Positions 1 through 64,000 of a DNA stretch of 64,000 nucleotides are shown here, piece by piece; positions within the stretch are counted from its first letter, which is position 1, and the number at the start of each line of letters is the position of its first letter. Position numbers and translations under genes: made by a program. Below the pieces are notes generated by a model. The model did no database searches. It was not told where the DNA came from and saw only the letters and a list, made by a program, of their open reading frames with translations. Source of the stretch: Penicillus capitatus (lineage: Eukaryota > Plantae > Chlorophyta); assembly GCA_965649825.1 (NCBI GenBank), contig OZ287707.1, forward strand, positions 426,292 to 490,291, written 5' to 3'.

Positions 1-3000
1 TGGACATCCGTTTTCGTCCGAGAACTGAAAGTGCTGGCCATATGCAAAGGCAGCCGTCTTCGCAGCATCTTTTCCGTGCGATCCCTGGAGACAGAAAAGA
101 CAGTTTTGTGGAGCTCTGTAGAAAAGACACCTGGGTGGCGAAGGTATTGGATGGATGGCAATGATCTCCTCTTCGTCGTCATCACCGTCTTCCTCTAAAG
201 TGAATGTGGATATCTCTCTGGTCACAAGGACGTAAATCTCTGCATGGATGATCTCTGCTCCGGACGATGGTCGGTATCGAAAGACAATAGGCTTTCTCTG
301 CCCCGGGGATAACTGCCCATTTATTGGGTCAATATTCAGCTGCCCAGCAGCGACAGAATGGAATGTCGCTGTATCGAACTGAAACGAAATATCATCCTCT
401 GTCGGATTTACGACTTCCACAATTCGGACGCCATCATTCTGGCATCGAACACACGCACGCTTTAGCTCCATACAGACAAGGCGTACCCACCTGTCTGTGC
501 ATTGAGCCAAAGTCGATCGTTTGATCCGAGAGACTCATCAGCGCCGGTAACGACATCGTCGACGTCGCTTGGCAAATGCACGCATCACACGAAGTGTTGT
601 GAGGTAGAGAGACGGAAGTATTGCTCGGCATAATACCCCTAGCTTTGATTGTCCACGTTTCTGTCTTGTCCTCATCTGAGTGGAGAATGACGTCGAATGC
701 GTATGTCTTCTCTTCGAGAGGTTGAAACACGATCAGAAGGGGTATGGATTTGCCGACATCCACCTCGCCTGCCATCAGCATCCGAATGAAATTCTATCGA
801 ACAAGGCATACAGACAGACCGCTGGTCTTTCCAACGCATCTGAAGATAGGAAAATCATAGTTCTGTCGGTTAGCGCGATCCGTATCCTCAAAGTTCAAAG
901 AGAAAGCGGCACCACAATTGCCGCCGTTATGGATCATCAACATCTGCGACGGCGGTTCTTTGCATCCAATCGCAATGGGCTCCAGCATGGCGCTGTCGAG
1001 TTCGAGTCGATGGGATGGCTCCCTTTCGGCGCCTCCATGTAGCAAGACACAAATCTTCTTGCCGTTTTTGATGTCAAATAGAAAAGGCAATTTATGCTGT
1101 CCTGTTGAACACACTTATCAACAGGAGTGACCTTTGAATCCGTGTACCTTCTATGATCGGATGATAAGTGATGCAGACGGTTTGAGCACCCTCGGGCAGA
1201 AGGTGTCCGTTTGGAGGATCGAAGCTGAAGATATTGTTGTTCAGGAGCATTTCCCTCAATTGCTCCTCGGCGCTCTCGGCAGGCAGTGGCTCCTCACAAA
1301 GCTCAATGATTGAATCCGAGCCACCGGGAGAAATCCATCGCCATTCGACGTCGACTGTTGTTGGATTGGACAGCTGTATGTGTATCTCTTTCGATTTGCC
1401 GTTCAGTAAACGGCTGCCAAAGTTGAAATCGACCGACGGCAGAGAGTCCAAACATCCGGCGGCGATAACTTCGTGGTTCTTCATCGTCTGCTAGGACACA
1501 TAGTCACCCATGCTTCCGTAAAAGAACCTCCCCAGTCGACTTTGGAGAGATGGATGTCAGTAGGTGTAAGCGATGACTGAAGCAGATCGTTAAAGCGATG
1601 GACTCGAAGCGATCTGGTCAGTCGATTCTTGCTCGCTCCACTTGAGAACGCGTCGGAAATCCGTAGTCCCGGAGATACAGCAGTGCATTGTATCGTTGCG
1701 ATATCTTCAGAGATCATTTCGTTGCGGGCATCCACACAGGTCACCTCGACAGTGTATGTCTTCGGTGTACACATCCAGAGAAAAAACGATACGCTCTTTG
1801 TGGACCTGCCTCACGAGGACCAGCGTTTAGCAGAGCATGTCACGTTAAATGAGAGAGTGTATACCTTGGAGGAAGAATGCCATTGGCATCCCGTGCCATC
1901 AGTTTGTATGCTCGTTCCGTTTGCAGATCAACCGCGTCGACCGAATGATGATCATATTGGTCAGGAATGACACCTTCTTCGTCGATTTTGAAGAGCAGAC
2001 GGTAGTCGAGATGGTCTAGATGGGGGTTAAATATCTCAAGAGTGTGGCAGACTGGATGAAACAGCTTTGACACTCCGAGATTCGCCTTTATCGGATGGAG
2101 TCTGAGCTCTTGCTTAACACCTGTTCCTTCCAGGAACAGTATGGCGTTGTCTGCGCTATTGCCACGACGCTTATCGCAGAGAGTAGCGCATTCCAATCTG
2201 TGAATGAAAGTGATCGCGGTAGGGACTCGTCAGCAACTGTAGATACTTTTCAGAAAACGATTGCGGAACGGTTGGTGTAAATGAGACGATATGGGCTTTG
2301 CTGCCCCAGGGAGGGAGATCTCCGCCGAGAGGTTCCAATTCGAAATTGGATGCGCTGCCAATGCGATTCCATACGTAAGAAACTGGGACGTTCGAGACAT
2401 TGGTCACGGTCAGTTCTTCGCGACAGTGTTTCCCCACGACCGTGCTTCGGAAGCGAAGCGTCTTTGCGCTTTCTGACGCAATGGGTGTCGTTTCCCCAAT
2501 CGCCGTTTGCGTGCACGTATGCAATTGGATACGTGGCACATCGGCCGTCACGAACACCGTTAAAGGCGTCGCTCGCGTTTCATTGTTGTTCAAAATACAA
2601 AGCAGCTTGTGCTGTTGCCTCTCTGGAACACTGGAGTGATAGCTTAAGCAAATCTACACAGGCCACGAAAATATCTCCACTGTCCATTGTCGATGCCACG
2701 GACCAGTTGAGGCGCCTTTGGTGGAATGACTCCAATTCTAGGCTCGATTCTCAAACAAGGAGTCGAATCTTCTGGCCGGATATCAAAGAGGACGCTACTT
2801 TCTTCTCCGTTATCGATAAGGAAAGACGTGTAGACCGTCTGGCCAACGATCGCTGGTGGACATTCGATCTCCGTCGAGCGAAAGGCAATTCGAGGGAGTT
2901 GGATTTCGGGTTGATAGAGATACGAGTTGCCAACGAGCTAGAACCATCGATTGAGCGATCGCTATCTTCACAGGACGGCCGCTGTCTTGCGATGTGCTTA

Positions 3001-5200
3001 CCTGAATAGCCAGACGATTATTTTCGGGGACAGTGGCTTCGTCATCGGAGACGGAGGAAGAGACGCGACATGTCCAGTGTTCATAACGACTGTCTGCTGT
3101 CGGTTTAAAGCCAAACTGAAAGATACCTTCTTCCCCTGCACCAACCTCCCGGACTTGTGGATAAACCTAAGAGCAATCGACGTCAGTCGACTATCTCTGT
3201 CGGCACAGAATTGCGAGGTACTGCAAAAGGCGGAGGACTTTCGTGCATTGCCGTATGTGTTCTCGGCGAAAGATGTAAGGAGAGTCTCTTCTTATCCTCG
3301 GAGGTATTTCTCACGTGCAATGTGCGAAACAGCGTGGACTTGTGCATAGACGTTGATCCAAAGTCGAGACATTCGGCGTCGGCGATCAGCTTCGGATGAC
3401 AATCTTCTGGACAGAAAAGATCTTCCCAAAGATGCTTTCCTCCTAGAGCGTGTTGAAGCAGGTTAGATGGTTTGTCTGTCAGATTCCCGCCAGCCCCATT
3501 GGTCTTCGATAGTTGTCTGGTATCTGATTCGGCAACAGCCTCACCTTCGACATCCAAAAAGAGGGGTTCGCCACCCTAGAAGAATGAACATAGAGAGACG
3601 TCTTTCATAGGTGGCTGCTTAGACATCGACAACGACAATCATTCTTTCTCGAAGTGCCTCGAGGCAGGATGGATGGAATACGATGTCGACTATAGCGTAA
3701 GATTGTCCAGCAATGGCTCCGCGCTGTGGATGTATCTGAAAGTTCGCCGTGTTTTTGTGGGACCATTGGAAAACAACTGTTCGTTGCGACCTGCACAGCA
3801 GCATCCCATCGGATACATAGCACCCGAATTGCGCCGCCTTGCCGATTGTATAAGGTCACTCTGCGACACTGCGATTGTCCACAGGGAGTCCATCCAAACT
3901 GAAGAGAGCTTTCTGACAACTCTAGACGATTTGGCTCGGCGTAGCCACAAAGACAGAGATGAGAGCACGACCCAGAGGCGCCGCGAAATCGAAAGCTCTC
4001 GACGGAGTGCAGACCCGAAACCTTCGGGTTGTACACAATCTCTATCTTCGCCGACTCATTTGGGGACAAGCGCAGTCTACCGAACACAAAGAAAGAGACG
4101 ATACATCTAACCCATCTGCAAGAAAAGGGTGACACGGATGCACGCACTGTTTTGGCTGGATGGAAAAGAGTGAGAACGGGTGGTTGCTCTCCGCATAAAC
4201 ATCGGCCTCAACGAGACCACCATTCGTGATCTGAACCGTCCGCTTTGCCGCTTCTCCTGCGCTCACGGTGCCAAAATCGATGCATTCCGAGCCCAACTTG
4301 AAAGCTGGATACTTTCCAATACCGCGAATCTGTCCAGCAAAGGAATCCGTCGATTATATGACAGACAGTAAATCGTGTTGACGCACTTCTGTTTCGCAGG
4401 TAAGATCTCCACTGCGAAGGATAGCTTTCTGTGCGTAGCTTGACGCTTCTCTCGGATGAAAAGTGAGAACAAACTCAAAGCTGCCCGACACGTTGATCTC
4501 TGCCTCCGACGGTTGCACTTCAAATGGCGGCGATACGTTCCATATAACCGCTGTCTATGTACACATCCATGCGTGTCTAGTCCAGCATCACTGCCGAACA
4601 GATGTTAGCGGAGTGCCTTTTGTGTTCCGGTGTTCTGCACAACGAGAGATTGCTTCTTTATTTCGTTGACAGCCGAGAAGCCAAAAGAAACGCTCGACGG
4701 TACCTGCGTCAAACGCATCAAACCGTCAAGCACGAGGAGTAAAGGAACACGCTTTCAGCTGGACGTCGCATCCTTTAACTCTGAGCTCCACACAGAAGCG
4801 GCTCCCACTTTCGTCGACGTCGAACCACAAATCTTCTTGCGTCGGTCCAATTACTGTGCAAGCAATCTGCAACAGACGGTCGATCCGTCAACGAAATGCA
4901 GCAAGACGACAGCACTTTCAAGACATGTGACATTCCAGGAGACAGATGGAGAGACGTGGCGTGATCCACGACGAAGGAGGTGAAGTTCGGCTCAACGATT
5001 TTCAAACGCACGGTGCGCGATGCCACATTCCTGATCTTCAGGCGTTTCTCGTTTGGATGCTCTTTCGACGGCCGCGTCGCATGCCACGTCAGACGCGAAG
5101 GGCATTGGAGACCGAAGCTGTCATGCAAGATATCTGCCTCAGTACATGGGTGCGTTTTCGACAGACATGCTCACTCTTCGGCCGTCTCTGCAGATTTCAT
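1..5200 (-). CDS. CFAP65: CFAP65-like ciliary protein (repeated ASH/PapD-like Ig domains), multi-exon, runs off the window start; start codon not resolved
   Basis: Chain of minus-strand exon ORFs with repeated 'xDFG...L.N.' ASH-type starts (ECIDFGTVSAGEAAKRTVQITNGG, LDFGSTSMHKSTLFRTLHVRNTS, VDFNFGSRLLNGKSKEIHIQLSNPT). N-terminal SFGLQCPSRLTW...LKIRNV...LSPGMSHVLKV resembles the CFAP65 N-terminus as I recall it. Confidence 0.7.
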
Positions 5201-5266
5201 GCGTCGTTGAAAATGCGATCGAATGCTTTACATGTCGACATCTGTCGGCAACCGTGCTGTGTGGGA

Positions 5267-8169
5267 TTACGACGTCCGTGCATTCCGATCGAGGATTTGA
5301 TCCAATAGATTTGAACAGAGAACCGACGTGGAAGGCAAGGCTTGTGAGGGAATCTTCGACCAGTTGGCGAGATCCAGTTGTGTCGCGCTCTCTGCATCGA
5401 CAGAGTCGACATCCATTGCATCGGTGTGTCGAGCAGCAACACCAAAGGCCATTTCAAAGACAGAGGGCATTTTTTCGTTCTCTGTCGCCGAGTCCTCTTC
5501 CGATTTCAGTGTTAAGCTTCCTGTCGAGCATTTGCGATCAGAATGCATTCCGTTGCTGCTCGATACCTGTTTCTGTTTCGATGGCGTACTGGTGTGATGA
5601 AGACAGGATCATCAGAGGGGCATGTGTATGCCTGATACCATTCTCCATTTGGCGACCAGATTTGTACAGAGGTGTGCCTGGCTGGGTAAAGTGAAGGAAA
5701 CGGATGGGGTGGGGTCGTCTGGAATAGAGAACACAGGGTGTGCTGTCTCTGGGATCGAAAACCGCCACGGAAACGCCTCCTCCTGTCCTCTCCCGTTCCC
5801 TGTGCACATTTACAAGGCTCCTTCCTGTACATTAGACGTATGAAAAAGAGCTGACCAGCTGCCGTCTGTTATGTCTCTCAAAGTGACGGCAAATTTATCG
5901 GAACTGGAATCGACAGTGAGACAGTCGATGGCGAGCTTGGATGCCCATCGCACCGTGAGGCTTTGAAGATCCCAGACAACGAGGAGAGAGGCCATCGGAA
6001 TGCAGCCGACCTGACATGCGGCACTGAATAAACAGTGACAGAATGGGATCGTTCTTACTAGAAAATCAGATGCTCCGACAAAACGCAGTTGAGAGAGTTT
6101 CGTTTTCTGTGGAGCATCCGGAAACGATACATGTCCCAATGTCACCAAAGTTGTTGGATCCCACAGTCCCACCCCGGATGGATAAGCCACAGCCAATACA
6201 GAACCGTCACTGCTGAAGCAGCATTCCCCTAGTGGCTGATCTGAACAATATTCCATCGGATGTGACCATCTATTCGTGACACAGACAGAACCTCTGAACG
6301 ATCCAATCGCCTTGCATCTCCACAAGCTGCTCTGATCGGCAAACTGCCTGGTCCACAAACGAAAGCTCCCTTTTGGACTCGTGGTGACAACGAGATCGTC
6401 AACAGGTGAACAGCAGATGGCAGCAATGCCTCCTCTGCATCGCCACTGGTTATTGCTGATGGCACGGCAAAGGAAAGGAGACCAGACTTGTGGGGATCCA
6501 TGACTTCGGTGTTGAGATGAAATGTATTCTCAGAGGCACTCCAGTCAAAAAACCGCACGTCTGTTTTGATCTCGCTGTCGATCAGCTGACTACGAACCGT
6601 CACTGCTGCCAGAACTGTTCCAAGAGGATTGAAGACGATAGATTGGAGAACGGGCTCGGTGGAGTGATGCCCTGGGTCTATTCGGTGCTTCGTTTTCGAT
6701 ACAGCCATTCTGGACACCACCTAACGAATCCTGCTCATCTCAAAATGGACAGAGACCGAGAGACCTGCAGTTTGGCAACGTGTTTGTCCTGGGCCAGATC
6801 ATAGAACTGAACTGAACAGCTGTCGATTGGAAGGACCAGATATCCAGTTCCTGGCTGCACAGCATAACACCGGCCCTCTTGCTGTCGTCGCTCACAGAAC
6901 ACGGATGCCGTGATCCCATAAACCGAGAGTGTCACCTGCCGACACAAATCAGAGAATCTATGGCGTGCATATGTCCATACTTTGTAGTTGGAGCTGTCGA
7001 CGATTTTGAAGCTGTTGTCCTGGAATGCCACGAGAAAGAGTGACGGCCTGTGAGGATGGATCTCCATTGCCGTTGCGTTCAACCCCAGCCTCGGTACAAA
7101 TTTCATGTTCAGATCACTCAAATGCCATGACACCTCCACACCACCATCACCCCAATGAAACACTCCTCATCCTTTACAGCAGGACCATACCAAGACACCT
7201 TCCTCTCCAATAGAAAACAGAAAATGGCCATCGCCTGAGAATCGAAGAGAGGATGCTGCAGAGGCATGCCAGTGAAGGGTGATCGGAATGCGTTCTGCGA
7301 TGATCGACCCCTCGGAGTGCATCATGTTCTGATACAGCAGGATTTTCCCTGAAGTGCATCCCACAGCCAGTTGCTCATCCATTGGATCCACACAGACACA
7401 CTTCACAATGCCTCTCATTCTTTGCCCTGTCACGGTAGCATCGTACGTGCACACGTTCTGGAAATGTCAGATGCCGACAGCTGCGTTGATCGGGAACGGA
7501 TATCAGCGTTGCGTCATCCGTCTTGGAACGGCACACGATGCACAGTGTTTTGCCAGAAGGACTCAAACAGAGCGAAGATCTATGGGATAACTCAAGACAG
7601 AAGCTTTCATCCCGTTGTAGATCGGGCAGTTTATATCGCAGAATCTAAATCCATCCACGCTAACAGCGCAGTGGCACTCAGAAACATGAGCAGGATTGAC
7701 CTTGGACCCTTCTGGCCTCTCTTTGCAGAGACAGCTGACGTACACGACACCCATCACATCGCAGTACTCCTGACCACACCAGCTTTGATGTGACAGGAGA
7801 CGGATGTGCCACAGAGAGCAGTACAGACCATGTCTGTGATTTCGGAGCATTCGGGCAGAACATCGCAAGCGGTCACTCTCCTCTGCAGCACGAAATCCCA
7901 GAGCAGTATCTTCTCTTTCGTCGCCACCACGATCTGCACCGCCCTCTCATTCCATTCATCATGATCCGACAGACCACCTGCGTCGATGCCTCTCCTCCGA
8001 GTGTCGCGATTTTGATCACTCTGTGATGATGCGATTCGGAGATCCGTCGGGCCGTAAGGGCACTGTACACGTAGAGTCCCTTCTCTCCCGCCGTCGCCAC
8101 GTACTTGCCATCGCGTGAGAACGTCGTTCCCCTTCCCACGATCCGTGCTCCGCCGTAGAAGGCAGACAT
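5267..8169 (-). CDS. WDR75: WD40 repeat small-subunit processome protein WDR75/Utp17, multi-exon
   Basis: ATG at 8169 (MSAFYGGARIVGRGTTFSRDGKYVATAGEKGLYVYS); ITLHWHASAASSLRFSGDGHFLFSIGEEGVLVW; second propeller exons; C-terminal LPSTSVLCSNLLDQIL ending at 5267. Confidence 0.85.
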
Positions 8170-8310
8170 GACCTTGTACAAATCCGCCTCGTCTTGGCGT
8201 CTGCTTTGCTCTCTGACCACGCCGACACGGAACGCGATGTACGACAATTCAATCGGTGCCGAGATGAAGGGAATCGTGTCGGGTACGTCCAATGCAGCAG
8301 TCCTATTTCG
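8030..8310. repeat. Direct repeat copy 1 (~281 bp): WDR75 5' coding end plus upstream promoter
   Basis: Aligns with 24551-24830: 2 differences in the 140 coding nt, about 13 differences in the ~141 upstream nt. Confidence 0.97.
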
Positions 8311-9144
8311 TTCCTTTCATCCGTTCCATTTTTGGTTCCCTTCCAGTCAATGATTGAGACAAATGCGACGAAAGAGATGCAAGATTCTCCCAAGATGATG
8401 TGAGAAATGCTCAGAGATACATCGCACTTCACTCCACCCGACGAGCTTACAGAATCCAGCGTCGATCCTCAAAAACAGGGCGAATCGATCGAGCCGTCGA
8501 CACATGCCACATCCAAACTGCAGCGCTGTTAAATAACGAAAAAGGACGGCGGAGACTTAAACACCTCGTTGAATCGACGGAGCTTATAGAGAAAAGCGTT
8601 GCACCTCCTTTCATCCTCCGTCCCGCCGCTCCTTTCAAACTCAATCAACTGGGCCGTCTTTTTCGCTAACTTGTTCGTGCTCTTTTGTCAAGTCATGCTA
8701 ACAGTGGCAGGGATGGCAACACATCCGCGTGCCCCTGTGCCAGCAACGGTCGAAGGAAGGAGGCTTTATTTCGAAGAGTCCTTGAGACAACTGTAAGAAA
8801 TAGAAACTGCTGTCATTGCTACACCACAGTTGCTGAAGAAATCAGGTGATAGAACCTCGGCCTCTGCTTTAATCGACGTTGACTTATGATGCAGATTCTC
8901 GTCCGTCCGTCCGTTGAACGACGAAGATGTTGACCGCGTTTTCCTTAACTGAAGCTATGAAGACGGCAGATCGATGTGATGTCGATCTTGTGCTGCAGAA
9001 TGTAAAACCTATCCGCCTTTTCGCGTTTGCTGGATTGCGTCCACTTCTACGATGAACGCGTGCACAGTGATCGAACCTCCTCGTGAACTCGCCGCCAATG
9101 AACTGGGCCTACCTAATACAGGCAGGTCATCCATTTTCGTAATT

Positions 9145-9860
9145 CTGTCGCGGCAGTACTACGGATCCGCTGCGCGTCCGACGCGACAGTATTGCATCAA
9201 CAGTAGTATTGGCGCGTTCTGATACGCTGCCGCGGTGACAGTACCATCGTGGCAGCGCGAAAGAACGCGCAGATACCATCGTACCTGTGTATAAAAGATC
9301 TTTCTCGTTGTTTTCTTTGTCAAAAAGAAAACAAACGAAAAAGATCTCTATACACTTAGAAAATGCAACCAGTGACAATGACGGAAGCAAGAGCACAGCT
9401 GGGGGCGGCCAACTTCGACTGGGGGATGATCGGGCCGGTGCTGGCCAGGATGGTGGAACACGTGGGGAGGATTAACGGGGCGGTTCGCAGGCGTGGATCG
9501 GCGATAGCGCCGGTGCGTGGAAGGGATGATTTGAGGAATTGGGTGTATCTTTCGGTTCGGGATTCTTTGGCGATCGGCAACCAAGTGGGGGTGGTTACGT
9601 GGCGTGTCGTAATGAACCGTGTACTTGGGCGGTTAATTCACCATGGGGTTACGCAGCAAGGAAATGCAGTTCAAAGGGATGAACTTGTGTGGGAATTTCA
9701 CCTCTTGTGTACGACAGTGAGAAGGCGAGGGGACATTCGGGCCATCGGAGATACCGTGGCAACACACTTTGTGGATTCGTTGTATGACTTATTCGATCCA
9801 AATGTGTAACGTCGTGGTTTGGTTGTTCAAGTTGCGGAAACGCGCACTGTCGCATCAACG
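9145..9860 (+). mobile_element. Hairpin-flanked orphan cassette, copy A (intact ORF)
   Basis: 5' cgcgtccgacgcgacagtattgc (9173-9195, identical at 16512-16534); cagtagtattggcgcgttctg (9201-9221, identical at 16705-16725); inverted repeat 9212-9220/9262-9270; AT-rich palindrome 9287-9355; ORF; 3' motif ggtttggttgttcaagttgcg...tcaac shared with the other copies. Mobility is inferred. Confidence 0.7.
9363..9809 (+). CDS. 148 aa intronless orphan protein of the cassette family
   Basis: ATG to TAA ORF (MQPVTMTEARAQLGAANFDWGMIGPV...RAIGDTVATHFVDSLY). Homologous reading frames at 16853-17295, 22393-22832 and 23023-23178 conserve residues while codons diverge. Confidence 0.8.
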   Translation: MQPVTMTEARAQLGAANFDWGMIGPVLARMVEHVGRINGAVRRRGSAIAPVRGRDDLRNWVYLSVRDSLAIGNQVGVVTWRVVMNRVLGRLIHHGVTQQGNAVQRDELVWEFHLLCTTVRRRGDIRAIGDTVATHFVDSLYDLFDPNV

Positions 9861-9889
9861 TCGCCCATGCACAGAACGTCTCCGTCCGC

Positions 9890-9990
9890 ATCAACGTTGC
9901 CCGCATAAACTGCTTTGTTTTCGGACAATTGCGTGCCATGTGTCCCTCACAGCGACACCTATAACTAGGATGATGCTGTTTTGGCATTTA
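9890..9990 (-). pseudogene. Degenerate gag-like zinc-knuckle remnant
   Basis: YRCRCEGHMARNCP resembles a CCHC knuckle (Cx2Cx4Hx4C) with altered spacing; flanking frames are stop-ridden. Confidence 0.3.
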
Positions 9991-10369
9991 TCGTTTCCGC
10001 ATCTTCAGCTTTTACTTTATCTACTTCTCCGAATTCCTCCGCGGCACATGCTAATTGGCATGGGGACACCCTTCAGTCGTGCTAACGTTTTAGAATCCTT
10101 CTTTCATGTCAAGTTGCTTTTAAGCTTTTACATCGTCATTTTCCAATTATTTAATGCTTAGCTGGTTGGCGCTCAATGTGTCTTGTTTGATAGCTCTGAC
10201 TTTACACGTTAATGACTGCTAATTTGAAAAAAAAAACACTAATATTGTATCAAAGTTCTGTTTATTTCATGACAGGTGGACTCTTTTGACGACAGTTCCA
10301 GTGAAATGCTTCTGACTTCTTTGTCTAGATGTTCATTATCAAATCCGAGTCTTTGAAGGCGGATTTTTT

Positions 10370-10450
10370 GTCGGGATCGTGTTACCGCTTCGAAGAACTC
10401 GGAGTCGAAAGACGCGCGACCGACGACGTTAAAACGTACTCAGATGTCAG
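10370..10450 (+). repeat. ~81 bp dispersed repeat
   Basis: About 85% identical by eye to the reverse complement of 23453-23534 (core gagtcgaaa.acgcgcga.cgacgacgttaaaacg). Confidence 0.9.
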
Positions 10451-12033
10451 TACTGTCACACTAAGGCGCTATTCGTACGGGATGGTGACAGGACGGGACG
10501 TTGATTTAAATGATAAACTTTACTGTCACTCCATCTTTTCGTGTCCTTGGTTGCGCGACGTAACCGTCGCCGCTGGGTCGCGGTAGAAGGCGTGAGTGAG
10601 GATGATTGGGAGTGAGTTCTTGTGAATTTCGCACTGAGGTTCTGTAGAAGCTTCTACAATCTCATTGTGAACACACTCTTGAACTTCAGCGGTTTTTCCT
10701 GATGTCACATCAAGGATCGAGTATTCAAGCGAGGCTCAGACACACAAATCATCTTTCGCTCGAGATCTAAGTTTACACTTGTGTCTGTGAACCACCAACA
10801 AGCTGTTTCTGTTTGTCAACAAACATTCGCTGTCTATCGTCGTTGTAACAGGCTGTCTCTTCGCTGCTACCGTTGGCATGGCCTCCGATACTCTCGCCCA
10901 TCTTCATCTTACCTTAAGATTTCCGACGCGCTTGTGAGATAAGCCAAGCCGGGAAGGACTCCGGTGACAATGCTCTTCCTCCTCAGTTCTCCGGCCAAGG
11001 TGGCGACAAAGGGGAAATACGAGTCGTCCATACAGAGGACGTCGAAAGACAGGTGGAGAAACAGGCTGCCGGAAAAGGGTTCTTCACAAGTACCAGGAAT
11101 GCGAGATTAATTAGAAGACGCTATCGCTGTTAAGTTCACGCGGTGGTTGAGGATTCACTAATCTTAAGAGCTAGCGGCTGCGAAGTTCGGGCTTCGCACC
11201 GTATCCATCACCCGACCGTTATTGAATAGTCATGTCGGAGTCGGACACCCGTCGCGATCGATGGTCGACGCTCCAGTGTAGTTCTGCCACCATCCAACCG
11301 TCTCCGTTGGCAAGGTAAGGGGGCCGATACGACAGCTGCATCTCTAACAAGAATATAAATCAAAGATAGCAAAGGCTCTCCGAGAAACGATTCGGCTTTG
11401 CAAAAACCGCGCCAAAGAAACGCCGGCGACGTGGCTGGTTATGACACCATGAAAGACAAGCTTCAAATGCAACGTCAGAAATAGACGCCGAATCTGGCCA
11501 CCTCTTCATCGGCAGCTGCAGAACCAATGGGTAAGCAAATGATCAGCGGACAATCTCTTGAAACTTCGTCTGTTTGACAGCATCCTACAAAAGAAGCGCT
11601 ACGTCATCGTGAAGCGATCGACAATCGCACTGCTGCATTGCATCCCCCGTTCCGTGCAAAGGAGACGTAGACACGAATTGAAGTGTCGGATAGAATGGGT
11701 CGTTCTTTGGACAGTTCGAGGCAGAGAATTCCACAGCGTGTGAATCCAACGGTCGCTTCAGTGTCTCAGATAAGAGTCGTGCCCACTACACCGAGGCCGG
11801 TGCTCAGTCATACAAGTCTGCCGGTTCCAACAGTGCCCGCTGCTACATGAACACCAACTGACCTAGTTCCGCAAGCTGCAATCATTCAAGGTGTTGAAGG
11901 CCGTGATCAACACAACATAGGACACAGATGGGGAAACATAATCCCATTTGCTGGCAGAGAAACACAGTTTGGCAATGGCTACGGACCGCTGAGGTCGAAT
12001 GCCAGTCTGCCAGCCAGTTGACCCTTTGTTCTT

Positions 12034-12560
12034 TTATTCTTTTGTCAACGAACTTCTCAGACAGATTGTCCTGTCGCCGTCAAAGGCAGCTTGTGTCTCT
12101 TTGAATTTCTCCTGGAGAGAGAAGATTTTCATGCAGGCCTTGTTTGCGTCTGACTCCACATCCATGCTGAACTGTTGTTCCTTTTGAAATAGTTGTTCGA
12201 GCCTCTCTTGCTCCGCGCTTGCCTTGCCACTCATTGCGCTTACGTGCGACATTCTTCTGTCGTTCTTCGACTTCCTGTCGAAGCTTCGCGACTTCTTCCA
12301 GACGAAGCCAGTCGATCGTTCTTCTCTTTTCGCGTAGCTCTTCTTGCACCTCGCACCTTTCTCGCAGCAAGGGCAAACGTGCCCGAAAAGGTCAACATTT
12401 CGTCTGTGTTCACCAACCAGTACCGGCTGTTGTCGTCATAATCGTCCGGCTGCGTCCACACAACTCGTCCGAGTAGTTCAGAATATACCCTTGCGTCTTC
12501 GCCCGCGTCAGTGATGATACTCTTAGCACGGAATTCTTCCAAAACATAGTTCCCGCGCAA
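12034..12560 (-). pseudogene. Frameshifted coiled-coil protein remnant
   Basis: Three overlapping minus-strand ORFs in successive frames (12240-12560, 12080-12376, 12034-12252) join into an E/K/R/Q-rich helical sequence (LLRERCEVQEELREKRR...EQERLEQLFQKEQQ). Confidence 0.45.
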
Positions 12561-12936
12561 GCTTCACTCTTCCTGGCGACTCTGCTCTCTTCTACTTCGT
12601 CGTGCTCGGCGCATCCTTGCAATGCTTTCTTGAAATCCCTTGGTACGTCTAGACGCGTCTAGACACGGCTCGACTTCCGCACAGTAAGGCGCCACAATGC
12701 ACACAGCAAACGCGCAACGTCACACAGACGGAGGTGACCATTCAGCCCTCCAAAAAAGCTGGAGTAAAATAGACGAGCGCGCTTGTCGCCAAGAACAGGC
12801 GAGGCCCCATGCGAAGGTGGCGAGGCAATCGACAGCACGACGACATCAAATACGTCACGGCAAGAATGCCAGCCATCTCTGCAGCAAAAGAAAATGACCC
12901 CAGATAAGGGCATTGTCTTGACCAACCGACAGCTCC

Positions 12937-15900
12937 ATGAAGCGTGCCATCCAAATGACGCCCAAAGGACGCCCAGAAACGCCGACAAGAGTGAGAACTG
13001 GAGATCGAAGCCTTCTCCTGAACGACGCCAGGACAGAAGACGCTCTGATAAGAGGTTGGAGCTAACTCATGTTCCGTGAAGGTGACGAGAAGTGTGATGT
13101 AGACGCCCGAGAATGGATCCGCCCCTCAAAGGAGCAGTGGTACATCCCTTACCATCGGGTCCCATCACCGTGTTGCACCGCCCAACGGGCGATCCGTGAC
13201 GAATCCGGCGTTCCGACAGACGGTGCAGAAATGGTGGGACGAGAAGAGGAAGTGGGCACGATCTCTTCCTTGATCGAATCCGGTCGACATGTTGTCATGA
13301 TCACCGGCCTTCCTGGTATTGGAAAGACAACGGTCGCCGCAACCGTCGCAGATGAGTTGCTCAGGAGCCAGATTCTGCAGAACATTCGCTATCTCAATCT
13401 CTCCAACGTGACCGAGCTCTCCGACGCTGTCTCCAGAATCGGAGCAGCTCTGAAGCATCCGATCTACCAGAGTGCCCTGAGCAGCGGTAAATCTGTCCTT
13501 CTCCGTCTCATCCCTTACTCATTTCTGCAGGCGGATGGCAGAGGATCGATTGAAAAAACTGGTTAAAACGACACGGAAATACCCGTGCGCCGACGGGTTG
13601 GGTTCTGGATGGACTGGATCATCTGTTCTTGGATTCCCATGAACGGCAGGGGCTGTTCGATATTCTGATGGAGATTTTGGAATTCTTTCCCCGGTTGCAC
13701 ATCATCATGGTCTGTTTGGAGGCTCCGAATCCTTCAGAAATGCCCTTCGTCGACGAAGTGATTCGGATCGGCCCTTTGCCGGAACAGGCTGCCTATCAAT
13801 TCGCAGAGAGCCTTCTGGGCGGCGCGCTTTCGAAAGGGGAAGCTCGCCACTTAGTATCAGCCACGGCAGGATTCCCACTCGGCATCAAGATCGGCGGAAG
13901 CAGTATCTTGGCCGGCGGCTGCTCCGCCTCTCACTTGGAACAGCGTCTGGATCAGGTGAGGGATGGGGATGGTGTCGAAATGCGAGCTCCTTGGAATCGA
14001 GCACGCGATATGATTCGAGAAGGCATCTCAGCTTTGTCGCCAGAAGATCGACGTGGACTCATTCTCCTCTGTCAATGTCCTGATGCCTTTACTGTGGAAC
14101 ATGCAGCAGCTGTACTGGGTCAGTTACGCAAACCGACACAGACCTGGTCATTGCTGAGACGGCTAATGATGAGAGGCTTCGTTCGATACATGCTCACCGA
14201 AGGCAACCGCCCTGCGTCCACTGCACTGTCTTCTGACGCGTGTCTTTCTCTGCAGGGACCTATCGGTTAGAGGAGGCCGTTCTGGATGTGCTGACACATT
14301 GCACGGCCATTCGAGATCGTGTCTCGAGGGAAGGCGAGTACGAGGCCGTGTCGCGAAATCTAGAGATCGATGAAGATCAGAGGGATGGAGCACGGGCGGG
14401 ATTGGTGGTCTACTATCTTCGATTGCTGGATCGAGCGCTGATGGTCTTCCGTTCGGGTTCCCGTCTCTCAACATACCGTCTGCTCGAACAGGAGCGCGAC
14501 GGTCTCGAACGGTTCGTTCGGTACATAACGGAACCATCTGTCCGGCGAAAACTGCTGTCGACGGGATCCAAAGGAAAACTGCTGAAGCTGCTCAAGATCC
14601 TGAGCGATTTCGTCGTGGATGTGGGAAAGCACTACTTCACCTGGAACCAGGTACGCAACATCTGTGCTTCCATCGGATGGCTGTGGGAAGAAGACATGAC
14701 GCCGATCTACGACGAAGTGTCCTACAAGGTCCGCTTGGCGCTGGCCAATGCCTTGGCCTGCATCGGAGAGCGACGAGACGCCGAGATCATTCTGACCCAA
14801 CTGGAGACGTACATCGACGGCCTGAACACGTGTACGGAGCGAGATCTCAAGGCGAAGGCGGATGTCCTGGTCCTCAGAGCCAAGATTCGGCATCTCGTCG
14901 GTCGCTACCCCGAAGCCGAGCGCTACTTTACTCAGGCACTGAATGCCCAGGAGAGTGCTTACGGGCGCGATCACTTCACCGCTAGTCGTACGTACTCACT
15001 TCTGGCCACGGTCCAGCAGGTAGGTGCTACTGTCTGGTGGTCGAGATCGATGCGTTGTGTTTGTCTGTGCAGATTCTGCAGAAATTCGGCGACGCAGAGC
15101 ATTCGTATGAATGCAGTTTGAAGATCAGAGTGTAACACATCGGCAAGAACGTCGTCGAAGCGCCGACGGTCATGCATAACTGGGCGTCGCTCAACCACAG
15201 ACTGGGAAACACGGCGAGGCAGGGGAGCTCTACACCAAGAGCCTCACTCTTCGGGAGAAATACCTGGGCCATCGCAACACCGAAGTCGCTTCCAGTCTGA
15301 TCAGTCTGCCGGCCGTCAAGGCCTGCTGAGTCACTATGAGTATGCGCGAGGCCTCTACAGTCGAGCCCTGGCGATGTTAAAAGACGCCATCGACGAAGAT
15401 CACCAGGCCGTGGCCTACGCATCGACAAGACTGGGGGTGTTGCTAGAGACGCAGAAATGCTATGACGAGGCGATCCAGCACTTTGCAGAGGCGCTGGTCA
15501 TCGACGATCGAGTGTACGGAGAGAGACACGAACAGGTTCAGGGATCCATCGGCAGAATTCAGAGGGCGGCGCTAAAGCACGCGCAGACACTGCACACGTC
15601 TAAGCAACTCGTTCGATGGAAGGCGTGCATCGAAGATCTTCTGAAGAAGTACCGTTTCAAGTGGCCGGAACGGACGGGTCCGGACAGCAGGACTGGATTT
15701 GCTGTCGACACGTCTGCAGATCTGTTGGCGACCCCGCAGTCCATCTCAGTGGCCATTGATCCGGAGGCTTCTGGTCCGTCTGATATCAAGACGGAGACAA
15801 CGACGTCTTTCCAGGAATTCGCACCGGCAGTCAAGGACCACACAGGTGTCGATTTGGATAGCACGCTCTATCTGAATAGCTCGGCCTTGCAACTGAATGT

Positions 15901-16300
15901 GGACTCGACTAGCAGAGGTCCGCCTCCGCCTGGATTGCCCAGAACGGCAGGTGCGTATTCTGCCGATCCTCCGTCCCAAGAAGCTTCGGGTATGAAGAGA
16001 TACTCGTCGACCGACATCCCCAAGGCGTCGTCTTCGATCATGGGATCATCTCAGAACAGCGAGCTGAATTTTGGTCAGTACTCGGGACAGCCGGAGGGAA
16101 ATCAGACCATCGCTCACGCCTATTCACTCGTGCACGATAATTCTCAGTTCGGCGTGGCCAACACCAGCTCTCTGGAGACGACCATCTCTCCCAGAACCAA
16201 TCAAGACATCGCCTATCCGATCCCTGCCTCGTACGGCATCCCACCCTGCGCCCTGTCAGACAGCTCGCTGTGTGATCTAGGTCCTACGTCACATATCACA
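12937..16300 (+). pseudogene. NB-ARC-like STAND NTPase with winged helix and TPR repeats (NLR-like), disrupted
   Basis: ATG 12937; intron 13055-13102; Walker A ITGLPGIGKTT; Walker B WVLDGLD; GC-AG intron 14203-14255; kinesin-light-chain-type TPRs (AERYFTQALNAQESAYGRDH, ELYTKSLTLREKYLGHRN, HFAEALVIDDRVYGERH). Lesions: stop or frameshift at 13551-13558, in-frame TAA 15133-15135, two frameshifts between ~15200 and 15335. Confidence 0.85.
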
Positions 16301-16339
16301 GTAAGGTTAGCTTTTATTATCTGTCATTACGAATTAAAA

Positions 16340-16372
16340 AACGGTTGTAATGTGTCACACATTACAACCGTT
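16340..16372. repeat. Perfect 33 bp palindrome
   Basis: aacggttgtaatgtgt-c-acacattacaaccgtt (16 bp arms, 1 nt centre). A related hairpin cggttgta-agatcg-tacaaccg lies at 16393-16414. Confidence 0.97.
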
Positions 16373-16447
16373 ATTTTAGTTTTGTACATCGACGGTTGTA
16401 AGATCGTACAACCGCAACATAAGGTACATCACGCGCTGTACATCGGC

Positions 16448-16685
16448 GCAATACAGTCGCGTCGGACGCGCCGCGGATCCGAAGCGGCAGTGCGACGGAT
16501 AAATGACGCGCCGCGTCCGACGCGACAGTATTGCGCAGATGTACGTGATGGCGCAATACTGTCGCGGCAGTGCGACGGATAACTGGCGCGTCCGATGCGA
16601 CAGTATTGCGCAGATGTACGTGATGGCGCAATACTGTCGCGGCAGTGCGACGGATAAGTGGCGCGTCCGATGCGACAGTATTGCG
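16448..16685. repeat. Tandem array of 75 bp hairpin units
   Basis: Units start at 16522, 16597 and 16672 (partial). Each is a 15 bp arm gcgacagtattgcgc, a 14 nt loop agatgtacgtgatg, a 15 bp arm gcgcaatactgtcgc and a 31 nt linker. An additional ~25 bp inverted arm at ~16448-16470 pairs with 16512-16536 (1 mismatch). Confidence 0.95.
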
Positions 16686-16852
16686 TCTACTCTATACGCA
16701 TCGACAGTAGTATTGGCGCGTTCTGCTGCGGTGGTATCGCCACTGCGGCAGCGTATCAGAACGCTCCGATACCATTATGGCTAGAATTTAGGGTTCTCTT
16801 TGAATTTTTTGTTGCAAAAAACAAACGTACAAAACCGTAACTACCAGCCATA

Positions 16853-17295
16853 ATGGAGCCAGTGACTTTTTCAGAAGCCGTGCAACAGCTGGCGCGAACA
16901 AGATTCGACTGGGATATGATCGAGCCGGTTATATCCGAGATGATGGAATACACGGGGAAGTTTGACACGTGGGATGCATTATTTTGTCCGCACTTTCCCC
17001 CGTTTCTGGGTAGGGATGAGTTGCGGGAGAACATGGGTCGCGCGGTTGGCGATTTCATGGAGATTGGCAATACGCCGCGGCAGTTTCGTGGAGAGTCGAC
17101 AAGGACCGTCTGAATGCTCGGATGATTCATTGGGAGGTTATCACACAAGACAATGCGGACCAAAGGGATTGACTTTTGTGGGCGTTTTACCTTTTGTATC
17201 AAACGTTGAAAAAGCGATCGGACGTTCGGGCCATTGGAAAGCAAATGGCAACGAACTTTGTGGATTTTCTGTACACACTGAACACACTAGATTAA
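16853..17295 (+). pseudogene. Disrupted paralog of the 148 aa orphan
   Basis: MEPVTFSEAVQQLARTRFDWDMIEPV...; 1 nt deletion near 17075; then AVSWRVDKDRLNARMIHWEVITQDNADQRD*LLWAFYLL...RAIGKQMATNFVDFLY, with in-frame TGA at 17170-17172 and terminal TAA at 17293-17295. Confidence 0.9.
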
Positions 17296-19503
17296 GGTCG
17301 CGGTTTGGTTGTTCAAGTTGCGAAAAACGCGCGCTATCGCGTCAACAAAAAAGGCCCACCGCGCCAACGCCGATCGCGCACAAACCGCTTCCACGGAGTT
17401 AAATGGCGTAACGCTTGGTGGGACGCACTGTCATAGAGAAAACTGTTCGCAGTTAGAAGCAGGTTTTCACGTGGACAAGACACACAAATGCTTTCGACTA
17501 GAATTTGCACGTCCAGCGCCATGATGTTGAACTAAATAATCCGCGTCCCGCATACCCACTTATCGAACAATCGGAGAAACGAGATGGGAAACCTGGTCAT
17601 AAATTCTTCTGCAAAGCTCACCAATCCATCCGGCAGAGTGACCTCTGTTGAATGTCCATGACGAATGGGAACTTCTTTCGGCCGTCCAACTTACAGAGTC
17701 CACCTGTCAGAGCCAGGATGATAAAACGGATGCAAATCTGAATATGGCGTACTTTCCTTATGAACGGGACAGGCGAAATGCAAGTTCACTCTTTCATCGA
17801 TTCATGGCAACCGTTGTTGTGATATTCTACATTTACAAAAGAACGCTTTAGATGACATTATTGTAACTATGGGTCCGAAGCTGTCGCCGTTCGATACGCG
17901 CTTAACGCGTCAGCGACGATGGCGTATCGCTTAACAAAGACTGTTCAGACGATAATGTTTCGAATTTATGCAATTCCGCGGACAGCTGCGCGAAGGTGGA
18001 CAACAAAATCATCCGATCGTTGGACACACGTTGAGAAAGAAGTTATGCGAAACATAGCAAATGCCATTACACGACATCCATTCGGTTCGATTTATAAGGA
18101 TCGAACACGTCTTGACAGAGAACAGGCCAGAGCAAAGAATCCGGAATCATGGATACAATGCGCACAAAAGCGCTTTCTTTGCTTGAATACCTTTGGATAC
18201 CTTTATCCGATGCATGCCCGTCGCGAACCCATGCAAGCATTCGACTCAAAAACCCAACGTCTTGCCGCCCCACAAACAAAACAATCGAAACCTTGTCTCG
18301 AATGGGCGCTTTTTAGTCTCATCGACATCCCAAAACAAACGAGACCAACAAGTCCCTCAGCGATCTAACCGTCCGACCACAGTACCGGTCCCGCGTCCCC
18401 TGGACCAACTCTCGACGCCTCAGCGCTCGACCTACCGTGGAGCGAAGTAACAAACCCGTCTGGTCTACCTCTCTCCAGAGTCTCCCCCTAGCCGACATAC
18501 GAAGCAATGCTTACACCGACGCAAAATGCCATGGACCACGGCTTGTTAGAAAAACCCCATGCAAAACACCCGAAAAATGTACTTGCGACGGTAAAGAAAA
18601 CAACAAAGACGTTCAGAAAGAAAAACGCATGTCGAGCCACGGCGAAGGCAGAACTCTGGATCAGCATGCCGCGGTCAAAAAAGGTACGTGGCCACCCACA
18701 GCGATACTCATTATCAAGCCATCGTCGCCCCACACTCTCCCCTCTTCGCACTCGTTGGTCGTCGTGCTTTGGCTTCACCACGTATTCGCCATCCATATTC
18801 GCCCCTTCATCACACTGTCGCCGAGCGATGTGACACTGCCTTGTTCTGTGAGGGTCAACCGTGCGAAGGGGTGCTGCCTGTCTTGTCAACTGCGTCTTGG
18901 GACGCCTTTCTCTGGCCCTGAACACGAGCTGACTCACCATTCTAGAAGGGTTACGTCAGCAGGCGACTATATAATGCACAATCTGAACCTTGTTTTACCT
19001 TCTCCGAACACTGTAACAAGTCTTCTGCTGTTATCTTCTGGCGCGGCGCTTCCGCGGTGACACACACCTCATTGAGTAACGCATTAGATCGCCAATTCCT
19101 TATCCTCTTGCGTTGCCCCCTGACATTGACTTCTCTCCTCACCCAGCGCCTCCGACGAAGCCTAAACCGCACGCCAGACCGCTTCAACGGTGTCGCGTAG
19201 GTTTTTAGATGGAGACAATTTGAACGGTGGGCGCATGTAAACCTTTGAAACGTAAAGTCTTACAAAACGAAAGACAAGATCTGTACGTCTACAACGCTTC
19301 TATAGAGTGCTATATTAAGTAACAAAAAAGAATAGTCTGCGAAGATACCGAAATCTACTCGGAATCTGTGACGTAGAGGCCGCGAGTCTATTTGTGGATA
19401 GGAAGGTATAGAGAACCTACGACCTGTTGCTTGGCGATCGACACAAGTGTAAGTAGATGAGCCCGTCGTTAAGGGCGTGTTGGCTTAACACAGCAACGGT
19501 CGC

Positions 19504-20181
19504 CTATCTTCTTGACCTCTTCCGAGAAATCTTAGATGAACTCCCCGCATTGCTGTCGACCTTCCGCTTCGCATCGTCTGCTTTTTTCAAACTTGCCATC
19601 CATTCTTCTCGAGCACGCGTGCTTCGAAGGCGGTATCGGCGCTTCACCTCTCGCACTCTTGTCAGTTCCTCTTCGTACGACAAGCTCCGCCTACGGCGTT
19701 TAGAACCGCTTCCCTCAGGCTTCGCCGTCGTTTCCACAACCACGTCCCCATGCGCGTCATCGACCGCCGCTTCGGCCATTTCTTCCGGCCTGGCCATATC
19801 GACTAGGACGAACTCGAGGAAGCGAATCTCCAGTGTGCGTCGTCGTCGACGGACCCCCGATATGGTGGCGCTGAGCTGGGACCTCATGTATTCTGCAAAC
19901 ATTACGATCTTGAAGAAAGCAACTTCGTCGGATGGGTCGATTAAGTTCCTCGCCGCCATAGCGCTACGCAAAGTGTTAACGAGGTCAGCACAGGTGCAAA
20001 CACGGGCACCGCTACGTGTAGTGCCGTCTGCTCCGCTAGCACCACAAGGAGGCCTACTTACACGTAAAGGAGAAACGACGGCAGGCAGCTTAAGCACCCT
20101 GTTCAGCCTAGCCAGCCAATCCAAACTTCGCAGCCTACACACCGCATGACACGTGCGGTCTTCTCCGAAGATGGCTCTCAT
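19504..20181 (-). CDS. Hypothetical protein with basic NLS-like and coiled-coil C-terminus
   Basis: 225-codon ORF from ATG 20181; SKRRRRS and charged helical tail. No family recognised, and an antisense ORF of similar length overlaps it. Confidence 0.3.
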   Translation of the reverse strand: MRAIFGEDRTCHAVCRLRSLDWLARLNRVLKLPAVVSPLRVSRPPCGASGADGTTRSGARVCTCADLVNTLRSAMAARNLIDPSDEVAFFKIVMFAEYMRSQLSATISGVRRRRRTLEIRFLEFVLVDMARPEEMAEAAVDDAHGDVVVETTAKPEGSGSKRRRRSLSYEEELTRVREVKRRYRLRSTRAREEWMASLKKADDAKRKVDSNAGSSSKISRKRSRR

Positions 20182-21365
20182 ATGCACAATACAAATCTAA
20201 TTTGCGATCGCGACTCGAAATCTCGCACTTCTCGGGATTAGTGGCATCGTATCGCAAACCGGATAAAGAATGTCGCGTCAAAGTATCGAAAATAAACAAA
20301 TCCATTACGGTTATCTCTCGCAAAATGCTGGAGTCGTGACGTGGGGAGAGTTTAGCGGCCGTTCTCGTGATCTGATAGTGGCGCGGATGCATACAACAAA
20401 AAGATGACGAAGAAACATGGGTGACGAGGCATTCGCAATAGGTATGGCAATTAATGGAGAAGCGATCTCCTACCGAAAGATGTCTCCCATCAACGCAGAG
20501 ACCGAAAAGGTTTCGGGCGAGAGGAGTAATGCACTAGAAGGATCTCGAGCACCTGATTGGAGTACTGTCGTACTTAAGGCGAATTATCATGGATCTCGTG
20601 AGGCTCGTTGTAAAGACCGCTCGGCAGCCCCTTCACTTTCCACTCCCTCCCAGTTGTCATCGGATCGTATCGTATCGGACATGAAACTCTTCCTGGTTTT
20701 CGTGTCGGGCGAGGACGCCGAGAAGGGGGAGCAGAAGGGATTTGGTCGTCTTCGGAACGACTCGTCTTGACACAGGCGCAGTGGAAATCTTGGTTAAGAT
20801 GATGACGGGTTAGCGAGGATGGCTAACACCAAACCGGGAGTTCGGCCAAGGTCGACTTGATACAGCAACGATAAATAGCAGATGACTTTGACAACAAATT
20901 GTATGATACAGCAAACACAAACTTATACACAGGATATAAGCCCAAAGCGAATATTTTGTGTCCGGCACTCGCTTTTATGCTTCTCCGGTGTTAGGGCCGA
21001 CAGGACAAGGTAGGAAATCCCAGGAGTATCAGGAGCGAGTTCCCAATAAGGTTCTAAAGCTCGTAAGAACTTCAACGTGAAATTCGAGACAAACTCACAA
21101 TCCTCGTTGTTGTGACTTCGTCGCAGAATCCAAGCGCCGCGATAGTTACGTCACGTACTCAAGGACGCAAAACAACAGATGACAAATTAACGTCCACTCA
21201 TTACCGTCGAGGTGCACTGCGCAAACACACGGATTACAGACGAGACAGAGTTGTTACAGAGGACGTCTTTAAGTATCCAGATGTTGATATTACCCGGAAG
21301 GGGACAGCTGTCCAAAGAGTACAACAGCGAAGCTAACAGCTGTCCCTTGACAATTACAACGTCCT

Positions 21366-22031
21366 ATCAGTAAATCGGTTAGAATAGCGCCGTATTTTCA
21401 CACTTACATGATGTTGTCTCTGGCCAAGACGAGATTGGACGGTCTAGCCGCCAGAAAGTTCGTGGAGAACATGTGCTGCAAGTGTGAGGTCTGCAGTATT
21501 GGAAAAGAAGACGTTGGAGAGGGCCTCAACTTCATTGAAGTCAACGAAACATCAGACGGCGAAGCGGTCGACATGTTTGGTTCACGATTACAACAAGCGA
21601 ATGCCCATTCGAAGTGTGTCAAAGTCGCCGTTGATTACTTCAGCAGATACGCAGAAACCGAAACAGTGCGTTCTCCGACATCAGTGGACATTGAGGAATT
21701 CATTGCAGACTGGATACGAAAGCATGGGAGAATCGGCATGCTCGTTGCAGGCTCTGACTCGCAGTTCACCTCGCCTGGTTTTGCCACATAGACCAAAAAC
21801 CGAAGAATACAACTCAGGCCCGGCGCAGCTTATCACGCTCCTCAAATGGACTGGTTAGGGAACGACACAAACGCTACTCGGTCACATCCAACGATTGAGG
21901 ACTGCATTCGGCCGTCCATGGAATCAATTTGTGTTAGACACTCAAGACGCAGTCAACTCGACTCTGAACATGGTGAGCAATGTCAGTGGACAGTTGTCCA
22001 CCTTCGTGCAGCTGTCCAAAGACCTGCATAA
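21366..22031 (+). pseudogene. Retroviral/Ty3-gypsy-type integrase remnant
   Basis: One frame: H2C2-like YFHTYMMLSLAKT...MCCKCEVC; rve core VAVDYFSRYAET...IADWIRKHGRIGMLVAGSDSQFTS; in-frame TAG 21789-21791; then RRIQLRPGAAYHAPQMDWLGNDTNAT, matching the 'YHPQ.NG..ER.N' region in degenerate form. Confidence 0.75.
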
Positions 22032-22344
22032 ATTCTTACAATTATTGTTCGAACAGTCTTTGTAATCCTGTCAGAATGACTAGAGCAGTCACATCGTGAC
22101 TGCCTAGATTTCCGAGGGTTCTGTCTCCGAGGGGGCACTTACTAAGGGTTTACGTCACCTCAGGATCCTTACAAATACGGGAACGTGGCCCTGTAGATAC
22201 TTTGCTCTGCAACACAGTGAAGATTTCCCCTAACAAATCCTTACGCCTTCGTCGTTAACCCGTTGTCCGTTGACAAACACGACACCGGATGAACCCAAGG
22301 CGCTCCGGTTGCGTCTGCGTGGTGGGCGTTTTTTGAAAACGTTG

Positions 22345-22890
22345 ATGTGATAGCGCGCGTTTTTTCGAAACTTAAATAACCAAACCGCAGTCTTAATGCA
22401 TATTGTTCAATGAATACAAAACATTCACAAAGTTTGTTGCCATTTCCTTCCCAAAGGATTGAACATCCCTTTTTCTTTTGAACCGTCGACACAAAAGAAA
22501 AAACGCCCAAATGAGTGCATTCCCTTGGTTTATATTGTCCTCTGTCATAACTTCCCGAAAAAACAACCTCTCTCGCACCCGTTGTCTGATGTCATCCCAT
22601 GCATCAAACCCGGCGTTACAGCCAATGATAAAAAGTCACGAACCGAATAATACACCTTCTCCCTCAAAGAATCCCTTCCCCAAACCGGCGGGATCTGCAG
22701 ACCATGCAAACGAACCGACACATTCACCGTCCCCGTGTAGTGCACCATCTCCTCCACCACCGGCTTCATCAACACCCAGTTAAACCCTGTCGTCTCAAGT
22801 TCTGTTTGCGCGTCTTTAAAGGAAACTGGCTGCGACAGTATTGCAACGCAGTACGTGACGGCGCAGTACTGTCGCGTCGGACGCGTTCAT
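22345..22890 (-). mobile_element. Hairpin-flanked orphan cassette, copy C2 (5'-deleted, frameshifted ORF 22832-22393)
   Basis: Hairpin 22832-22885 is fused directly to codon 2 (QPVSFKDAQTELETTGFNWVLMKPVVEEMVHYTG...). A frameshift leads into ERLFFREVMTEDNINQGNALIWAFFLL...FGKEMATNFVNVLY*. The 3' motif ggtttggttatttaagtttcg...tcaac follows. Confidence 0.8.
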
Positions 22891-23022
22891 CGCGGAAGTG
22901 TACAATTCGACAGCTTTGGGGGAGCGGATTCGTTCTTTTAACAAGAATGTGCGTTGACAATGGCTGTAGGTTACACAATAGGTCACGCAGTAATGTCATT
23001 TTTGAGAAGAGGATTTTGTATC

Positions 23023-23345
23023 ATGCACCGGCGCGATCGCCGAACCATGCCTGCGAACCTCCCCGTTAAACCACCCCATATGTTCCACCATCTTGTCCAC
23101 CACCGGCCCGATCAGCCCCCAGTCGAAGTTGGCCGCCCCCGGGTGTGCTCTTGCTTCTGTCATAGTGACAGATACCATTCGTGGCAGTGTATAAGAGATC
23201 TTTTTTGGTTGTTTTCTTTTTGACAAAGAAAACAAAAAAGAGTATCTTTTATACACTGCCACGAATGGTATCTGCGCGTTCTGCCGCGCTGTTGCGGTGG
23301 TACTGTCACCGCGGCGAATCACGACTCGCCAATACCACTTTAGTT
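23023..23345 (-). mobile_element. Hairpin-flanked orphan cassette, copy C1 (3'-truncated)
   Basis: ATG 23178, MVSVTMTEARAHPGAANFDWGLIGPVVDKMVEHMG..SAIAPV, closely similar to copy A at DNA level until ~23023. Upstream palindrome 23169-23274 has 26 bp perfect arms. Confidence 0.85.
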
Positions 23346-23452
23346 GTGTATAGACAAGTTCGCAGCTGTTGGAGGCTAAGGTTAGGAATCCTTGACCATT
23401 AGGGGTATTTAAATAGGACTTCCGACCTTTGATCAATCTCGTATCCCTGGGG

Positions 23453-23534
23453 CTGACATTCGAGTGCGTTTTAACGTCGTCGTTCGCGCGTTTTTCGACT
23501 CTGAGTTTCTTCAAAGTGATCACATGATCCCGAC
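23453..23534 (-). repeat. ~82 bp dispersed repeat (partner of 10370-10450)
   Basis: Reverse complement aligns with 10370-10450. Confidence 0.9.
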
Positions 23535-23559
23535 ACAGACACTCTTTGAATACTAGGCA

Positions 23560-24450
23560 CGCTCCCATCCTCCCCGTTCACAGAAGTGCTGCATCTTGCA
23601 AACTTGGTAACATCCGAACAAGACGAAGAATTTCTTTTCAGGTCGGCACTCTTCCTCCTGGTTGGTGGATAGACAAAGCGTCTCGGCACCGGATAGCAAC
23701 AACGCCTCGAATCCGGCCGGCGTCAGCCATCGTTCATCAACTGCTTGCAGATTCGGTAGCGACGCCATCGGGCGTGACGGCGACAGGCGGACGGCATTAC
23801 AAACTGCGACTCAAGTACGGCCTTCTGGGCCGTCCGCCGTCCAATAACCCGGCTACCAAGTCGTAACAAGAAGTCCATCCTTTGTCTTGTCCTCCTTGCC
23901 GAACCTCTACTGATACAGTTGCAGGACACTTCGTTAGGATGCAGTACTAAAGTGTTTCGTGTTAAGATCTGTGGATCGATATTGAATCTGTTCAACTGCA
24001 GGCCACGAGAACAACGACTTTGTTCTCCGTGTCAGGAAAAAGAACGATGTTAGGTTGTCAGGCTATGCGTTGTTTGTTGCAATCTGTATGCTCATAGATC
24101 GTGATGGTGGCGGAGGTCAAGTGACAGTGGGCAATCAACTTCAGAGGCCGAATGTGCACAATTCAGCCGTATTAGCACCGAAGTCATTGCAGGATGCATC
24201 TCGGATCCAGTCAGGAGATGCGGGATTCGCTATACTCTTCTTAGGTTCAGCGGCAGATGCTTTCTCCCTTCTTGACAATTTAGAGATCAAGATAGACGGG
24301 TATCCAGGTAAGGATCGTCGAAGCCCTTAAAGCATCCAAGGAATGCAGATCGGATTGTAAGGGCGGCAGTTGAGCTAGCCAAACTCTGGAGAACAGACAA
24401 GTTCTTGCAAAGGCTTGATGTACGAATGAGTGTGGTGTCTTCCTTTGTCA
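23560..24450 (-). pseudogene. Possible decayed leucine-rich-repeat gene
   Basis: Stop-interrupted fragments with LRR-like spacing: SLCKNLSVLQSLASSTAALT, SLNCQEGRKHLPLNLRRV, LSLDLRHHHDL, LPNLQAVDERWLTPAGFEALL. Confidence 0.3.
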
Positions 24451-24550
24451 TCGACACTGTGTTCTAGGCTGCTATGATTGTTGCTGATGCAGATACCGCG
24501 CCGGAGATCACCGGCCGAGGCGACGTCTTAGAACCGCACGATCGAATTCT

Positions 24551-24830
24551 TGCGATTCGGAGATCCGTCGGGCCGTAAGGGCACTGTACACGTAGAGTCC
24601 CTTCTCTCCCGCCGTCGCCACGTACTTGCCATCGCGTGAGAACGTCGTTCCCCTTCCCACGATCTGTGCTCCGCCGTAGAAGACAGACATGACCTTGTAC
24701 AAATCCGCCTCGTTTTTCCGTCCGCTTTGCTCTCTGGCGACACCGACACGGACGCGATGTACGACAATTCAATCGGTGCTGAGATGAAGGGAATGGTGTC
24801 GGGTACGTCCAATGTAGCAGTCTTATCTCG
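24551..24830. repeat. Direct repeat copy 2: truncated WDR75 5' fragment (ATG at 24690, minus strand) plus promoter, ending one base before the SABRE ATG
   Basis: Aligns with 8030-8310; similarity stops exactly at 24830. Confidence 0.97.
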
Positions 24831-27800
24831 ATGGCGTACGTCTCGCTCCTGTTCTACCTCTTAGCCTTCATCTCGACGCTTTTGTTTTTGGGAAGGTGCG
24901 GCTGCTTGGCACCCTCGGAATGCACAGAGTAGTCGTGTGAATGGATTAGGTGCCTCGCTTATGGACTGGAGCGCTTGGTGCCGTTGTCTTTGCCTGGCTC
25001 TTGGGGCAAGATAGACATCCGAGTGCGTCCTGTGCAGCTTTTGAGGCTGCAGGGGCTACAGGTCACACTAGAAGAAAGTGTGATACGTGTGTTGGCATTG
25101 AAGGACATCTGTCTCTTCCGTGAACCGGAATGGTACCGGACGTGTGCTCGGTGGATCTTCGAGGGATCCTTTCCGATTGCTGTCCAAGGAATACATCTCA
25201 CACTTCGTGCGGACTGTCTTACACAAATGCTGTCTTCTGGACCTGCGATCGGCAAAGAACAACCGACAAAGAAAAAAAGAAAGCGAAGCATTAAGCTGTC
25301 GACCTGGGCATGGAAGATGCTCTTCCGTCTCCTGAGTCGTATTCTGGTGAACATCTCGGACGTTCAGATTGTCTTGGAGGTCTGTCATTTGATCGGGAGA
25401 GTGATATACCGAGAGATGAAGTGGTGCAGGATGCTGGTGTCAAAATGAAGCTTGAACATCTGGCAGTGTTGTTCAAGAGTGAAAAAAACATTCCATGTCG
25501 AGCTGCCCTCAAAGCCAAGAGCCTGACGATCGAAGTGGAGAAAGGACAGAACGAGGGAGATCAGGTCTTTCAGTGTTTTGATTTATCAGACATTGCTGCA
25601 ACGGCTGTTGTCAACTGTGAAAAGTGCGATTGTTGCTGTATGTCCCTTCACAACGTGACCCGTCTTGTTGATAGGAACTCGGGCCCTCGATTGGATTCGC
25701 TGAAAGTGGCATTGGGGACCATTCAAGCGACAATACATCAAGCACTACTTGAAGATGGAATCCGATGTCTGCAGTCTTTGCCCCAAAACATCGCCAGTCC
25801 CAAAGTCTCTTCGCCAAAAAGGCCAAACAAAAGAGCTACAGCATCCTTCCTTCCACGCAAGGTGATTGGTCTGATGTTGTTTGGTGCGTGTGGGATATGG
25901 TGTTGTGAAGATTGGATGTGGGATCCATAAGCTGAACGTCAGTTACCGAGATGCAGATGACGTCTCGGCATTAAACGCCTCCGTCTCACTGAGCCATTTG
26001 CATACAGGATTGGAGTCCGATACGGCTCTTGAGCACTGGAATGTCGAGGGCGGCATTCAGAGAATAGATGTCCGACTTGGTACTTCTCCGGAATCGACGG
26101 AGGCATTTCATTTGAAAATCCCAACAATACAAATGGATGGTCGTCTTGTGCGAGACCAGGAGAGACCGCAGCTTCAAGGAAAATTCGAAATGGGTGCCGT
26201 TCGAGCATCTGTTGACGACTGTTCGATATGGACATGGATTCGGTCTCTTCAGGATCGCATTGTCAGCTGGAAAGCGCTCGCACAGAGGCCAGAAGAGGTT
26301 TTGGAGGCAACCCCTGAGCCTTTTCAAAACACAAAGCCATCAAGAATTGATGCAGGAATCGAAACGGTATCATCGCATGAAGAGAGTGTATCAGACTCAA
26401 TGGATCTCGATCGCTCGCAACGAGGAGTTCTGGATTCTCGAGATATGGGTTTGATCGAGGAAGCAGAAGAGGAGGAGCCAATTGAAGAGGTCGTCATCCT
26501 GGAGCCGCCGCCTTCTCCAGATCCTAAACCAGATCTGATAACCAAGATGATCTGGGCAGATTGGGATCTGTCCTTCTTTATTCACGAGGGAGTGACAGTG
26601 ACTGTCATACACGAGTCGAAAGAATCCCTGTTGATGCAATTCAGCACAGAGAGAGTGAAGGGTCATGCCGAACTGCAAAAGGCCGCAGAGAAGGATGCAC
26701 ACGACTGTACAGTATCTGGCTCGATCCGGAACATCAAGCTTCAAGTCCCATCAAAACTGCTGCCGAAGAATGCAGAGCTCATGGCAGATGTTTTTACATT
26801 GAAGAGGATTGCGTGTTCGACACATGGGTTCTTCAAAGTCATCACAGCACATCATGAAATGAAGGGACAGACACCCTCCGTTCTTTGCCTTTCGTGTCAT
26901 GCCGCTGTTACAGACATTATCCTGTCCTTGGATGCAAAGAGATTGCGTCGGATGATGGAAACGGCCGCCAGTGTGCATCATCAGCTGCAAGACTACCGGA
27001 AAAGTCCATCTCCGAAACCGCAAAGCATGTATCCGTCGACAAAGAAAACAAAACCATTGACGGTTCAGTTTGAAAAATGGAGTGCCGAAGCAACAGGCAT
27101 CCGGGTTGTATATGATATGGAATTGAAGCCCGTTCAGAGGCACTGCCATGCTAATACACTGCCTTTCGAGTGCTCCTTGATGCTGCAACTTACTGGAATT
27201 GAGGCATCATCTCTGTCACGTTTCGGCGATTGTGAGATACATGTACGATCTCTCACAGCAGGATGGACGTCTCCTGAAGCTTCTCTATCTTTCCTCAGAA
27301 TGACGCAGTTGCATATGAGCCTGGAGAAGCAGCACTCCGTTTTATCGATGGGCATGCAGAGCGCATCGACACATGTGGAGGCAGAAGTGGATATTGCCAT
27401 TGTGGTGATGCAGTTGGTGGAGGATGCGACCCATCTGAAGAACAAGGCTCAAGATCTTTTTGATCTGAACAGTAGACAGGAAACACGGACGACCACTCCA
27501 AAAAGTGTATGCGCTGCATCCTCGACAACACCTGTGAAGGTCCGCGTTCCGAACTCAGCTCAGCGACTGATGCAGAATTTCCGGCCCGATATCCGTCTGG
27601 CAAAGCTCAACGCCAAGATCCGTGTGGCCGATTGCGACACACTGTCCATCGCTCTGGCCAAGGTGGCCATCCGTACAGAGAACACCCTTCCTCGTATTCA
27701 AATGGAGCACTTCAGTGTTGACATGAATCGTCAGAGAATTGCAGAGTGTTCCTATGTCAATCTAAGAATCGTGGGACCCTGTTACCTATCGGAGCTCACC

Positions 27801-30800
27801 CGTACTTCATCATTCGGTTCGCGACCGAGAAGGATGAAACAACATGTCCAGCATGACAACAGCCTCCATGTTGCTCTGGATACAGATGAGACCGAAGGCA
27901 ATGATCAGATGTGCAAGATTCCTGAGGGACGAGGGAGAGGAACTCAAATGCACCAGTGGAGAATGAAGGGATGTGCGTGTATGGGCATCGCCGAAAATGT
28001 GGAAGAAGATTACGTTGGCACAGGCAACGTTCTGGATTTCTTCTCTGTGGATATCGAAGTGGACACGGCATCTCTCATCGTGCCACACGACGAGCACATT
28101 GGACGACTCATTCTTTTCGCCGAGCTCTGGACAGAAGCGATCAAAGATTTGATAAAAGATAAGATGTCGGAAATCCACGCGTCGGTTGGGAAAGATGGAA
28201 AACCGAGTGGCGAAGAACAGTCATTGAAAGAAGGGCCTGCAGATTTGATCGAGATCCGCCTGTCTGCCAAACACGTTGTTTTTCGCCTGGATGCGCATCC
28301 AATGGAGGCATGGTTGAGCCTCCACCGTCAGCAGCTGACAGAGGCCGTGACCCTACGACACACATGGGAGAATTTTGTTCGAAACCTTCAGGAAGACTTT
28401 GACAGTCGAGCAGAGGCCATTGCCGCAACGCAATGGGTCGGGATGCCGTTTCTGAGTTCATCTGTTGTGTTCACGTGTGTTGTTGGGTAGGCGAGTCAGA
28501 CGGTCTTTTCGGAATACATTCAGTCCTGTCGGCATCTTCATCAGCAGCAGCGAGATCCTTTGTTTCATCAAGGAGCGTGGATGTGTATTGCGGCTGAGAA
28601 TGTCGACGGTTTGGTTCTGGTCGGAGACAGAAAGAGTCCTGCCATCGTCCAGTCCACGATTGAGAGGATCAAAGAGTTAGATCATCCGACGAGCGACGAG
28701 ATCACTTTTGCCCGTGTTCAACCGATCTATATCGCAGCCATTGCATCGAACATTCAGGGGCACTTTAATGGAGTGGAAAAGGTGGGATAAAGGCTTGTGA
28801 AGGCTCAATGCAAACAGAAGTGGTGTATTTAGTCATCCGCTGTGATCGAGAAAGTGGATTTTGGAGGCCTCATAGCAAGGGGAAGGCAGCTAACACATCA
28901 TCCAAAGACGTATATAGAGACCTACAAGGTAGGCAGATGGCATCATGTAAAAAAAGAGACGCCTCTCAAAGGTGATCCACCATCGCTGGCCACACCACGA
29001 GCAAGAAATTTCTTTCCTTCAGGGGCGCGACCACCCATGAAGGTGTACACAGACATGAAAGCTTTTGTAAAGAAACTCGATGCTAATGGCGGCATTGGTC
29101 TAGAACCCGTATTCTGCGAAGTAGCCGTCCACCATGAATGCCTGCCTTGCTGCATGTTTGTGTGTTAGCTCTCCAAGGCATTCAACAGATTGATCCCGCC
29201 ATCTCAAGTGAACAACGATGGAACGTTGCCGTCTTTCAGTGGTCATACTCTGCAATCGTGGGACAAGATACGCTACACATGGAGAGGAACGATGTCTGTA
29301 GAGATCCATCAGCTGGCTGCCGCCGTTGCTGCGGATACATCGAGCTTTGCAGATATCCAGACGCCGAGACTGGAACTGCAAGCCGATCGATTGGAAGCTA
29401 ATGTCATGGCAGGCGGCATCCAAGTCAATGCTGACGATTTGGCCATCACGCTGTTCAATCCTGGACTCAGGGCAGCACCCGAGGCACCATTACGTGACTT
29501 CCAGCTCTGCTCCTGGCCACACGCTTCGTTCAATATCCTGTACACGTGGCTGATGCCTCAGGAACGAAGCCCTTTGCTCCATCACGCCTTTCCAGTCGTG
29601 CACACTCCTGATCCGTTGATCCGACTGGATCCTGTCGATCTCTTTCAATTATTCGTCGGCGAGGGCTACACCCTTGAGATCCATGCAGATTTTGATCAAG
29701 ATCGTCTTCCTGAGGATCCAGTGCCCAAGATCATGTTAGGCGAAGAGCAGATCCGTTTCCTGGTTCGATTCTTTCAGTTCATGGAGAGTGCACCGACACG
29801 CATTCGCGGATGCTGGAAGAAAGGCACATACTATGTCAAGAAGGACAAGAGAAAGAAATGCATCACACCGGATCTTCCAAATCTCTTGCACAGGATTCGA
29901 ACATCCCTCAAGACGTCGAAGCTGGCTGTCGAACATCACGTCTGGGAATCGGAAGATCCATCGGATCGTTTACTCATCGCCTGTGACAATGTAACACATT
30001 CCTTTCAAGAAACACAAGAAGATGGGTAATGGCACATAGGTGAGTTTCAATGGCACTTGGGCATTTCTCAATAAGATCGAAGATGCCAATGCCTTACGCG
30101 AAGGTCGATTTGTCAAGGTATCACGCTATCAAGAAGTCGACGGCGTCTGGAGACAAGTCAAAGGGTAAGTGATCCCCGTCGTAATCGTATAGGACAAGAG
30201 ATGCCGATGGATGTTTCAGGAAGAATCAGCTTCCAGACATGGAGGATCTGGCCGTCGCTGCACAGAACGTCGAAGCCATTCTTCCCGAAACGCACACCGT
30301 GCATCCCATTCTCACAAGGTCTGTCTAATCTCCGTTGTCCGTTCTCCGCACAGGCGTTTAGGGAACCGCCGAGTGATGTCGATCTGGATCTGTTTCGGCT
30401 GTTGACATCTGACCTTATCAAATCTGAAGAACAGGAAGAGCTGAAACCACCCGATGGCACGAGAGGGCGCATTCTGACGGCAAAGACATTCAAGTTGAAG
30501 CAGCAGAGTCCACGGGCGAGACGCACGGCCACGAGTGCTGATCCAGATGAGCTGCAAGTCGTAATGCCGACTGGGGAGATCAAACGTCCGCTGCATATTC
30601 GACTGGCAGACGTAAAACTTATCATGCCACTGGAAGTGCGAAATGCCGTTATGGGTGTCTACACGCACATGCTCTCGGCCTTTACGGGTCCTCCTCGACC
30701 TGCCAGCTTCAAAGAGAAGATTGCGGACAGCATTCCGCCAGAGCAGCTGCAGGAACGACAGCAGAAGGAAGAAGACGCTCCAGGTTTCGCATCGAGCTAA

Positions 30801-33323
30801 CAGGAAGCGAATTTCCTTATCTTCTGTCCTGATCTCGTAGTGATCAAGTCCACCGACTCTCAACTCCTCAAACTACTGCTCGAGCAAAACGAACAGGGAA
30901 GGGGACCATCTCTTGATAACAAACGCAGTCCTTCTGTCGACGAACAGCACAAAGTGGATCCACTGCCCAAACGTCTCTCTCGTCATCTCCACGTCACTTG
31001 CCACTGGACAGAGCCTTGTGTAGAATCGAAGATGATCTTGCAGATGGAGTTCGACAATGTACAGCTCAGCTGTTTGTCGAGCGTCTCAATGGGCGGCGTG
31101 TTGGTCTGTCTCCAAAGCGGCGTGCTGCATGAGTACTTCAGCGAGGAAGAGCAGATTCGGACAATGACGCTGCAGTTGCGTCAGGTATGCCATTCGTTAT
31201 TTATGTTGGATCCTCTGTCATGTCTCTTCAGGTTCAAGCGTTTCACACGGATACTAAGATTGATCCCATGAATCCTGTTCGTTGGTTGGATCGCGTGAAT
31301 GGGGCGCTGGTGATTCCGTCTGATAGTCAACATATTCTGACGAGGATTCTTCAACCCTTTGAAGCAGAACTCTCTGATCTTCATCTCATGATGCTGGCTC
31401 AGGTCTGGCCACAGTCCCCATCAACAGACAATGGCTGAGTTTTGTGGTGATAGGCTCGCAACCCTGGTCGTGCTGCTGAGGAACTCAAAATTCATTCTTC
31501 TCGAATCGAAGCTCTGACAGACGCCGAACAGTTCGAGACACTGATCGATGTGATCAACAGTCTTGCCACGCCGCCACCTCCCGATATCAAACTGCTGCGT
31601 GACACCATTCTCGGGCCCACAGGTCTCGAAAGGAATCTGCTGCAGATCTTCTACAACAGAAGAGGCGTTTTCTGTCAGGTTCGGCATTGGAAGACACGAG
31701 CGAAGCCATTTCAGAAGCGAAGGATGCTCTTCGAGAGACCTACCGTGGATTCAATGATCTGAGACAGCAGGCATATGAACTCATGCTGATAGCGGCACCA
31801 GAGTTCGTTCAGCCCATTTCGTTCGAAGAGACGTCCCGTGTCAAGGCCATCGAGTTTCTCAGACAGGCTCCATCCAAGAAGACATCTGTTGGCTGCAGAA
31901 GACACATACCTTTCGTGCAAGATACTTTGGATGAGCAAATCGAAGTGGCAAGAAAGATCTGTTACCAAGCAACCTGTACATTGAGAGAGTTGAGTGGACA
32001 CGTTGCCGCAACAAACAAACACAAGAAGTTGTACAAATCTATGAAGACACAGCTCGCCATTGACAACGTTGCCTGGCGACTGGTGAACAAAGAAACCGAA
32101 TTCATGTTGGCTGAAATCAAACGTGTCCTCTGTAGAAGGTCTTCTCAGCTCTCCTCTCACACATTCTCACACATTTGTCATTGCACATAGTTTTCAGAAC
32201 AAAGATCTGTCGGGGGAATCCAGTCTTTCCGTCTATCGCATCGAATTGAGAGATGCGCGCAGCACAGTGGGTCCGGGATCTGGACTAGGTATGGCATCTT
32301 CCATTCCACATGACGTTGTATGAGAACGATGGCGCTGTAGATAGTGGTGTAGTGCTTTCTGTATTGGAGCCCACCGGTTCCGACGAAGAGGTGCTGAGAG
32401 GACTAGCCATCCGTGGCACTCAGACGTCTTCGCATGTCTACTACGATCACATCGAAGCGTGGGTGCATCGCTTTGGTCTCAATTTCAACGAAGCGATGGC
32501 CACTGAACTGGCCGGATTCTTCTTTCCTGGCACAGATGACGAGATCGTACGCAAGAGGGAAGAAGATTGGGCGCGATTTGGAGACAATCGCCGGGACATC
32601 GATCCCGAGTCTGAACCACCAGACAAAGGTGTCGATTTTCGGCCCCGGACTCACTTCCGAGTATCTTTGTCGACAGGTTTGCGACGAGAGTCCGGAACGC
32701 AGACGAGTCCCGAGTCGAGATCGAGAGCATCATCATTTCTGGAGCCGCTAGTCGTGAACACGACACCAGACCGATCGCATCGATTTGCATTCTCGAATGT
32801 CCCGGTCACACCTCCAGAGAAGGATCCACTGCATCTGAGCAATAGCTCAACGCCAGACAGAGCGAAAAAGAGACGCAAGAAGGGGCTGGTGAAACCGAGG
32901 AAGACTTTCTTTGTTCACGTCCGTTTCAACAAGATCGTGACACATATGACTTATGTGGGGCGTCCTTTCAGCTTCAAGGGACTGACCATTACTCTCGGAA
33001 TGTCGGAATATAATCATTTGGAGGGCAATTGGAGAGGTCTGTTCAAAAAATACCGCAATGGTGTCATCGGTTCGGTCATAAAGTCCATTGCAACACACGA
33101 GGGACGCTCATACGATCCAAGTCACGTTATCTTGGGCAATGCAAGCCGCGAAGAAAAGAAGAGTCCGGGCAGCAGACTTTTCAGAAGAGGCAAACAGCTG
33201 TTCAAGCGAAAAGAAAAGACATCCGACGAGCCTTCAGAGGAAGAAGATGAAGAACTGAATGTGGACGTGGTGGATGAGAAGGCTGAGCAAGCAGGACGCG
33301 ATTTACTGCTCGGGAAGATGTAA
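24831..33323 (+). CDS. SABRE: SABRE/KIP (BLTP2/Hobbit/FMP27-family) bridge-like lipid transfer protein, multi-exon
   Basis: ATG 24831 with N-terminal TM MAYVSLLFYLLAFISTLLFLG; intron 24896-24949; very long gene with LDAHPMEAWL, SWDKIRYTWRG (GFWDK-like region) and an Apt1-like C-terminus (VHVRFNKIVTHMTYVG...NWRGLFKKYRNGVIGSVIKSI); TAA at 33323. Confidence 0.85.
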
Positions 33324-33392
33324 TGCTGCAATGCATTGTTTGTGTAACCATTACACTCAAGTGCATTTCCATGATCCATAACGAACAGCGTC

Positions 33393-35064
33393 TTAGAGAC
33401 CGTTTTGTTGCTGGGGTATACGTTTCTCCATTCGCTCGGCAACGGACGGCTCTCGCTGACGTTTGAGCAAAGGGGCGTGAACAGATGCGCGACGTCGGTC
33501 CTGATGTGGAGCGCCAGTATGAGATGTTGCCAGCAATGCTTTGTGATAGTGGTGCACAATGAGGATTTGTGTGAGAAGTTGATGCATCTTCGAACGAAGG
33601 CGCTGTCTAGTTTTTCGGAGCTGATATTCGGATCGCTGAAAAGGGACCACATCGTCACCATAGTCTGCCTCCCATAAAACCAGAGGTATCTGCCATTCGA
33701 CAAAAGAGTGAGAAGAGTGAAAGGACAGATGATGGGTACCGCGGAAGTGGGTGCATAGTATGGCTTTGCTGGTGTCTTTTCGGTGTCGAGCAGGTCATCG
33801 ATGACTTCAGGAGATTCCAGATTTCGACCGATGAGCAACAATACCTCCATTATAAATCGCACCTGATGCCAGAGAAATGCTGTCCCCCTGAAAACGACAT
33901 CCACAGACTGAGATCTCGCGATTGATGCCACCAGTCGACACAAACTTTATGGTGAACACAAAGAAAGAATGATCAGGCAGGTGCAGATCGTCGATCGGAT
34001 CGATGCGAACGTCCAGAATTTCGCGTTCGTGATTCGAAGTCTGATCGAGATTCATCTTGCAGAAATTCTGAAAGTTATGCACGCCGAGGAATTTCTGACA
34101 GCATTCCTGCATGAGAGGAATATTGAGTCCTTCCATCGCATCCGTCACAATAAAATACTTGTACGTACGCGACAGTGGATTGTACCTAAAAGGCAACTGA
34201 ATCCAAACGAATCCCATCGTTTCGAGCCCGCACCTAGCACTGAATGTGGCATCGACAGGTGTCCATCCCCACACGCGAATCTCTGGCGGCAAAACAACAT
34301 TTAGCAGGGTTGGATAGTCCAGTTCCTCTTCTGTCGTTGCCTCCGGTTCATGCAATTTCATTTTCGATCGCACCATCAATGAGATGACCTGCCATTGCAG
34401 TCCTGTCGATCCTTATCGTTCGATCGACATCGATCTACCTGTCCCAGAGCACTCACACCCTTATCGGTGCGACCGCATTTACTATATAGAATCGCTCGTG
34501 AATTTGAGTATTCTTGCGGAATCAGTTTTGTTTGCTTTAATCCACGAATCAGCGCATTCTGTTATGCGAAATTGGAAGGGTATCTTGTTGGGTGACAGTA
34601 TTGGACTGACGGACCTCGATTGTCTTGCCGGTATCTTGTGAAGCGAATCCTTGATAATCCCAGCCGAGGTACAACACATGCAAGGCCACGAATCGCGTAC
34701 GATACTCTTCGTAGCAAAACGCCCGTCGCGCTTTCTTTTGAGATTTCTGGATTGCTTGGGCAACGGGAACGTTGTCGTTTGGGGGAAGCGATTCGATCTG
34801 GTCCTCCGTTTCGCAAACCTTTGCCAGGAAATGCAGTTTCTGAGCGAGTGCGAGTCGATCTAGAGGATCTCCTCTTTTTTCTGGGAAGAGCAATTCCTGC
34901 AGTCGGACGAAAAGCTCGTCCTTCTCATTGAGCGGCTGCATTTTGAGTAATCGCTTCAATCTCTCCTCTGCCTGTTCGCGCCTGTTTCGTAAACGATGTG
35001 GCGGCGCTCTGGGCACTGCTGTCGTTGCAAAAACAAAACGCGCACACGAGCGAAGAAGATACAT
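33393..35064 (-). CDS. PUS3: tRNA pseudouridine(38/39) synthase, TruA family
   Basis: RFVALHVLYLGWDYQGFASQ, CGRTDKGVSALGQ, SRTYKYF, HNFQNFCK, GTAFLWHQVR, KPYY; C-terminal H.PLLKR.REPSV.ER. Confidence 0.9.
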
Positions 35065-35126
35065 GATGGGACGTTTCTTAAGGACACCTTATCGCAAACA
35101 CGCGACCCGCATGCCACATCGCACAA

Positions 35127-35855
35127 ATGGAAATCACTGGTGTCGAAAACCGCCGCTGGAATGCACTGTTTCGTAGAGCAAGACGAGGCAGTGAAAGAAC
35201 GAGCGCAGCAGACGAAGCAGAGATCTCAACGACTTCCTCGACAGAACACCGTAACAACCGTGTTGAGACATCGGAGCACAGTTCTATCTCTCCGTCCAAG
35301 ACCCCCACGAGAATGGAGGGCACTCAAAGCACCGAATCGCTGTCGGAAGATGTCTCGTCTGTCGAAAAACGAATGTTGTGGAAGATTCGGCAGGTCACAC
35401 AAAAAGGACGACGACTGTGGAGCAATGACGGCGTGTGGCAAGCAATGGCATTCTGCGGCTTTGTGTGTCTTTGTGCAATTGTGGGTCTCTTTCTGCGTCA
35501 CATCACGTCGCCTCCGTCCCTCCACGTTCACCGCTTTCTGAGCACGCTTGATCTGGAGGAGTATTTTATGGACTTGAGTGAAATGGGTTATGATCATTTG
35601 GATGATCTTGTCTGGGCAGAGGAAGAGGATCTACTCGATGCTGGCATCTCGCTCAAAGCGCATCGCCGTCGCATTCTTCGCAGAACACAGATGATGCGAC
35701 GTGTTGATTATCCATGGATTCTCTGTTGCCTGTTAGCGCTTCCTCTACTGTGGATTCTCATGTCGGCAGCTTTCTTTGCGAGTCTCTTACGTTACGAGAC
35801 ATTCCGCAAAAAATGCAAAAGAGTGACTATCTGGCTCGGCATCACCCTCTGGTGA
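35127..35855 (+). CDS. Membrane protein with a SAM domain (3' end uncertain; probable intron at ~35853)
   Basis: FLSTLDLEEYFMDLSEMGYDHLDDLVWAEEEDLLDAGISLKAHRRRIL is a SAM pattern, flanked by hydrophobic segments. Confidence 0.7.
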   Translation: MEITGVENRRWNALFRRARRGSERTSAADEAEISTTSSTEHRNNRVETSEHSSISPSKTPTRMEGTQSTESLSEDVSSVEKRMLWKIRQVTQKGRRLWSNDGVWQAMAFCGFVCLCAIVGLFLRHITSPPSLHVHRFLSTLDLEEYFMDLSEMGYDHLDDLVWAEEEDLLDAGISLKAHRRRILRRTQMMRRVDYPWILCCLLALPLLWILMSAAFFASLLRYETFRKKCKRVTIWLGITLW

Positions 35856-36099
35856 GGATTTCAAAAGAGGCATCGCCCATTCTGATAGTGTGGTGTGGCG
35901 AAGGGGACGTGTGCTGGCGTATCAACGCGTTTGGAAAGAATTCGGTCAGAGGGAAGAGATCTCGGCACATACTGATTCTGATCATCGCTCCGAGGAATGA
36001 TCAGAAATCTCACGCGCCTTGTTTAGCTGTATCCAGAAAATTCGAGAGAAGGTGTGTAAACGCTGACAGAATCAAAATATCCAACCAGTCACACACTGT

Positions 36100-36928
36100 T
36101 CAAACCGAGCAAGTTGTATGGATGTGACAAACTTTGACGCCATCTCTTATTGTGACTGTACGCCAAGACGATGCTGATTTTTTAGACGGACCTGAGCCGT
36201 CGAGTGTATCTTTATAATCTTTAAGGCAAGAAAAGGCTTTGGTATGAGGGACAGAAGGTGTTGCCCATCCTGGCCATTCCGTGCCGTCCACGTCAGATTC
36301 GGCTGTGCTAACGCAAGCGGATTGACCAGAAGGGAAAGCGTGGGAATCCTTGTCCGATTGCGAGTGTCACAGACTGCAGAACACACACACTTAATGGATC
36401 GATAAAGCAACGCTCATGTCTGTCACTTCAGTGAGGTCTAAGTATCGGACAGTAGGAGGAAACGGCACTTCCGCGAGATCGATGCACTCATCCCATGACT
36501 TGATCTTGGGATTCGCCCATATCTCGAAGTCTTCCTCGATTGGGTGTTCAAACACACAGGAACAACGCATGCAGGGGAATTGCAGCTTGACAGAGACATT
36601 GCCTTGGATAAAGTAACCTCCTGAGCATCGCTGTGTCTCCAGAGTGACTGTGACAACCTCATGCAAACATCCCTGACGCAAAACTGTGTGGCAAGTGTCT
36701 GTATCGGTTACTGACTTCTTCATGGAATGGTGAAGTGTGGTCCTGGAACGATATGTTCTGTACCGTCTCGCAGATTTGGATATCTTTGGCACCATGATCC
36801 AGAAGGCCGCGTTGCAAACGCAATCCATTTCGCCGATGATGGCGGCGCCGTTTGGAATGAGATGAGGAGTTATTGTTTTTTCTAGCCGAACAGCAAATGG
36901 CCCTTCGATCAGTTTGTACACGGAACAT
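36100..36928 (-). CDS. DUF177/YceD-family protein, probably plastid-targeted (ends approximate)
   Basis: GGYFIQGNVSVKLQFPCMRCSCVFEHPIEEDFEIW...YLDLTE; basic, Ser-rich N-terminal exon. Confidence 0.65.
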
Positions 36929-37697
36929 GGGGTGGGCACCCCTAAGAGTTCTTAATCACTCTGTAGCGTTCCAAAGACCTCTGTACAAAGTCAGAGGACG
37001 TCTGTGTGCAAAGTTGCGTCATCATCGAAACATCACTGATGCTGAAGTACCAGATAGTGGATAAGAAAGATAGAGGACACAAAGATAATGATGACAATCA
37101 GTTCAAACTCGATACCGCGCAGGTAACGTGCAATGTGTCGAAAGGAAAAGGATGTTCGGCGCATCGCATGATCATCAATCGCAGCGTTAACGAAAGATAG
37201 GACGTTTCTGACCGACGAAAACGGAATGCATCTAGTCGTCCGTGTTACAGCGTCGAGTTCATGGACGCAAAATTGGTTTGTCTAAAGTTCGTTTAATTTG
37301 TTCTGACTGTTATCGACTGTTTTAAGCACCTTGCGCTATTTTGAGGAAAAACTTCTTTATTGTGCTATTGCCCTTTCATCTTAACGAACTCTCCTACCTC
37401 TGTGTCACTCCAACAGAAACGAGTCCGACTGCGAAAGTGTCTCAGACTGTAGAACGCACACCAGAAAGGATACAGTATCTCTGACCTTTTGAAATATGAC
37501 AGATATAAGGTCGTCGCTTTAGCCTTCGACGATCAAACTACATCACCATCGTACATTCTGTTCTGGATGGGCGGTTTGAATAATGCACAGACGAACGTCC
37601 TTTCAGAATGCTGGTTCATCTGACGCCGCGTCGACGACGTCCAATCGTTTGTTTTTAGGCTTTTCGGACGGTTTCTCCCCCGGACAGAAGTTCGCCG

Positions 37698-39375
37698 ATG
37701 GCTCGCTCTAGTGGAAAACGACTTTGGCGATGCCGAGCCTTCGCGATTCTTATCCTTGTGCTGACATGCTTGGCCCTTCTGATTACTTGGAAGCAGTTGC
37801 CCGATGAAGGCAACTTCAACAACGGGCTCCAATCAGCAGGAAAACAGTGGCTTACTGCAAGAGGCAACAACTACTTTGACATTCGTCGACCGGTAGAAAA
37901 GGTCTCCGTTCAGCAAGTGACGCTTGTCCATGCTGAACGGAGTTATCCAGAAGAGAATGGAACTGCTTTGGATGATTCAAGAAACACATCGTCCTCTCTA
38001 TCTCCCTCATCTCTGGCCGCGTCAAAATCTATCTTCCCTACTGTGCCTCGTGCAGTGTCTTCTCCACATTTGGCTAAACCGACCAAGCCTAGTTCCGCGA
38101 CAAAGGAGTTAGCCGATCGAAAGGCTCTTATCGAATCATCCAAAAAGGTATAGAAGACGGTTCTGACTTGATTGACAGTCTGCTGCTCAGGCGCTTCTGG
38201 GATTGAATGATTGTCCACACTGCAGCAGTACGGGCGAAGATAAGCTCTCAGATGTAAGCTTTCGAGAGAAGTTCGGGGGTCTGGAGGTGGGCCGTCAACA
38301 ATGCCTGCGAGACATCAGGGATCAGATCGTCGAGGACTTTCGTCCTCTGTTCACCAATGTCGAACGCATTATCCTTATGGATGTTGCCCTGCACACGAAC
38401 ATGGGGGACAGTGTTCTCTGGAGAGCTGCTATACATCTCGCCTCTCTCTATGGACATTCCATCAATCACGTCTGCGCTGCCTCTCAAGCAGCCAATGACC
38501 TCTATGGAACAATGTCTCAATTCCCGCACTGCGATCTGGCCAACATAATAAACCTGGTGAAGGATAACGGTCTGGTTCTCTATCACGCTGGAGGCAACTG
38601 GGGAAATCTCTATCGGTTCGTTCAGAAATACCGCATGAAAGCTCTTCAAGTCTTTAGCTACAATTCTGAAAAGCCTGGATACAACTTTAAAGTCGCCCAG
38701 CTTCCACAGACCATATACTACAAGAATGAAGATGACGTGTCGGTGGATGTAGACGACTACTTAATGCACAGTCTGCATCCCAACCTCTTCACGCTCTTCA
38801 CCAGACAGGCGGACAGTTTTGAATTCGCCGAGAGGCACTACGGTTCGAATATCAATAAGGTGTCAACGGCGGACGTGGCCTTCGTTCTGGGAGATCTGTT
38901 GCCGATCGGCGAACCAGAGGTCGACATCCTGGTCCTGATTCGAACGGATGGCGAGCTTCCCGCTGAGGACAAGGCAGAGAAAGAGCTCACGAAGCGGTTG
39001 TTGAAACGATCGAACGTCACCTTTGCCTATCAGGACTGGCATCATCGTCCGAACTACACCGAGTTCTCCACAGCCAATCCGACAATCCTCTCAGAGGTCC
39101 GGCTGAACGAAGCCGTCAAGATCATCTCCAAGGGCCGCGTGGTGATCACGAATCGAATGCACGGAAGTGTACTAGCGACACTGATCGGGAGAACGCTCCT
39201 CTGGGTGGACACAACGGAGAAGAAACTGGCCGGTGTGCGTCAGATGGCTTTCAACATGTCTTCCCACTGCACCGACGAGAATCTGCGGTCCTTTGAGTTT
39301 CCAACGATGCTGGATGCTGCACAGGCTGCTGTGGAATACCTCTCAGTCCGTCCGAGCATTGAGTCCTTCACATGA
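37698..39375 (+). CDS. Polysaccharide pyruvyltransferase family, type II membrane protein (Pvg1-like)
   Basis: N-terminal TM and S/P-rich stem; intron 38148-38190; HTNMGDSVLW, GGNWGNLY, QLPQTIYY, TRQADSF, TADVAF, VVITNRMHGSVLA. Confidence 0.85.
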
Positions 39376-39769
39376 CATCTCACCGGAGTCTCTTTGCCAC
39401 TGTTCTCTTCAGAATGTTGTGATCGTTATTCAACTGTCCACCTGAGTTGTTATGTTCAGAAGTGTCACAATTTCTTAAATCCGGCATTTTGAGATCGTAA
39501 GGATTGCCACCCGCATTGAGAAGAGGTCTTTCTGGCATGTCGGACAGTTGGAACAATAGGATCATTAGATGTAAACAGTGGTTGACTGGTATCGGCAACA
39601 ATGGATGCTCTTAAAAACACCCACCCGTACAGAACGCCACTTTTGCATTCCACATGATAAAACGTAGAAGAATGCTTTAGAGCGCCCTCTTTAATATCAA
39701 AAAATAGCGCATCGCAAAAAGAGCGACGCTTGATGGGAATGGAGTGATCTTGTCCTAACCTAGTATTCT

Positions 39770-42277
39770 TTAAACACAGTCGTGTCTAGCATTGCTCATA
39801 CACAAAGAAAAGCGAGCAAAGCGGACACCGACAAAAGCATAGGGGTAAGAGCATTGATAAAAGTTCCGCAATCTGCCTGCAAGCCTGGGATGTGTTGCCC
39901 AAGATGCTCCTTTTACGACGTGATGTTTCCCATCGAAAAAATCTACTGTATATCCGGGATAGAGCTTTGATTGGACAAAGCCAGGATGCTCTTCTAACAG
40001 AGTGGACGTCCACTCCCACAGCGACCCAAAGATGTGCACTTCATCATCCGATAACTCCAGAGGACACCAGTTCTGAAAACCAATGTTGAAACTGTTGGAA
40101 TCTTGTTCCGTTGCCCTCTGCTGTGCATAGAAGCAGAGAAGCTCGTCTTCAGTCGGAATATGGATACTGGTATCTTTCTGCTGCACCTGTAGGTGGTGCA
40201 AATAAGCCGTTGCTTGGTGGTAGTTCAGTGCCACTGGCCAGTTCATGCATTGCGTCACAGGCAGAATGCCAAACACTGTCTTAACTCCATACATTTCAGA
40301 CGCATCGACTTTGGCAAAGGATGCAGGAACGAGATCTGGCGAGAAAGAAGGAAGCGACTTCATGAAGCAGAGATATTCAAGATTAGTGACTGGTCGATGC
40401 TGGATCTGGAAAGGACGAACGGATGATGTACGTAGTGGGGATTCATTGTCCCAGCCAAAAACGGTAGGCACATCATCACGCACATAATCCAACTCTTCTC
40501 CGTTGTTCACACCAACCATGACTTCACCGCCTGTGATCGGAAGCCATCTGGGATCTTTGAGTGGATTGGGAATCGCTGTGAAATCTGGCTTCTGAACTGG
40601 AATGACAATCTTGCGGCTCTGCACCAGCATGTGCAGAAACGTCTCCGTGTGCATCAACTCATGTTCGAAGATCATGTGGAGCACACGGCTGAGACGCCTA
40701 GGAGAGACAGCAATATCTTTGCGGTCGATGGAATCATAGACGCCAACGAGGCGCTTTCTCACACGGTGAGTGTAATCTTGAATCTCTTCTAACGGTGGCC
40801 ACACTTCAGGCACTACGGAATGGGCATGACAGATGGTCGGGTTTTCTACATCTGGATCAATGCCTCTGTCAAAGATCGTCTCGTAGTATTGCGGCTCTGT
40901 GCGCTGTTCACCGAGGCAGTTGGACAACAGCATATCGCAAAAGGCCGGAAGATGTCCTTTGTAAAAAATCATTGGATGACGGAGATCGATTGGCTTCTCC
41001 ATGTAATCCTTGATCACATCCGAGGAGGAAATTCTGTCCCATTGCGCCCAGATCCACTTCCAATCTTCAATCGAGGGTATGCCAGACTGCGCAAGAGATC
41101 TCGGAATCGTAATCGGCTTTTTGAAAAGCGCAAGTGCATAGAGGTTTTCCGAATCAGTCCACGACTCCTTCAGCGACATACCAGACGACGTTCCCAGATT
41201 CTCTATTTCTTCAAATGAAAACTTATAAGACACTTCGTAACGAATCAGTTCGTTCTTGGTTAAGGATACAGATTCACAAAGTCCATCGGAATGTGTAGAA
41301 GGAATAGGAATCACTTGGTTTTCTAAAGAGCGATAGTAAGCTTCGTGTCTACCTTCCTCGACATTGTACCCGGCAAAGTATTCGAATCTGTCCAGTGGGA
41401 AGGTTTCCGCCGCCAAGAGTTCGTTCAGGTGGTTCAAACCATTGAGGCCAAAGGCTGATGATATACCATACGGATCATTGTATGCCAAAGCAACACGAGA
41501 TGGGGCATTTCTCTTGTCAATCCCAACGAGAAAGAGATCACCACTGTTCATGACTTCCACAAAACTACGGAGAAATGACGCTGCTGCTTTTCTTGACGGG
41601 CAGTTTCCGATAGAGCTACCCAGCCAGAGAAACACGCGTGGGCTCTTGATCTGTTTCAGGATCGATGCAATCGCCTGGTCATAGCTTCCCAAGATCCCAG
41701 CATATTTGATGGCGTGTTCAGCCGGCACGTTCTTCTTCTCTTCCTTTTCCATCAGCGAAGCCAGACTCGCTTTCAAGAAGGATTCTTCAATATCCAAGGC
41801 GTAGAACGAAATTCCCCGTTTTCCTGAAGACTGCAAATGATCCAAAATGACAGACGTTTTCGTCATGCTTCCACAACCGAGTTCAATGATCGAAGCGTTG
41901 TCGGGGATATGACTGACAATCTCCGTTTGATTGTGGAGAATGTCTCTTTCGCACGCCGTCAGGTAGTAAATGCCATCTAACTGAGTAATCCTATCAAACA
42001 GCTCCAGGCCTTTGGCATCGTAAAGGATCTCGCATGGCAACTGGCGCAACTGCGCAGGCAGACGTCTAAGGCGTGTTGAACCATCGGGTTGTGTGAGTTC
42101 GACATCGAGAGGCTCGTCGGTTTCGTCTGGAGAGATGAACTTTTCGAAAAGCTTTCCGGGTGATGTGCAACTTAAGTGCTTCGCGCGTGCGTCATACACC
42201 AGAGGGAATTCTTGAATGACGGCGGCGCGCGGCATTGTGTCGCTTTGCGCGGAAAACGTAACGACGCGAGGCTCCAT
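39770..42277 (-). CDS. egt1: Ergothioneine biosynthesis fusion: EgtD histidine methyltransferase plus EgtB-type sulfoxide synthase (DinB_2 and FGE-sulfatase domains), intronless, 835 aa
   Basis: IELGCGSMTKT, FLWLGSSIGN, AYNDPYG, RHEAYY; PIDLRHPMIFYKGHLPAF, RGIDPDV, EHELMHTETF (Hx3HxE iron site), GWDNESP, WEWTST, YPGYTVDFFDGKHHVVKGASWAT. Confidence 0.93.
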   Translation of the reverse strand: MEPRVVTFSAQSDTMPRAAVIQEFPLVYDARAKHLSCTSPGKLFEKFISPDETDEPLDVELTQPDGSTRLRRLPAQLRQLPCEILYDAKGLELFDRITQLDGIYYLTACERDILHNQTEIVSHIPDNASIIELGCGSMTKTSVILDHLQSSGKRGISFYALDIEESFLKASLASLMEKEEKKNVPAEHAIKYAGILGSYDQAIASILKQIKSPRVFLWLGSSIGNCPSRKAAASFLRSFVEVMNSGDLFLVGIDKRNAPSRVALAYNDPYGISSAFGLNGLNHLNELLAAETFPLDRFEYFAGYNVEEGRHEAYYRSLENQVIPIPSTHSDGLCESVSLTKNELIRYEVSYKFSFEEIENLGTSSGMSLKESWTDSENLYALALFKKPITIPRSLAQSGIPSIEDWKWIWAQWDRISSSDVIKDYMEKPIDLRHPMIFYKGHLPAFCDMLLSNCLGEQRTEPQYYETIFDRGIDPDVENPTICHAHSVVPEVWPPLEEIQDYTHRVRKRLVGVYDSIDRKDIAVSPRRLSRVLHMIFEHELMHTETFLHMLVQSRKIVIPVQKPDFTAIPNPLKDPRWLPITGGEVMVGVNNGEELDYVRDDVPTVFGWDNESPLRTSSVRPFQIQHRPVTNLEYLCFMKSLPSFSPDLVPASFAKVDASEMYGVKTVFGILPVTQCMNWPVALNYHQATAYLHHLQVQQKDTSIHIPTEDELLCFYAQQRATEQDSNSFNIGFQNWCPLELSDDEVHIFGSLWEWTSTLLEEHPGFVQSKLYPGYTVDFFDGKHHVVKGASWATHPRLAGRLRNFYQCSYPYAFVGVRFARFSLCMSNARHDCV

Positions 42278-42458
42278 ACCTCAACAAACGCGAAAAACCT
42301 CAAAGAAACGCGTACTCCATCTACAAACCTTGTCGATTCGTTTTTAAAGGGATACGGTGAGATCTCAAATAATGGGTCACTATCTCGATACCCATACGTA
42401 ATGATTCCATTCTGTTACGACATTACGTCGGCAACGTGTCCTTCGAGTTGATACATCC

Positions 42459-43452
42459 AATGAGCTTCTTAGCAGGTCGAAAAGCGGTTTTGTGTGCCTC
42501 GTTGACGTCGTTGCGTTGTGTAGGGGGTATCAAAGACCTTCAAGATGACCCGCCAGCTACTACACGGTAAGAACAGTCTGTTCGAGTAGAGGAATAGGGC
42601 TGAATCGTGTGAACGGTGTCTGAAAAGAAGGGCACCGCGACCGAAACCGACAGCAAAAGTGACGGGGGGACATGACGGTGCTGCGACGGCGCTTTCAAAA
42701 GCACAGACGCCAAAGGGACTTGGATTTAATCCATTGAAACCCACGGAACGCCAAATCGCTCCTCAAGAACCAGCAACTTCCACGAGCGAGCCACCCCAGG
42801 AGAGTTCGGCAACAAAACAAGACACAGATGCATTGGTGGCCAATATCACAGCACTCTTTTCTGAATTGGGAGGTAGAGTCTCGACTGAATAGGAAGGGTT
42901 TTTGAGATGTTTATCCATGAAGCTTCGACATCACAGGAGGAGGAAAATCCAGAAACAAATGATGTGACGGAGAGTCTACTGCATGCACTGAATCATGCCG
43001 TTGACGAAGGAGATGCAGACATTGACCTCAATGACGACATGAATCCCGAACTCGTCGGGAAAGTTTTGGCAGAGAATGTCATGAAGCAGATTCTTATGAA
43101 GAGCACGCTCTATGAACCTCTGAAAGTGGATAACCGTCTTCGCGGCAATGGAATCTCACACATGTGTGACTAGGATCTAAAAGAGAACTACGTTTTGTGG
43201 CTGAGCTCCGATGCCGCCGACAGTATTACGGCTGAAGAGCGACAGAGACATGAAGATCTGATTGCCAGTCTCGAAGAACTCATTCACGTCTACGACACAG
43301 ACCCCGATAACATGCCACGCATCATGGCCCTCTTTGCCAAATCCCAGAGTTTGGGATCACCACCCGAAGCAGTTTATGAATCTCTGACGGATTATGACGC
43401 CTCAAATGGCGACGACCCGAACAAAGAAATTCCTCAATGCTTTCAACAGTAA
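42459..43452 (+). CDS. PEX19: Peroxin 19, multi-exon (start approximate)
   Basis: MKQILMKSTLYEPLK, YVLWLSS...RHEDLIASLEELIHVYD, QSLGSPPE, and a CaaX-type terminus CFQQ-stop. Confidence 0.88.
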
Positions 43453-43881
43453 TTGGACCTTTCAAAGCATACGTCACATCGCCCTTCTATGTGGCTTCTC
43501 TTCGCGAAACGACAGCAAACGACATAATCGAGTCGACATTGACCGTAGATGAAGGCAGCGTTGTCTATTGGCATGGTCTCTCTATCCATATGTTGTCCCT
43601 TTATCGATTGTGATGCGAAGATTGTTTCTTAACTGTAACCGTTTTGGTCCATACGACGTCTCCCACCGTTGAGTGCACGGATAGGTCGAAATTACGTCCC
43701 TTTGTGCTCAAGTCTCAGCCCTGTCTGTTTTAGGTCAGCAATAGAGAACCCTCAGATTCGTGTGCTGGCGACAGAACCCTTTCTTTCCGCAGGGAATTTA
43801 GTCAAAGCGGTAATATTGAGACCCACTGCCTCAGGCCTGTTGCTAGTGACCTCATCTCTTCATTACCAGACGAGCAAGGGT

Positions 43882-44717
43882 ATGAGTGCAAAGGATATGG
43901 ATTCCGGGGAGATCACACTTGGAGGGTCCGAAGAAATCTCTTTTAACCGCAGCCACAACGACGCGCCACAGATGGAGTCGATAAATGGCGCCAAAACTAC
44001 GATGATCAAAAACAACAGTCAACTTCCCACGAACAGTACAAGTGTGGACGATACGCCGTGAGACTTTTTTTGTTTGGCAGTGGACTTCATAGAAACCTCG
44101 AGTATCATCAGCTGCGCTTCGAATCCGACAACCATAGCTTGGCAGTGGTTATTGGTTTTCTTGTAAAGCGCCCCTGTTCCTTGATTCTATGGCGATGAGT
44201 TGTCTTTTCTTGTTGTGGTAGAATTGTAGGCGTGCTCATCTGTTTGTTGCTGACATGGATTGCATGTAGGATGACTTTCAGGAAAGGAAATACCAATGAC
44301 CAAAGTGCGTCCCATGATTGCCGATGTCTCATCGGGTCGATGACATCGTGGTCGATGTGTTTAGGAAATCAAACAACAACAACAACAACAAATCCATCGG
44401 CTCCCCAATCTGGGCCTGCATTTGAACAACGACTACAGGCTCCTCAATCAGAGCCCGTGCAACCATCACAACAAGCGCGACCACCCGAACACATCGTTCA
44501 GGGGTTGGTGGATCCGAATCGACGAGGACGTCAACAACACCGACAACAGCAACTGGACTCCCTGGAACATTTTTCTCAGGACATTCAAAACTATCGAAAA
44601 CAAATGCTCAAACGTGCCGAGAGCTACGGTTACACGCCAATTACAAAAAGTGAGGAAGATCGTACGAGGAAACCTGCGGTGAGGGATGACTCTGTCGTAC
44701 TGGAATTGACACCATGA
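43882..44717 (+). CDS. Hypothetical small membrane protein (exon structure unresolved)
   Basis: ORFs 43882-44061 and 44232-44717 with a donor at ~44058, one hydrophobic segment and a Q/T-rich tail; no family recognised. Confidence 0.35.
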
Positions 44718-44860
44718 CCATCAACAAAGCACTATGATTATGGGCTAAATGTTCTTCCGAGAATAAAAACGGAAAATGTGACAGTCACGTAGAACGGATG
44801 ATCGATCGTGTTTAGCAACTTCAGCACGTCTTTTGATTTTTTCAGGCTTTGGTTGTCTTT

Positions 44861-45523
44861 TCAACTGTCCTTTTGCAAGTATTGCATCTGTAATAAAAAC
44901 GAATATTCATCCAGAACTTCTCCATAGCATTCCTCCAGCGTTTTATTGGCCATGGCATAGTATTTATCCAATGTGTGATTTTCATTTTTTTCATTTTTGA
45001 TACAAGGATACGGAGGAGGAGATGCTAACCAGTGACCCTCTTGAAACATGTGATGTCGATCAGAAGCAAAGCCTCTCAAATAACCAGCAGCTGGCACCAC
45101 TCGATACATCCTGTCACATCACACACCCTTTCCGACAGATCTCCAGATCTGTGTGCATGTGCATAACCGTGGAGAGGAGGAGAGCATTGGGTTGTGACCT
45201 GGACGTAAAGCTCGGCGAATGTAAAGGTGCAAGTTGGATGGACACGGCAGAGATGTGTCCAGGTCCCAGAGAAGTGCTGCAGAGGGTTGGACAAGGAAGA
45301 CATGGTAGTCCCAGATCACCAGGCCATCCGTTCGGTTCGATGACGATTGATGCCAAAACGGAACTCGCTTTTCGGCGTTTGACACAAAAATGACCTGCAA
45401 TTCCCCTACAGGAATCTGTTCTTTTCTATGGAGAGTTTTGATCAAATGGTAGATATTCTCTTCGCAATAGCAAGGTGTGTACTGACCCTCTTGTTTAAGT
45501 TCCTCGCGAGAAATATGTATCAT
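44861..45523 (-). CDS. NTAQ1: Protein N-terminal glutamine amidohydrolase
   Basis: YTPCYCEENIY, VIWDYHVF, WDLDTSLP, FASDRHHM...PPPYPCI. Confidence 0.93.
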
Positions 45524-45558
45524 CTGTCACATCACAACGTCGAGCCATATCTTGACAC

Positions 45559-46338
45559 ATGCAGTTACGTGCACGTTATCTGCAATGCCACCGTGGACGC
45601 CTGGTCGTTTCGCGTCGATGGCGAAATGCCGTTGCGCCCAAAAGGCAAAGGCAATGCGGAAATGCCGATTTCGTTCAGAATTGCGTGTTCTTGCGGAAGG
45701 AAAAACGACACTTTGTTCACTCAGTGATGGCCTCCGCTTCGGGATCAGAAATAGACGTCACATCATTAAAGCAAACTCCTGTTCTTGATAGAATCCAATT
45801 CGGATCTGTGTCGAGGGTAATCTCTGCCACCTGATGCACTATGATCACCTCTGCTGTGACCAGATCTTCACACCAGATGAATTAGAGACCGTGCTGCAGA
45901 CTTTTTCAGAACAGCTGGTCGTGTTGAAATGTAAAGCAAAGTACTGCCGACCCTGCATGGTCTATCCGTGCCTGTTGCTGTGATCTTATCGATGAACGGC
46001 CCTCTGCTTCGACAGGCATTTGCTAAGAAATACCATCGACTTGCAGAAGACTTTCAAGATGTCTTGTTTCTGGAGATCGTTGGAGACGAGAACCGAGATA
46101 CGAGGGTTTGCAATGTCCAATCACACATCTCTTGAGTGAAAAACGGACGTTGTAGATGATGATGATCGATTTTGGCGTCAAAGCAACGCCAACCTTTCGC
46201 TACTATATACATGAAAAATGTGTCGAGACGACTGTCGGCATCAAACAAGAGAAAGTCAGAGGAGCTATCCTCGACTGGCGGCCACAAGATAGACTCCCAG
46301 ACGAGATTGAGCAGAAGACATCGCATGACATTACATGA
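45559..46338 (+). CDS. Thioredoxin-like protein with R-rich transit-peptide-like N-terminus, active site YCRPC
   Basis: Four exons: ...QLVVLKCKAKYCRPCMAFAKKYHRLAEDFQDVLFLEI...FGVKATPTFRYY; TGA at 46338. Confidence 0.85.
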
Positions 46339-46392
46339 GGACAGATACTGGACAATGGGCGACAGATACTGTTCCTGCAGATGGAAATTCTG

Positions 46393-49300
46393 TCAGACGG
46401 CGGCGGCGGCGTCTGTCTGAGTTCCGGCATCTTTCTGGAGAATCGGCTTTGATTCGTGTTGCTCTTTCAGTTGCTGTATTTTTTCTTCTGTTTTCTTAAA
46501 TCCAAGTTGCAAAGCGCGAAAATCTGCCACTAACTTCTCTTTGTCAATTCCTTGCGGACAACGATCTCTGTCTTTCATGTGAATGTCGCTTCGCATCTGT
46601 CGCATGGCTGCAGCACACTCAATGCTATGAAACGCAGGAGATTGTCATCTGCAAACCGTGTAGGGCGATCTCGTAGTCCGATCTCAATTGGCGCACCGCC
46701 TGTTGCAGAAAAGGTATCCCCTCCATATCACTGGCCAAGGACGAACGCTGCAAATCACATGCAGTCGGGTGATGCGTGATCAGCTTGCTAGCGACCTTAT
46801 GAGTGGATGGAGAGTGTAGTGATCGATCCAATCTCTCTTTCAGTTGCTCGACCTCTTTTTTGTTCTGCACATGTGCGTCTTCGAGTCTCTGGATATGGAT
46901 GATCATCTCCTCCATCTTGGATTGATCAGATTGGCAACAGGTGAGGGACTCTGTGAGTTGTTGGTTCTCATCTTCGACGGCAATGGATTGCTGTTGAAGG
47001 ATGCGAAATCGGTTTTCCAAATCAGCATAGTTCCATTCGTGCTGCTGAAGATGTTTTCGAAGCTGCTCCTTTTCTTTTGTTGCCGACTCGATTTGTCTTT
47101 TCAAATCTTCGCACTGCCTGTCCACTTCATCTCCTCTCTGGATCTCCATCTTCATATCGGCTATCTCTCTCGTCAGTCCTTCGATCAACTGCTCAGTGGC
47201 ACCGTCTTTCTCTGTCTGCAGATCCAAATGTGCATGCTTGTTTGCAGAGATGGAGCGAATGACCTGAGTGGACTTCTCTGAAGTGGTTGGACATTGTACC
47301 AGCTGCATTGTACGAATTTTGGCACAGGCTTCTTCGTGATGGGCCATAAGTTGCTCATGGTTTCCTTGGCATTGTCTCAATTGAGAGTCTGTTGTGAGAA
47401 TCTGTTTCTGAAGCTTGCAGATCTCTTTGCATCGTTCCCTGTCTCGATGCGCCATGCGCACTACGACCTTGTGTTCTTTACTGAGTTGGGAACCAAGATT
47501 AGCGAGTCTGGTGTCCAAAGTCTGCGCCTGGTGGCAAAAAATGTCTCCCTTTTATTAAGAAAGAAGTTTCCAAGAATCTCGCCTCGAATGACAATCGCGA
47601 AGAAGATTTGTTGAGATCGGCCTTCTTCCTGGAAACGGATGCTATTGCTGTGTCTATTGTCTCCACGTGTCTTTTCAAGGGCGCCCTCGCAAAATCGTGC
47701 ATTCTCTTGGCGAACAGGACTTGTCTGTCTTTCAGCATCTGCGACTCTTTCTCCACTTCGATGTATCTTTTTTCAATCGAACTAAGTTTGCTGCTCAGCT
47801 CGATGTTAAAAGATCTCAAGCATTTGTTTTCCTCGGTCATCTATAAACGCACACATACCACAAGAATGCTTCTGACACAATGCACATGAGCCCGATGTCC
47901 TCACTTCTTGAAGTGAAGTTTGGGAGAGACTCCATTCGCTTTTTAGTCGAGAGCGTTCTTTTGAGTTGACGACAAGCAATGAATGCACTTTTTGCAGAGA
48001 ACAGGTCACGTGCACAAGAACTCCTTGCATGTGTCCCAACTGTGTGTCTCCCCTCTGCAGAGCTCCCTTCAGATCGTCTCTTTCAGACAAGGTGCACTTG
48101 CCATCTCTCTAGGAAAGGAACCAGTTCTACACTGAGACATCAAGGTGATAATCCAGCACCTGCAATTGATCCATTTCCTTACGACACAGATAAAGATCCT
48201 GCTTTGTGTCGGACAGCAGACTCTGCAGATCGTTTTCTGACTTTTTTGCTGCCTGTAAAGAATCTTGCAGACGATCTCTTTCTTCAGTGATCTGAGTATT
48301 TAAATATAGATAGATGCTCCGAGGCGTTTTTACGGCAATGCTATTATGACCTGTTTCATTCTCTTCTGATAATCGCATGTGACAGCTTTCTCATCTTCCC
48401 ATCTCTTTTGCAGGTTTCTTATATTCTCCTCGTGAGATGCTTCCAAATCATTCAATCGTTGCTCCGCCTTCATCCTTCTTGTTCGTTCGTCCTGGACCTC
48501 TTGCAGCAGTCCAGAGATCTTCTGCGACGATTCTAACTGCTCGTCCTGATGACGCTGTTCACAAGCATGCTTCTCTGCCTCCAACTGAGAAAAAGATCTC
48601 GCTCAGATCAAGAAGACTCGTATGGACCTTGTCAATCTCTTGTTTCCAGAACAGCTCAGATGTGAAAGTCTGAATTCCTTTGCCATTCACTGTCCACACT
48701 GTCTTGCCAAATGGAGCAATGAAACGCACGTAGGAGCCCTGATCTCCAAGACAACTCAGGACATCCAAACTCATGGCATCCAAGACGTAGATGTGACGAT
48801 CCAAAGATCCAGTCCATAGCTAATCACAGCAATGCACTGTCAGGAGCAATACAGCACTGCAGAGCTGGTTGCCTGGGAAAAGATGGCAGTCATTGCCAGA
48901 ACCTGCCCCTGATGAATGCGTCTTCTCTGAACGATCTCCATTTCTCGGATCTTGATGACTTCACCGTTCTCTGTCCCGCAGAGCAGTTGGCCGCTTTGAT
49001 GGATCATCACACGGACACCTGCAGATCTCATCGATTCGCAGAACGATGGGTTTCGGGGTTTTGAAGCACTTCGATTCTTTGCTGTCTTGACGAGATCGTG
49101 TACGAATAGCGGTTTCTCTGCAACGGGTTCCCCTCCATCTCCCAGGGTCGAAGCACAAAGCAGTCCATCGGCTGCGGTTGTCCACAGTTTCCCGTGCGCG
49201 ACCAACAAACAGTACAGAGCGCCATGATGATGCGTCAGAACTGCTTGTAGATCTCCTCCATGACTCCATGCCTTGACCTATAACACGACCCGACATCTCC

Positions 49301-49800
49301 GCCGTATCAAACACTATGCAAAGGGTCCATGCTTGAAAATCGACGCCGCCAGTGAACACAGCAATTTCCCCATGTCCTTCTATCATGCACTGCACCTCTC
49401 CTTTGTGTCCACGAATCGCCTAGCCATCCAGTACAGTGTCCGTCATCTTTGGACAATGGACGGGCTGATGTTACTGCTCTTTGAGGAAACCAGGTCTGCA
49501 TATCGAACAGCATGATGGATCCATTTCCAAGCCCTGTCCACAGTGTTCCTCGAATAATGGCCATTGTATGCACCACTGCCTTCAATGCCGCATTCCCAAT
49601 CACACACTGACGCTTCCTGCTCTATCCCATTTCGCCTTCTCGCATTGAGCGGTCAAGATTTCTCGCCTCCCAATCTCTGTCGTCGTCCATTGATGGATAC
49701 CCGAACGATTTGATGCGAAGACATGCGTCTGGTCAGCGATCGTTGCCCTCAAATTCGCGACAGATGCGTCATGTACATGTGCCGCTGGGGACACGTCCAT
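46393..49800 (-). CDS. Beta-propeller (WD40-like) N-terminus plus long coiled coil, multi-exon
   Basis: Propeller-like exons (LWTGLGNGSIM, LLCGTENGEVI, VWTVNGKGIQ) followed by >500 aa of heptad-rich ORFs; ATG at 49800. Confidence 0.7.
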
Positions 49801-49829
49801 CGAGCTGTCGATGATCAGACGTTTCAGAA

Positions 49830-51287
49830 ATGGCAGTCGAAACGGCAGAGGCAAAGAAGACGGGGGATTTTCAGTTGTCCGACCTGGATGACGACGTCGA
49901 TATTGACGTTATGACTGAGGTTCAGCAAAAGAGCGAACCTATGCAACTGCCAGACCAAAAAGAAGAAGAGCCAAAAGACACGCCTCCCAAAACGCAGCCA
50001 TCGAACAAGACGGAAGAGGTGACGGACAACGTAGGACCGGCCAGCTGGTCTGGATTCCTAAAGAAAAAACTCGGGAGCTTCAAGGGCGAGACGACAGAAA
50101 AGACGAATGCAGCAGAAACCAAAAAGAGAGATTGGTCGAAGGAACAGGAAGCTTTGGCGAAGCTCAAAACGAGTGCTGTCACGTGGGGATGCGATTCTGT
50201 ATCGTCAATGAGATGTGACAGGAGTGACTTGTGTACAGAACGTTGAATCAGATGGGGACTCGGTTCAATGAAGGCAGTGCTTATCTGTATGAAGCTTCCA
50301 AGCGAACAGCCCATGCCACAGCAGAGAATCTCAGAAAGATACGCCTGTTTAAGACACCGATTGAAGTGACAACCGCAGCCTATCTCTCGACGTTGATGTA
50401 AGACGGACGCATTGTTGCCAGGCCGTTTGTCGTAATGAAGCTGCTCAGAAGCCCTGTTCGCGTTTGTTGTTGATTTGTTGCACTGCCATTGCGCAGTGTG
50501 GGTTGCCAAAGGAAGAGATCTTCAAGCAAGATGTACCTGAAGAACTGATCCACGCCGTTTCTGTCCATTTTGTTAAGGGTAACGATCAAGCTGCGTCAGA
50601 AAGCTGATGAATGGTTGGCGTCTTGTTAGAGAGTGGAGCCGTCTTGCCTCCTAGTGGTGCGACACCGGCCGTATTGCTGGGCGTGGTCAAGAAGTTCTTG
50701 ATTGAAATGGACGAACCATTGCTGACATACAAGTACAGCATGGCTCAAATAGATCTTTCATGAAAGGGGTGACCTAGACTGGTCGATGATTGGATTGAAT
50801 CGGGAACGTATCCTCAGATAGCGAAGGAAGTGATGCTTCAGTTGCCAGCTGCGAATCGTCATTCGTTTGACGTGATTCTGGACTGCCTGAATCGAGTGGC
50901 CTCATATTCCAGCAAAGAAAGCATCGAAGCTGATGAACTGGCTGAAGATATGGCTCCCTATTTGCTGTGGAGACTCGCCAAGCCACCCGTCAGAAAAGTT
51001 GATCAATGCTCGTTTGCGCGTTTTGAAATGATCATTCCCTCTTGCTGTAGAATCTCAAATCCTCTGGGAATTTCTCCAGAATGTTTATGAATAAACAACA
51101 GTCGTTACACGAAGAGAGAGAAATGGAAGAATCGGCCCCAAAAGACCCTTCATCTGTCACAGACGGATCGTTCCATGAGAGATCAGATAACAGCGATAAG
51201 CAAGGGAGAATTCCGTTGGAAGGAGAGGAGCTCAGAAATCTGATTCATGCACTCACGTATCTCATCTTCAATGCCAAGATGTCTTAG
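49830..51287 (+). CDS. RhoGAP-domain protein, multi-exon
   Basis: RPFVVMKLL, CGLPKEEIFKQD, LLGVVKKFLIEMDEPLLTY, QLPAANRHSFDVILDCLNRVAS...ELAEDMAPYLLW. Confidence 0.8.
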
Positions 51288-51522
51288 CTGTGCACCAACA
51301 CACTCTTGGTTGGCATCGTCGAAGATCTTTTAGATGAAAAACATTTACACCATGTAACCTCTTAATCGGTTTTTGGTAGCGACACAAGAACTGCTAAGAA
51401 CACCGCTTATCTGTCAGCGACACCGTTTCGGAAATATCCGTAAGGGCATGAAGATAGATGTCAAGGGATCAAGATGCAGAAAAAGAAACAATAACAAATT
51501 AATAGCACTCGTGCGTGATCAT

Positions 51523-52952
51523 CTAGTTGCTCTTCTTCGTTGTCTGGGTTGTTTCAACCCTTAGCAGCGATTTGAATGTTTCGTACACGAAATAGCTGAG
51601 AGCAGCGCTTGGCAGCGCTTGAAATGTATTCAAGAAGCAGCCTGCGTAGAAACCACTCAATCCTTGGGTTCTGACAATAGTGCTGCAGGCATAAGAGAGA
51701 GAATGAAGTGATCTTCCGACACCGTTCCTCGCCACAACGCCATTGACCAAAGCCATGGCACCATTGCCGCCGGCCTGTAACTGAACCTGACGACGAATCA
51801 CTTCGAGCGGATAAACAACAGCTTCGGCACACATTCCAGCGATGGCACCGTACAACAAGGAATGCAGCACCGGCAATTCCATTCCCGATTGAGATTTGAC
51901 CGATTTCCCTAGAACCCACCAGATCGCATCTATATGATCATCGAGATGCCATGATCTGACCCCCAGAATGTAAGGCCTCGTTGCGGAGGTATGCATGTTT
52001 CAGTGTTCCATAGACACCACAGAAGACAGCACTTGAGGGAGCAATGCTCAGTACTCCTGGTATACAGCCTGTTGCCAAACAGCTCCAGCGAGAAACGAAC
52101 CGGCATGGTGATTTACGAACTAACCCTTGTACAATGCCCCGACGCCCTCTGTCTTGACAATCTCTTGAAAGGCATGAACGACGCCGCTGTACTGGAAACC
52201 GCTTCTCGATGATAGCAACCGTGTTCGAACTGTGTCCAATGGAAGACACGCTAACAGTGCAGTCACTCCTGCCAATGCCCCCGCCGTAAATCTTTCCGTC
52301 CCACTTATCTCATCTCGATGCGTTGTTTTCATCAATAACTTGCAATACGTGTCAAACGCAAAAAAGTTGACTGCCTACAAAGGCGTTTCACAAATTTTGT
52401 GTGATCGTAGGGAGGGAGTACTCTGAAAGGAGCGGTTCGTATGATGTTGAGTAGATTGCCTCTCCAGAATCCGGTTATGCCTTCGGTTCTCAGAATCTCC
52501 ATGCATGTGCCCTGAGGGCCATGAGATGTATTGTTTAAAACAATGTCCATACGAACACGCTCGATCGGAGCCACCACTGTCTTGCACACAGCTGCAGACA
52601 AAGCCCCCGCTAATAGGTGTCTCCCACACACAAGACTCTGTTCCAATCTCCTCGAAAGGAGCTGAAAAATTCGCCTCGCTCGTTGTCTGTTTTCTGTTCT
52701 TTCTCGGATAGGAGTTGTCACAAATCGAGTGATAGAGTGAACGAAACCGACGTCCCACATCTCGCGTTGTTCAAGATCGCGACAGACGAGAGAGAGTGTT
52801 GCCGTGAGAGTCATCGGTGGACGTCGGACGCGACGACGCCGACGCGAGTTGCCATCGCGGACTTTGCCTTCGTCCGAGAAGACGACGATGCCTTCAGCAC
52901 ATGGATCGGCCATCAAACGGTACGTCGTTTCAGCACATGACACGCCAAACAT
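51523..52952 (-). CDS. Mitochondrial carrier family transporter (Brittle-1/BTL-like); ATG at 52952 or 52913
   Basis: Three carrier repeats: [10 protein letters not shown]...[27 protein letters not shown]...[18 protein letters not shown]...GFYAG. Confidence 0.9.
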
Positions 52953-53779
52953 TGCCGCAAAGAGAAGAGGGGAGGGATCGTCCACAGACGACGATAGCTC
53001 CGAGCATTCTGTCTTCGGACTTTGCCCGACTGGCGCATGAGTGCGAGAAAATGATGGAGCTGGGAGCGGATTGGCTGCACGTGGATGTGATGGATGGACA
53101 CTTTGTGCCGAATCTGACGCTGGGACCGCCCATTCTCAGATCTCTGCGGCGGCACACGGACGTGTTCTTGGACTGCCACCTCATGGTGACGCATCCGGAG
53201 AAGTGGGTGTCTGCTTTTGCCCGAGCGGGGGCTGACATGTTCACGTTTCATTTGGAAGCGGTGGCGGATCCGTCGACGATGGGCAGTCGAGATGAAAAGG
53301 TGAGAAGAGAGAAAAGACTGATGAAAAGGCAGAGAAAATGTGACAGGTTCTGCAACTGGTCGGCGAGATCCGACAAGCGGGAATGCACGTGGGCGTGGCG
53401 CTCAAGCCTGCAACGCCTGTCGAGTACGTTCTGCCTTATCTGGCCGAAGTGGACCTGGTTCTGGTCCTGACGGTGGAGCCAGGGTTCGGAGGACAGTCCT
53501 TCATGGAGGACAAGGTCTGCAATGGGACAGCAGCCTCTCTTTCTCCTTAATTGGCAGTATCTGTATGTACAGGTGAAGAAATGTCAACAGCTTCGGGAAG
53601 CGTCGCGAGACGTGCAGATCGAGGTGGATGGAGGTCTGGCTCCCGACACCATCGACAAGGCCGCTGCCGTCGGTGCCAACATCATCGTGGCAGGCAGTTC
53701 CATCTTCGGAGCTCAAGATCCAAAATCCGTCATCGAACAGCTTCGCAGCAGCGTCGACAGCGCCGCCACTTCTGCCTGA
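52937..53779 (+). CDS. RPE: Ribulose-phosphate 3-epimerase (cytosolic type)
   Basis: [68 protein letters not shown]; two introns; TGA at 53779. Confidence 0.96.
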
Positions 53780-55075
53780 TCCTATCGCAGAATGCTCCCT
53801 CTATGTCGACTCGCTTTCCAAACACAAATGCTCATCTTCATAATGATGTACGTGAACTGTAACGTACCTTGTCGTTTGTGCGCGTCGAGACGAGATGACC
53901 ACTGGCTTGCGAACGAACAATCAGCCTTCTTGAACGTACGAAAATTCATCAGCATGACAAAACATCAATCATCACTTATGTGTTTGGATCGTGTAAGGAC
54001 CCAGAACAAGTAGTAAGAAGGGATCTAAGATGATGACGATCAAAACGAATGAAGTCTCATGATACATAAACACGGAAGTCAAACAGTCAGACTGTAATAC
54101 TTGCCTCTGCGTTTTCCTCTGTTGCCTATTTCGTTTCGGTGCATACTTTCACACCGGACAATGGCCAGTTCATTGTTCTCTGATGGGGCATTTTTAGAGG
54201 AATGCAGTCCAACAGACAGTGCTGGATACACAAAAAGTGCTTCATAAGAAACACGTCACTCTGTCGGGGCTTTCAGACTTGCTGACCTATCGTTTCTTGT
54301 AGCTACTATGAGCATTGAGCTCACCAACTAGAGGTTTTATCTCCTGCTTGACCTTTCTTCTTTTTTCTGGTTTGTTCTTTCTCACCTTCACTCATGTCTA
54401 CTGCTCACAGTGTCCACGACGAGCGACAGACAAGAAGTGTTCGCAGTGTTAGTCAAATCGCAAGAAACCGAGTTCAATATAAAAAACAAAGATAACTGCA
54501 CTGTTGAAGATTTTCCTTGCAACTGCAGCAACGCGGACGGGCTCAAATTGACACCGACTGTGATGATGTTCTGGTTGTAGCTCGGCCAAGGAATGAACAG
54601 GAAACACCTGTAACGGGATGTGTCTCTCATTGTTCTCAGCATCCGTCCAGAACTACATATGCTTGGATTGCTCTTTTTACAACATGCACGACAAACTGCG
54701 AAAAATGATAGACATCTATCTGACAAAGAGTTTTTTCTTCAAAAGAAACCCATTCTCAGAGGTTTTATCAGCCTTCCGGCCAGAAAAGCCAGAAGACATG
54801 ATCTTCTATTTGTGCAGAGAAACACAAACGTTGGACTCTGAACGCCGAAATAGTTCTTCCTCTACCGGTCTATTTGTCCAAGCGTGTTCTGTGTCTCGGC
54901 TGACACAAGATCGCTTTCTCCTTGATACGACTAGAAGGTGTTTCGAAAGCAGTCGTGGTTCGAATCAGACAGTTTGACTTTTCACAACCTCGCAGATGGT
55001 TAGAATTGACTGTCGCGACTGAACCAGTGAATGAGATATCGACCGATGCTCCTTCGTTTCGCCGGACGGCATAGT

Positions 55076-55265
55076 TTTCTTGTAACGAACACGTGCGCCG
55101 TTTCCTGTTGGTTTTGTTGTCTCTGGCGAAACTTTCCTGTTCTTGTAACGAGCAAGTTCGTCGTATCCTGTCCGTTTCGTTTTCTCTGAGGAAACGTACG
55201 TTTACATAATCGTCACGGACACGTATGTAGTTTCCTGTCCGTTTCGTTTTCAGTGGAGAATTACA
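55076..55265. repeat. Three degenerate tandem copies of a ~62-67 bp unit
   Basis: Recurring ttcttgtaacga (x2) and tcctgtccgtttcgttttc (exact 19-mer x2). Confidence 0.7.
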
Positions 55266-55457
55266 GATTTATGTTATCGTTTAGTAACCCTTTAGCTTGC
55301 AGACGTGTCAAACGCTGCAAGTTTGTACGTTTTCTTCGGTTCGGCGCTTAGTCCGAGACGTATAAAAGCAAATCCATTACACCAAATATATTTTGCCTTG
55401 TTTACGTTGTTTTCCTTTTGTCACTGCCTATCGAAACAGTCAAAACTTTCGTTTACA

Positions 55458-56084
55458 ATGACACAAACTAAAAAATTCTCGTTGTTGTCTGCGCTTTTTT
55501 TTGCTGTTGGCGACCGTGCCGAGTTCGACGGCAAAGTGCTGTCCGACTCCTTTCACCTGCGACAGCTTCTGGACAAGCTCTAGTGGGTCGGTCGCCGACC
55601 TGTGCAGCCGGACCTCGTTGAGCGTTGCGGACTCAGGGAATAGGAAAGTCAGCGCCGTCAAGAACTGCTACGTCTTGGACGAAGACACATGGTTTCAAGT
55701 AACGTGTGGTAAAAACAAAAAATACAATATCGGCGCAAGTTTCCTTGGCGGCGCTGACAATTGTATCCGTTTTAACGAAAACAGTCTCGCCTTCTATTGG
55801 GAAACCGAAACGACGGTTACGGGGTAGATGAGATACCAGACGATGATGACTGGAACAAACCTTTCGCCGACAGGCTGGTGTATGATGCTTCTACTCCGGC
55901 GCATACTCTGGCTATCAAAATCCACTATGTGAACAGTACCATTTGGTACAGACAATCGCGGAGGAAGGCCATCGACTTCAAACTTCCATCTGCCTTTCGT
56001 GGAAAGCCTCTCTATGCCCACGTCCAAGTCTGGGACGGCAATTCTCTAACACACGAAAGCGGAGGTGATTGTACCTGCGGTTGA
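55458..56084 (+). pseudogene. Intronless secreted Cys-containing orphan (~205 aa) split by two single-base frameshifts
   Basis: ATG 55458 MTQTKKFSLLSALF; shift in the T8 run (~55495-55502) into LLLATVPSSTA-KCCPTPFTC...; second shift near 55800 into NRNDGYGVDEIPD...GDCTCG*. These could be assembly errors. Confidence 0.6.
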
Positions 56085-56699
56085 CTTCTGAATACGTTTG
56101 AAAAGCGCAGCTGGTTCAAGACGGCCTGAACTTGAGATTGAACTCAATTTTGACGTCACGGTTTCTGAAACGAGCTGCAATGTTATTTGATAACAAACAA
56201 ACAAAAAGAGGGTTTAATTCGAGAATAGGAAGGTTTTGTTGTTTGAAGTTTGATAAAGAATATTCACTTTGCTTGTGGGCATGGAAACGATGCAGGGGGT
56301 ATTCTCTAGATCATTGCATTTGCCTGTTTAGTTGACCATAAAACTTCGAAATTAGGGGGGTCATTCAGTCGTACGATGGTCTACTGCATTGCAAAGTTTG
56401 ACGATAGCCATTTTGTTTGTGGACAGGAGACAAACACAGCAGTAATTCTCTAAATCATCTCTATCTCTCTTGTTCACTAGGCCATGAAACTATCTGGAAC
56501 ATTTCCATTGCAATCATGTTGTCACACAGTGTAATGCTCAGCATCGTCGTGGACGAAAATTCTAACTCTCGTAACAAAAACGATACCATCGAACTTCGTG
56601 ATCGCTATACGTTCGTCTTCGGAGGGTTGTCAGATGATGCCTGGTATTGTTGCGTTGTCTGTTACGCGATCTCTTTGGAGAGCGTTTTATCAGAAAGCT

Positions 56700-57200
56700 C
56701 GAAATCTTCTTTGGTGGCGGATAGAAAGAGTCGTCTACGTATTAGGAAGACAGCTGAATTGAACTGGGACAACGATTAGATTCTGACCATCGCCTTGGTG
56801 AACAATGTCTGACTGAACAATATCCACAGAGAACGCCACATTCATTTCTGGACAGATGGCGCAATCGAACCTGCTTCCACGTGACTTCTGGATAGATCGA
56901 GGTGACTCTGGAACGAAATCCGGTACTTGTAGTGAAGAGAGATATCGCTGCACAGAACGATATGCGCCACGAGATGCTCGATCTATGCGTCCGATTCCGT
57001 TGATACCTGAGACAAGCGAAACAGAATGAGTTTCCTGTAGACACATGTCCAGAGACACTGGAGTCCCCATTGAATGCCATCGAGTTCGAACGGCTCCGTC
57101 ATGGACATGTCACCATGTTGTAGGTTGCCGAAATCTCTGATGCGCAACTGCACAGAGAAGAACAGACATTCCTCGAAGATGCTTGCGCGTGACATACTTG
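56700..57200 (-). pseudogene. MATH-domain fragment, probable paralog of the neighbouring gene; intact or decayed status unclear
   Basis: VQLRIRDFGNLQHGDMSMTEPFELDGIQWGLQC matches the MATH first strands; downstream frames are broken. Confidence 0.5.
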
Positions 57201-57662
57201 GCTGGACCCTCCGGCTGGAGTCGACAGCACCCTTTCAGAGTATTCCTCCAGTTTGTGCTCGTTCTGTGAGGCTGTCGACGAAGATCATTCGTTGTGACGC
57301 AATGGAGAGGCGATCCTGCTCGGCGACCGATGTTGAAACAGCGCAACGCCTTAATGTAGCGATAACCGATCGCACCACGAAACGAAAAGTGATTAGATGA
57401 CGTCTCCCCAAACCGATCACCCTTGCAGAACGTTTCGCCTCGACGATCTGAATTGGACGTCCATGGATAGCGGAAGGGAAGACGAAAGAGAGACGCTGCC
57501 AGGCCGCTCGTGTATGACGGTCGGTCATGAAATTCTCGCAGCCGCCTCGGCAGATCTTCCAGACGATTCATGAAAAGTTAAACAGGCGCTTTTTCTGTGT
57601 GCGTGTGCGCACATACTGTGATCGCCGTTTGTCAGAGAAGATAATGCATTCAAATCAGATTT

Positions 57663-59418
57663 TTAGAACATCTTGAAGATGGTGTGCTGAATGGCGGCGC
57701 GACAAATGGGACATCGCGCCTGCGCCTGCTGTGAGATCTTCAGAGCACAGGGTTCACAGACGCAACGATGGGAACTGAGAACACAATAACAGCGGCACGG
57801 GGAGATAGCATGCATATGGCGGGATCCTACGTTGTGCCGTGAAGAAAGCCGGAAGTCCGTGGGGCATCCATGCAGACAACGCACATGTCATCGTCGTATA
57901 CCTTGCCATGCAAAAGACAGAGATCATTGAAGCCGTCGCGGGTCAATGGTTGGCACCTGCGATTCTCGAGTCCGTGGATGTTCTCTCTCCCTTTTCTGTT
58001 CCTCTTCGGTGGAGACCTCGAGTCTTTGTAAGTAGAGGGATTTCAGTTCATTTTGAACGGTTTCTTCAGAAACGTCCTGTCCGTCAAGCCTCAGACGCAC
58101 GACAACCACTGATCCAGAAACAACGCCGGTCTAAGGACAGCGATCAACGAGATGGATGAGGTGTCCCGTGTGCATTGCTCACATCGAGAACAGAGGCACA
58201 GAAATTCGAGAGATGTCGGACACTGAGATCGCCTTCTTCGATGTAGACATCGAATCCTGTGCCGATGGGGACAGATGCTAGATCGACGATGCTGGCGATG
58301 AAATCCAGACATCTCTTGGACCTGGAAATCTGCAGAGATCCCACATACGTCAATGCGTTCGCTTCTGGATCATAAAGCTTGCAGAAAACAGTGGCATCGT
58401 TGTCTACAATGTGGGGAAAAGGTCTGTAGCGAGGCCGACGTTCTTGAAACAGGGTCAGCCACAGTTGCCCTCTGAACATGTCTGTGCGAAGGTCTCCAAA
58501 CTTGGTAAAGACTGGCACCGTGTTCAGATTTTGCAGCAAGATAACGCCTCGTGCCGTACGTTTGCAGGCCCACAAGCGACTGTTTGGCATCTGGATACAC
58601 CAAGAACAGAGCGTGATTTGAGGTCCGATAGATTTGACAGCACCGTCAGGGTACTGACAGCCGAATTGCGTTTGGCAATATGATGTCGTCTTCTCTTAAC
58701 AGATGCGAGACCAAACGGGCATCCCTCTCTCATATTCTCACGTATGCTGTCTTCTGAGACAATCTCCACAGAGATAAGCCCCATGTCGTCCCCGATGGTA
58801 GGAGATATTGCTCTTGCAACGACACTCTTGATGTTGTACAGCAAGATGGTCAGGACAAGAGTGTTGTCTACTACGAAGCCTGCAATGGGATTGAGGATGG
58901 TGTCGTAGTCTGGATAATCATTATCATTGAAAAATACAGAGCAGAAAGGAAAGGTCTGACAAAACCCGTCTAGAATGCACAAATCCGGTGATCAAGGAAC
59001 AGCTGCAGCATTGGGGACACACATATCTGCGCGAAGGTTTGGTCGGAACTGAACTGATTGCGGAATGAGATGGAGATATCGAACGTGATTGTCCTCGCAT
59101 TGCAGTAGAGAAGCTGCACGAAAATTTTCTCGCGACCGCCTGCTATAGGAAAGGTTCGACAGAAAACCACTTTCCTGTTGAACATGCTTTTCATTAAGAG
59201 GACAACGCCTCTGGTGGTTTACCACTTGAGCCCTCCGATGACGAGAATCTCGCTCTGGAAGAGATCGTCGTGCCTCCATCGCTGAACATTCTTTAGTCGA
59301 AACTGAAAAGACAACGTCACTCGGCATAGGAGTTCTTGCGTTTGGTGCAATTGACCTCAACGAAACCGCCGTTTATGTTGGGAGTGACAATTTGGGAGTA
59401 TTCGAATTGGCCATCCAT
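57663..59418 (-). CDS. MATH + USP7-type ubiquitin-like region + C-terminal RING finger, multi-exon
   Basis: ATG 59418; FRLKNVQRW...SEILVIGGLKWKVVF; YDTILNPIAGFVVDNTLVL; FCKLYDPEANALTYVGSL; CVVCMDAPRTSGFLHG...HRCVCEPCA...RCPICR; stop at 57663. Confidence 0.8.
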
Positions 59419-61018
59419 GGTGCGTTAGCGATGCTGTCGGTTGTCGTGAAGACGAACGTCAGCCGTCGCGTACGAAACGCGAGAGAGTTGAAGATAAAGC
59501 AGAAAGCGTTTGGAAGAGGGTCGTGTTTCTGATAAGGCAAAAGGCGTTTAGAAAAGGGTTCGTGTTTCGTCGTCGAAATCCAAAAAACAGGTATTTATGT
59601 AATCATTTCCTCTTCGAGGCAGATGTCAACAAGAAAGGGAAACAGAGTGTAGAAGTTCTCATCGCCAGTCAACGTCATGTCAATCACAAGAAAAACTGTG
59701 ACGTTAACTTTAAAGAGAGGACGCAACCACACAATGCACAAATAAGAAGTCATTGTTCATACAGTGATCATGATGTGACAGACGGAGAACACGGTCTGCT
59801 ATTCTCGCACGCGCGCTGCAAGTTATCATTGAATTCGAAGCACAAAGAAGACAAAAAGACGCTCAAGCGAGGAAGAAATGACACACCTTCTGGGCCAGCG
59901 CGCTTAATGGTGGTCGCGACTGCACTCCGAGACGAATGGATTAACAAACAGCGATAGTTCACAACGAGACTATAGTGATGGCGTCTCTTCTCCACCGCGA
60001 CCTCTTCTAATGAATCCCTGGGCATCAAGACATTGCGTTTTGTGCAATCGATTGTTTTTAGTCCGCGGCTCGTGAACGGGACGTTATCCGTGCATTGGTA
60101 CAAATGTAGGATTGTTCACCACAGCATTACAGGATAACTGACCCTTATGGAGTCCCTTATCTGGGTCTAATCGTGATGCTGCCCTAGAGAAGTAATCTTC
60201 GATAATACACTGTCGAAGGACAGCATACCGCAGAGAGAGAATGGAAGCATTCGAAATTAAATAATAATCTGAAGCCTTCGAGGCAGAATGCACAGAGTTA
60301 TTGAGTCATAAGCAATACAAAGTCTGCAGATCACCTTCTTTCAAAACAGCATCACTGTTGGAAGTGAATATCTTCCGGGTAGCCATCAAAGAATCTTGAC
60401 AGAAGGAAACGCCAATCTTGGAATTTCCGTTGACAAATCTTGCTGCTGCAACGTGCCATGTCACAGAGAAAGCATGTCCATTCGGTCACTTCGACAGTTG
60501 CTGCATCGACGCTCACCTCGAGTTCTGCAAACAGAGAAAAGCTAACTGGGTTTGTGCACACAAGGAGCCTCTGCCTTCGTTGTAATGCAGACATTGCTAA
60601 TAACCTCACTGAGCTGCAGTTCACAAACATAACGATTCTAGTTCACACAACGCCCCCAACGGAACCACCGGTTCTCGACGATTTTCCGGCAACAGACTTC
60701 TGGCGACGATCCTGTGGCGGCGCACTCCACAAAGCCCGTCCGTCAGCTCGTGACCTTAGTCCCTTCACCAAACCCCAAAACGACGCTCCAAGTCAGACCT
60801 ATCCGTTGCTATTCGTAGGGCGACCTTCCGCGACCAGACAAACGAAAACTGCGTCGATGTAGTCTTGCATAGCGAAATAACGGCGAGCCTGAACGCCACC
60901 GACGGCCGATCCCTGCCAATTCACGTCAACGGGAGCCTTCGAAAACAGCTCTCTTGGCTCAGAACCACGCGGATCTCGTCAGCATAACCGTCGACCGATA
61001 AAACCTCGAATCCAAAAC

Positions 61019-61525
61019 CTCGAATCCGTACTGTCTTTCCATTCGACGCACACCCCGGCATCCAGTCTCCAGGGCCTCGTACTGTCTTCCCGGCGACGCA
61101 CACCCCGGCATGCGGCCACCAGGGCCTCGTACTGTCTTCCCGGCGACGCGCACCGCGGCATGCGGCCACCAGGGCCTCGAACCGTCTTCCCATGCGACGC
61201 GCACCCCGGCATGCGGCCACCAGGGCCTCGAACCGTCTTCCCGGCGACGCGCACTCCGGCATGCGGCCACCAGGGCCTCGAACCGTCTTCCCATGCGACG
61301 CGCACCGGCATGCGGCCACCAGGGCCTCGTACTGTCTTCCCGGCGACGCGCACTCCGGCATGCGGCCACCAGGGCCTCGAACCGTCTTCCCATGCGACGC
61401 GCACCGGCATGCGGCCACCAGGGCCTCGTACTGTCTTCCCGGCGACGCGCACCCCGGCATCCAGTCTCCAGGGCCTCGAACCGTCTTCCCATGCGACGCG
61501 CACCGGCATCCGGCCACCAGGGTTA
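61019..61525. repeat. GC-rich minisatellite, about 10 units of 49-51 bp
   Basis: Unit ccagggcctcg(t/a)ac(t/c)gtcttccc(gg/atg)cgacgcgcac(cc/tc/-)cggcatgcggcca; two variant types are interspersed. Confidence 0.97.
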
Positions 61526-61599
61526 CAAAATTTCCTATTCACGACACCTTTCTTATTTCTGGAAAACTATAAGCTGCTAGTACTATCCAACGTGGCCCA

Positions 61600-63250
61600 T
61601 CTGTGTTTCGGAACCATGCAAGTTATCAGAACTGTCTTCCTTACCATGTCTACACTGGAGTGCAGCAGCATCACTATTCAAGACAACCATCAGGTCTCTC
61701 TACAGACGACTCGTTTTCTGAGCTGATGAATCATTTACCCTAGCAAGTTTGCATTATCACTGGACCGAAGGGAGATCTTGCATATGTGTAGGTGGCCGAG
61801 AAGAGAATGCATGGAACACATTCTGGAAATCAGAGACTTGGAGGCGATACATATGCAACGAATGAGTAAAAGTGATTTTTCCGTACTTTCAAGTCTTTGG
61901 ACAGAGCGATTGTCAATCCCACATTCAACCATATCGAAGTAAAGTCGTCTTAAACAGCTCTACCTACTCTTCTTACTGTGGAAATCCTAGGTCGAATGAC
62001 ATTGTCTTTCTGGCAGATCTCAAGGACCCATCGCATGCATGGTCGGCATGAACTTCTCCAGTAATGTGTTTCTGTCGATCCAGCTGTTTTTGGGACATCA
62101 TCCGGACCAGGTTTGGAAAACTTTAAGGATTTGTTCTTGAATAACGAAGAGATTGTCTTTCAGCTTTGAGGACATGAGAAGACCCAAATGATGAAGTGGA
62201 TCGACTTCTTTCAATAAGGAAAAGTCGTGGCGGCTTGTATGCCTTCTTTTCTCTGATCTTCGTTGATCCACCATGGAAACGAACTTCCTTCTCTCCCTCT
62301 TCTCGACAATGCATTCTGGAGCATGAGTTCTGTTTTTGTTCGAGCCATCAGATTTACTGTGAGATCAGAATAAAAAAAGTGCCACACCAGACGAAATCTG
62401 TGATAGGACGCGGCTGGGCATGACACGAGTTGCAGTCGATCCACGGTACTGGATATCTTCGATGACCTATCTGGACGTTAAAATAGACAGAGGCTTCGAT
62501 GAGAAATGTTCTCGAGGCCCGACAAAGAAATGAACGGCAAGAAGCGCGGACGAAATCTCTGCCACCCCCTATCGAAGTTCAAACTGAAGGAAGGGGTACT
62601 TTTTTGTGCATCAGCAGCGTTCTGGACAAACTTGGAAGCGATGAAGAATGTGACGAACAGAAAAGTTGTTGCTTCAGGTAAGAGACATACTCTTCTTCCT
62701 TCATTGGATGCAGAGATGCCACAGGAGTATAACGGAAGGCTGAACCCTCAACATTCCGAGCGATGGACGGAAAGTGGACAGAGTCCGCACTCATCCATTT
62801 CCATAATTAAGACGAAACATAGCTCTTTTGAAAACGTCACATATTTTCAGAGTTTCCACAGAGACACATGGAGCAGAAAGGAGGAAAGAAACAGCGAAAC
62901 CAAGGATCCAAGGAGCAGTCCCTCAAGCATTCTTGCTCTCGGCATTCGACAGGCCATCAAGTTGAGGAGGCAACATGAAGGATGAGGCACGACTTGAAAC
63001 AGAGCGCAGGCCAAAGGCAAGAGTGAAGACAGAAGCCTTGACATCAGAGATGGGACCATGCCTTGATCAAGAATCTGGAGAATTCTGCATAGAAGAGAAG
63101 CTCTCGGATCGCTATGAAGCCGCCATAAAGAACGGAACATGTCCAGAGCGAAGACACATCCAGAAACTATACAAAAGAGTAAGCAAGCGTGGTGCGTCAC
63201 TCGATTAATGCATCCAACATGCGAAATGCTGAAACAGATGTAGCGGCAGT
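61600..63250 (-). mobile_element. Heavily decayed non-LTR retrotransposon (LINE) reverse transcriptase region
   Basis: Fragments occur in the expected order on the minus strand: LLTLLYSFWMCLRSGHVP...RHGPIS (RT domains 1-2), ICDVFKRAMF, KEVDPLHHLGLLMSSKL (YLG region), LLRYG/ECGIDNRSVQRLESTEK, LLGHLH. Many stops and frameshifts. Confidence 0.55.
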
Positions 63251-63668
63251 TAAAGGCACAAACAGTATACGCATCCATGACCACGTACATCTCATCAACC
63301 GATGTTTGCTTGCAGGCAGTTGATTCCCGGGCACATCGAGACTGAAGCGGAGAGTCTTTGCTGACAGGCCTGACTGTGCAGTTTGCTTCAGCGATGGTTC
63401 TTGAAAGACGAGGAGAGAAGACAGAAGTCAGGGCATTGAAGACAAAAGACTGGTATCGACAGAAGCATCCAACAGCAGCAATCTGTTCCTCCCTATTGGC
63501 GTGGCAAGCGGTGCTGCCGCCAGGGTGGTTGGTTGGGCGATAGGGAGTGGATGGGTCGACCACCGGTAGGCCCTGCTCCCGTCGTCATAGCCGCGTACCG
63601 TCCGAGTGCAGACTGACTGCCATTGTATGTGTGCGGAGTCGGGCTCCTGGATCTGCACCAACGGGACG

Positions 63669-64000
63669 TCTTGTTTTGTTTTCTTGTTTTCTTGTTGTGT
63701 GTGTTTTGTTTTTTTATCTGTTTATCCTGTTTTTTCTTCAGTTTTGTTATTCTTGTTTTCTTGTTTTCTTGTTGTGTGTGTTTTGTTTTTTTATCTGTTT
63801 ATCCTGTTTTGTCTTCAGTTTTGTTTTTCTTGTTTTATTTGCCTTGTTATGTGTGTTTTCTTTTTTTGTCCTATTTATCCTGTTTTGTTGTCAGTTTTGT
63901 TATTCTTGTTGTTCTTATTTTGTTTTATTTTATTTGTCTTGTTCTTGTTGTTCTTATTTTGTTTTATTTTATTTGTCTTGTTCTTGTTGTTTTGTTTTTT
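63669..64000. repeat. T-rich low-complexity repeat with ~77 bp and 39 bp periodicities
   Basis: tttatcctg recurs at 63721, 63798 and 63874; a 39-mer ttcttgttgttcttattttgttttattttatttgtcttg is tandemly duplicated near the end. Confidence 0.9.

Follow-up and report, generated by a model that had tools for sequence, protein, structure and literature searches.

How can a 16-kb insertion enter the promoter shared by two conserved, presumably essential genes of a compact genome without the loss of either gene? The locus that raises this question lies in the window studied here, a stretch of 64,000 nucleotides from Penicillus capitatus (contig OZ287707.1), where an island (island 1) stands between a WDR75 gene on its left and a SABRE-like gene on its right, with a direct repeat of host sequence at either side (Table 1). 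The repeats occupy 8030–8310 (281 nt) and 24551–24830 (280 nt), exactly the limits given in the first-pass annotation, and each holds 140 nt of WDR75 coding sequence together with 141 or 140 nt of upstream sequence. Copy 1 currently serves WDR75, and the promoter of copy 2 (24691–24830) currently serves the SABRE-like gene. The WDR75 start codon, on the minus strand, is found at 8169–8167 in copy 1 and at 24690–24688 in copy 2, where the stranded fragment retains an ATG-initiated ORF of 60 codons (24508–24690). Copy 2 ends at 24830 and the plus-strand ATG of the SABRE-like gene begins with the next base, 24831, as had been noted before. Island 1 is located precisely at the junction of two complete repeat copies, and there is no partial third copy.

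The two copies differ by 14 substitutions and one indel (15 differences, 5.3%), which are unevenly distributed. The earlier counts, 2/140 differences for coding sequence and 13/141 for the promoter, are correct (Fisher p=0.006), and the contrast becomes sharper by position, with no differences in the left 114 nt versus 15 in the right 167 nt (p=0.0005).

The site is empty in the one related genome used for comparison (L001; dS ~0.56), where WDR75 and the SABRE-like gene stand head to head around a single 282-bp segment, with nothing in between and their start codons 142 bp apart. The first-pass annotation had proposed that the genes were once a head-to-head pair with a shared promoter and that synteny would reveal this; in this relative, that is the arrangement found. 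L001 581–8858 aligns with window positions 1–8310 and L001 8577–21253 with 24551–37209, and with these parts of the window only, so that L001 8577–8858, single-copy in that genome, aligns with both repeats, and island 1 is unmatched. Since the repeats are 5.3% apart, versus 34.5% differences between the species at 4-fold sites (JC 0.46; dS 0.56), the insertion postdates the species split. From the two promoter halves that have become superfluous, T is estimated at ~0.064, and the insertion time would be roughly a fifth of the divergence from the relative. The window and an ENA record, two versions of the contig that differ by 0.7–1% inside the island, both contain the two junctions. The term accessory, as applied earlier to the island, is shown to hold between species only, since both versions of this genome have it.

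Table 1. Features at the WDR75/SABRE-like locus (positions are those of the window; M2 positions refer to the second locus).
Feature	Position	Strand	Description
WDR75 gene	5267–8169 (3' limit approximate)	-	Several short introns; ATG 8169–8167; collinear with L001
W1, internal WDR75 segment including intron sequence	7000–7521	-	94.5% identical copy at island 2 right edge
Repeat copy 1	8030–8310		WDR75 codons 1–46 at 8030–8169; complete 141-bp upstream region 8170–8310
Inserted island 1	8311–24550	.	16,240 bp; absent from relative
Cassette A	9138–9859	+	Hairpins, TATA-like box, 50-nt palindrome 9296–9347, intact 148-aa ORF 9363–9809
NLR-like (P-loop NTPase + TPR) pseudogene	12726–16300	+	95.7% identical to island 2 copy
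Array of 75-nt hairpin unit (16438–16690), then degenerate cassette B	16438–17887	+	76% identity to M2 17035–18447
Block collinear with island 2 left end	18024–19698	+	blastn, tblastx
Cassettes C (truncated) and D (frameshifted)	22311–23346	-	Inverted; form inverted repeats with cassette A
Right-end block	23346–24550	+	92% identical to island 2; homology ends exactly at boundary 24550
Repeat copy 2	24551–24830		Stranded WDR75 5' fragment 24551–24690; 140-bp promoter 24691–24830
SABRE/BLTP2-like gene	24831–33323	+	~2,800 aa, several exons, N-terminal hydrophobic helix

The identity of the left-hand gene as WDR75 is supported by Pfam matches of Beta-prop_WDR75_2nd (PF23769, E=1e-8) on the ORFs 5810–6358 and 6229–6720, and by a match of WDR75_1st (PF23869), precomputed on orthologous ORFs, to the equivalent of ORF 7167–7418. 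An in-frame stop at 7167–7169 points to an intron within segment W1. For the right-hand gene, the name SABRE is backed by a remote homologue, P0019, with a Hobbit match of 1.5e-9, but the family match of the gene itself is weak: PF10344 (Hobbit/FMP27/BLTP2) on the C-terminal exons reaches E=0.001 and 16.6 bits, under the cut-off of 24.5, in a collinear placement. Gene size and the N-terminal helix would fit the SABRE/BLTP2/Hobbit/Fmp27 family. The N-terminus (MAYVSLL...) and the ATG are conserved in L001, and an 869-aa exon is 84% identical to P0002. The host also has a CFAP65 gene, and therefore probably a flagellated stage.

Neither L001 nor the rest of the window contains a match to island 1, the ends of which carry no TIR, LTR or other terminal inverted or direct repeats of their own. 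One component of island 1 is a palindrome-rich, lineage-restricted cassette, present in at least four copies that are 66–85% identical at the nucleotide level. Predicted folding is strong for cassette A (z=-7.8) and for the hairpin array with cassette B (z=-4.6), and the cassette A ORF compared with its paralogue P0004 gives dN/dS 0.72 at dS 0.42. A search of limited sensitivity among 5.8 billion proteins found the cassette protein family on this contig only, and no homologue was detected among the proteins of the relative. As the divergence among the cassette paralogues predates the flanking duplication, the insert would have arrived already assembled. The NLR-like pseudogene matches AAA_16/nSTAND3/NACHT/NB-ARC and TPR_12 in Pfam, and is frameshifted and 5'-truncated compared with intact ORFs of L007. 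The remaining DNA of the island is anonymous, and the greater part of island 1 is dead DNA. Outside the NLR and cassette ORFs, all stop-to-stop segments of at least 55 aa in island 1 and at least 65 aa in the second island described below were scanned with Pfam, and in both islands P-loop and TPR domains alone were found, with no recombinase, transposase, integrase or RT domain and no match to DUF3435. Cassettes and an NLR-like pseudogene are thus present as the first-pass annotation had it, but the TE debris that it listed is unverified, since neither such domains nor terminal repeats were found.

A second, paralogous island (island 2), which goes beyond the earlier description, is situated on the same contig ~100 kb from island 1 and has the same bracketing architecture. 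Its neighbours are a DHBP-synthase gene and, on the other side, a divergent gene, and it is flanked by a duplicated intergenic segment (M2 7346–7774 versus 22086–22490, 92.8% identical) of 405–429 bp, compared with 281 bp at locus 1. At locus 2 the right end of the duplication is 43 nt 5' of a probable ATG. As at locus 1, the insert separates two complete copies precisely where they would meet, and its junctions are blunt, with 0–1 nt of microhomology. The islands have the NLR, cassette and right-end content in common, in that order. Identity varies widely between blocks (76–96%) and the block order appears circularly permuted. The frameshift is common to both NLR copies, which places the death of the gene before the separation of the islands. 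There is no homology between the ends of the two islands, and there are no shared termini, TIRs or LTRs. Homology stops at the right boundary of island 1, and island 2 runs on for 860 bp and a 523-bp WDR75 fragment (M2 21564–22084, corresponding to window 7000–7521 by blastn), which is 94.5% identical to WDR75 of this genome versus 84.7% to that of the relative. The presence of a second island suggests that the process is recurrent.

The substitution pattern in the repeats provides evidence for two later processes. In the 70 bp proximal to the SABRE-like gene, one change falls on the long between-species branch, one on copy 2 and four on copy 1 (P ~0.0004–0.009), which argues that copy 1 has lost constraint on this half of the promoter. 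The released and retained promoter halves taken together show 9 versus 4 changes (p=0.13), not significant alone. For the coding part, the fragment in copy 2 has one derived change versus ~9 expected (P=0.001), evidence that the WDR75 coding fragments have been held alike by gene conversion. Site 8089 is T in the relative and in the ENA allele of copy 1 and C in copy 1 of the window, as in copy 2, an allele pattern that is a signature of gene conversion. The first-pass annotation had found the divergence of promoter and coding parts odd and had pointed to promoter subfunctionalisation or partial gene conversion; this comment holds, with signs of relaxed constraint in one half of the promoter (four changes in copy 1) and of gene conversion in the coding part (site 8089).

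We consider it probable that the locus arose by one break-repair insertion with target duplication, followed by loss of constraint on the SABRE-proximal half of the copy 1 promoter and by gene conversion between the coding parts. In the ancestor, one 140-bp intergenic promoter would have driven both genes in divergent directions, WDR75 on the minus strand and the SABRE-like gene on the plus strand. After the split from the relative, pre-existing composite DNA, comprising an already-broken NLR-like gene and an array of old cassette paralogues, would have been copied or captured from a paralogous island and have entered this promoter in a single repair event. The two breaks, at least 281 bp apart, could have been nicks in opposite strands that were then filled in, or could have struck sister chromatids at different positions; alternatively, a template switch could have returned behind its departure point. 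In each case the segment between the breaks would end up on both sides of the insert. The repeats, the empty site, the content of the insert, the second island and the pattern of substitutions are observed. That insertion and duplication were a single event is inferred from the position of the insert, which at both loci falls precisely between the copies; break repair and a role for selection are likewise inferred. With all of the shared promoter inside the duplicated segment, each gene retains a promoter, which is probably why the insertion survived in a gene-dense genome. The same process would have operated at the second divergent intergenic region ~100 kb away. Later, the SABRE-proximal 70 bp of copy 1, otherwise almost invariant between species, would have lost constraint, and gene conversion would have left the two WDR75 coding fragments with hardly any differences.

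Some observations count against this reading. The mechanism is read from its end product, and blunt junctions fit staggered-nick fill-in and other end-joining routes alike. Break repair does not account for the exact coincidence of the right end of the duplication with the SABRE ATG, or for its position 43 nt ahead of the probable ATG at locus 2. The stop of inter-island homology at the island 1 boundary demands an extra step: either the duplication at locus 1 originally measured at least 1.3 kb (7000–8310) and was then trimmed by deletion, or the donor from which island 1 was copied resembled island 2.

A single crossover would also be expected to leave foreign DNA between direct repeats of host sequence, and the first-pass annotation had suggested a Campbell-type route. 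A circle carrying a 281-bp copy of the WDR75 5' end and promoter would here recombine homologously with the chromosomal copy. Island DNA can indeed hold WDR75-derived sequence, as the 523-bp fragment in island 2 demonstrates, and the apparent circular permutation of the blocks would suit a circle. We nevertheless find this route unlikely and without support, as the Pfam scan found no integrase or recombinase in either island, and island 2 is flanked by a different duplicated host segment, so that each circle must first have captured its own future target. Furthermore, the WDR75 fragment of island 2 (7000–7521) is not the segment duplicated here (8030–8310), and no circle or hybrid copy has been observed. 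The same low probability is given to an undescribed cargo element that would be mobilised in trans, insert at divergent promoters and produce long target duplications of variable length, with the palindromic cassettes as its cis sites. The resemblance of the islands in bracketing and in NLR, cassette and right-end content, their strong conserved palindromes, and a cassette family confined to this contig in the protein search, the sensitivity of which was limited, all speak for such an element; the islands, however, have no shared termini, TIRs or encoded enzyme, and just two copies are known, both decayed-looking.

A further proposal of the first-pass annotation, that a tandem duplication opened a landing pad, is disfavoured and, in our view, quite improbable. 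Slippage or unequal exchange would first have duplicated the 281 bp, and successive insertions would later have filled the neutral joint, which would agree with the several event layers suggested by the mosaic island and its 76–96% identity blocks. Random insertion into a dispensable zone of ~200 bp would however split a copy, and the later DNA must have hit the copy junction exactly at two independent loci; moreover, the flanking repeats are of more recent origin than the cassette paralogues that they enclose. We hold it very improbable that the polarity is reversed, i.e., that the island predates the species split and was lost from the relative. Recombination between the 281-bp direct repeats would restore the exact L001 arrangement, and gene conversion means that repeat divergence could understate age, but the SABRE-proximal half of copy 1, which is unneeded and unconverted, has 4/70 changes versus ~16 expected for a pre-split duplication, the WDR75 fragment in island 2 is closer to this genome than to the relative, and the proteins of the relative yielded no cassette homologue. 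Finally, a haplotype or paralogue misjoin is hardly credible, even in a metagenome HiFi-style assembly at ~45x with a paralogous island 100 kb away and an ENA record that differs inside the island, given that the repeat copies differ at 15 sites and are each joined to unique sequence on both sides, that both junctions are identical in the two contig versions, that the NLR–cassette–right-end order recurs in island 2, and that a misjoin inside the island would leave both junction copies in place.

If the break-repair reading is correct, the promoter duplication came from the insertion event itself, and the locus would represent a natural experiment in which a bidirectional promoter is split into two single-purpose copies. 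The 70 bp adjacent to the SABRE-like gene has begun to decay solely in copy 1, which has ceased to serve that gene, so a functional element may be mapped from sequence alone. Insertions of this kind could be a general route for lineage-specific NLR-type islands into gene-dense eukaryotic genomes. A broader proposal, which we consider rather unlikely, is that the islands stand for a recurrent undescribed insertion process, or a trans-mobilised NLR/palindromic-cassette cargo element, that always duplicates 0.3–1.3 kb of a divergent-promoter target. This would allow insertion into essential promoter regions to be tolerated, and in function would parallel, in a eukaryote, the bacterial islands that restore the tRNA gene they target.

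Bacterial genomic islands and prophages in tRNA genes integrate by Campbell recombination with an island-encoded integrase and the same att core in every copy. As in those systems, direct host repeats bracket the island and the duplication preserves target gene function. Unlike in them, no integrase was found in the Pfam scan of the islands described here, and the host segments that flank the two islands (281 and ~415 bp) are unrelated to each other, for which reason a site-specific integrative island was rejected. Duplications of these lengths, together with the absence of transposase, integrase or RT domains and of TIRs or LTRs, also led us to reject a classical DNA, LTR or non-LTR transposon. 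The Starships of Pezizomycotina carry a DUF3435 tyrosine-recombinase captain at the 5' end and short direct repeats or TIRs (PMC9156397, PMC10104507). They resemble the present islands as large lineage-specific insertions, in which NLR-like cargo is frequent (PMC9156397, PMC10104507). In contrast to Starships, neither island has short direct repeats or TIRs, and neither matches the DUF3435 captain or any other recombinase, so this candidate was set aside as well.

Insertional duplications also arise by FoSTeS/MMBIR and by ectopic DNA capture at double-strand breaks, and MMBIR junctions usually show 2–5 or more nt of microhomology. The present case is similar in being a mosaic, multi-kb copy of another locus that lacks element termini and has co-copied donor flank (the WDR75 fragment of island 2), but differs in its 0–1 nt of junction microhomology. 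With respect to the later fate of the promoter, duplication-degeneration-complementation (DDC), reportedly proposed by Force et al. in 1999, classically concerns duplicated genes that partition enhancers. Once a shared regulatory region has been duplicated, either copy is free to lose what only the other gene requires. A shared regulatory region is duplicated here too, from a single ancestral promoter common to both genes (L001, ATGs 142 bp apart), and copy 1 shows relaxed constraint on its SABRE-proximal half; the signal of degeneration in copy 2 is not significant. Unlike in DDC, two different genes partition one duplicated bidirectional promoter.

A close parallel is found in the staggered-break duplications at inversion breakpoints, for which isochromatid and chromatid models have been described in Drosophila and primates (reviewed in PMC7584159). 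In both situations host sequence between offset breaks, tens to hundreds of bp in length, comes to lie at either side of the rearranged DNA, with variable length, end-joining-like joints of little or no microhomology, and no need for an element-encoded enzyme. In the inversions, the duplications are inverted and surround the inverted segment, whereas here they are direct and surround a 16-kb ectopic insertion, and what is duplicated is a whole bidirectional promoter, which leaves both neighbouring genes functional.

The window contains a single long-range direct repeat (families D2 and D5, separated only by a 1-nt indel), and pairwise alignment confirms the two copies reported in the first-pass annotation, with sharp edges at which identity begins and ends abruptly. 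Each copy includes a minus-strand ATG (8169–8167 in copy 1 and 24690–24688 in copy 2) that opens MSAFYGGARIVGRGTTFSRDGKYVATAGEKGLYVYSALTARRISES.... From copy 1 this frame runs on into a gene of several exons, and the ORFs further downstream in that gene match the Pfam WDR75 beta-propellers; in copy 2 it exits the repeat after codon 46 and meets a stop after 60 codons. The stranded fragment at copy 2 retains its ATG and upstream region and forms a 60-codon ORF into island DNA; its transcription, divergent to that of the SABRE-like gene, may persist. That gene occupies ~8.5 kb of the plus strand, and its exon 1 begins at 24831 with ATGGCGTACGTC... (MAYVSLLFYLLAFISTLLFLG), bearing out the earlier observation that copy 2, with its last base at 24830, ends one base before the ATG. 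No single ORF of this gene has a Pfam match, and its concatenated C-terminal exons match Hobbit/FMP27/BLTP2 below the cut-off (E = 0.001, 16.6 bits), collinear with the C-terminus of the model. An exhaustive HMMER search returned 15 homologues, with a significant Hobbit match in one of the eight scanned against Pfam. Of the two gene names first proposed, WDR75 thus stands, while the identity with SABRE/BLTP2 is tentative, and because of this weak match we use the label SABRE-like.

Features of the two loci, in coordinates of the window and of M2 (the merged segments L004 and L005, which carry island 2)
Feature	Window	M2	Strand	Remarks
Repeat copy 1	8030–8310			beside WDR75 (−)
Island 1	8311–24550			16,240 bp
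Cassette A	9138–9859		+	sole copy with intact ORF
NLR-like gene	~12.7–16.6 kb			Pfam AAA_16/nSTAND3/NACHT/NB-ARC P-loop and TPR_12
Tandem array of 75-nt hairpin units	16438–16690 (16.4–16.7 kb)
Cassette B	16509–17887	17035–18447	+
Block X	18024–19698	7864–8404		common block, present in island 2
Basic coiled-coil-like ORF segment	19504–20187	8246–8467	−	…SYEEELTRVREVKRRYRLRSTRAREE…
Cassettes C and D	23346–22311		−
Anonymous DNA				within island 1
Stranded WDR75 fragment	24508–24690		−	at copy 2
Repeat copy 2	24551–24830			beside SABRE-like gene (+)
Island 2		7346–22490		14.3 kb; ENA ERZ25074695 ctg340467 record, ~796.4–810.7 kb
Locus 2 repeat, left copy		7346–7774
Locus 2 repeat, right copy		22086–22490
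Common block, NLR pseudogene				3.6 kb, 95.7% identical, identical frameshift in both islands
Common block, cassette copies				both islands
Common block, right end	23346–24550			1.2 kb, 92% identical

Among 5.8 billion proteins, a single relative of the 869-aa SABRE-like exon was found: P0002, which is 84% identical and is encoded on a 2.24-Mb ENA contig. The surrounding 22.7 kb (L001) align with the window in exactly two blocks, L001 581–8858 with window 1–8310 and L001 8577–21253 with window 24551–37209, and the overlap between them (L001 8577–8858) is the repeated segment, present as a single copy. L001 itself lacks long direct repeats. The WDR75 and SABRE-like ATGs of the relative are positioned back to back, 142 bp apart, with nothing between. 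This is the empty site that the first-pass annotation had proposed to look for, and the central part of its reading is right: an ancestral head-to-head pair was split by a 16-kb island specific to this lineage, and the shared promoter is now found on both sides. The host genome is eukaryotic, with short introns and ~50% GC, and a CFAP65 gene is located nearby in the relative.

The polarity comparison is made with this one relative, the sole one in the searchable data; alignment of the SABRE ORF to the JGI metagenomes gave no relatives. Between the two genomes, 34.5% of the fourfold degenerate sites in the SABRE-like exon differ (JC 0.46), with an NG86 dS of 0.56 and a dN/dS of 0.15. The repeat copies are 5.3% divergent, and polarisation by L001 assigns 8 derived changes to copy 1 and 7 to copy 2. 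The promoter halves that became dispensable, i.e., the SABRE-proximal half of copy 1 and the WDR75-proximal half of copy 2, have accumulated 9 changes in 141 nt, which implies an age of the duplication of ~0.06 substitutions per site, or roughly one quarter of the per-lineage distance to the relative. The low divergence of the copies and the number of changes in the dispensable halves show the insertion to be derived and younger than the species split; it is unlikely that the relative once had the island and lost it.

Collinearity with the relative is interrupted once more at window ~37,209 (L001 21,253–22,712). Past this point a 935-aa NB-ARC/NACHT/HEAT gene is found in the relative, and a PS_pyruv_trans gene (38203–39375) in the window. 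This break may represent another lineage-specific NLR insertion, in the relative. Two tandem-repeat arrays unrelated to the island are found at 61049–61522 and 63676–63905, one with a period of ~50 nt in a stretch of 56% GC, the second T-rich with a 77-nt period.

Island 1 is without match elsewhere in the window or in L001. Compared with the intact ORFs of a 69%-identical homologue, its NLR-like gene lacks the N-terminal 190 residues and contains several frameshifts; it is a pseudogene. The homologue is found on L007, a 6,982-bp Logan contig (SRR20820735) from an unrelated sequencing run, where an apparently intact NLR (ORFs of 553, 256 and 351 aa) occupies positions 2476–6110, at 69% DNA identity to the island pseudogene. 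A protein search with one chimeric query, made of the NLR ORFs and the ORF flanking locus 2, gave this distant NLR (P0007/L007) as its sole match, the self-matches being absent as well, and no other outside relative of the island cargo was found. At least four palindrome-rich cassettes of 0.7–1 kb are also present, each with GC-rich hairpins, a TATA-like box, a 50-nt near-perfect palindrome (z = −7.8) and an ORF of ~145 aa. The palindrome (9296–9347 and 23194–23264) is conserved and sits between the TATA-like box and the ORF ATG, the z-score being that of the DNA fold, and the GC-rich hairpins have stems of 15–16 bp (16438–16690 and 22829–22885). Among the 5.8 billion proteins, the cassette family has matches on the window's contig only; its ORFs have no Pfam match, and an AlphaFold model from a 7-row alignment had a pLDDT of 48, too low for use. 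Cassette A and its island 2 paralogue differ with a dS of 0.42 and a dN/dS of 0.72. A search of the JGI metagenomes with a hairpin 18-mer gave 17 matches of 21–29 nt, all due to chance.

Six-frame Pfam scans of both islands detected P-loop and TPR domains only. In island 1, the NLR and cassette ORFs were scanned separately; none of the other stop-to-stop segments of 55 aa or longer has a Pfam match, nor does an integrase-looking ORF at 21408–21791. Island 1 has no terminal inverted or direct repeats and no CpG depletion, and scans of the window for tRNAs and Rfam families were negative. Of the cassettes, pseudogenes and TE debris initially described, the cassettes and the NLR pseudogene are therefore retained, and TE debris lacks support. 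The basic coiled-coil-like ORF segment, for which no Pfam match was obtained, is conserved at the protein level between the islands.

The cassette proteins identify a second, paralogous island ~100 kb from island 1 on the same 894-kb contig, with four blocks in common (see table). Island 2 is bracketed by a host direct repeat of 405–429 bp (92.8% identical, with small indels), flanked by a minus-strand DHBP-synthase gene and by a gene on the plus strand with its probable ATG 43 nt past the right copy. As at locus 1, a divergent intergenic region is duplicated around the insert, and island 2 makes promoter-duplicating insertion appear recurrent. The homology in the right-end block ends exactly at 24550, the boundary of island 1, in a blunt junction. 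Past this block, island 2 extends through 860 bp of unique sequence to a 523-bp copy of an internal part of WDR75 (window 7000–7521, intron included), which is 94.5% identical to WDR75 of its own genome versus 84.7% to that of the relative, and which meets the right repeat with no more than 1 nt of microhomology. Beyond this, the junctions revealed no microhomology or common terminal motifs, and the extreme ends of the two islands are non-homologous. Cassette B and block X are neighbours in island 1, and in island 2 each is near a different end; the islands have the look of circular permutations of one another, or of derivatives of a tandem array.

Between the window and the ENA record of its contig (L002, L003 and L006) there are 110 differences, all but seven inside the island, mostly in 12.7–24.25 kb (0.7–1%). 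Six of the seven are in the left flank and one in copy 1, and 24251–38490 is free of differences. The divergence at 12,700–24,250 is confined to the island, with 14 kb of right flank identical and the left flank nearly so, which points either to a divergent haplotype block or to higher local diversity. Conversion by island 2 was considered as the source of the allelic differences in the NLR block and rejected; the counts are symmetric (11 versus 13), which points to allelic divergence and not paralogue mixing. Both junctions and the overall order are identical in the two assembled versions, and a misjoin is therefore unlikely.

The copies differ at 2 of 140 sites in the coding part and 13 of 141 in the upstream part (Fisher p = 0.006), as originally counted, and the contrast is even sharper between the left 114 nt (0 differences) and the right 167 nt (15; p = 0.0005). 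Between species, changes common to both window copies number 1 in the SABRE-proximal 70 bp, compared with 9 across the WDR75-proximal 71 bp and 10 across the 140 coding nt; the SABRE-proximal 70 bp are under the tightest constraint in the segment. After the duplication, these 70 bp have changed once in copy 2, which serves the SABRE-like gene, and four times in copy 1, which no longer does; under unchanged constraint, four changes on the short copy 1 branch have a probability of about 0.0004–0.009, depending on the assumed age. This supports relaxed constraint in the SABRE-proximal half of copy 1, and the subfunctionalisation suggested in the first-pass annotation is accordingly limited to that copy: neither the reciprocal pattern in the WDR75-proximal half of copy 2 (5 versus 3 changes) nor the pooled contrast (9 versus 4, p = 0.13) reaches significance. 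The coding fragment left behind in copy 2 has one derived change, versus about 9 expected if neutral (P = 0.001). At site 8089, copy 1 of the ENA version has the ancestral T, as in L001, and copy 1 of the window has C, the base found at the equivalent site of copy 2 in both versions. This is a signature of gene conversion between the copies, which would account for the shortage of changes, and the partial conversion proposed earlier gains support for at least the left 114 nt.

As for the mechanism, a one-step break-repair insertion with target duplication is the most likely route, and one that we favour with moderate confidence. DNA would be copied or captured from a paralogous locus along with neighbouring sequence, and one break-repair event would both insert it and duplicate the target. 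A replicative template switch returning behind its departure point would give an identical product. A single event is indicated because the insert at both loci is located exactly between two complete copies, and the shared sequence of the islands and the WDR75 piece are expected if the insert was taken from a paralogous locus with adjoining DNA. The flanking repeats are far younger than the cassette paralogues of island 1, so the DNA arrived pre-assembled. The WDR75 fragment beside the right-end block of island 2 suggests one history in particular: the original duplication at locus 1 may have reached back to ~7000 (1.3 kb or more), island 2 would then be a copy of that arrangement, and a deletion at locus 1 would finally have trimmed the right-hand copy to 281 bp. 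In the alternative, an island-2-like donor would have been the template for island 1, with the WDR75 homology perhaps priming the copying. Both histories would explain why the homology ends exactly at 24550. Selection likely acted as a filter, since with intergenic regions of 140 bp the survivors would be those that leave a full promoter on each side.

That the islands represent a novel type of cargo element, or a novel insertion pathway, is in our judgement improbable, although the second island and the recurrent look of the process lend the idea some weight. The tandem duplication first envisaged as a landing pad, filled later, is disfavoured, since insertion into an existing duplicate would be expected to split a copy, unlike the two complete copies at both loci. 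The unequal duplication lengths (281 versus 405–429 bp), the blunt junctions and the lack of an enzyme or terminal repeats argue against a transposase-type staggered cut and site-specific integration. Pfam scans found no recombinase in either island, and nothing points to a self-encoded integration system.

Among published mechanisms, the nearest to the proposed one-step break-repair insertion is the staggered-break model, put forward for duplications at the breakpoints of inversions, in which overhangs between paired single-strand breaks are filled in or, alternatively, sister chromatids broken at different positions are joined (PMC7584159). The model was described for inversion breakpoints, whereas the event considered here is an insertion.

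Follow-up and report, generated by a model that had tools for sequence, protein, structure and literature searches.

A small orphan gene family with palindromic upstream regions, probably confined to one lineage, in the chlorophyte Penicillus capitatus

Introduction

Orphan multigene families in the segmental-duplication islands of eukaryotes encode species-restricted proteins, include many pseudogene copies, and have members that lie within bigger duplicated blocks with unique breakpoints and that are mosaics through gene conversion. The family described here has all of these features, and in such a setting the promoter and 3′ region would be conserved because they are copied along with the gene. 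It differs in the elaborate region upstream of the coding sequence, where three successive palindromes include arrays of a 14-nt dyad-symmetric motif, and in that part of this region is far better conserved than the coding sequence. Trypanosome VSG cassettes have upstream 70-bp repeats, conserved 3′ ends, many pseudogenes and mosaic genes. An upstream repeat array, a conserved 3′ end, pseudogenes and mosaicism are also found here, but the protein is small, with neither a signal peptide nor an anchor visible in its sequence, and the family has no known expression site or demonstrated diversifying selection.

Mobile systems provide further comparisons. Like MITEs and other transposons with terminal inverted repeats, for which the element MITE X serves below as a yardstick, the units are small, have inverted repeats, are present in several copies and carry no transposase of their own. 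Yet here every inverted repeat lies on the same side of the ORF and none pairs one end of the unit with the other, the ends vary by copy, and there is no target-site duplication or empty allele. GC-rich subterminal hairpins are shared with Helitrons and HUH-dependent hairpin elements (IS200/IS605-like elements, CRESS or parvovirus-like replicons), and the variation in the flank on the hairpin side is reminiscent of Helitron read-through. In contrast to these elements, no Rep/helicase or HUH protein, fixed 5′ terminus or viral relative has been found, and the hairpins immediately precede a promoter-like core and ATG in every copy. Integron-type gene cassettes likewise combine one short ORF with an imperfect inverted-repeat site, and have a core that is swapped within conserved flanks. 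However, the present units have their own promoter-like region, with repeats upstream rather than downstream, there is no integrase or attachment site, and the host, a eukaryote, has spliceosomal introns.

Results

The window is the whole 64,000-nt stretch analysed, positions 426,292 to 490,291 of contig OZ287707.1 (assembly GCA_965649825.1, forward strand), and the DNA-level reading of this genome covered ~190 kb. The initial annotation had described four homologous units in it, each with hairpins, an AT-rich palindrome, an intronless ORF and a 3′ motif. All four (A to D) are present at or near the places given there, with their parts in that order, but A, B and C are longer than had been thought. 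The ORF is intact in A alone (148 aa); B and C are frame-broken, and D keeps only about the first 50 codons. Nor is the family limited to four copies. At least seven further members, divided between the same 894-kb metagenome contig and a second one, lie outside the window: E, F and G in L001, H1 and H2 in L008, I in L009 and J in L007. J has in addition an allelic copy on the half-coverage contig L013. Four copies are intact (A, E, H2 and J), three of them outside the window, and the majority have decayed. With copies at five or more sites across two contigs, amid ordinary housekeeping genes, some duplicative spread has occurred; for its mechanism we infer the route set out in the Discussion. 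The features of the window are as follows, with L014, the parental locus of a STAND-TPR gene, and L012, the locus of a related species, as references for identity.

8030–8310, strand not assigned: left copy of a 281-bp direct duplication, 94.7% identical to 24551–24830; by reading of the sequence, first exon of a WD40/WDR75-like gene
~9028–9861, + strand: copy A
9028–9138, + strand: remnant of the native STAND-TPR 3′ flank on the 5′ side of copy A; 81% identity to L014 12243–12349 and 74% to L012 12836–12948
9139–9195, + strand: A hairpin 1, one inverted pair of the 14-nt motif; arms 9141–9152 and 9182–9193, 92% complementary; includes the 23-nt block 9173–9195
9206–9276, + strand: A hairpin 2, GC-rich, with 32-nt arms 9206–9237 and 9245–9276
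9270–9355, + strand: A promoter-like core (CAGATACCAT at 9270–9279, TATAAAAG at 9290–9297) and AT-rich palindrome (9287–9355)
9363–9809, + strand: A ORF, intact, 148 aa, predicted six-helix orphan protein
9807–9861, + strand: A 3′ motif, beginning at the stop codon and marking the end of A homology
12715–16300, + strand: STAND NTPase-TPR (NLR-like) gene copy directly 5′ of B, with AAA_16/nSTAND3 and TPR_12 hits
16300–17887, + strand: copy B
16300–16856, + strand: B upstream module; palindrome 16336–16376, six 14-nt motifs in both orientations (16438–16690), hairpin 2, palindrome 3 (16772–16856)
16853–17292, + strand: B ORF remnant, with one frameshift and one premature stop
17293–17887, + strand: B 3′ motif (17293–17346) and 3′ extension
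22311–22903, − strand: copy C, tail to tail with B; hairpin motif pair 22829–22903, ORF remnant, 3′ motif
23022–23345, − strand: copy D; hairpin 2, promoter core, extended palindrome 23169–23274, about the first 50 codons
24551–24830, strand not assigned: right copy of the 281-bp direct duplication; the homology of 23346–24550 with L001 ends exactly at its start

Three consecutive hairpins precede the A ORF (9139–9195, 9206–9276 and 9287–9355), and DNA folding of 9130–9365 gives −62.6 kcal/mol, compared with −29.8 ± 3.3 kcal/mol for shuffled sequences (z = −9.85). B and E largely retain the stem of hairpin 2, for the most part by transitions on one side. The AT-rich palindrome of A is 84.5% self-complementary and ends 7 nt before the ATG, while the palindrome of D has arms of 38 nt that are 89% complementary. 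The motif array of B includes two 75-nt tandem units (16512–16661). In every locus scanned, the 14-mer is confined to the region upstream of family copies, apart from one outlier with two mismatches, about the number expected by chance, and the arrays are putative binding sites for a sequence-specific factor. Among six aligned copies the best-conserved non-coding block is that of the promoter-like core and the AT-rich palindrome, and it may function as a promoter; the TATA-like box is not retained in all copies. D is 83% identical to A 9202–9519. In C the promoter and start codon have been lost, and one frameshift is present.

At the 3′ side the A motif is 91% identical to B 17293–17326, and the motif from the stop codon is a putative 3′-end or UTR signal. 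The homology of A with every other copy ends at 9853–9861. The ~600-nt extension of B is common to E, H2 and I and absent from A and J; the B 3′ region has identities of 87% to L008, 85% to L009 and ~90–95% to L001.

The sharing of short upstream and downstream blocks by A and B, noted from the start, goes well beyond expectation. The 23-nt block occurs six times in the window with no more than one mismatch, always beside a copy, where shuffling predicts 0; the 21-nt 3′ block is the same in A and B and has three mismatches in C, where shuffling predicts 0.01. By comparison, the A and B proteins are 38% identical over 71 aligned N-terminal residues. The non-coding ends had been described as better conserved than the protein, and this is true even of J, the most distant paralogue, at 23% amino-acid identity. 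J retains the CAGATACCAT core, the beginning of the 3′ motif and a 27-nt stretch with 96% identity to B, and the 14-nt motif in inverted arrays, the promoter-like core and the post-stop motif accompany the gene there too. Conservation of blocks at both ends beyond that of the protein argues for cis-acting signals of some kind.

What does the gene encode? The initial annotation recognized no transposase, HUH, recombinase or viral fold, and searches of families, structures and viral sequences bear this out: the protein has no match in Pfam, the PDB or viral proteins, a search of 1.84 billion representative proteins returned only its own paralogues, and no relatives were found in viral contigs. 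AlphaFold2 models the A protein as a six-helix bundle (pLDDT 79.9, pTM 0.74), the pLDDT rising from 46 to 80 once J was added to the alignment. Four ORFs of 144–149 codons are retained at identities as low as 23%. Given that ORF length is kept at such divergence, and given the predicted bundle, this looks like a real gene. Values of dN/dS are 0.6–0.7 for A versus E and H2 and 0.19 for A versus J, with J as a whole at 0.19–0.34. Synonymous divergence among the intact copies ranges from 0.07 to 0.63 along the ORF, and the central segment (codons 30–75) is hypervariable, with pN close to pS between A and E. Of the changes that separate the two alleles of J, six are non-synonymous and one is synonymous. 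By eye, no signal peptide or membrane segment is visible in the protein sequence.

The STAND-TPR copy 5′ of B is a 5′-chimeric segmental duplicate. It is 96% identical to L014 from 13182 and 95.7% identical to the L001 copy from 12726, its 5′ part matches another place in L012, and, compared with the 857-codon ORF in the related species, its reading frame is broken in at least two places. The native STAND-TPR 3′ flank (L014 11972–12383, L012 12620–12971) is found 5′ of A, H1, I, E and B. It joins the units at four different points, A and I having the same one, and A departs from the ancestral flank where the first hairpin arm starts. The parental locus and its L012 orthologue are collinear across 14.7 kb, and neither contains the family ORF or the 14-mer. 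In no unit was the interrupted flank found to resume on the far side.

The units are embedded in larger segmental and inverted duplications. A 16.2-kb island is bracketed by the 281-bp direct duplication, the window and L001 have common blocks of 92–96% identity, and three pairs of copies are tail to tail (B/C, H1/H2 and G/F). The junction of D with the flank shared with L001 falls in an 8-nt stretch that is similar (7/8) in the joined sequences. The ORFs are mosaic. The B and E loci are ~95% and 90–95% identical in their flanks but just 40–70% identical in the core, with the drop from ~95% located at 16250–16300.

Discussion

We consider it probable that these units are an orphan gene family restricted to one lineage, each gene with an unusual palindromic control region, and that they are not a transposon. 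Two observations fit this reading less well. The divergent core within flanks of ~95% identity is also compatible with cassette replacement, and 27 nt of non-coding sequence at 96% identity, where the protein is at 23%, exceeds what a transcription-factor site typically needs; ectopic conversion or a recombination signal could be responsible for the latter.

The conserved ends had been taken as signals of a mobile or self-replicating unit, and this reading is not supported. A non-autonomous cassette, with hairpin arrays and 3′ motif recognized by an enzyme acting in trans (HUH, Helitron-like or a recombinase) and one-end read-through carrying donor flank, would be in keeping with the spread over at least five sites on two contigs, with end motifs that outlast the protein, and with a donor flank that varies on the hairpin side only. 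Moreover the J 3′ motif matches the inverted 14-mer at 11/14 positions, as well as or better than all but 0.4% of background windows can do; for the motifs of A, B, C, E, F, H1, H2 and I, however, the match is no better than background. The copies have ragged ends without common termini, target-site duplications or resumption of the flank, and comparison of the window with the ENA contig and the haplotig reveals no copy that is present in one and absent from another. By contrast, the hAT-like MITE X of the same genome (L007 ~10603–10853) is cleanly bounded and has an 8-bp target duplication, and its sister allele is empty. A scan of ORFs near the units revealed no Rep, helicase, transposase or integrase, and viral contigs contain no relatives. 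The copies therefore come close to simple segmental duplicates lacking defined ends, although at no fewer than five sites rather than one, and we regard a mobile cassette as improbable. Somewhat less doubtful, though still unlikely, is a diversity-generating array, in which a few expressed copies are varied by conversion from a silent, broken archive, the flanks supplying homology and the protein being under diversifying selection. The divergent core inside conserved flanks, the mosaic ORFs, the numerous pseudogenes, the hypervariable central codons and the excess of non-synonymous changes between the J alleles all point that way. Yet dN/dS is below 1 overall, the numbers are small (seven differences between the J alleles), and with no signal peptide or membrane segment visible an exposed role is not evident; relaxed constraint with ordinary conversion would explain the same data.

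The association with STAND-TPR sequences could suggest a functional partnership between the small gene and the NLR-like gene, as in NLR–effector pairs: B and E each have a co-oriented STAND-TPR copy immediately 5′, and flank remnants precede A, H1 and I. The empty parental locus largely refutes this: neither it nor the orthologues in related species have an adjoining family gene. In addition the STAND-TPR copies that adjoin units are chimeras with broken frames, no STAND-TPR gene lies near J or A, and no fusion of the two proteins occurs in the protein library, making such a partnership very unlikely. It is more unlikely still that misassembly created or scrambled the repeats. The window and the ENA contig do disagree mostly in the repeat-rich part at 12–25 kb, but these independent contigs are collinear with only 5–7 small gaps over 20 kb, a separate haplotig confirms J, and the paralogues differ by 5–60%, far beyond what collapse allows.

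On the gene-family reading, then, the unit would be a small intronless gene of ~145 codons for a soluble six-helix protein, flanked by compact control regions of its own: upstream, the 14-nt dyad-symmetric motif arrayed in both orientations, followed by a promoter-like core and an AT-rich box ~70 nt before the ATG; downstream, a motif from the stop codon that may act as a 3′-end or UTR signal. The gene would have spread by segmental, tandem and inverted duplications at the DNA level that took in neighbouring sequence. The 3′ flank of a duplicated STAND-TPR (NLR-like) gene may have been fused to an early copy, the composite then being copied again, and paralogues would later have swapped segments through gene conversion. 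The long palindromes were probably points of breakage and template switching, which would account for the tail-to-tail pairs and the truncated copies of the family.

The family and its copies

The small intronless ORFs of the window belong to a genuine gene family, undescribed and species-restricted, whose predicted control region is unusually palindromic. Four units, designated A to D, had been proposed in the initial annotation; all four are real, and the order of their parts is as given there. Their positions were nearly right, but the extents were too short. Copy A starts near 9028, and copy B occupies 16300–17887, reaching that far because its 3′ extension of ~600 nt is common to three copies elsewhere.

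Parts of copy A (forward strand)
9139–9195, hairpin 1, an inverted pair of the 14-nt motif
9206–9276, hairpin 2, GC-rich with 32-nt arms
9287–9355, hairpin 3, a 69-nt AT-rich palindrome before the ATG
9363–9809, ORF of 148 aa
stop codon to 9861, 3′ motif

Folded as DNA, the 9130–9365 region of copy A gives −62.6 kcal/mol, compared with −29.8 ± 3.3 kcal/mol for shuffled sequences (z = −9.85). The ORF of copy B contains one frameshift and one premature stop, in copy C the promoter and start are lost and the frame is shifted once, while of copy D only about the first 50 codons remain. The palindrome before the ATG of copy D (23169–23274) is extended to arms of 38 nt that are 89% complementary, and the original start-codon region has been overwritten. 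This looks like template switching within the hairpin.

A word-indexed search of 5.8 billion proteins returned four relatives only, all on the same contig, and an HMMER profile search of 1.84 billion cluster representatives gave eight matches, none beyond the family. The loci of the protein matches yielded seven further copies outside the window.

Copies beyond the window
E, locus L001, ~100 kb away on the contig, intact, 144 aa
F, L001, broken
G, L001, 5′ half only
H1 and H2, locus L008, ~7 kb beyond window position 1, a convergent pair; H2 intact, 144 aa
I, locus L009, 4 kb from the contig end, hairpins fused to the 3′ half of the ORF
J, locus L007 on a different contig of 635 kb, intact, 149 aa, 23% identical to A

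An allelic copy of J lies on a half-coverage contig (the haplotig L013). The family thus numbers at least 11 copies at five or more sites, four of the copies being intact. Viral contigs searched by the 3′ motif and by protein contained no relatives of the unit. Three matches to a 19-mer of the hairpin block in JGI metagenomes share the motif alone, and were taken as chance.

The encoded protein

The family ORF is a real protein-coding gene under constraint, judged by conserved length, dN/dS below 1 and a foldable product. Length is maintained at 144–149 codons in the four intact ORFs. The dN/dS ratio is 0.19–0.34 in comparisons with J, for which synonymous sites are saturated, and 0.6–0.7 among A, E and H2. 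Between A and E non-synonymous change is about as fast as synonymous change over codons 30–75. The alleles of J differ by six non-synonymous and one synonymous changes, too few for a test of selection. Taken segment by segment along the ORF, synonymous divergence (pS) ranges from 0.07 to 0.63, and this unevenness indicates that the paralogues have exchanged pieces.

The protein had been described as lacking a recognised family, and we agree, as it has no match in Pfam, PHROGs or the PDB sequence profile. AlphaFold2 supplied with close paralogues only gave a poor model (pLDDT 46), for which Foldseek found no match in the PDB. With J and its allele in the alignment the predicted structure is a six-helix bundle (pLDDT 79.9, pTM 0.74) that includes two helix–bridge–helix repeats. 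The best PDB matches of this model in Foldseek are designed helical bundles, with none better, and there are none in BFVD.

The predicted control region

The 23-nt and 21-nt blocks are identical, as had been claimed for A and B; they are found beside family copies only, where shuffled sequence would lead us to expect none. In all the loci scanned the 14-nt motif (as at 9182–9195 in A) is likewise confined to the upstream regions of family copies, in arrays of one to six motifs in both orientations; a single outlier with two mismatches is about the chance expectation. Despite the 23% protein identity between A and J, J shares a 27-nt non-coding stretch with B that is 96% identical. Copy J also holds a 148-nt palindrome built of the 14-nt motif, and retains the CAGATACCAT core as well as the beginning of the 3′ motif. 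Upstream, conservation across all copies is highest in the core directly 5′ of the AT-rich box; the box itself is TATAAAAG in A, D and E, and different in B, G, H2 and J. The conserved non-coding blocks are probably cis-regulatory, and would act as binding sites for factors, as a core promoter and as a signal for the transcript end. Double changes occur in two of the 20 pairs of the hairpin consensus, variation that is too sparse to choose between DNA-level and RNA-level pairing. The idea that the 3′ motif repeats the upstream 14-mer in inverted form at the other end was dropped, the match being at background level in eight of the nine copies tested; J alone lies above this, at 11/14.

Is the unit mobile?

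The conserved ends had been interpreted as signals of a mobile or self-replicating unit. Over the ~190 kb of genome read, this fails every test applied. All the inverted pairs of copy A lie within 9139–9355, and the 5′ and 3′ ends do not pair. The junctions of A, B, D, E, H1 and I have no target-site duplication. The 5′ ends vary in position, both within the unit and within the donor flank described below, and the 3′ ends lie at 9861 (A), 17887 (B), 22311 (C), L001 11423 (E) and L009 10810 (I). The D junction falls within an 8-nt stretch in which the joined sequences are similar at 7/8 positions. No family copy exhibits presence/absence polymorphism between genome versions. A transposon with terminal inverted repeats, or a MITE, is not supported: there are no end-pairing inverted repeats, no target-site duplication or precise empty site, and the termini differ. 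Where a transposon has truly moved in this genome, it has left the marks that are missing from the family, as seen for MITE X, an element of ~251 bp just downstream of J (L007 ~10603–10853) that is absent at the sister haplotig (L013 ~10593–10600). Short terminal inverted repeats and an 8-bp target duplication mark this element, which is independent of the gene family; further copies are found at L009 9667–9805 and 11855–12102.

The unit was also compared with other kinds of element. Helitrons have 5′-TC and 3′-CTRR ends with a subterminal hairpin and insert at AT, the autonomous copy encoding Rep/helicase. The ends of our unit are not fixed, and Pfam identified no Rep/helicase in the larger ORFs around the window units or in one ORF of L001. 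A hairpin replicon dependent on an HUH enzyme, whether IS200/IS605-like or CRESS/parvovirus-like, is opposed by the lack of any match of the protein in Pfam, PHROGs, the PDB profile or Foldseek, and of relatives in viral contigs. In an integron, a gene cassette is a promoterless ORF with a downstream attC-type site, and the integrase and attI adjoin. By contrast, the repeats of this family are upstream and each unit has its own predicted promoter-like core; moreover the integrase domain is absent from the neighbouring ORFs scanned. Between B and C, Pfam gave no support for a retro-element or an integrase. Nor do the units appear to be parts of a larger composite element, since the 3′ extension is absent from A and J, repeat Y is a separate dispersed repeat and X an independent MITE. 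Finally, the unit might be a self-contained selfish module of gene plus site, in which the helical protein of ~145 aa would recognise its own upstream 14-nt dyad arrays and promote breakage or template switching, the unit being copied elsewhere with read-through flank. If true, this would be a eukaryotic mobile cassette lacking a canonical transposase, but we consider it very improbable.

Probable spread by duplication and gene conversion

An NLR-like gene encoding a STAND NTPase with TPR repeats (STAND-TPR) lies directly 5′ of B and of E. Its parental locus in the same genome (L014) is syntenic with the orthologous locus of a related species (L012), in the order EMG1, Pex16, STAND-TPR and lipase; the two loci are 86% identical across 14.7 kb. 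Both lack any family ORF and any copy of the 14-mer. Nevertheless, five units carry the native 3′ flank of the STAND-TPR gene on their 5′ side.

STAND-TPR sequence attached to family units
A, window 9028–9148
I, L009 8947–9893, in pieces
H1, L008 9124–9522
E, up to L001 9538
B, up to window 16300

The attached flank ranges from ~110 nt to >3 kb, and there are four different junction points among the five units because A and I share theirs. It does not resume past any unit. Thus the copies carried donor-locus sequence along with them, and were not inserted into the donor locus. A functional pairing of the unit with a STAND-TPR partner was rejected, the unit being absent from the parental L014, the locus L012 of the related species and the loci L010 and L011 of more distant relatives; since the parental locus is without the unit, their association is a by-product of co-duplication.

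Copies of the STAND-TPR gene
window 12715–16300
L001 5473–9538
L014 8396–12127, parental
L012 8926–12574, related species

The gene is intact in the related species (349 + 857 aa), and the three copies of this genome share the same frame interruptions. In the two non-parental copies the 5′ part comes from a different place (L012 17114–18018), the mark of a duplication junction.

The units sit within larger duplicated blocks that are 92–96% identical between the window and L001, and these, with the variable donor flank, point to segmental duplication. There are three tail-to-tail pairs. In the window, a 281-bp direct duplication (8030–8310 and 24551–24830, 94.7% identical) brackets a 16.2-kb island that contains A, the STAND-TPR copy, B, C and D. 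By reading, the 281-bp repeat is the apparent first exon of a neighbouring WD40/WDR75-like gene; the island (8311–24550) separates this gene from one encoding 869 aa. This bracketing suggests that the island arose by replication-based or duplication-based insertion.

Comparison of the B and E loci reveals a mosaic. They are ~95% identical through the STAND-TPR gene, 40–70% from ~16250 to 17290 (arrays, promoter and ORF), and 90–95% again in the 3′ extension. Decay in place cannot give such a high–low–high pattern. Either recent homogenisation against the parental gene made the flanks alike (the STAND-TPR copies of L001 and the window are 98 and 96% identical to that gene, respectively), or a distant paralogue supplied a new core. 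Each of these would be gene conversion, which is evident in the sliding identity of B and E and in the segment-wise pS. The pattern of the B/E core is the sole feature that sustains a reading as cassettes, meant as exchange between conserved flanks and not as transposition.

Two other repeats were observed near the family. Repeat Y is dispersed, and lies near family copies at three loci (window 18617–20004, L007 10938–15604 and L001 773–998) as several fragments in both orientations. In L007 it overlaps an ORF of 377 aa with a 60-bp tandem array (12876–13336), which has no match in Pfam. A repeat of ~80 nt, 85–89% identical, is found in the window at 10369–10450 (downstream of A) and 23453–23535 (upstream of D), and at L001 12197–12276. 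Lying inside short ORFs with a shared peptide stretch, it is probably a fragment of another duplicated gene.

Genomic setting

The DNA of the window is eukaryotic, with a GC content of ~50%. Genes lie on both strands and have short canonical GT-AG introns, for example a ribulose-phosphate epimerase gene near 53.3 kb; tRNA and Rfam scans of the window gave no match. An 894-kb contig from an ENA metagenome assembly (ERZ25074695 ctg340467) contains a stretch that is collinear with the window and 99.5–99.7% identical. The differences all fall at ~3–25 kb, most of them at 12–25 kb, with zero at 25–33.5 kb; they may reflect allelic variation, conversion between repeats or ambiguous polishing of a repeat-rich island.

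Elsewhere in the window, 39770–42277 on the reverse strand is a single ORF of 835 aa encoding a fused histidine methyltransferase/sulfoxide synthase of the ergothioneine pathway, of the Egt1 type. Among named sequences it is closest to euglenid transcripts (~50%), followed by diatoms (44%) and early-diverging fungi (~40%), and there is an 87% relative from a related species in another ENA assembly. A tandem array at 61027–61522 has a period of ~100 bp and units that are 87–93% alike, with long repetitive ORFs on both strands.

Significance of the family

On the best reading, segmental and inverted duplications multiplied the family and conversion reshuffled it, within an island where broken copies of an NLR-like gene are also found. 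What is new is the family and its predicted promoter architecture, not a new kind of system. A false lead is removed, since what appeared to be a new class of hairpin-flanked mobile cassette is best taken as an orphan family that multiplied through segmental duplication. Three observations together provide a reusable recipe for separating the two readings from sequence alone, namely that the parental locus is empty, that the donor flank varies and that the MITE of this genome behaves differently.

The remaining interest is modest but real. This is an undescribed protein family with a confident predicted fold and no relatives, and it has a compact control region of three palindromes, part of which is conserved far beyond the protein. 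The control region could open a route to promoter architecture and palindrome-driven rearrangement in an uncultured protist lineage.
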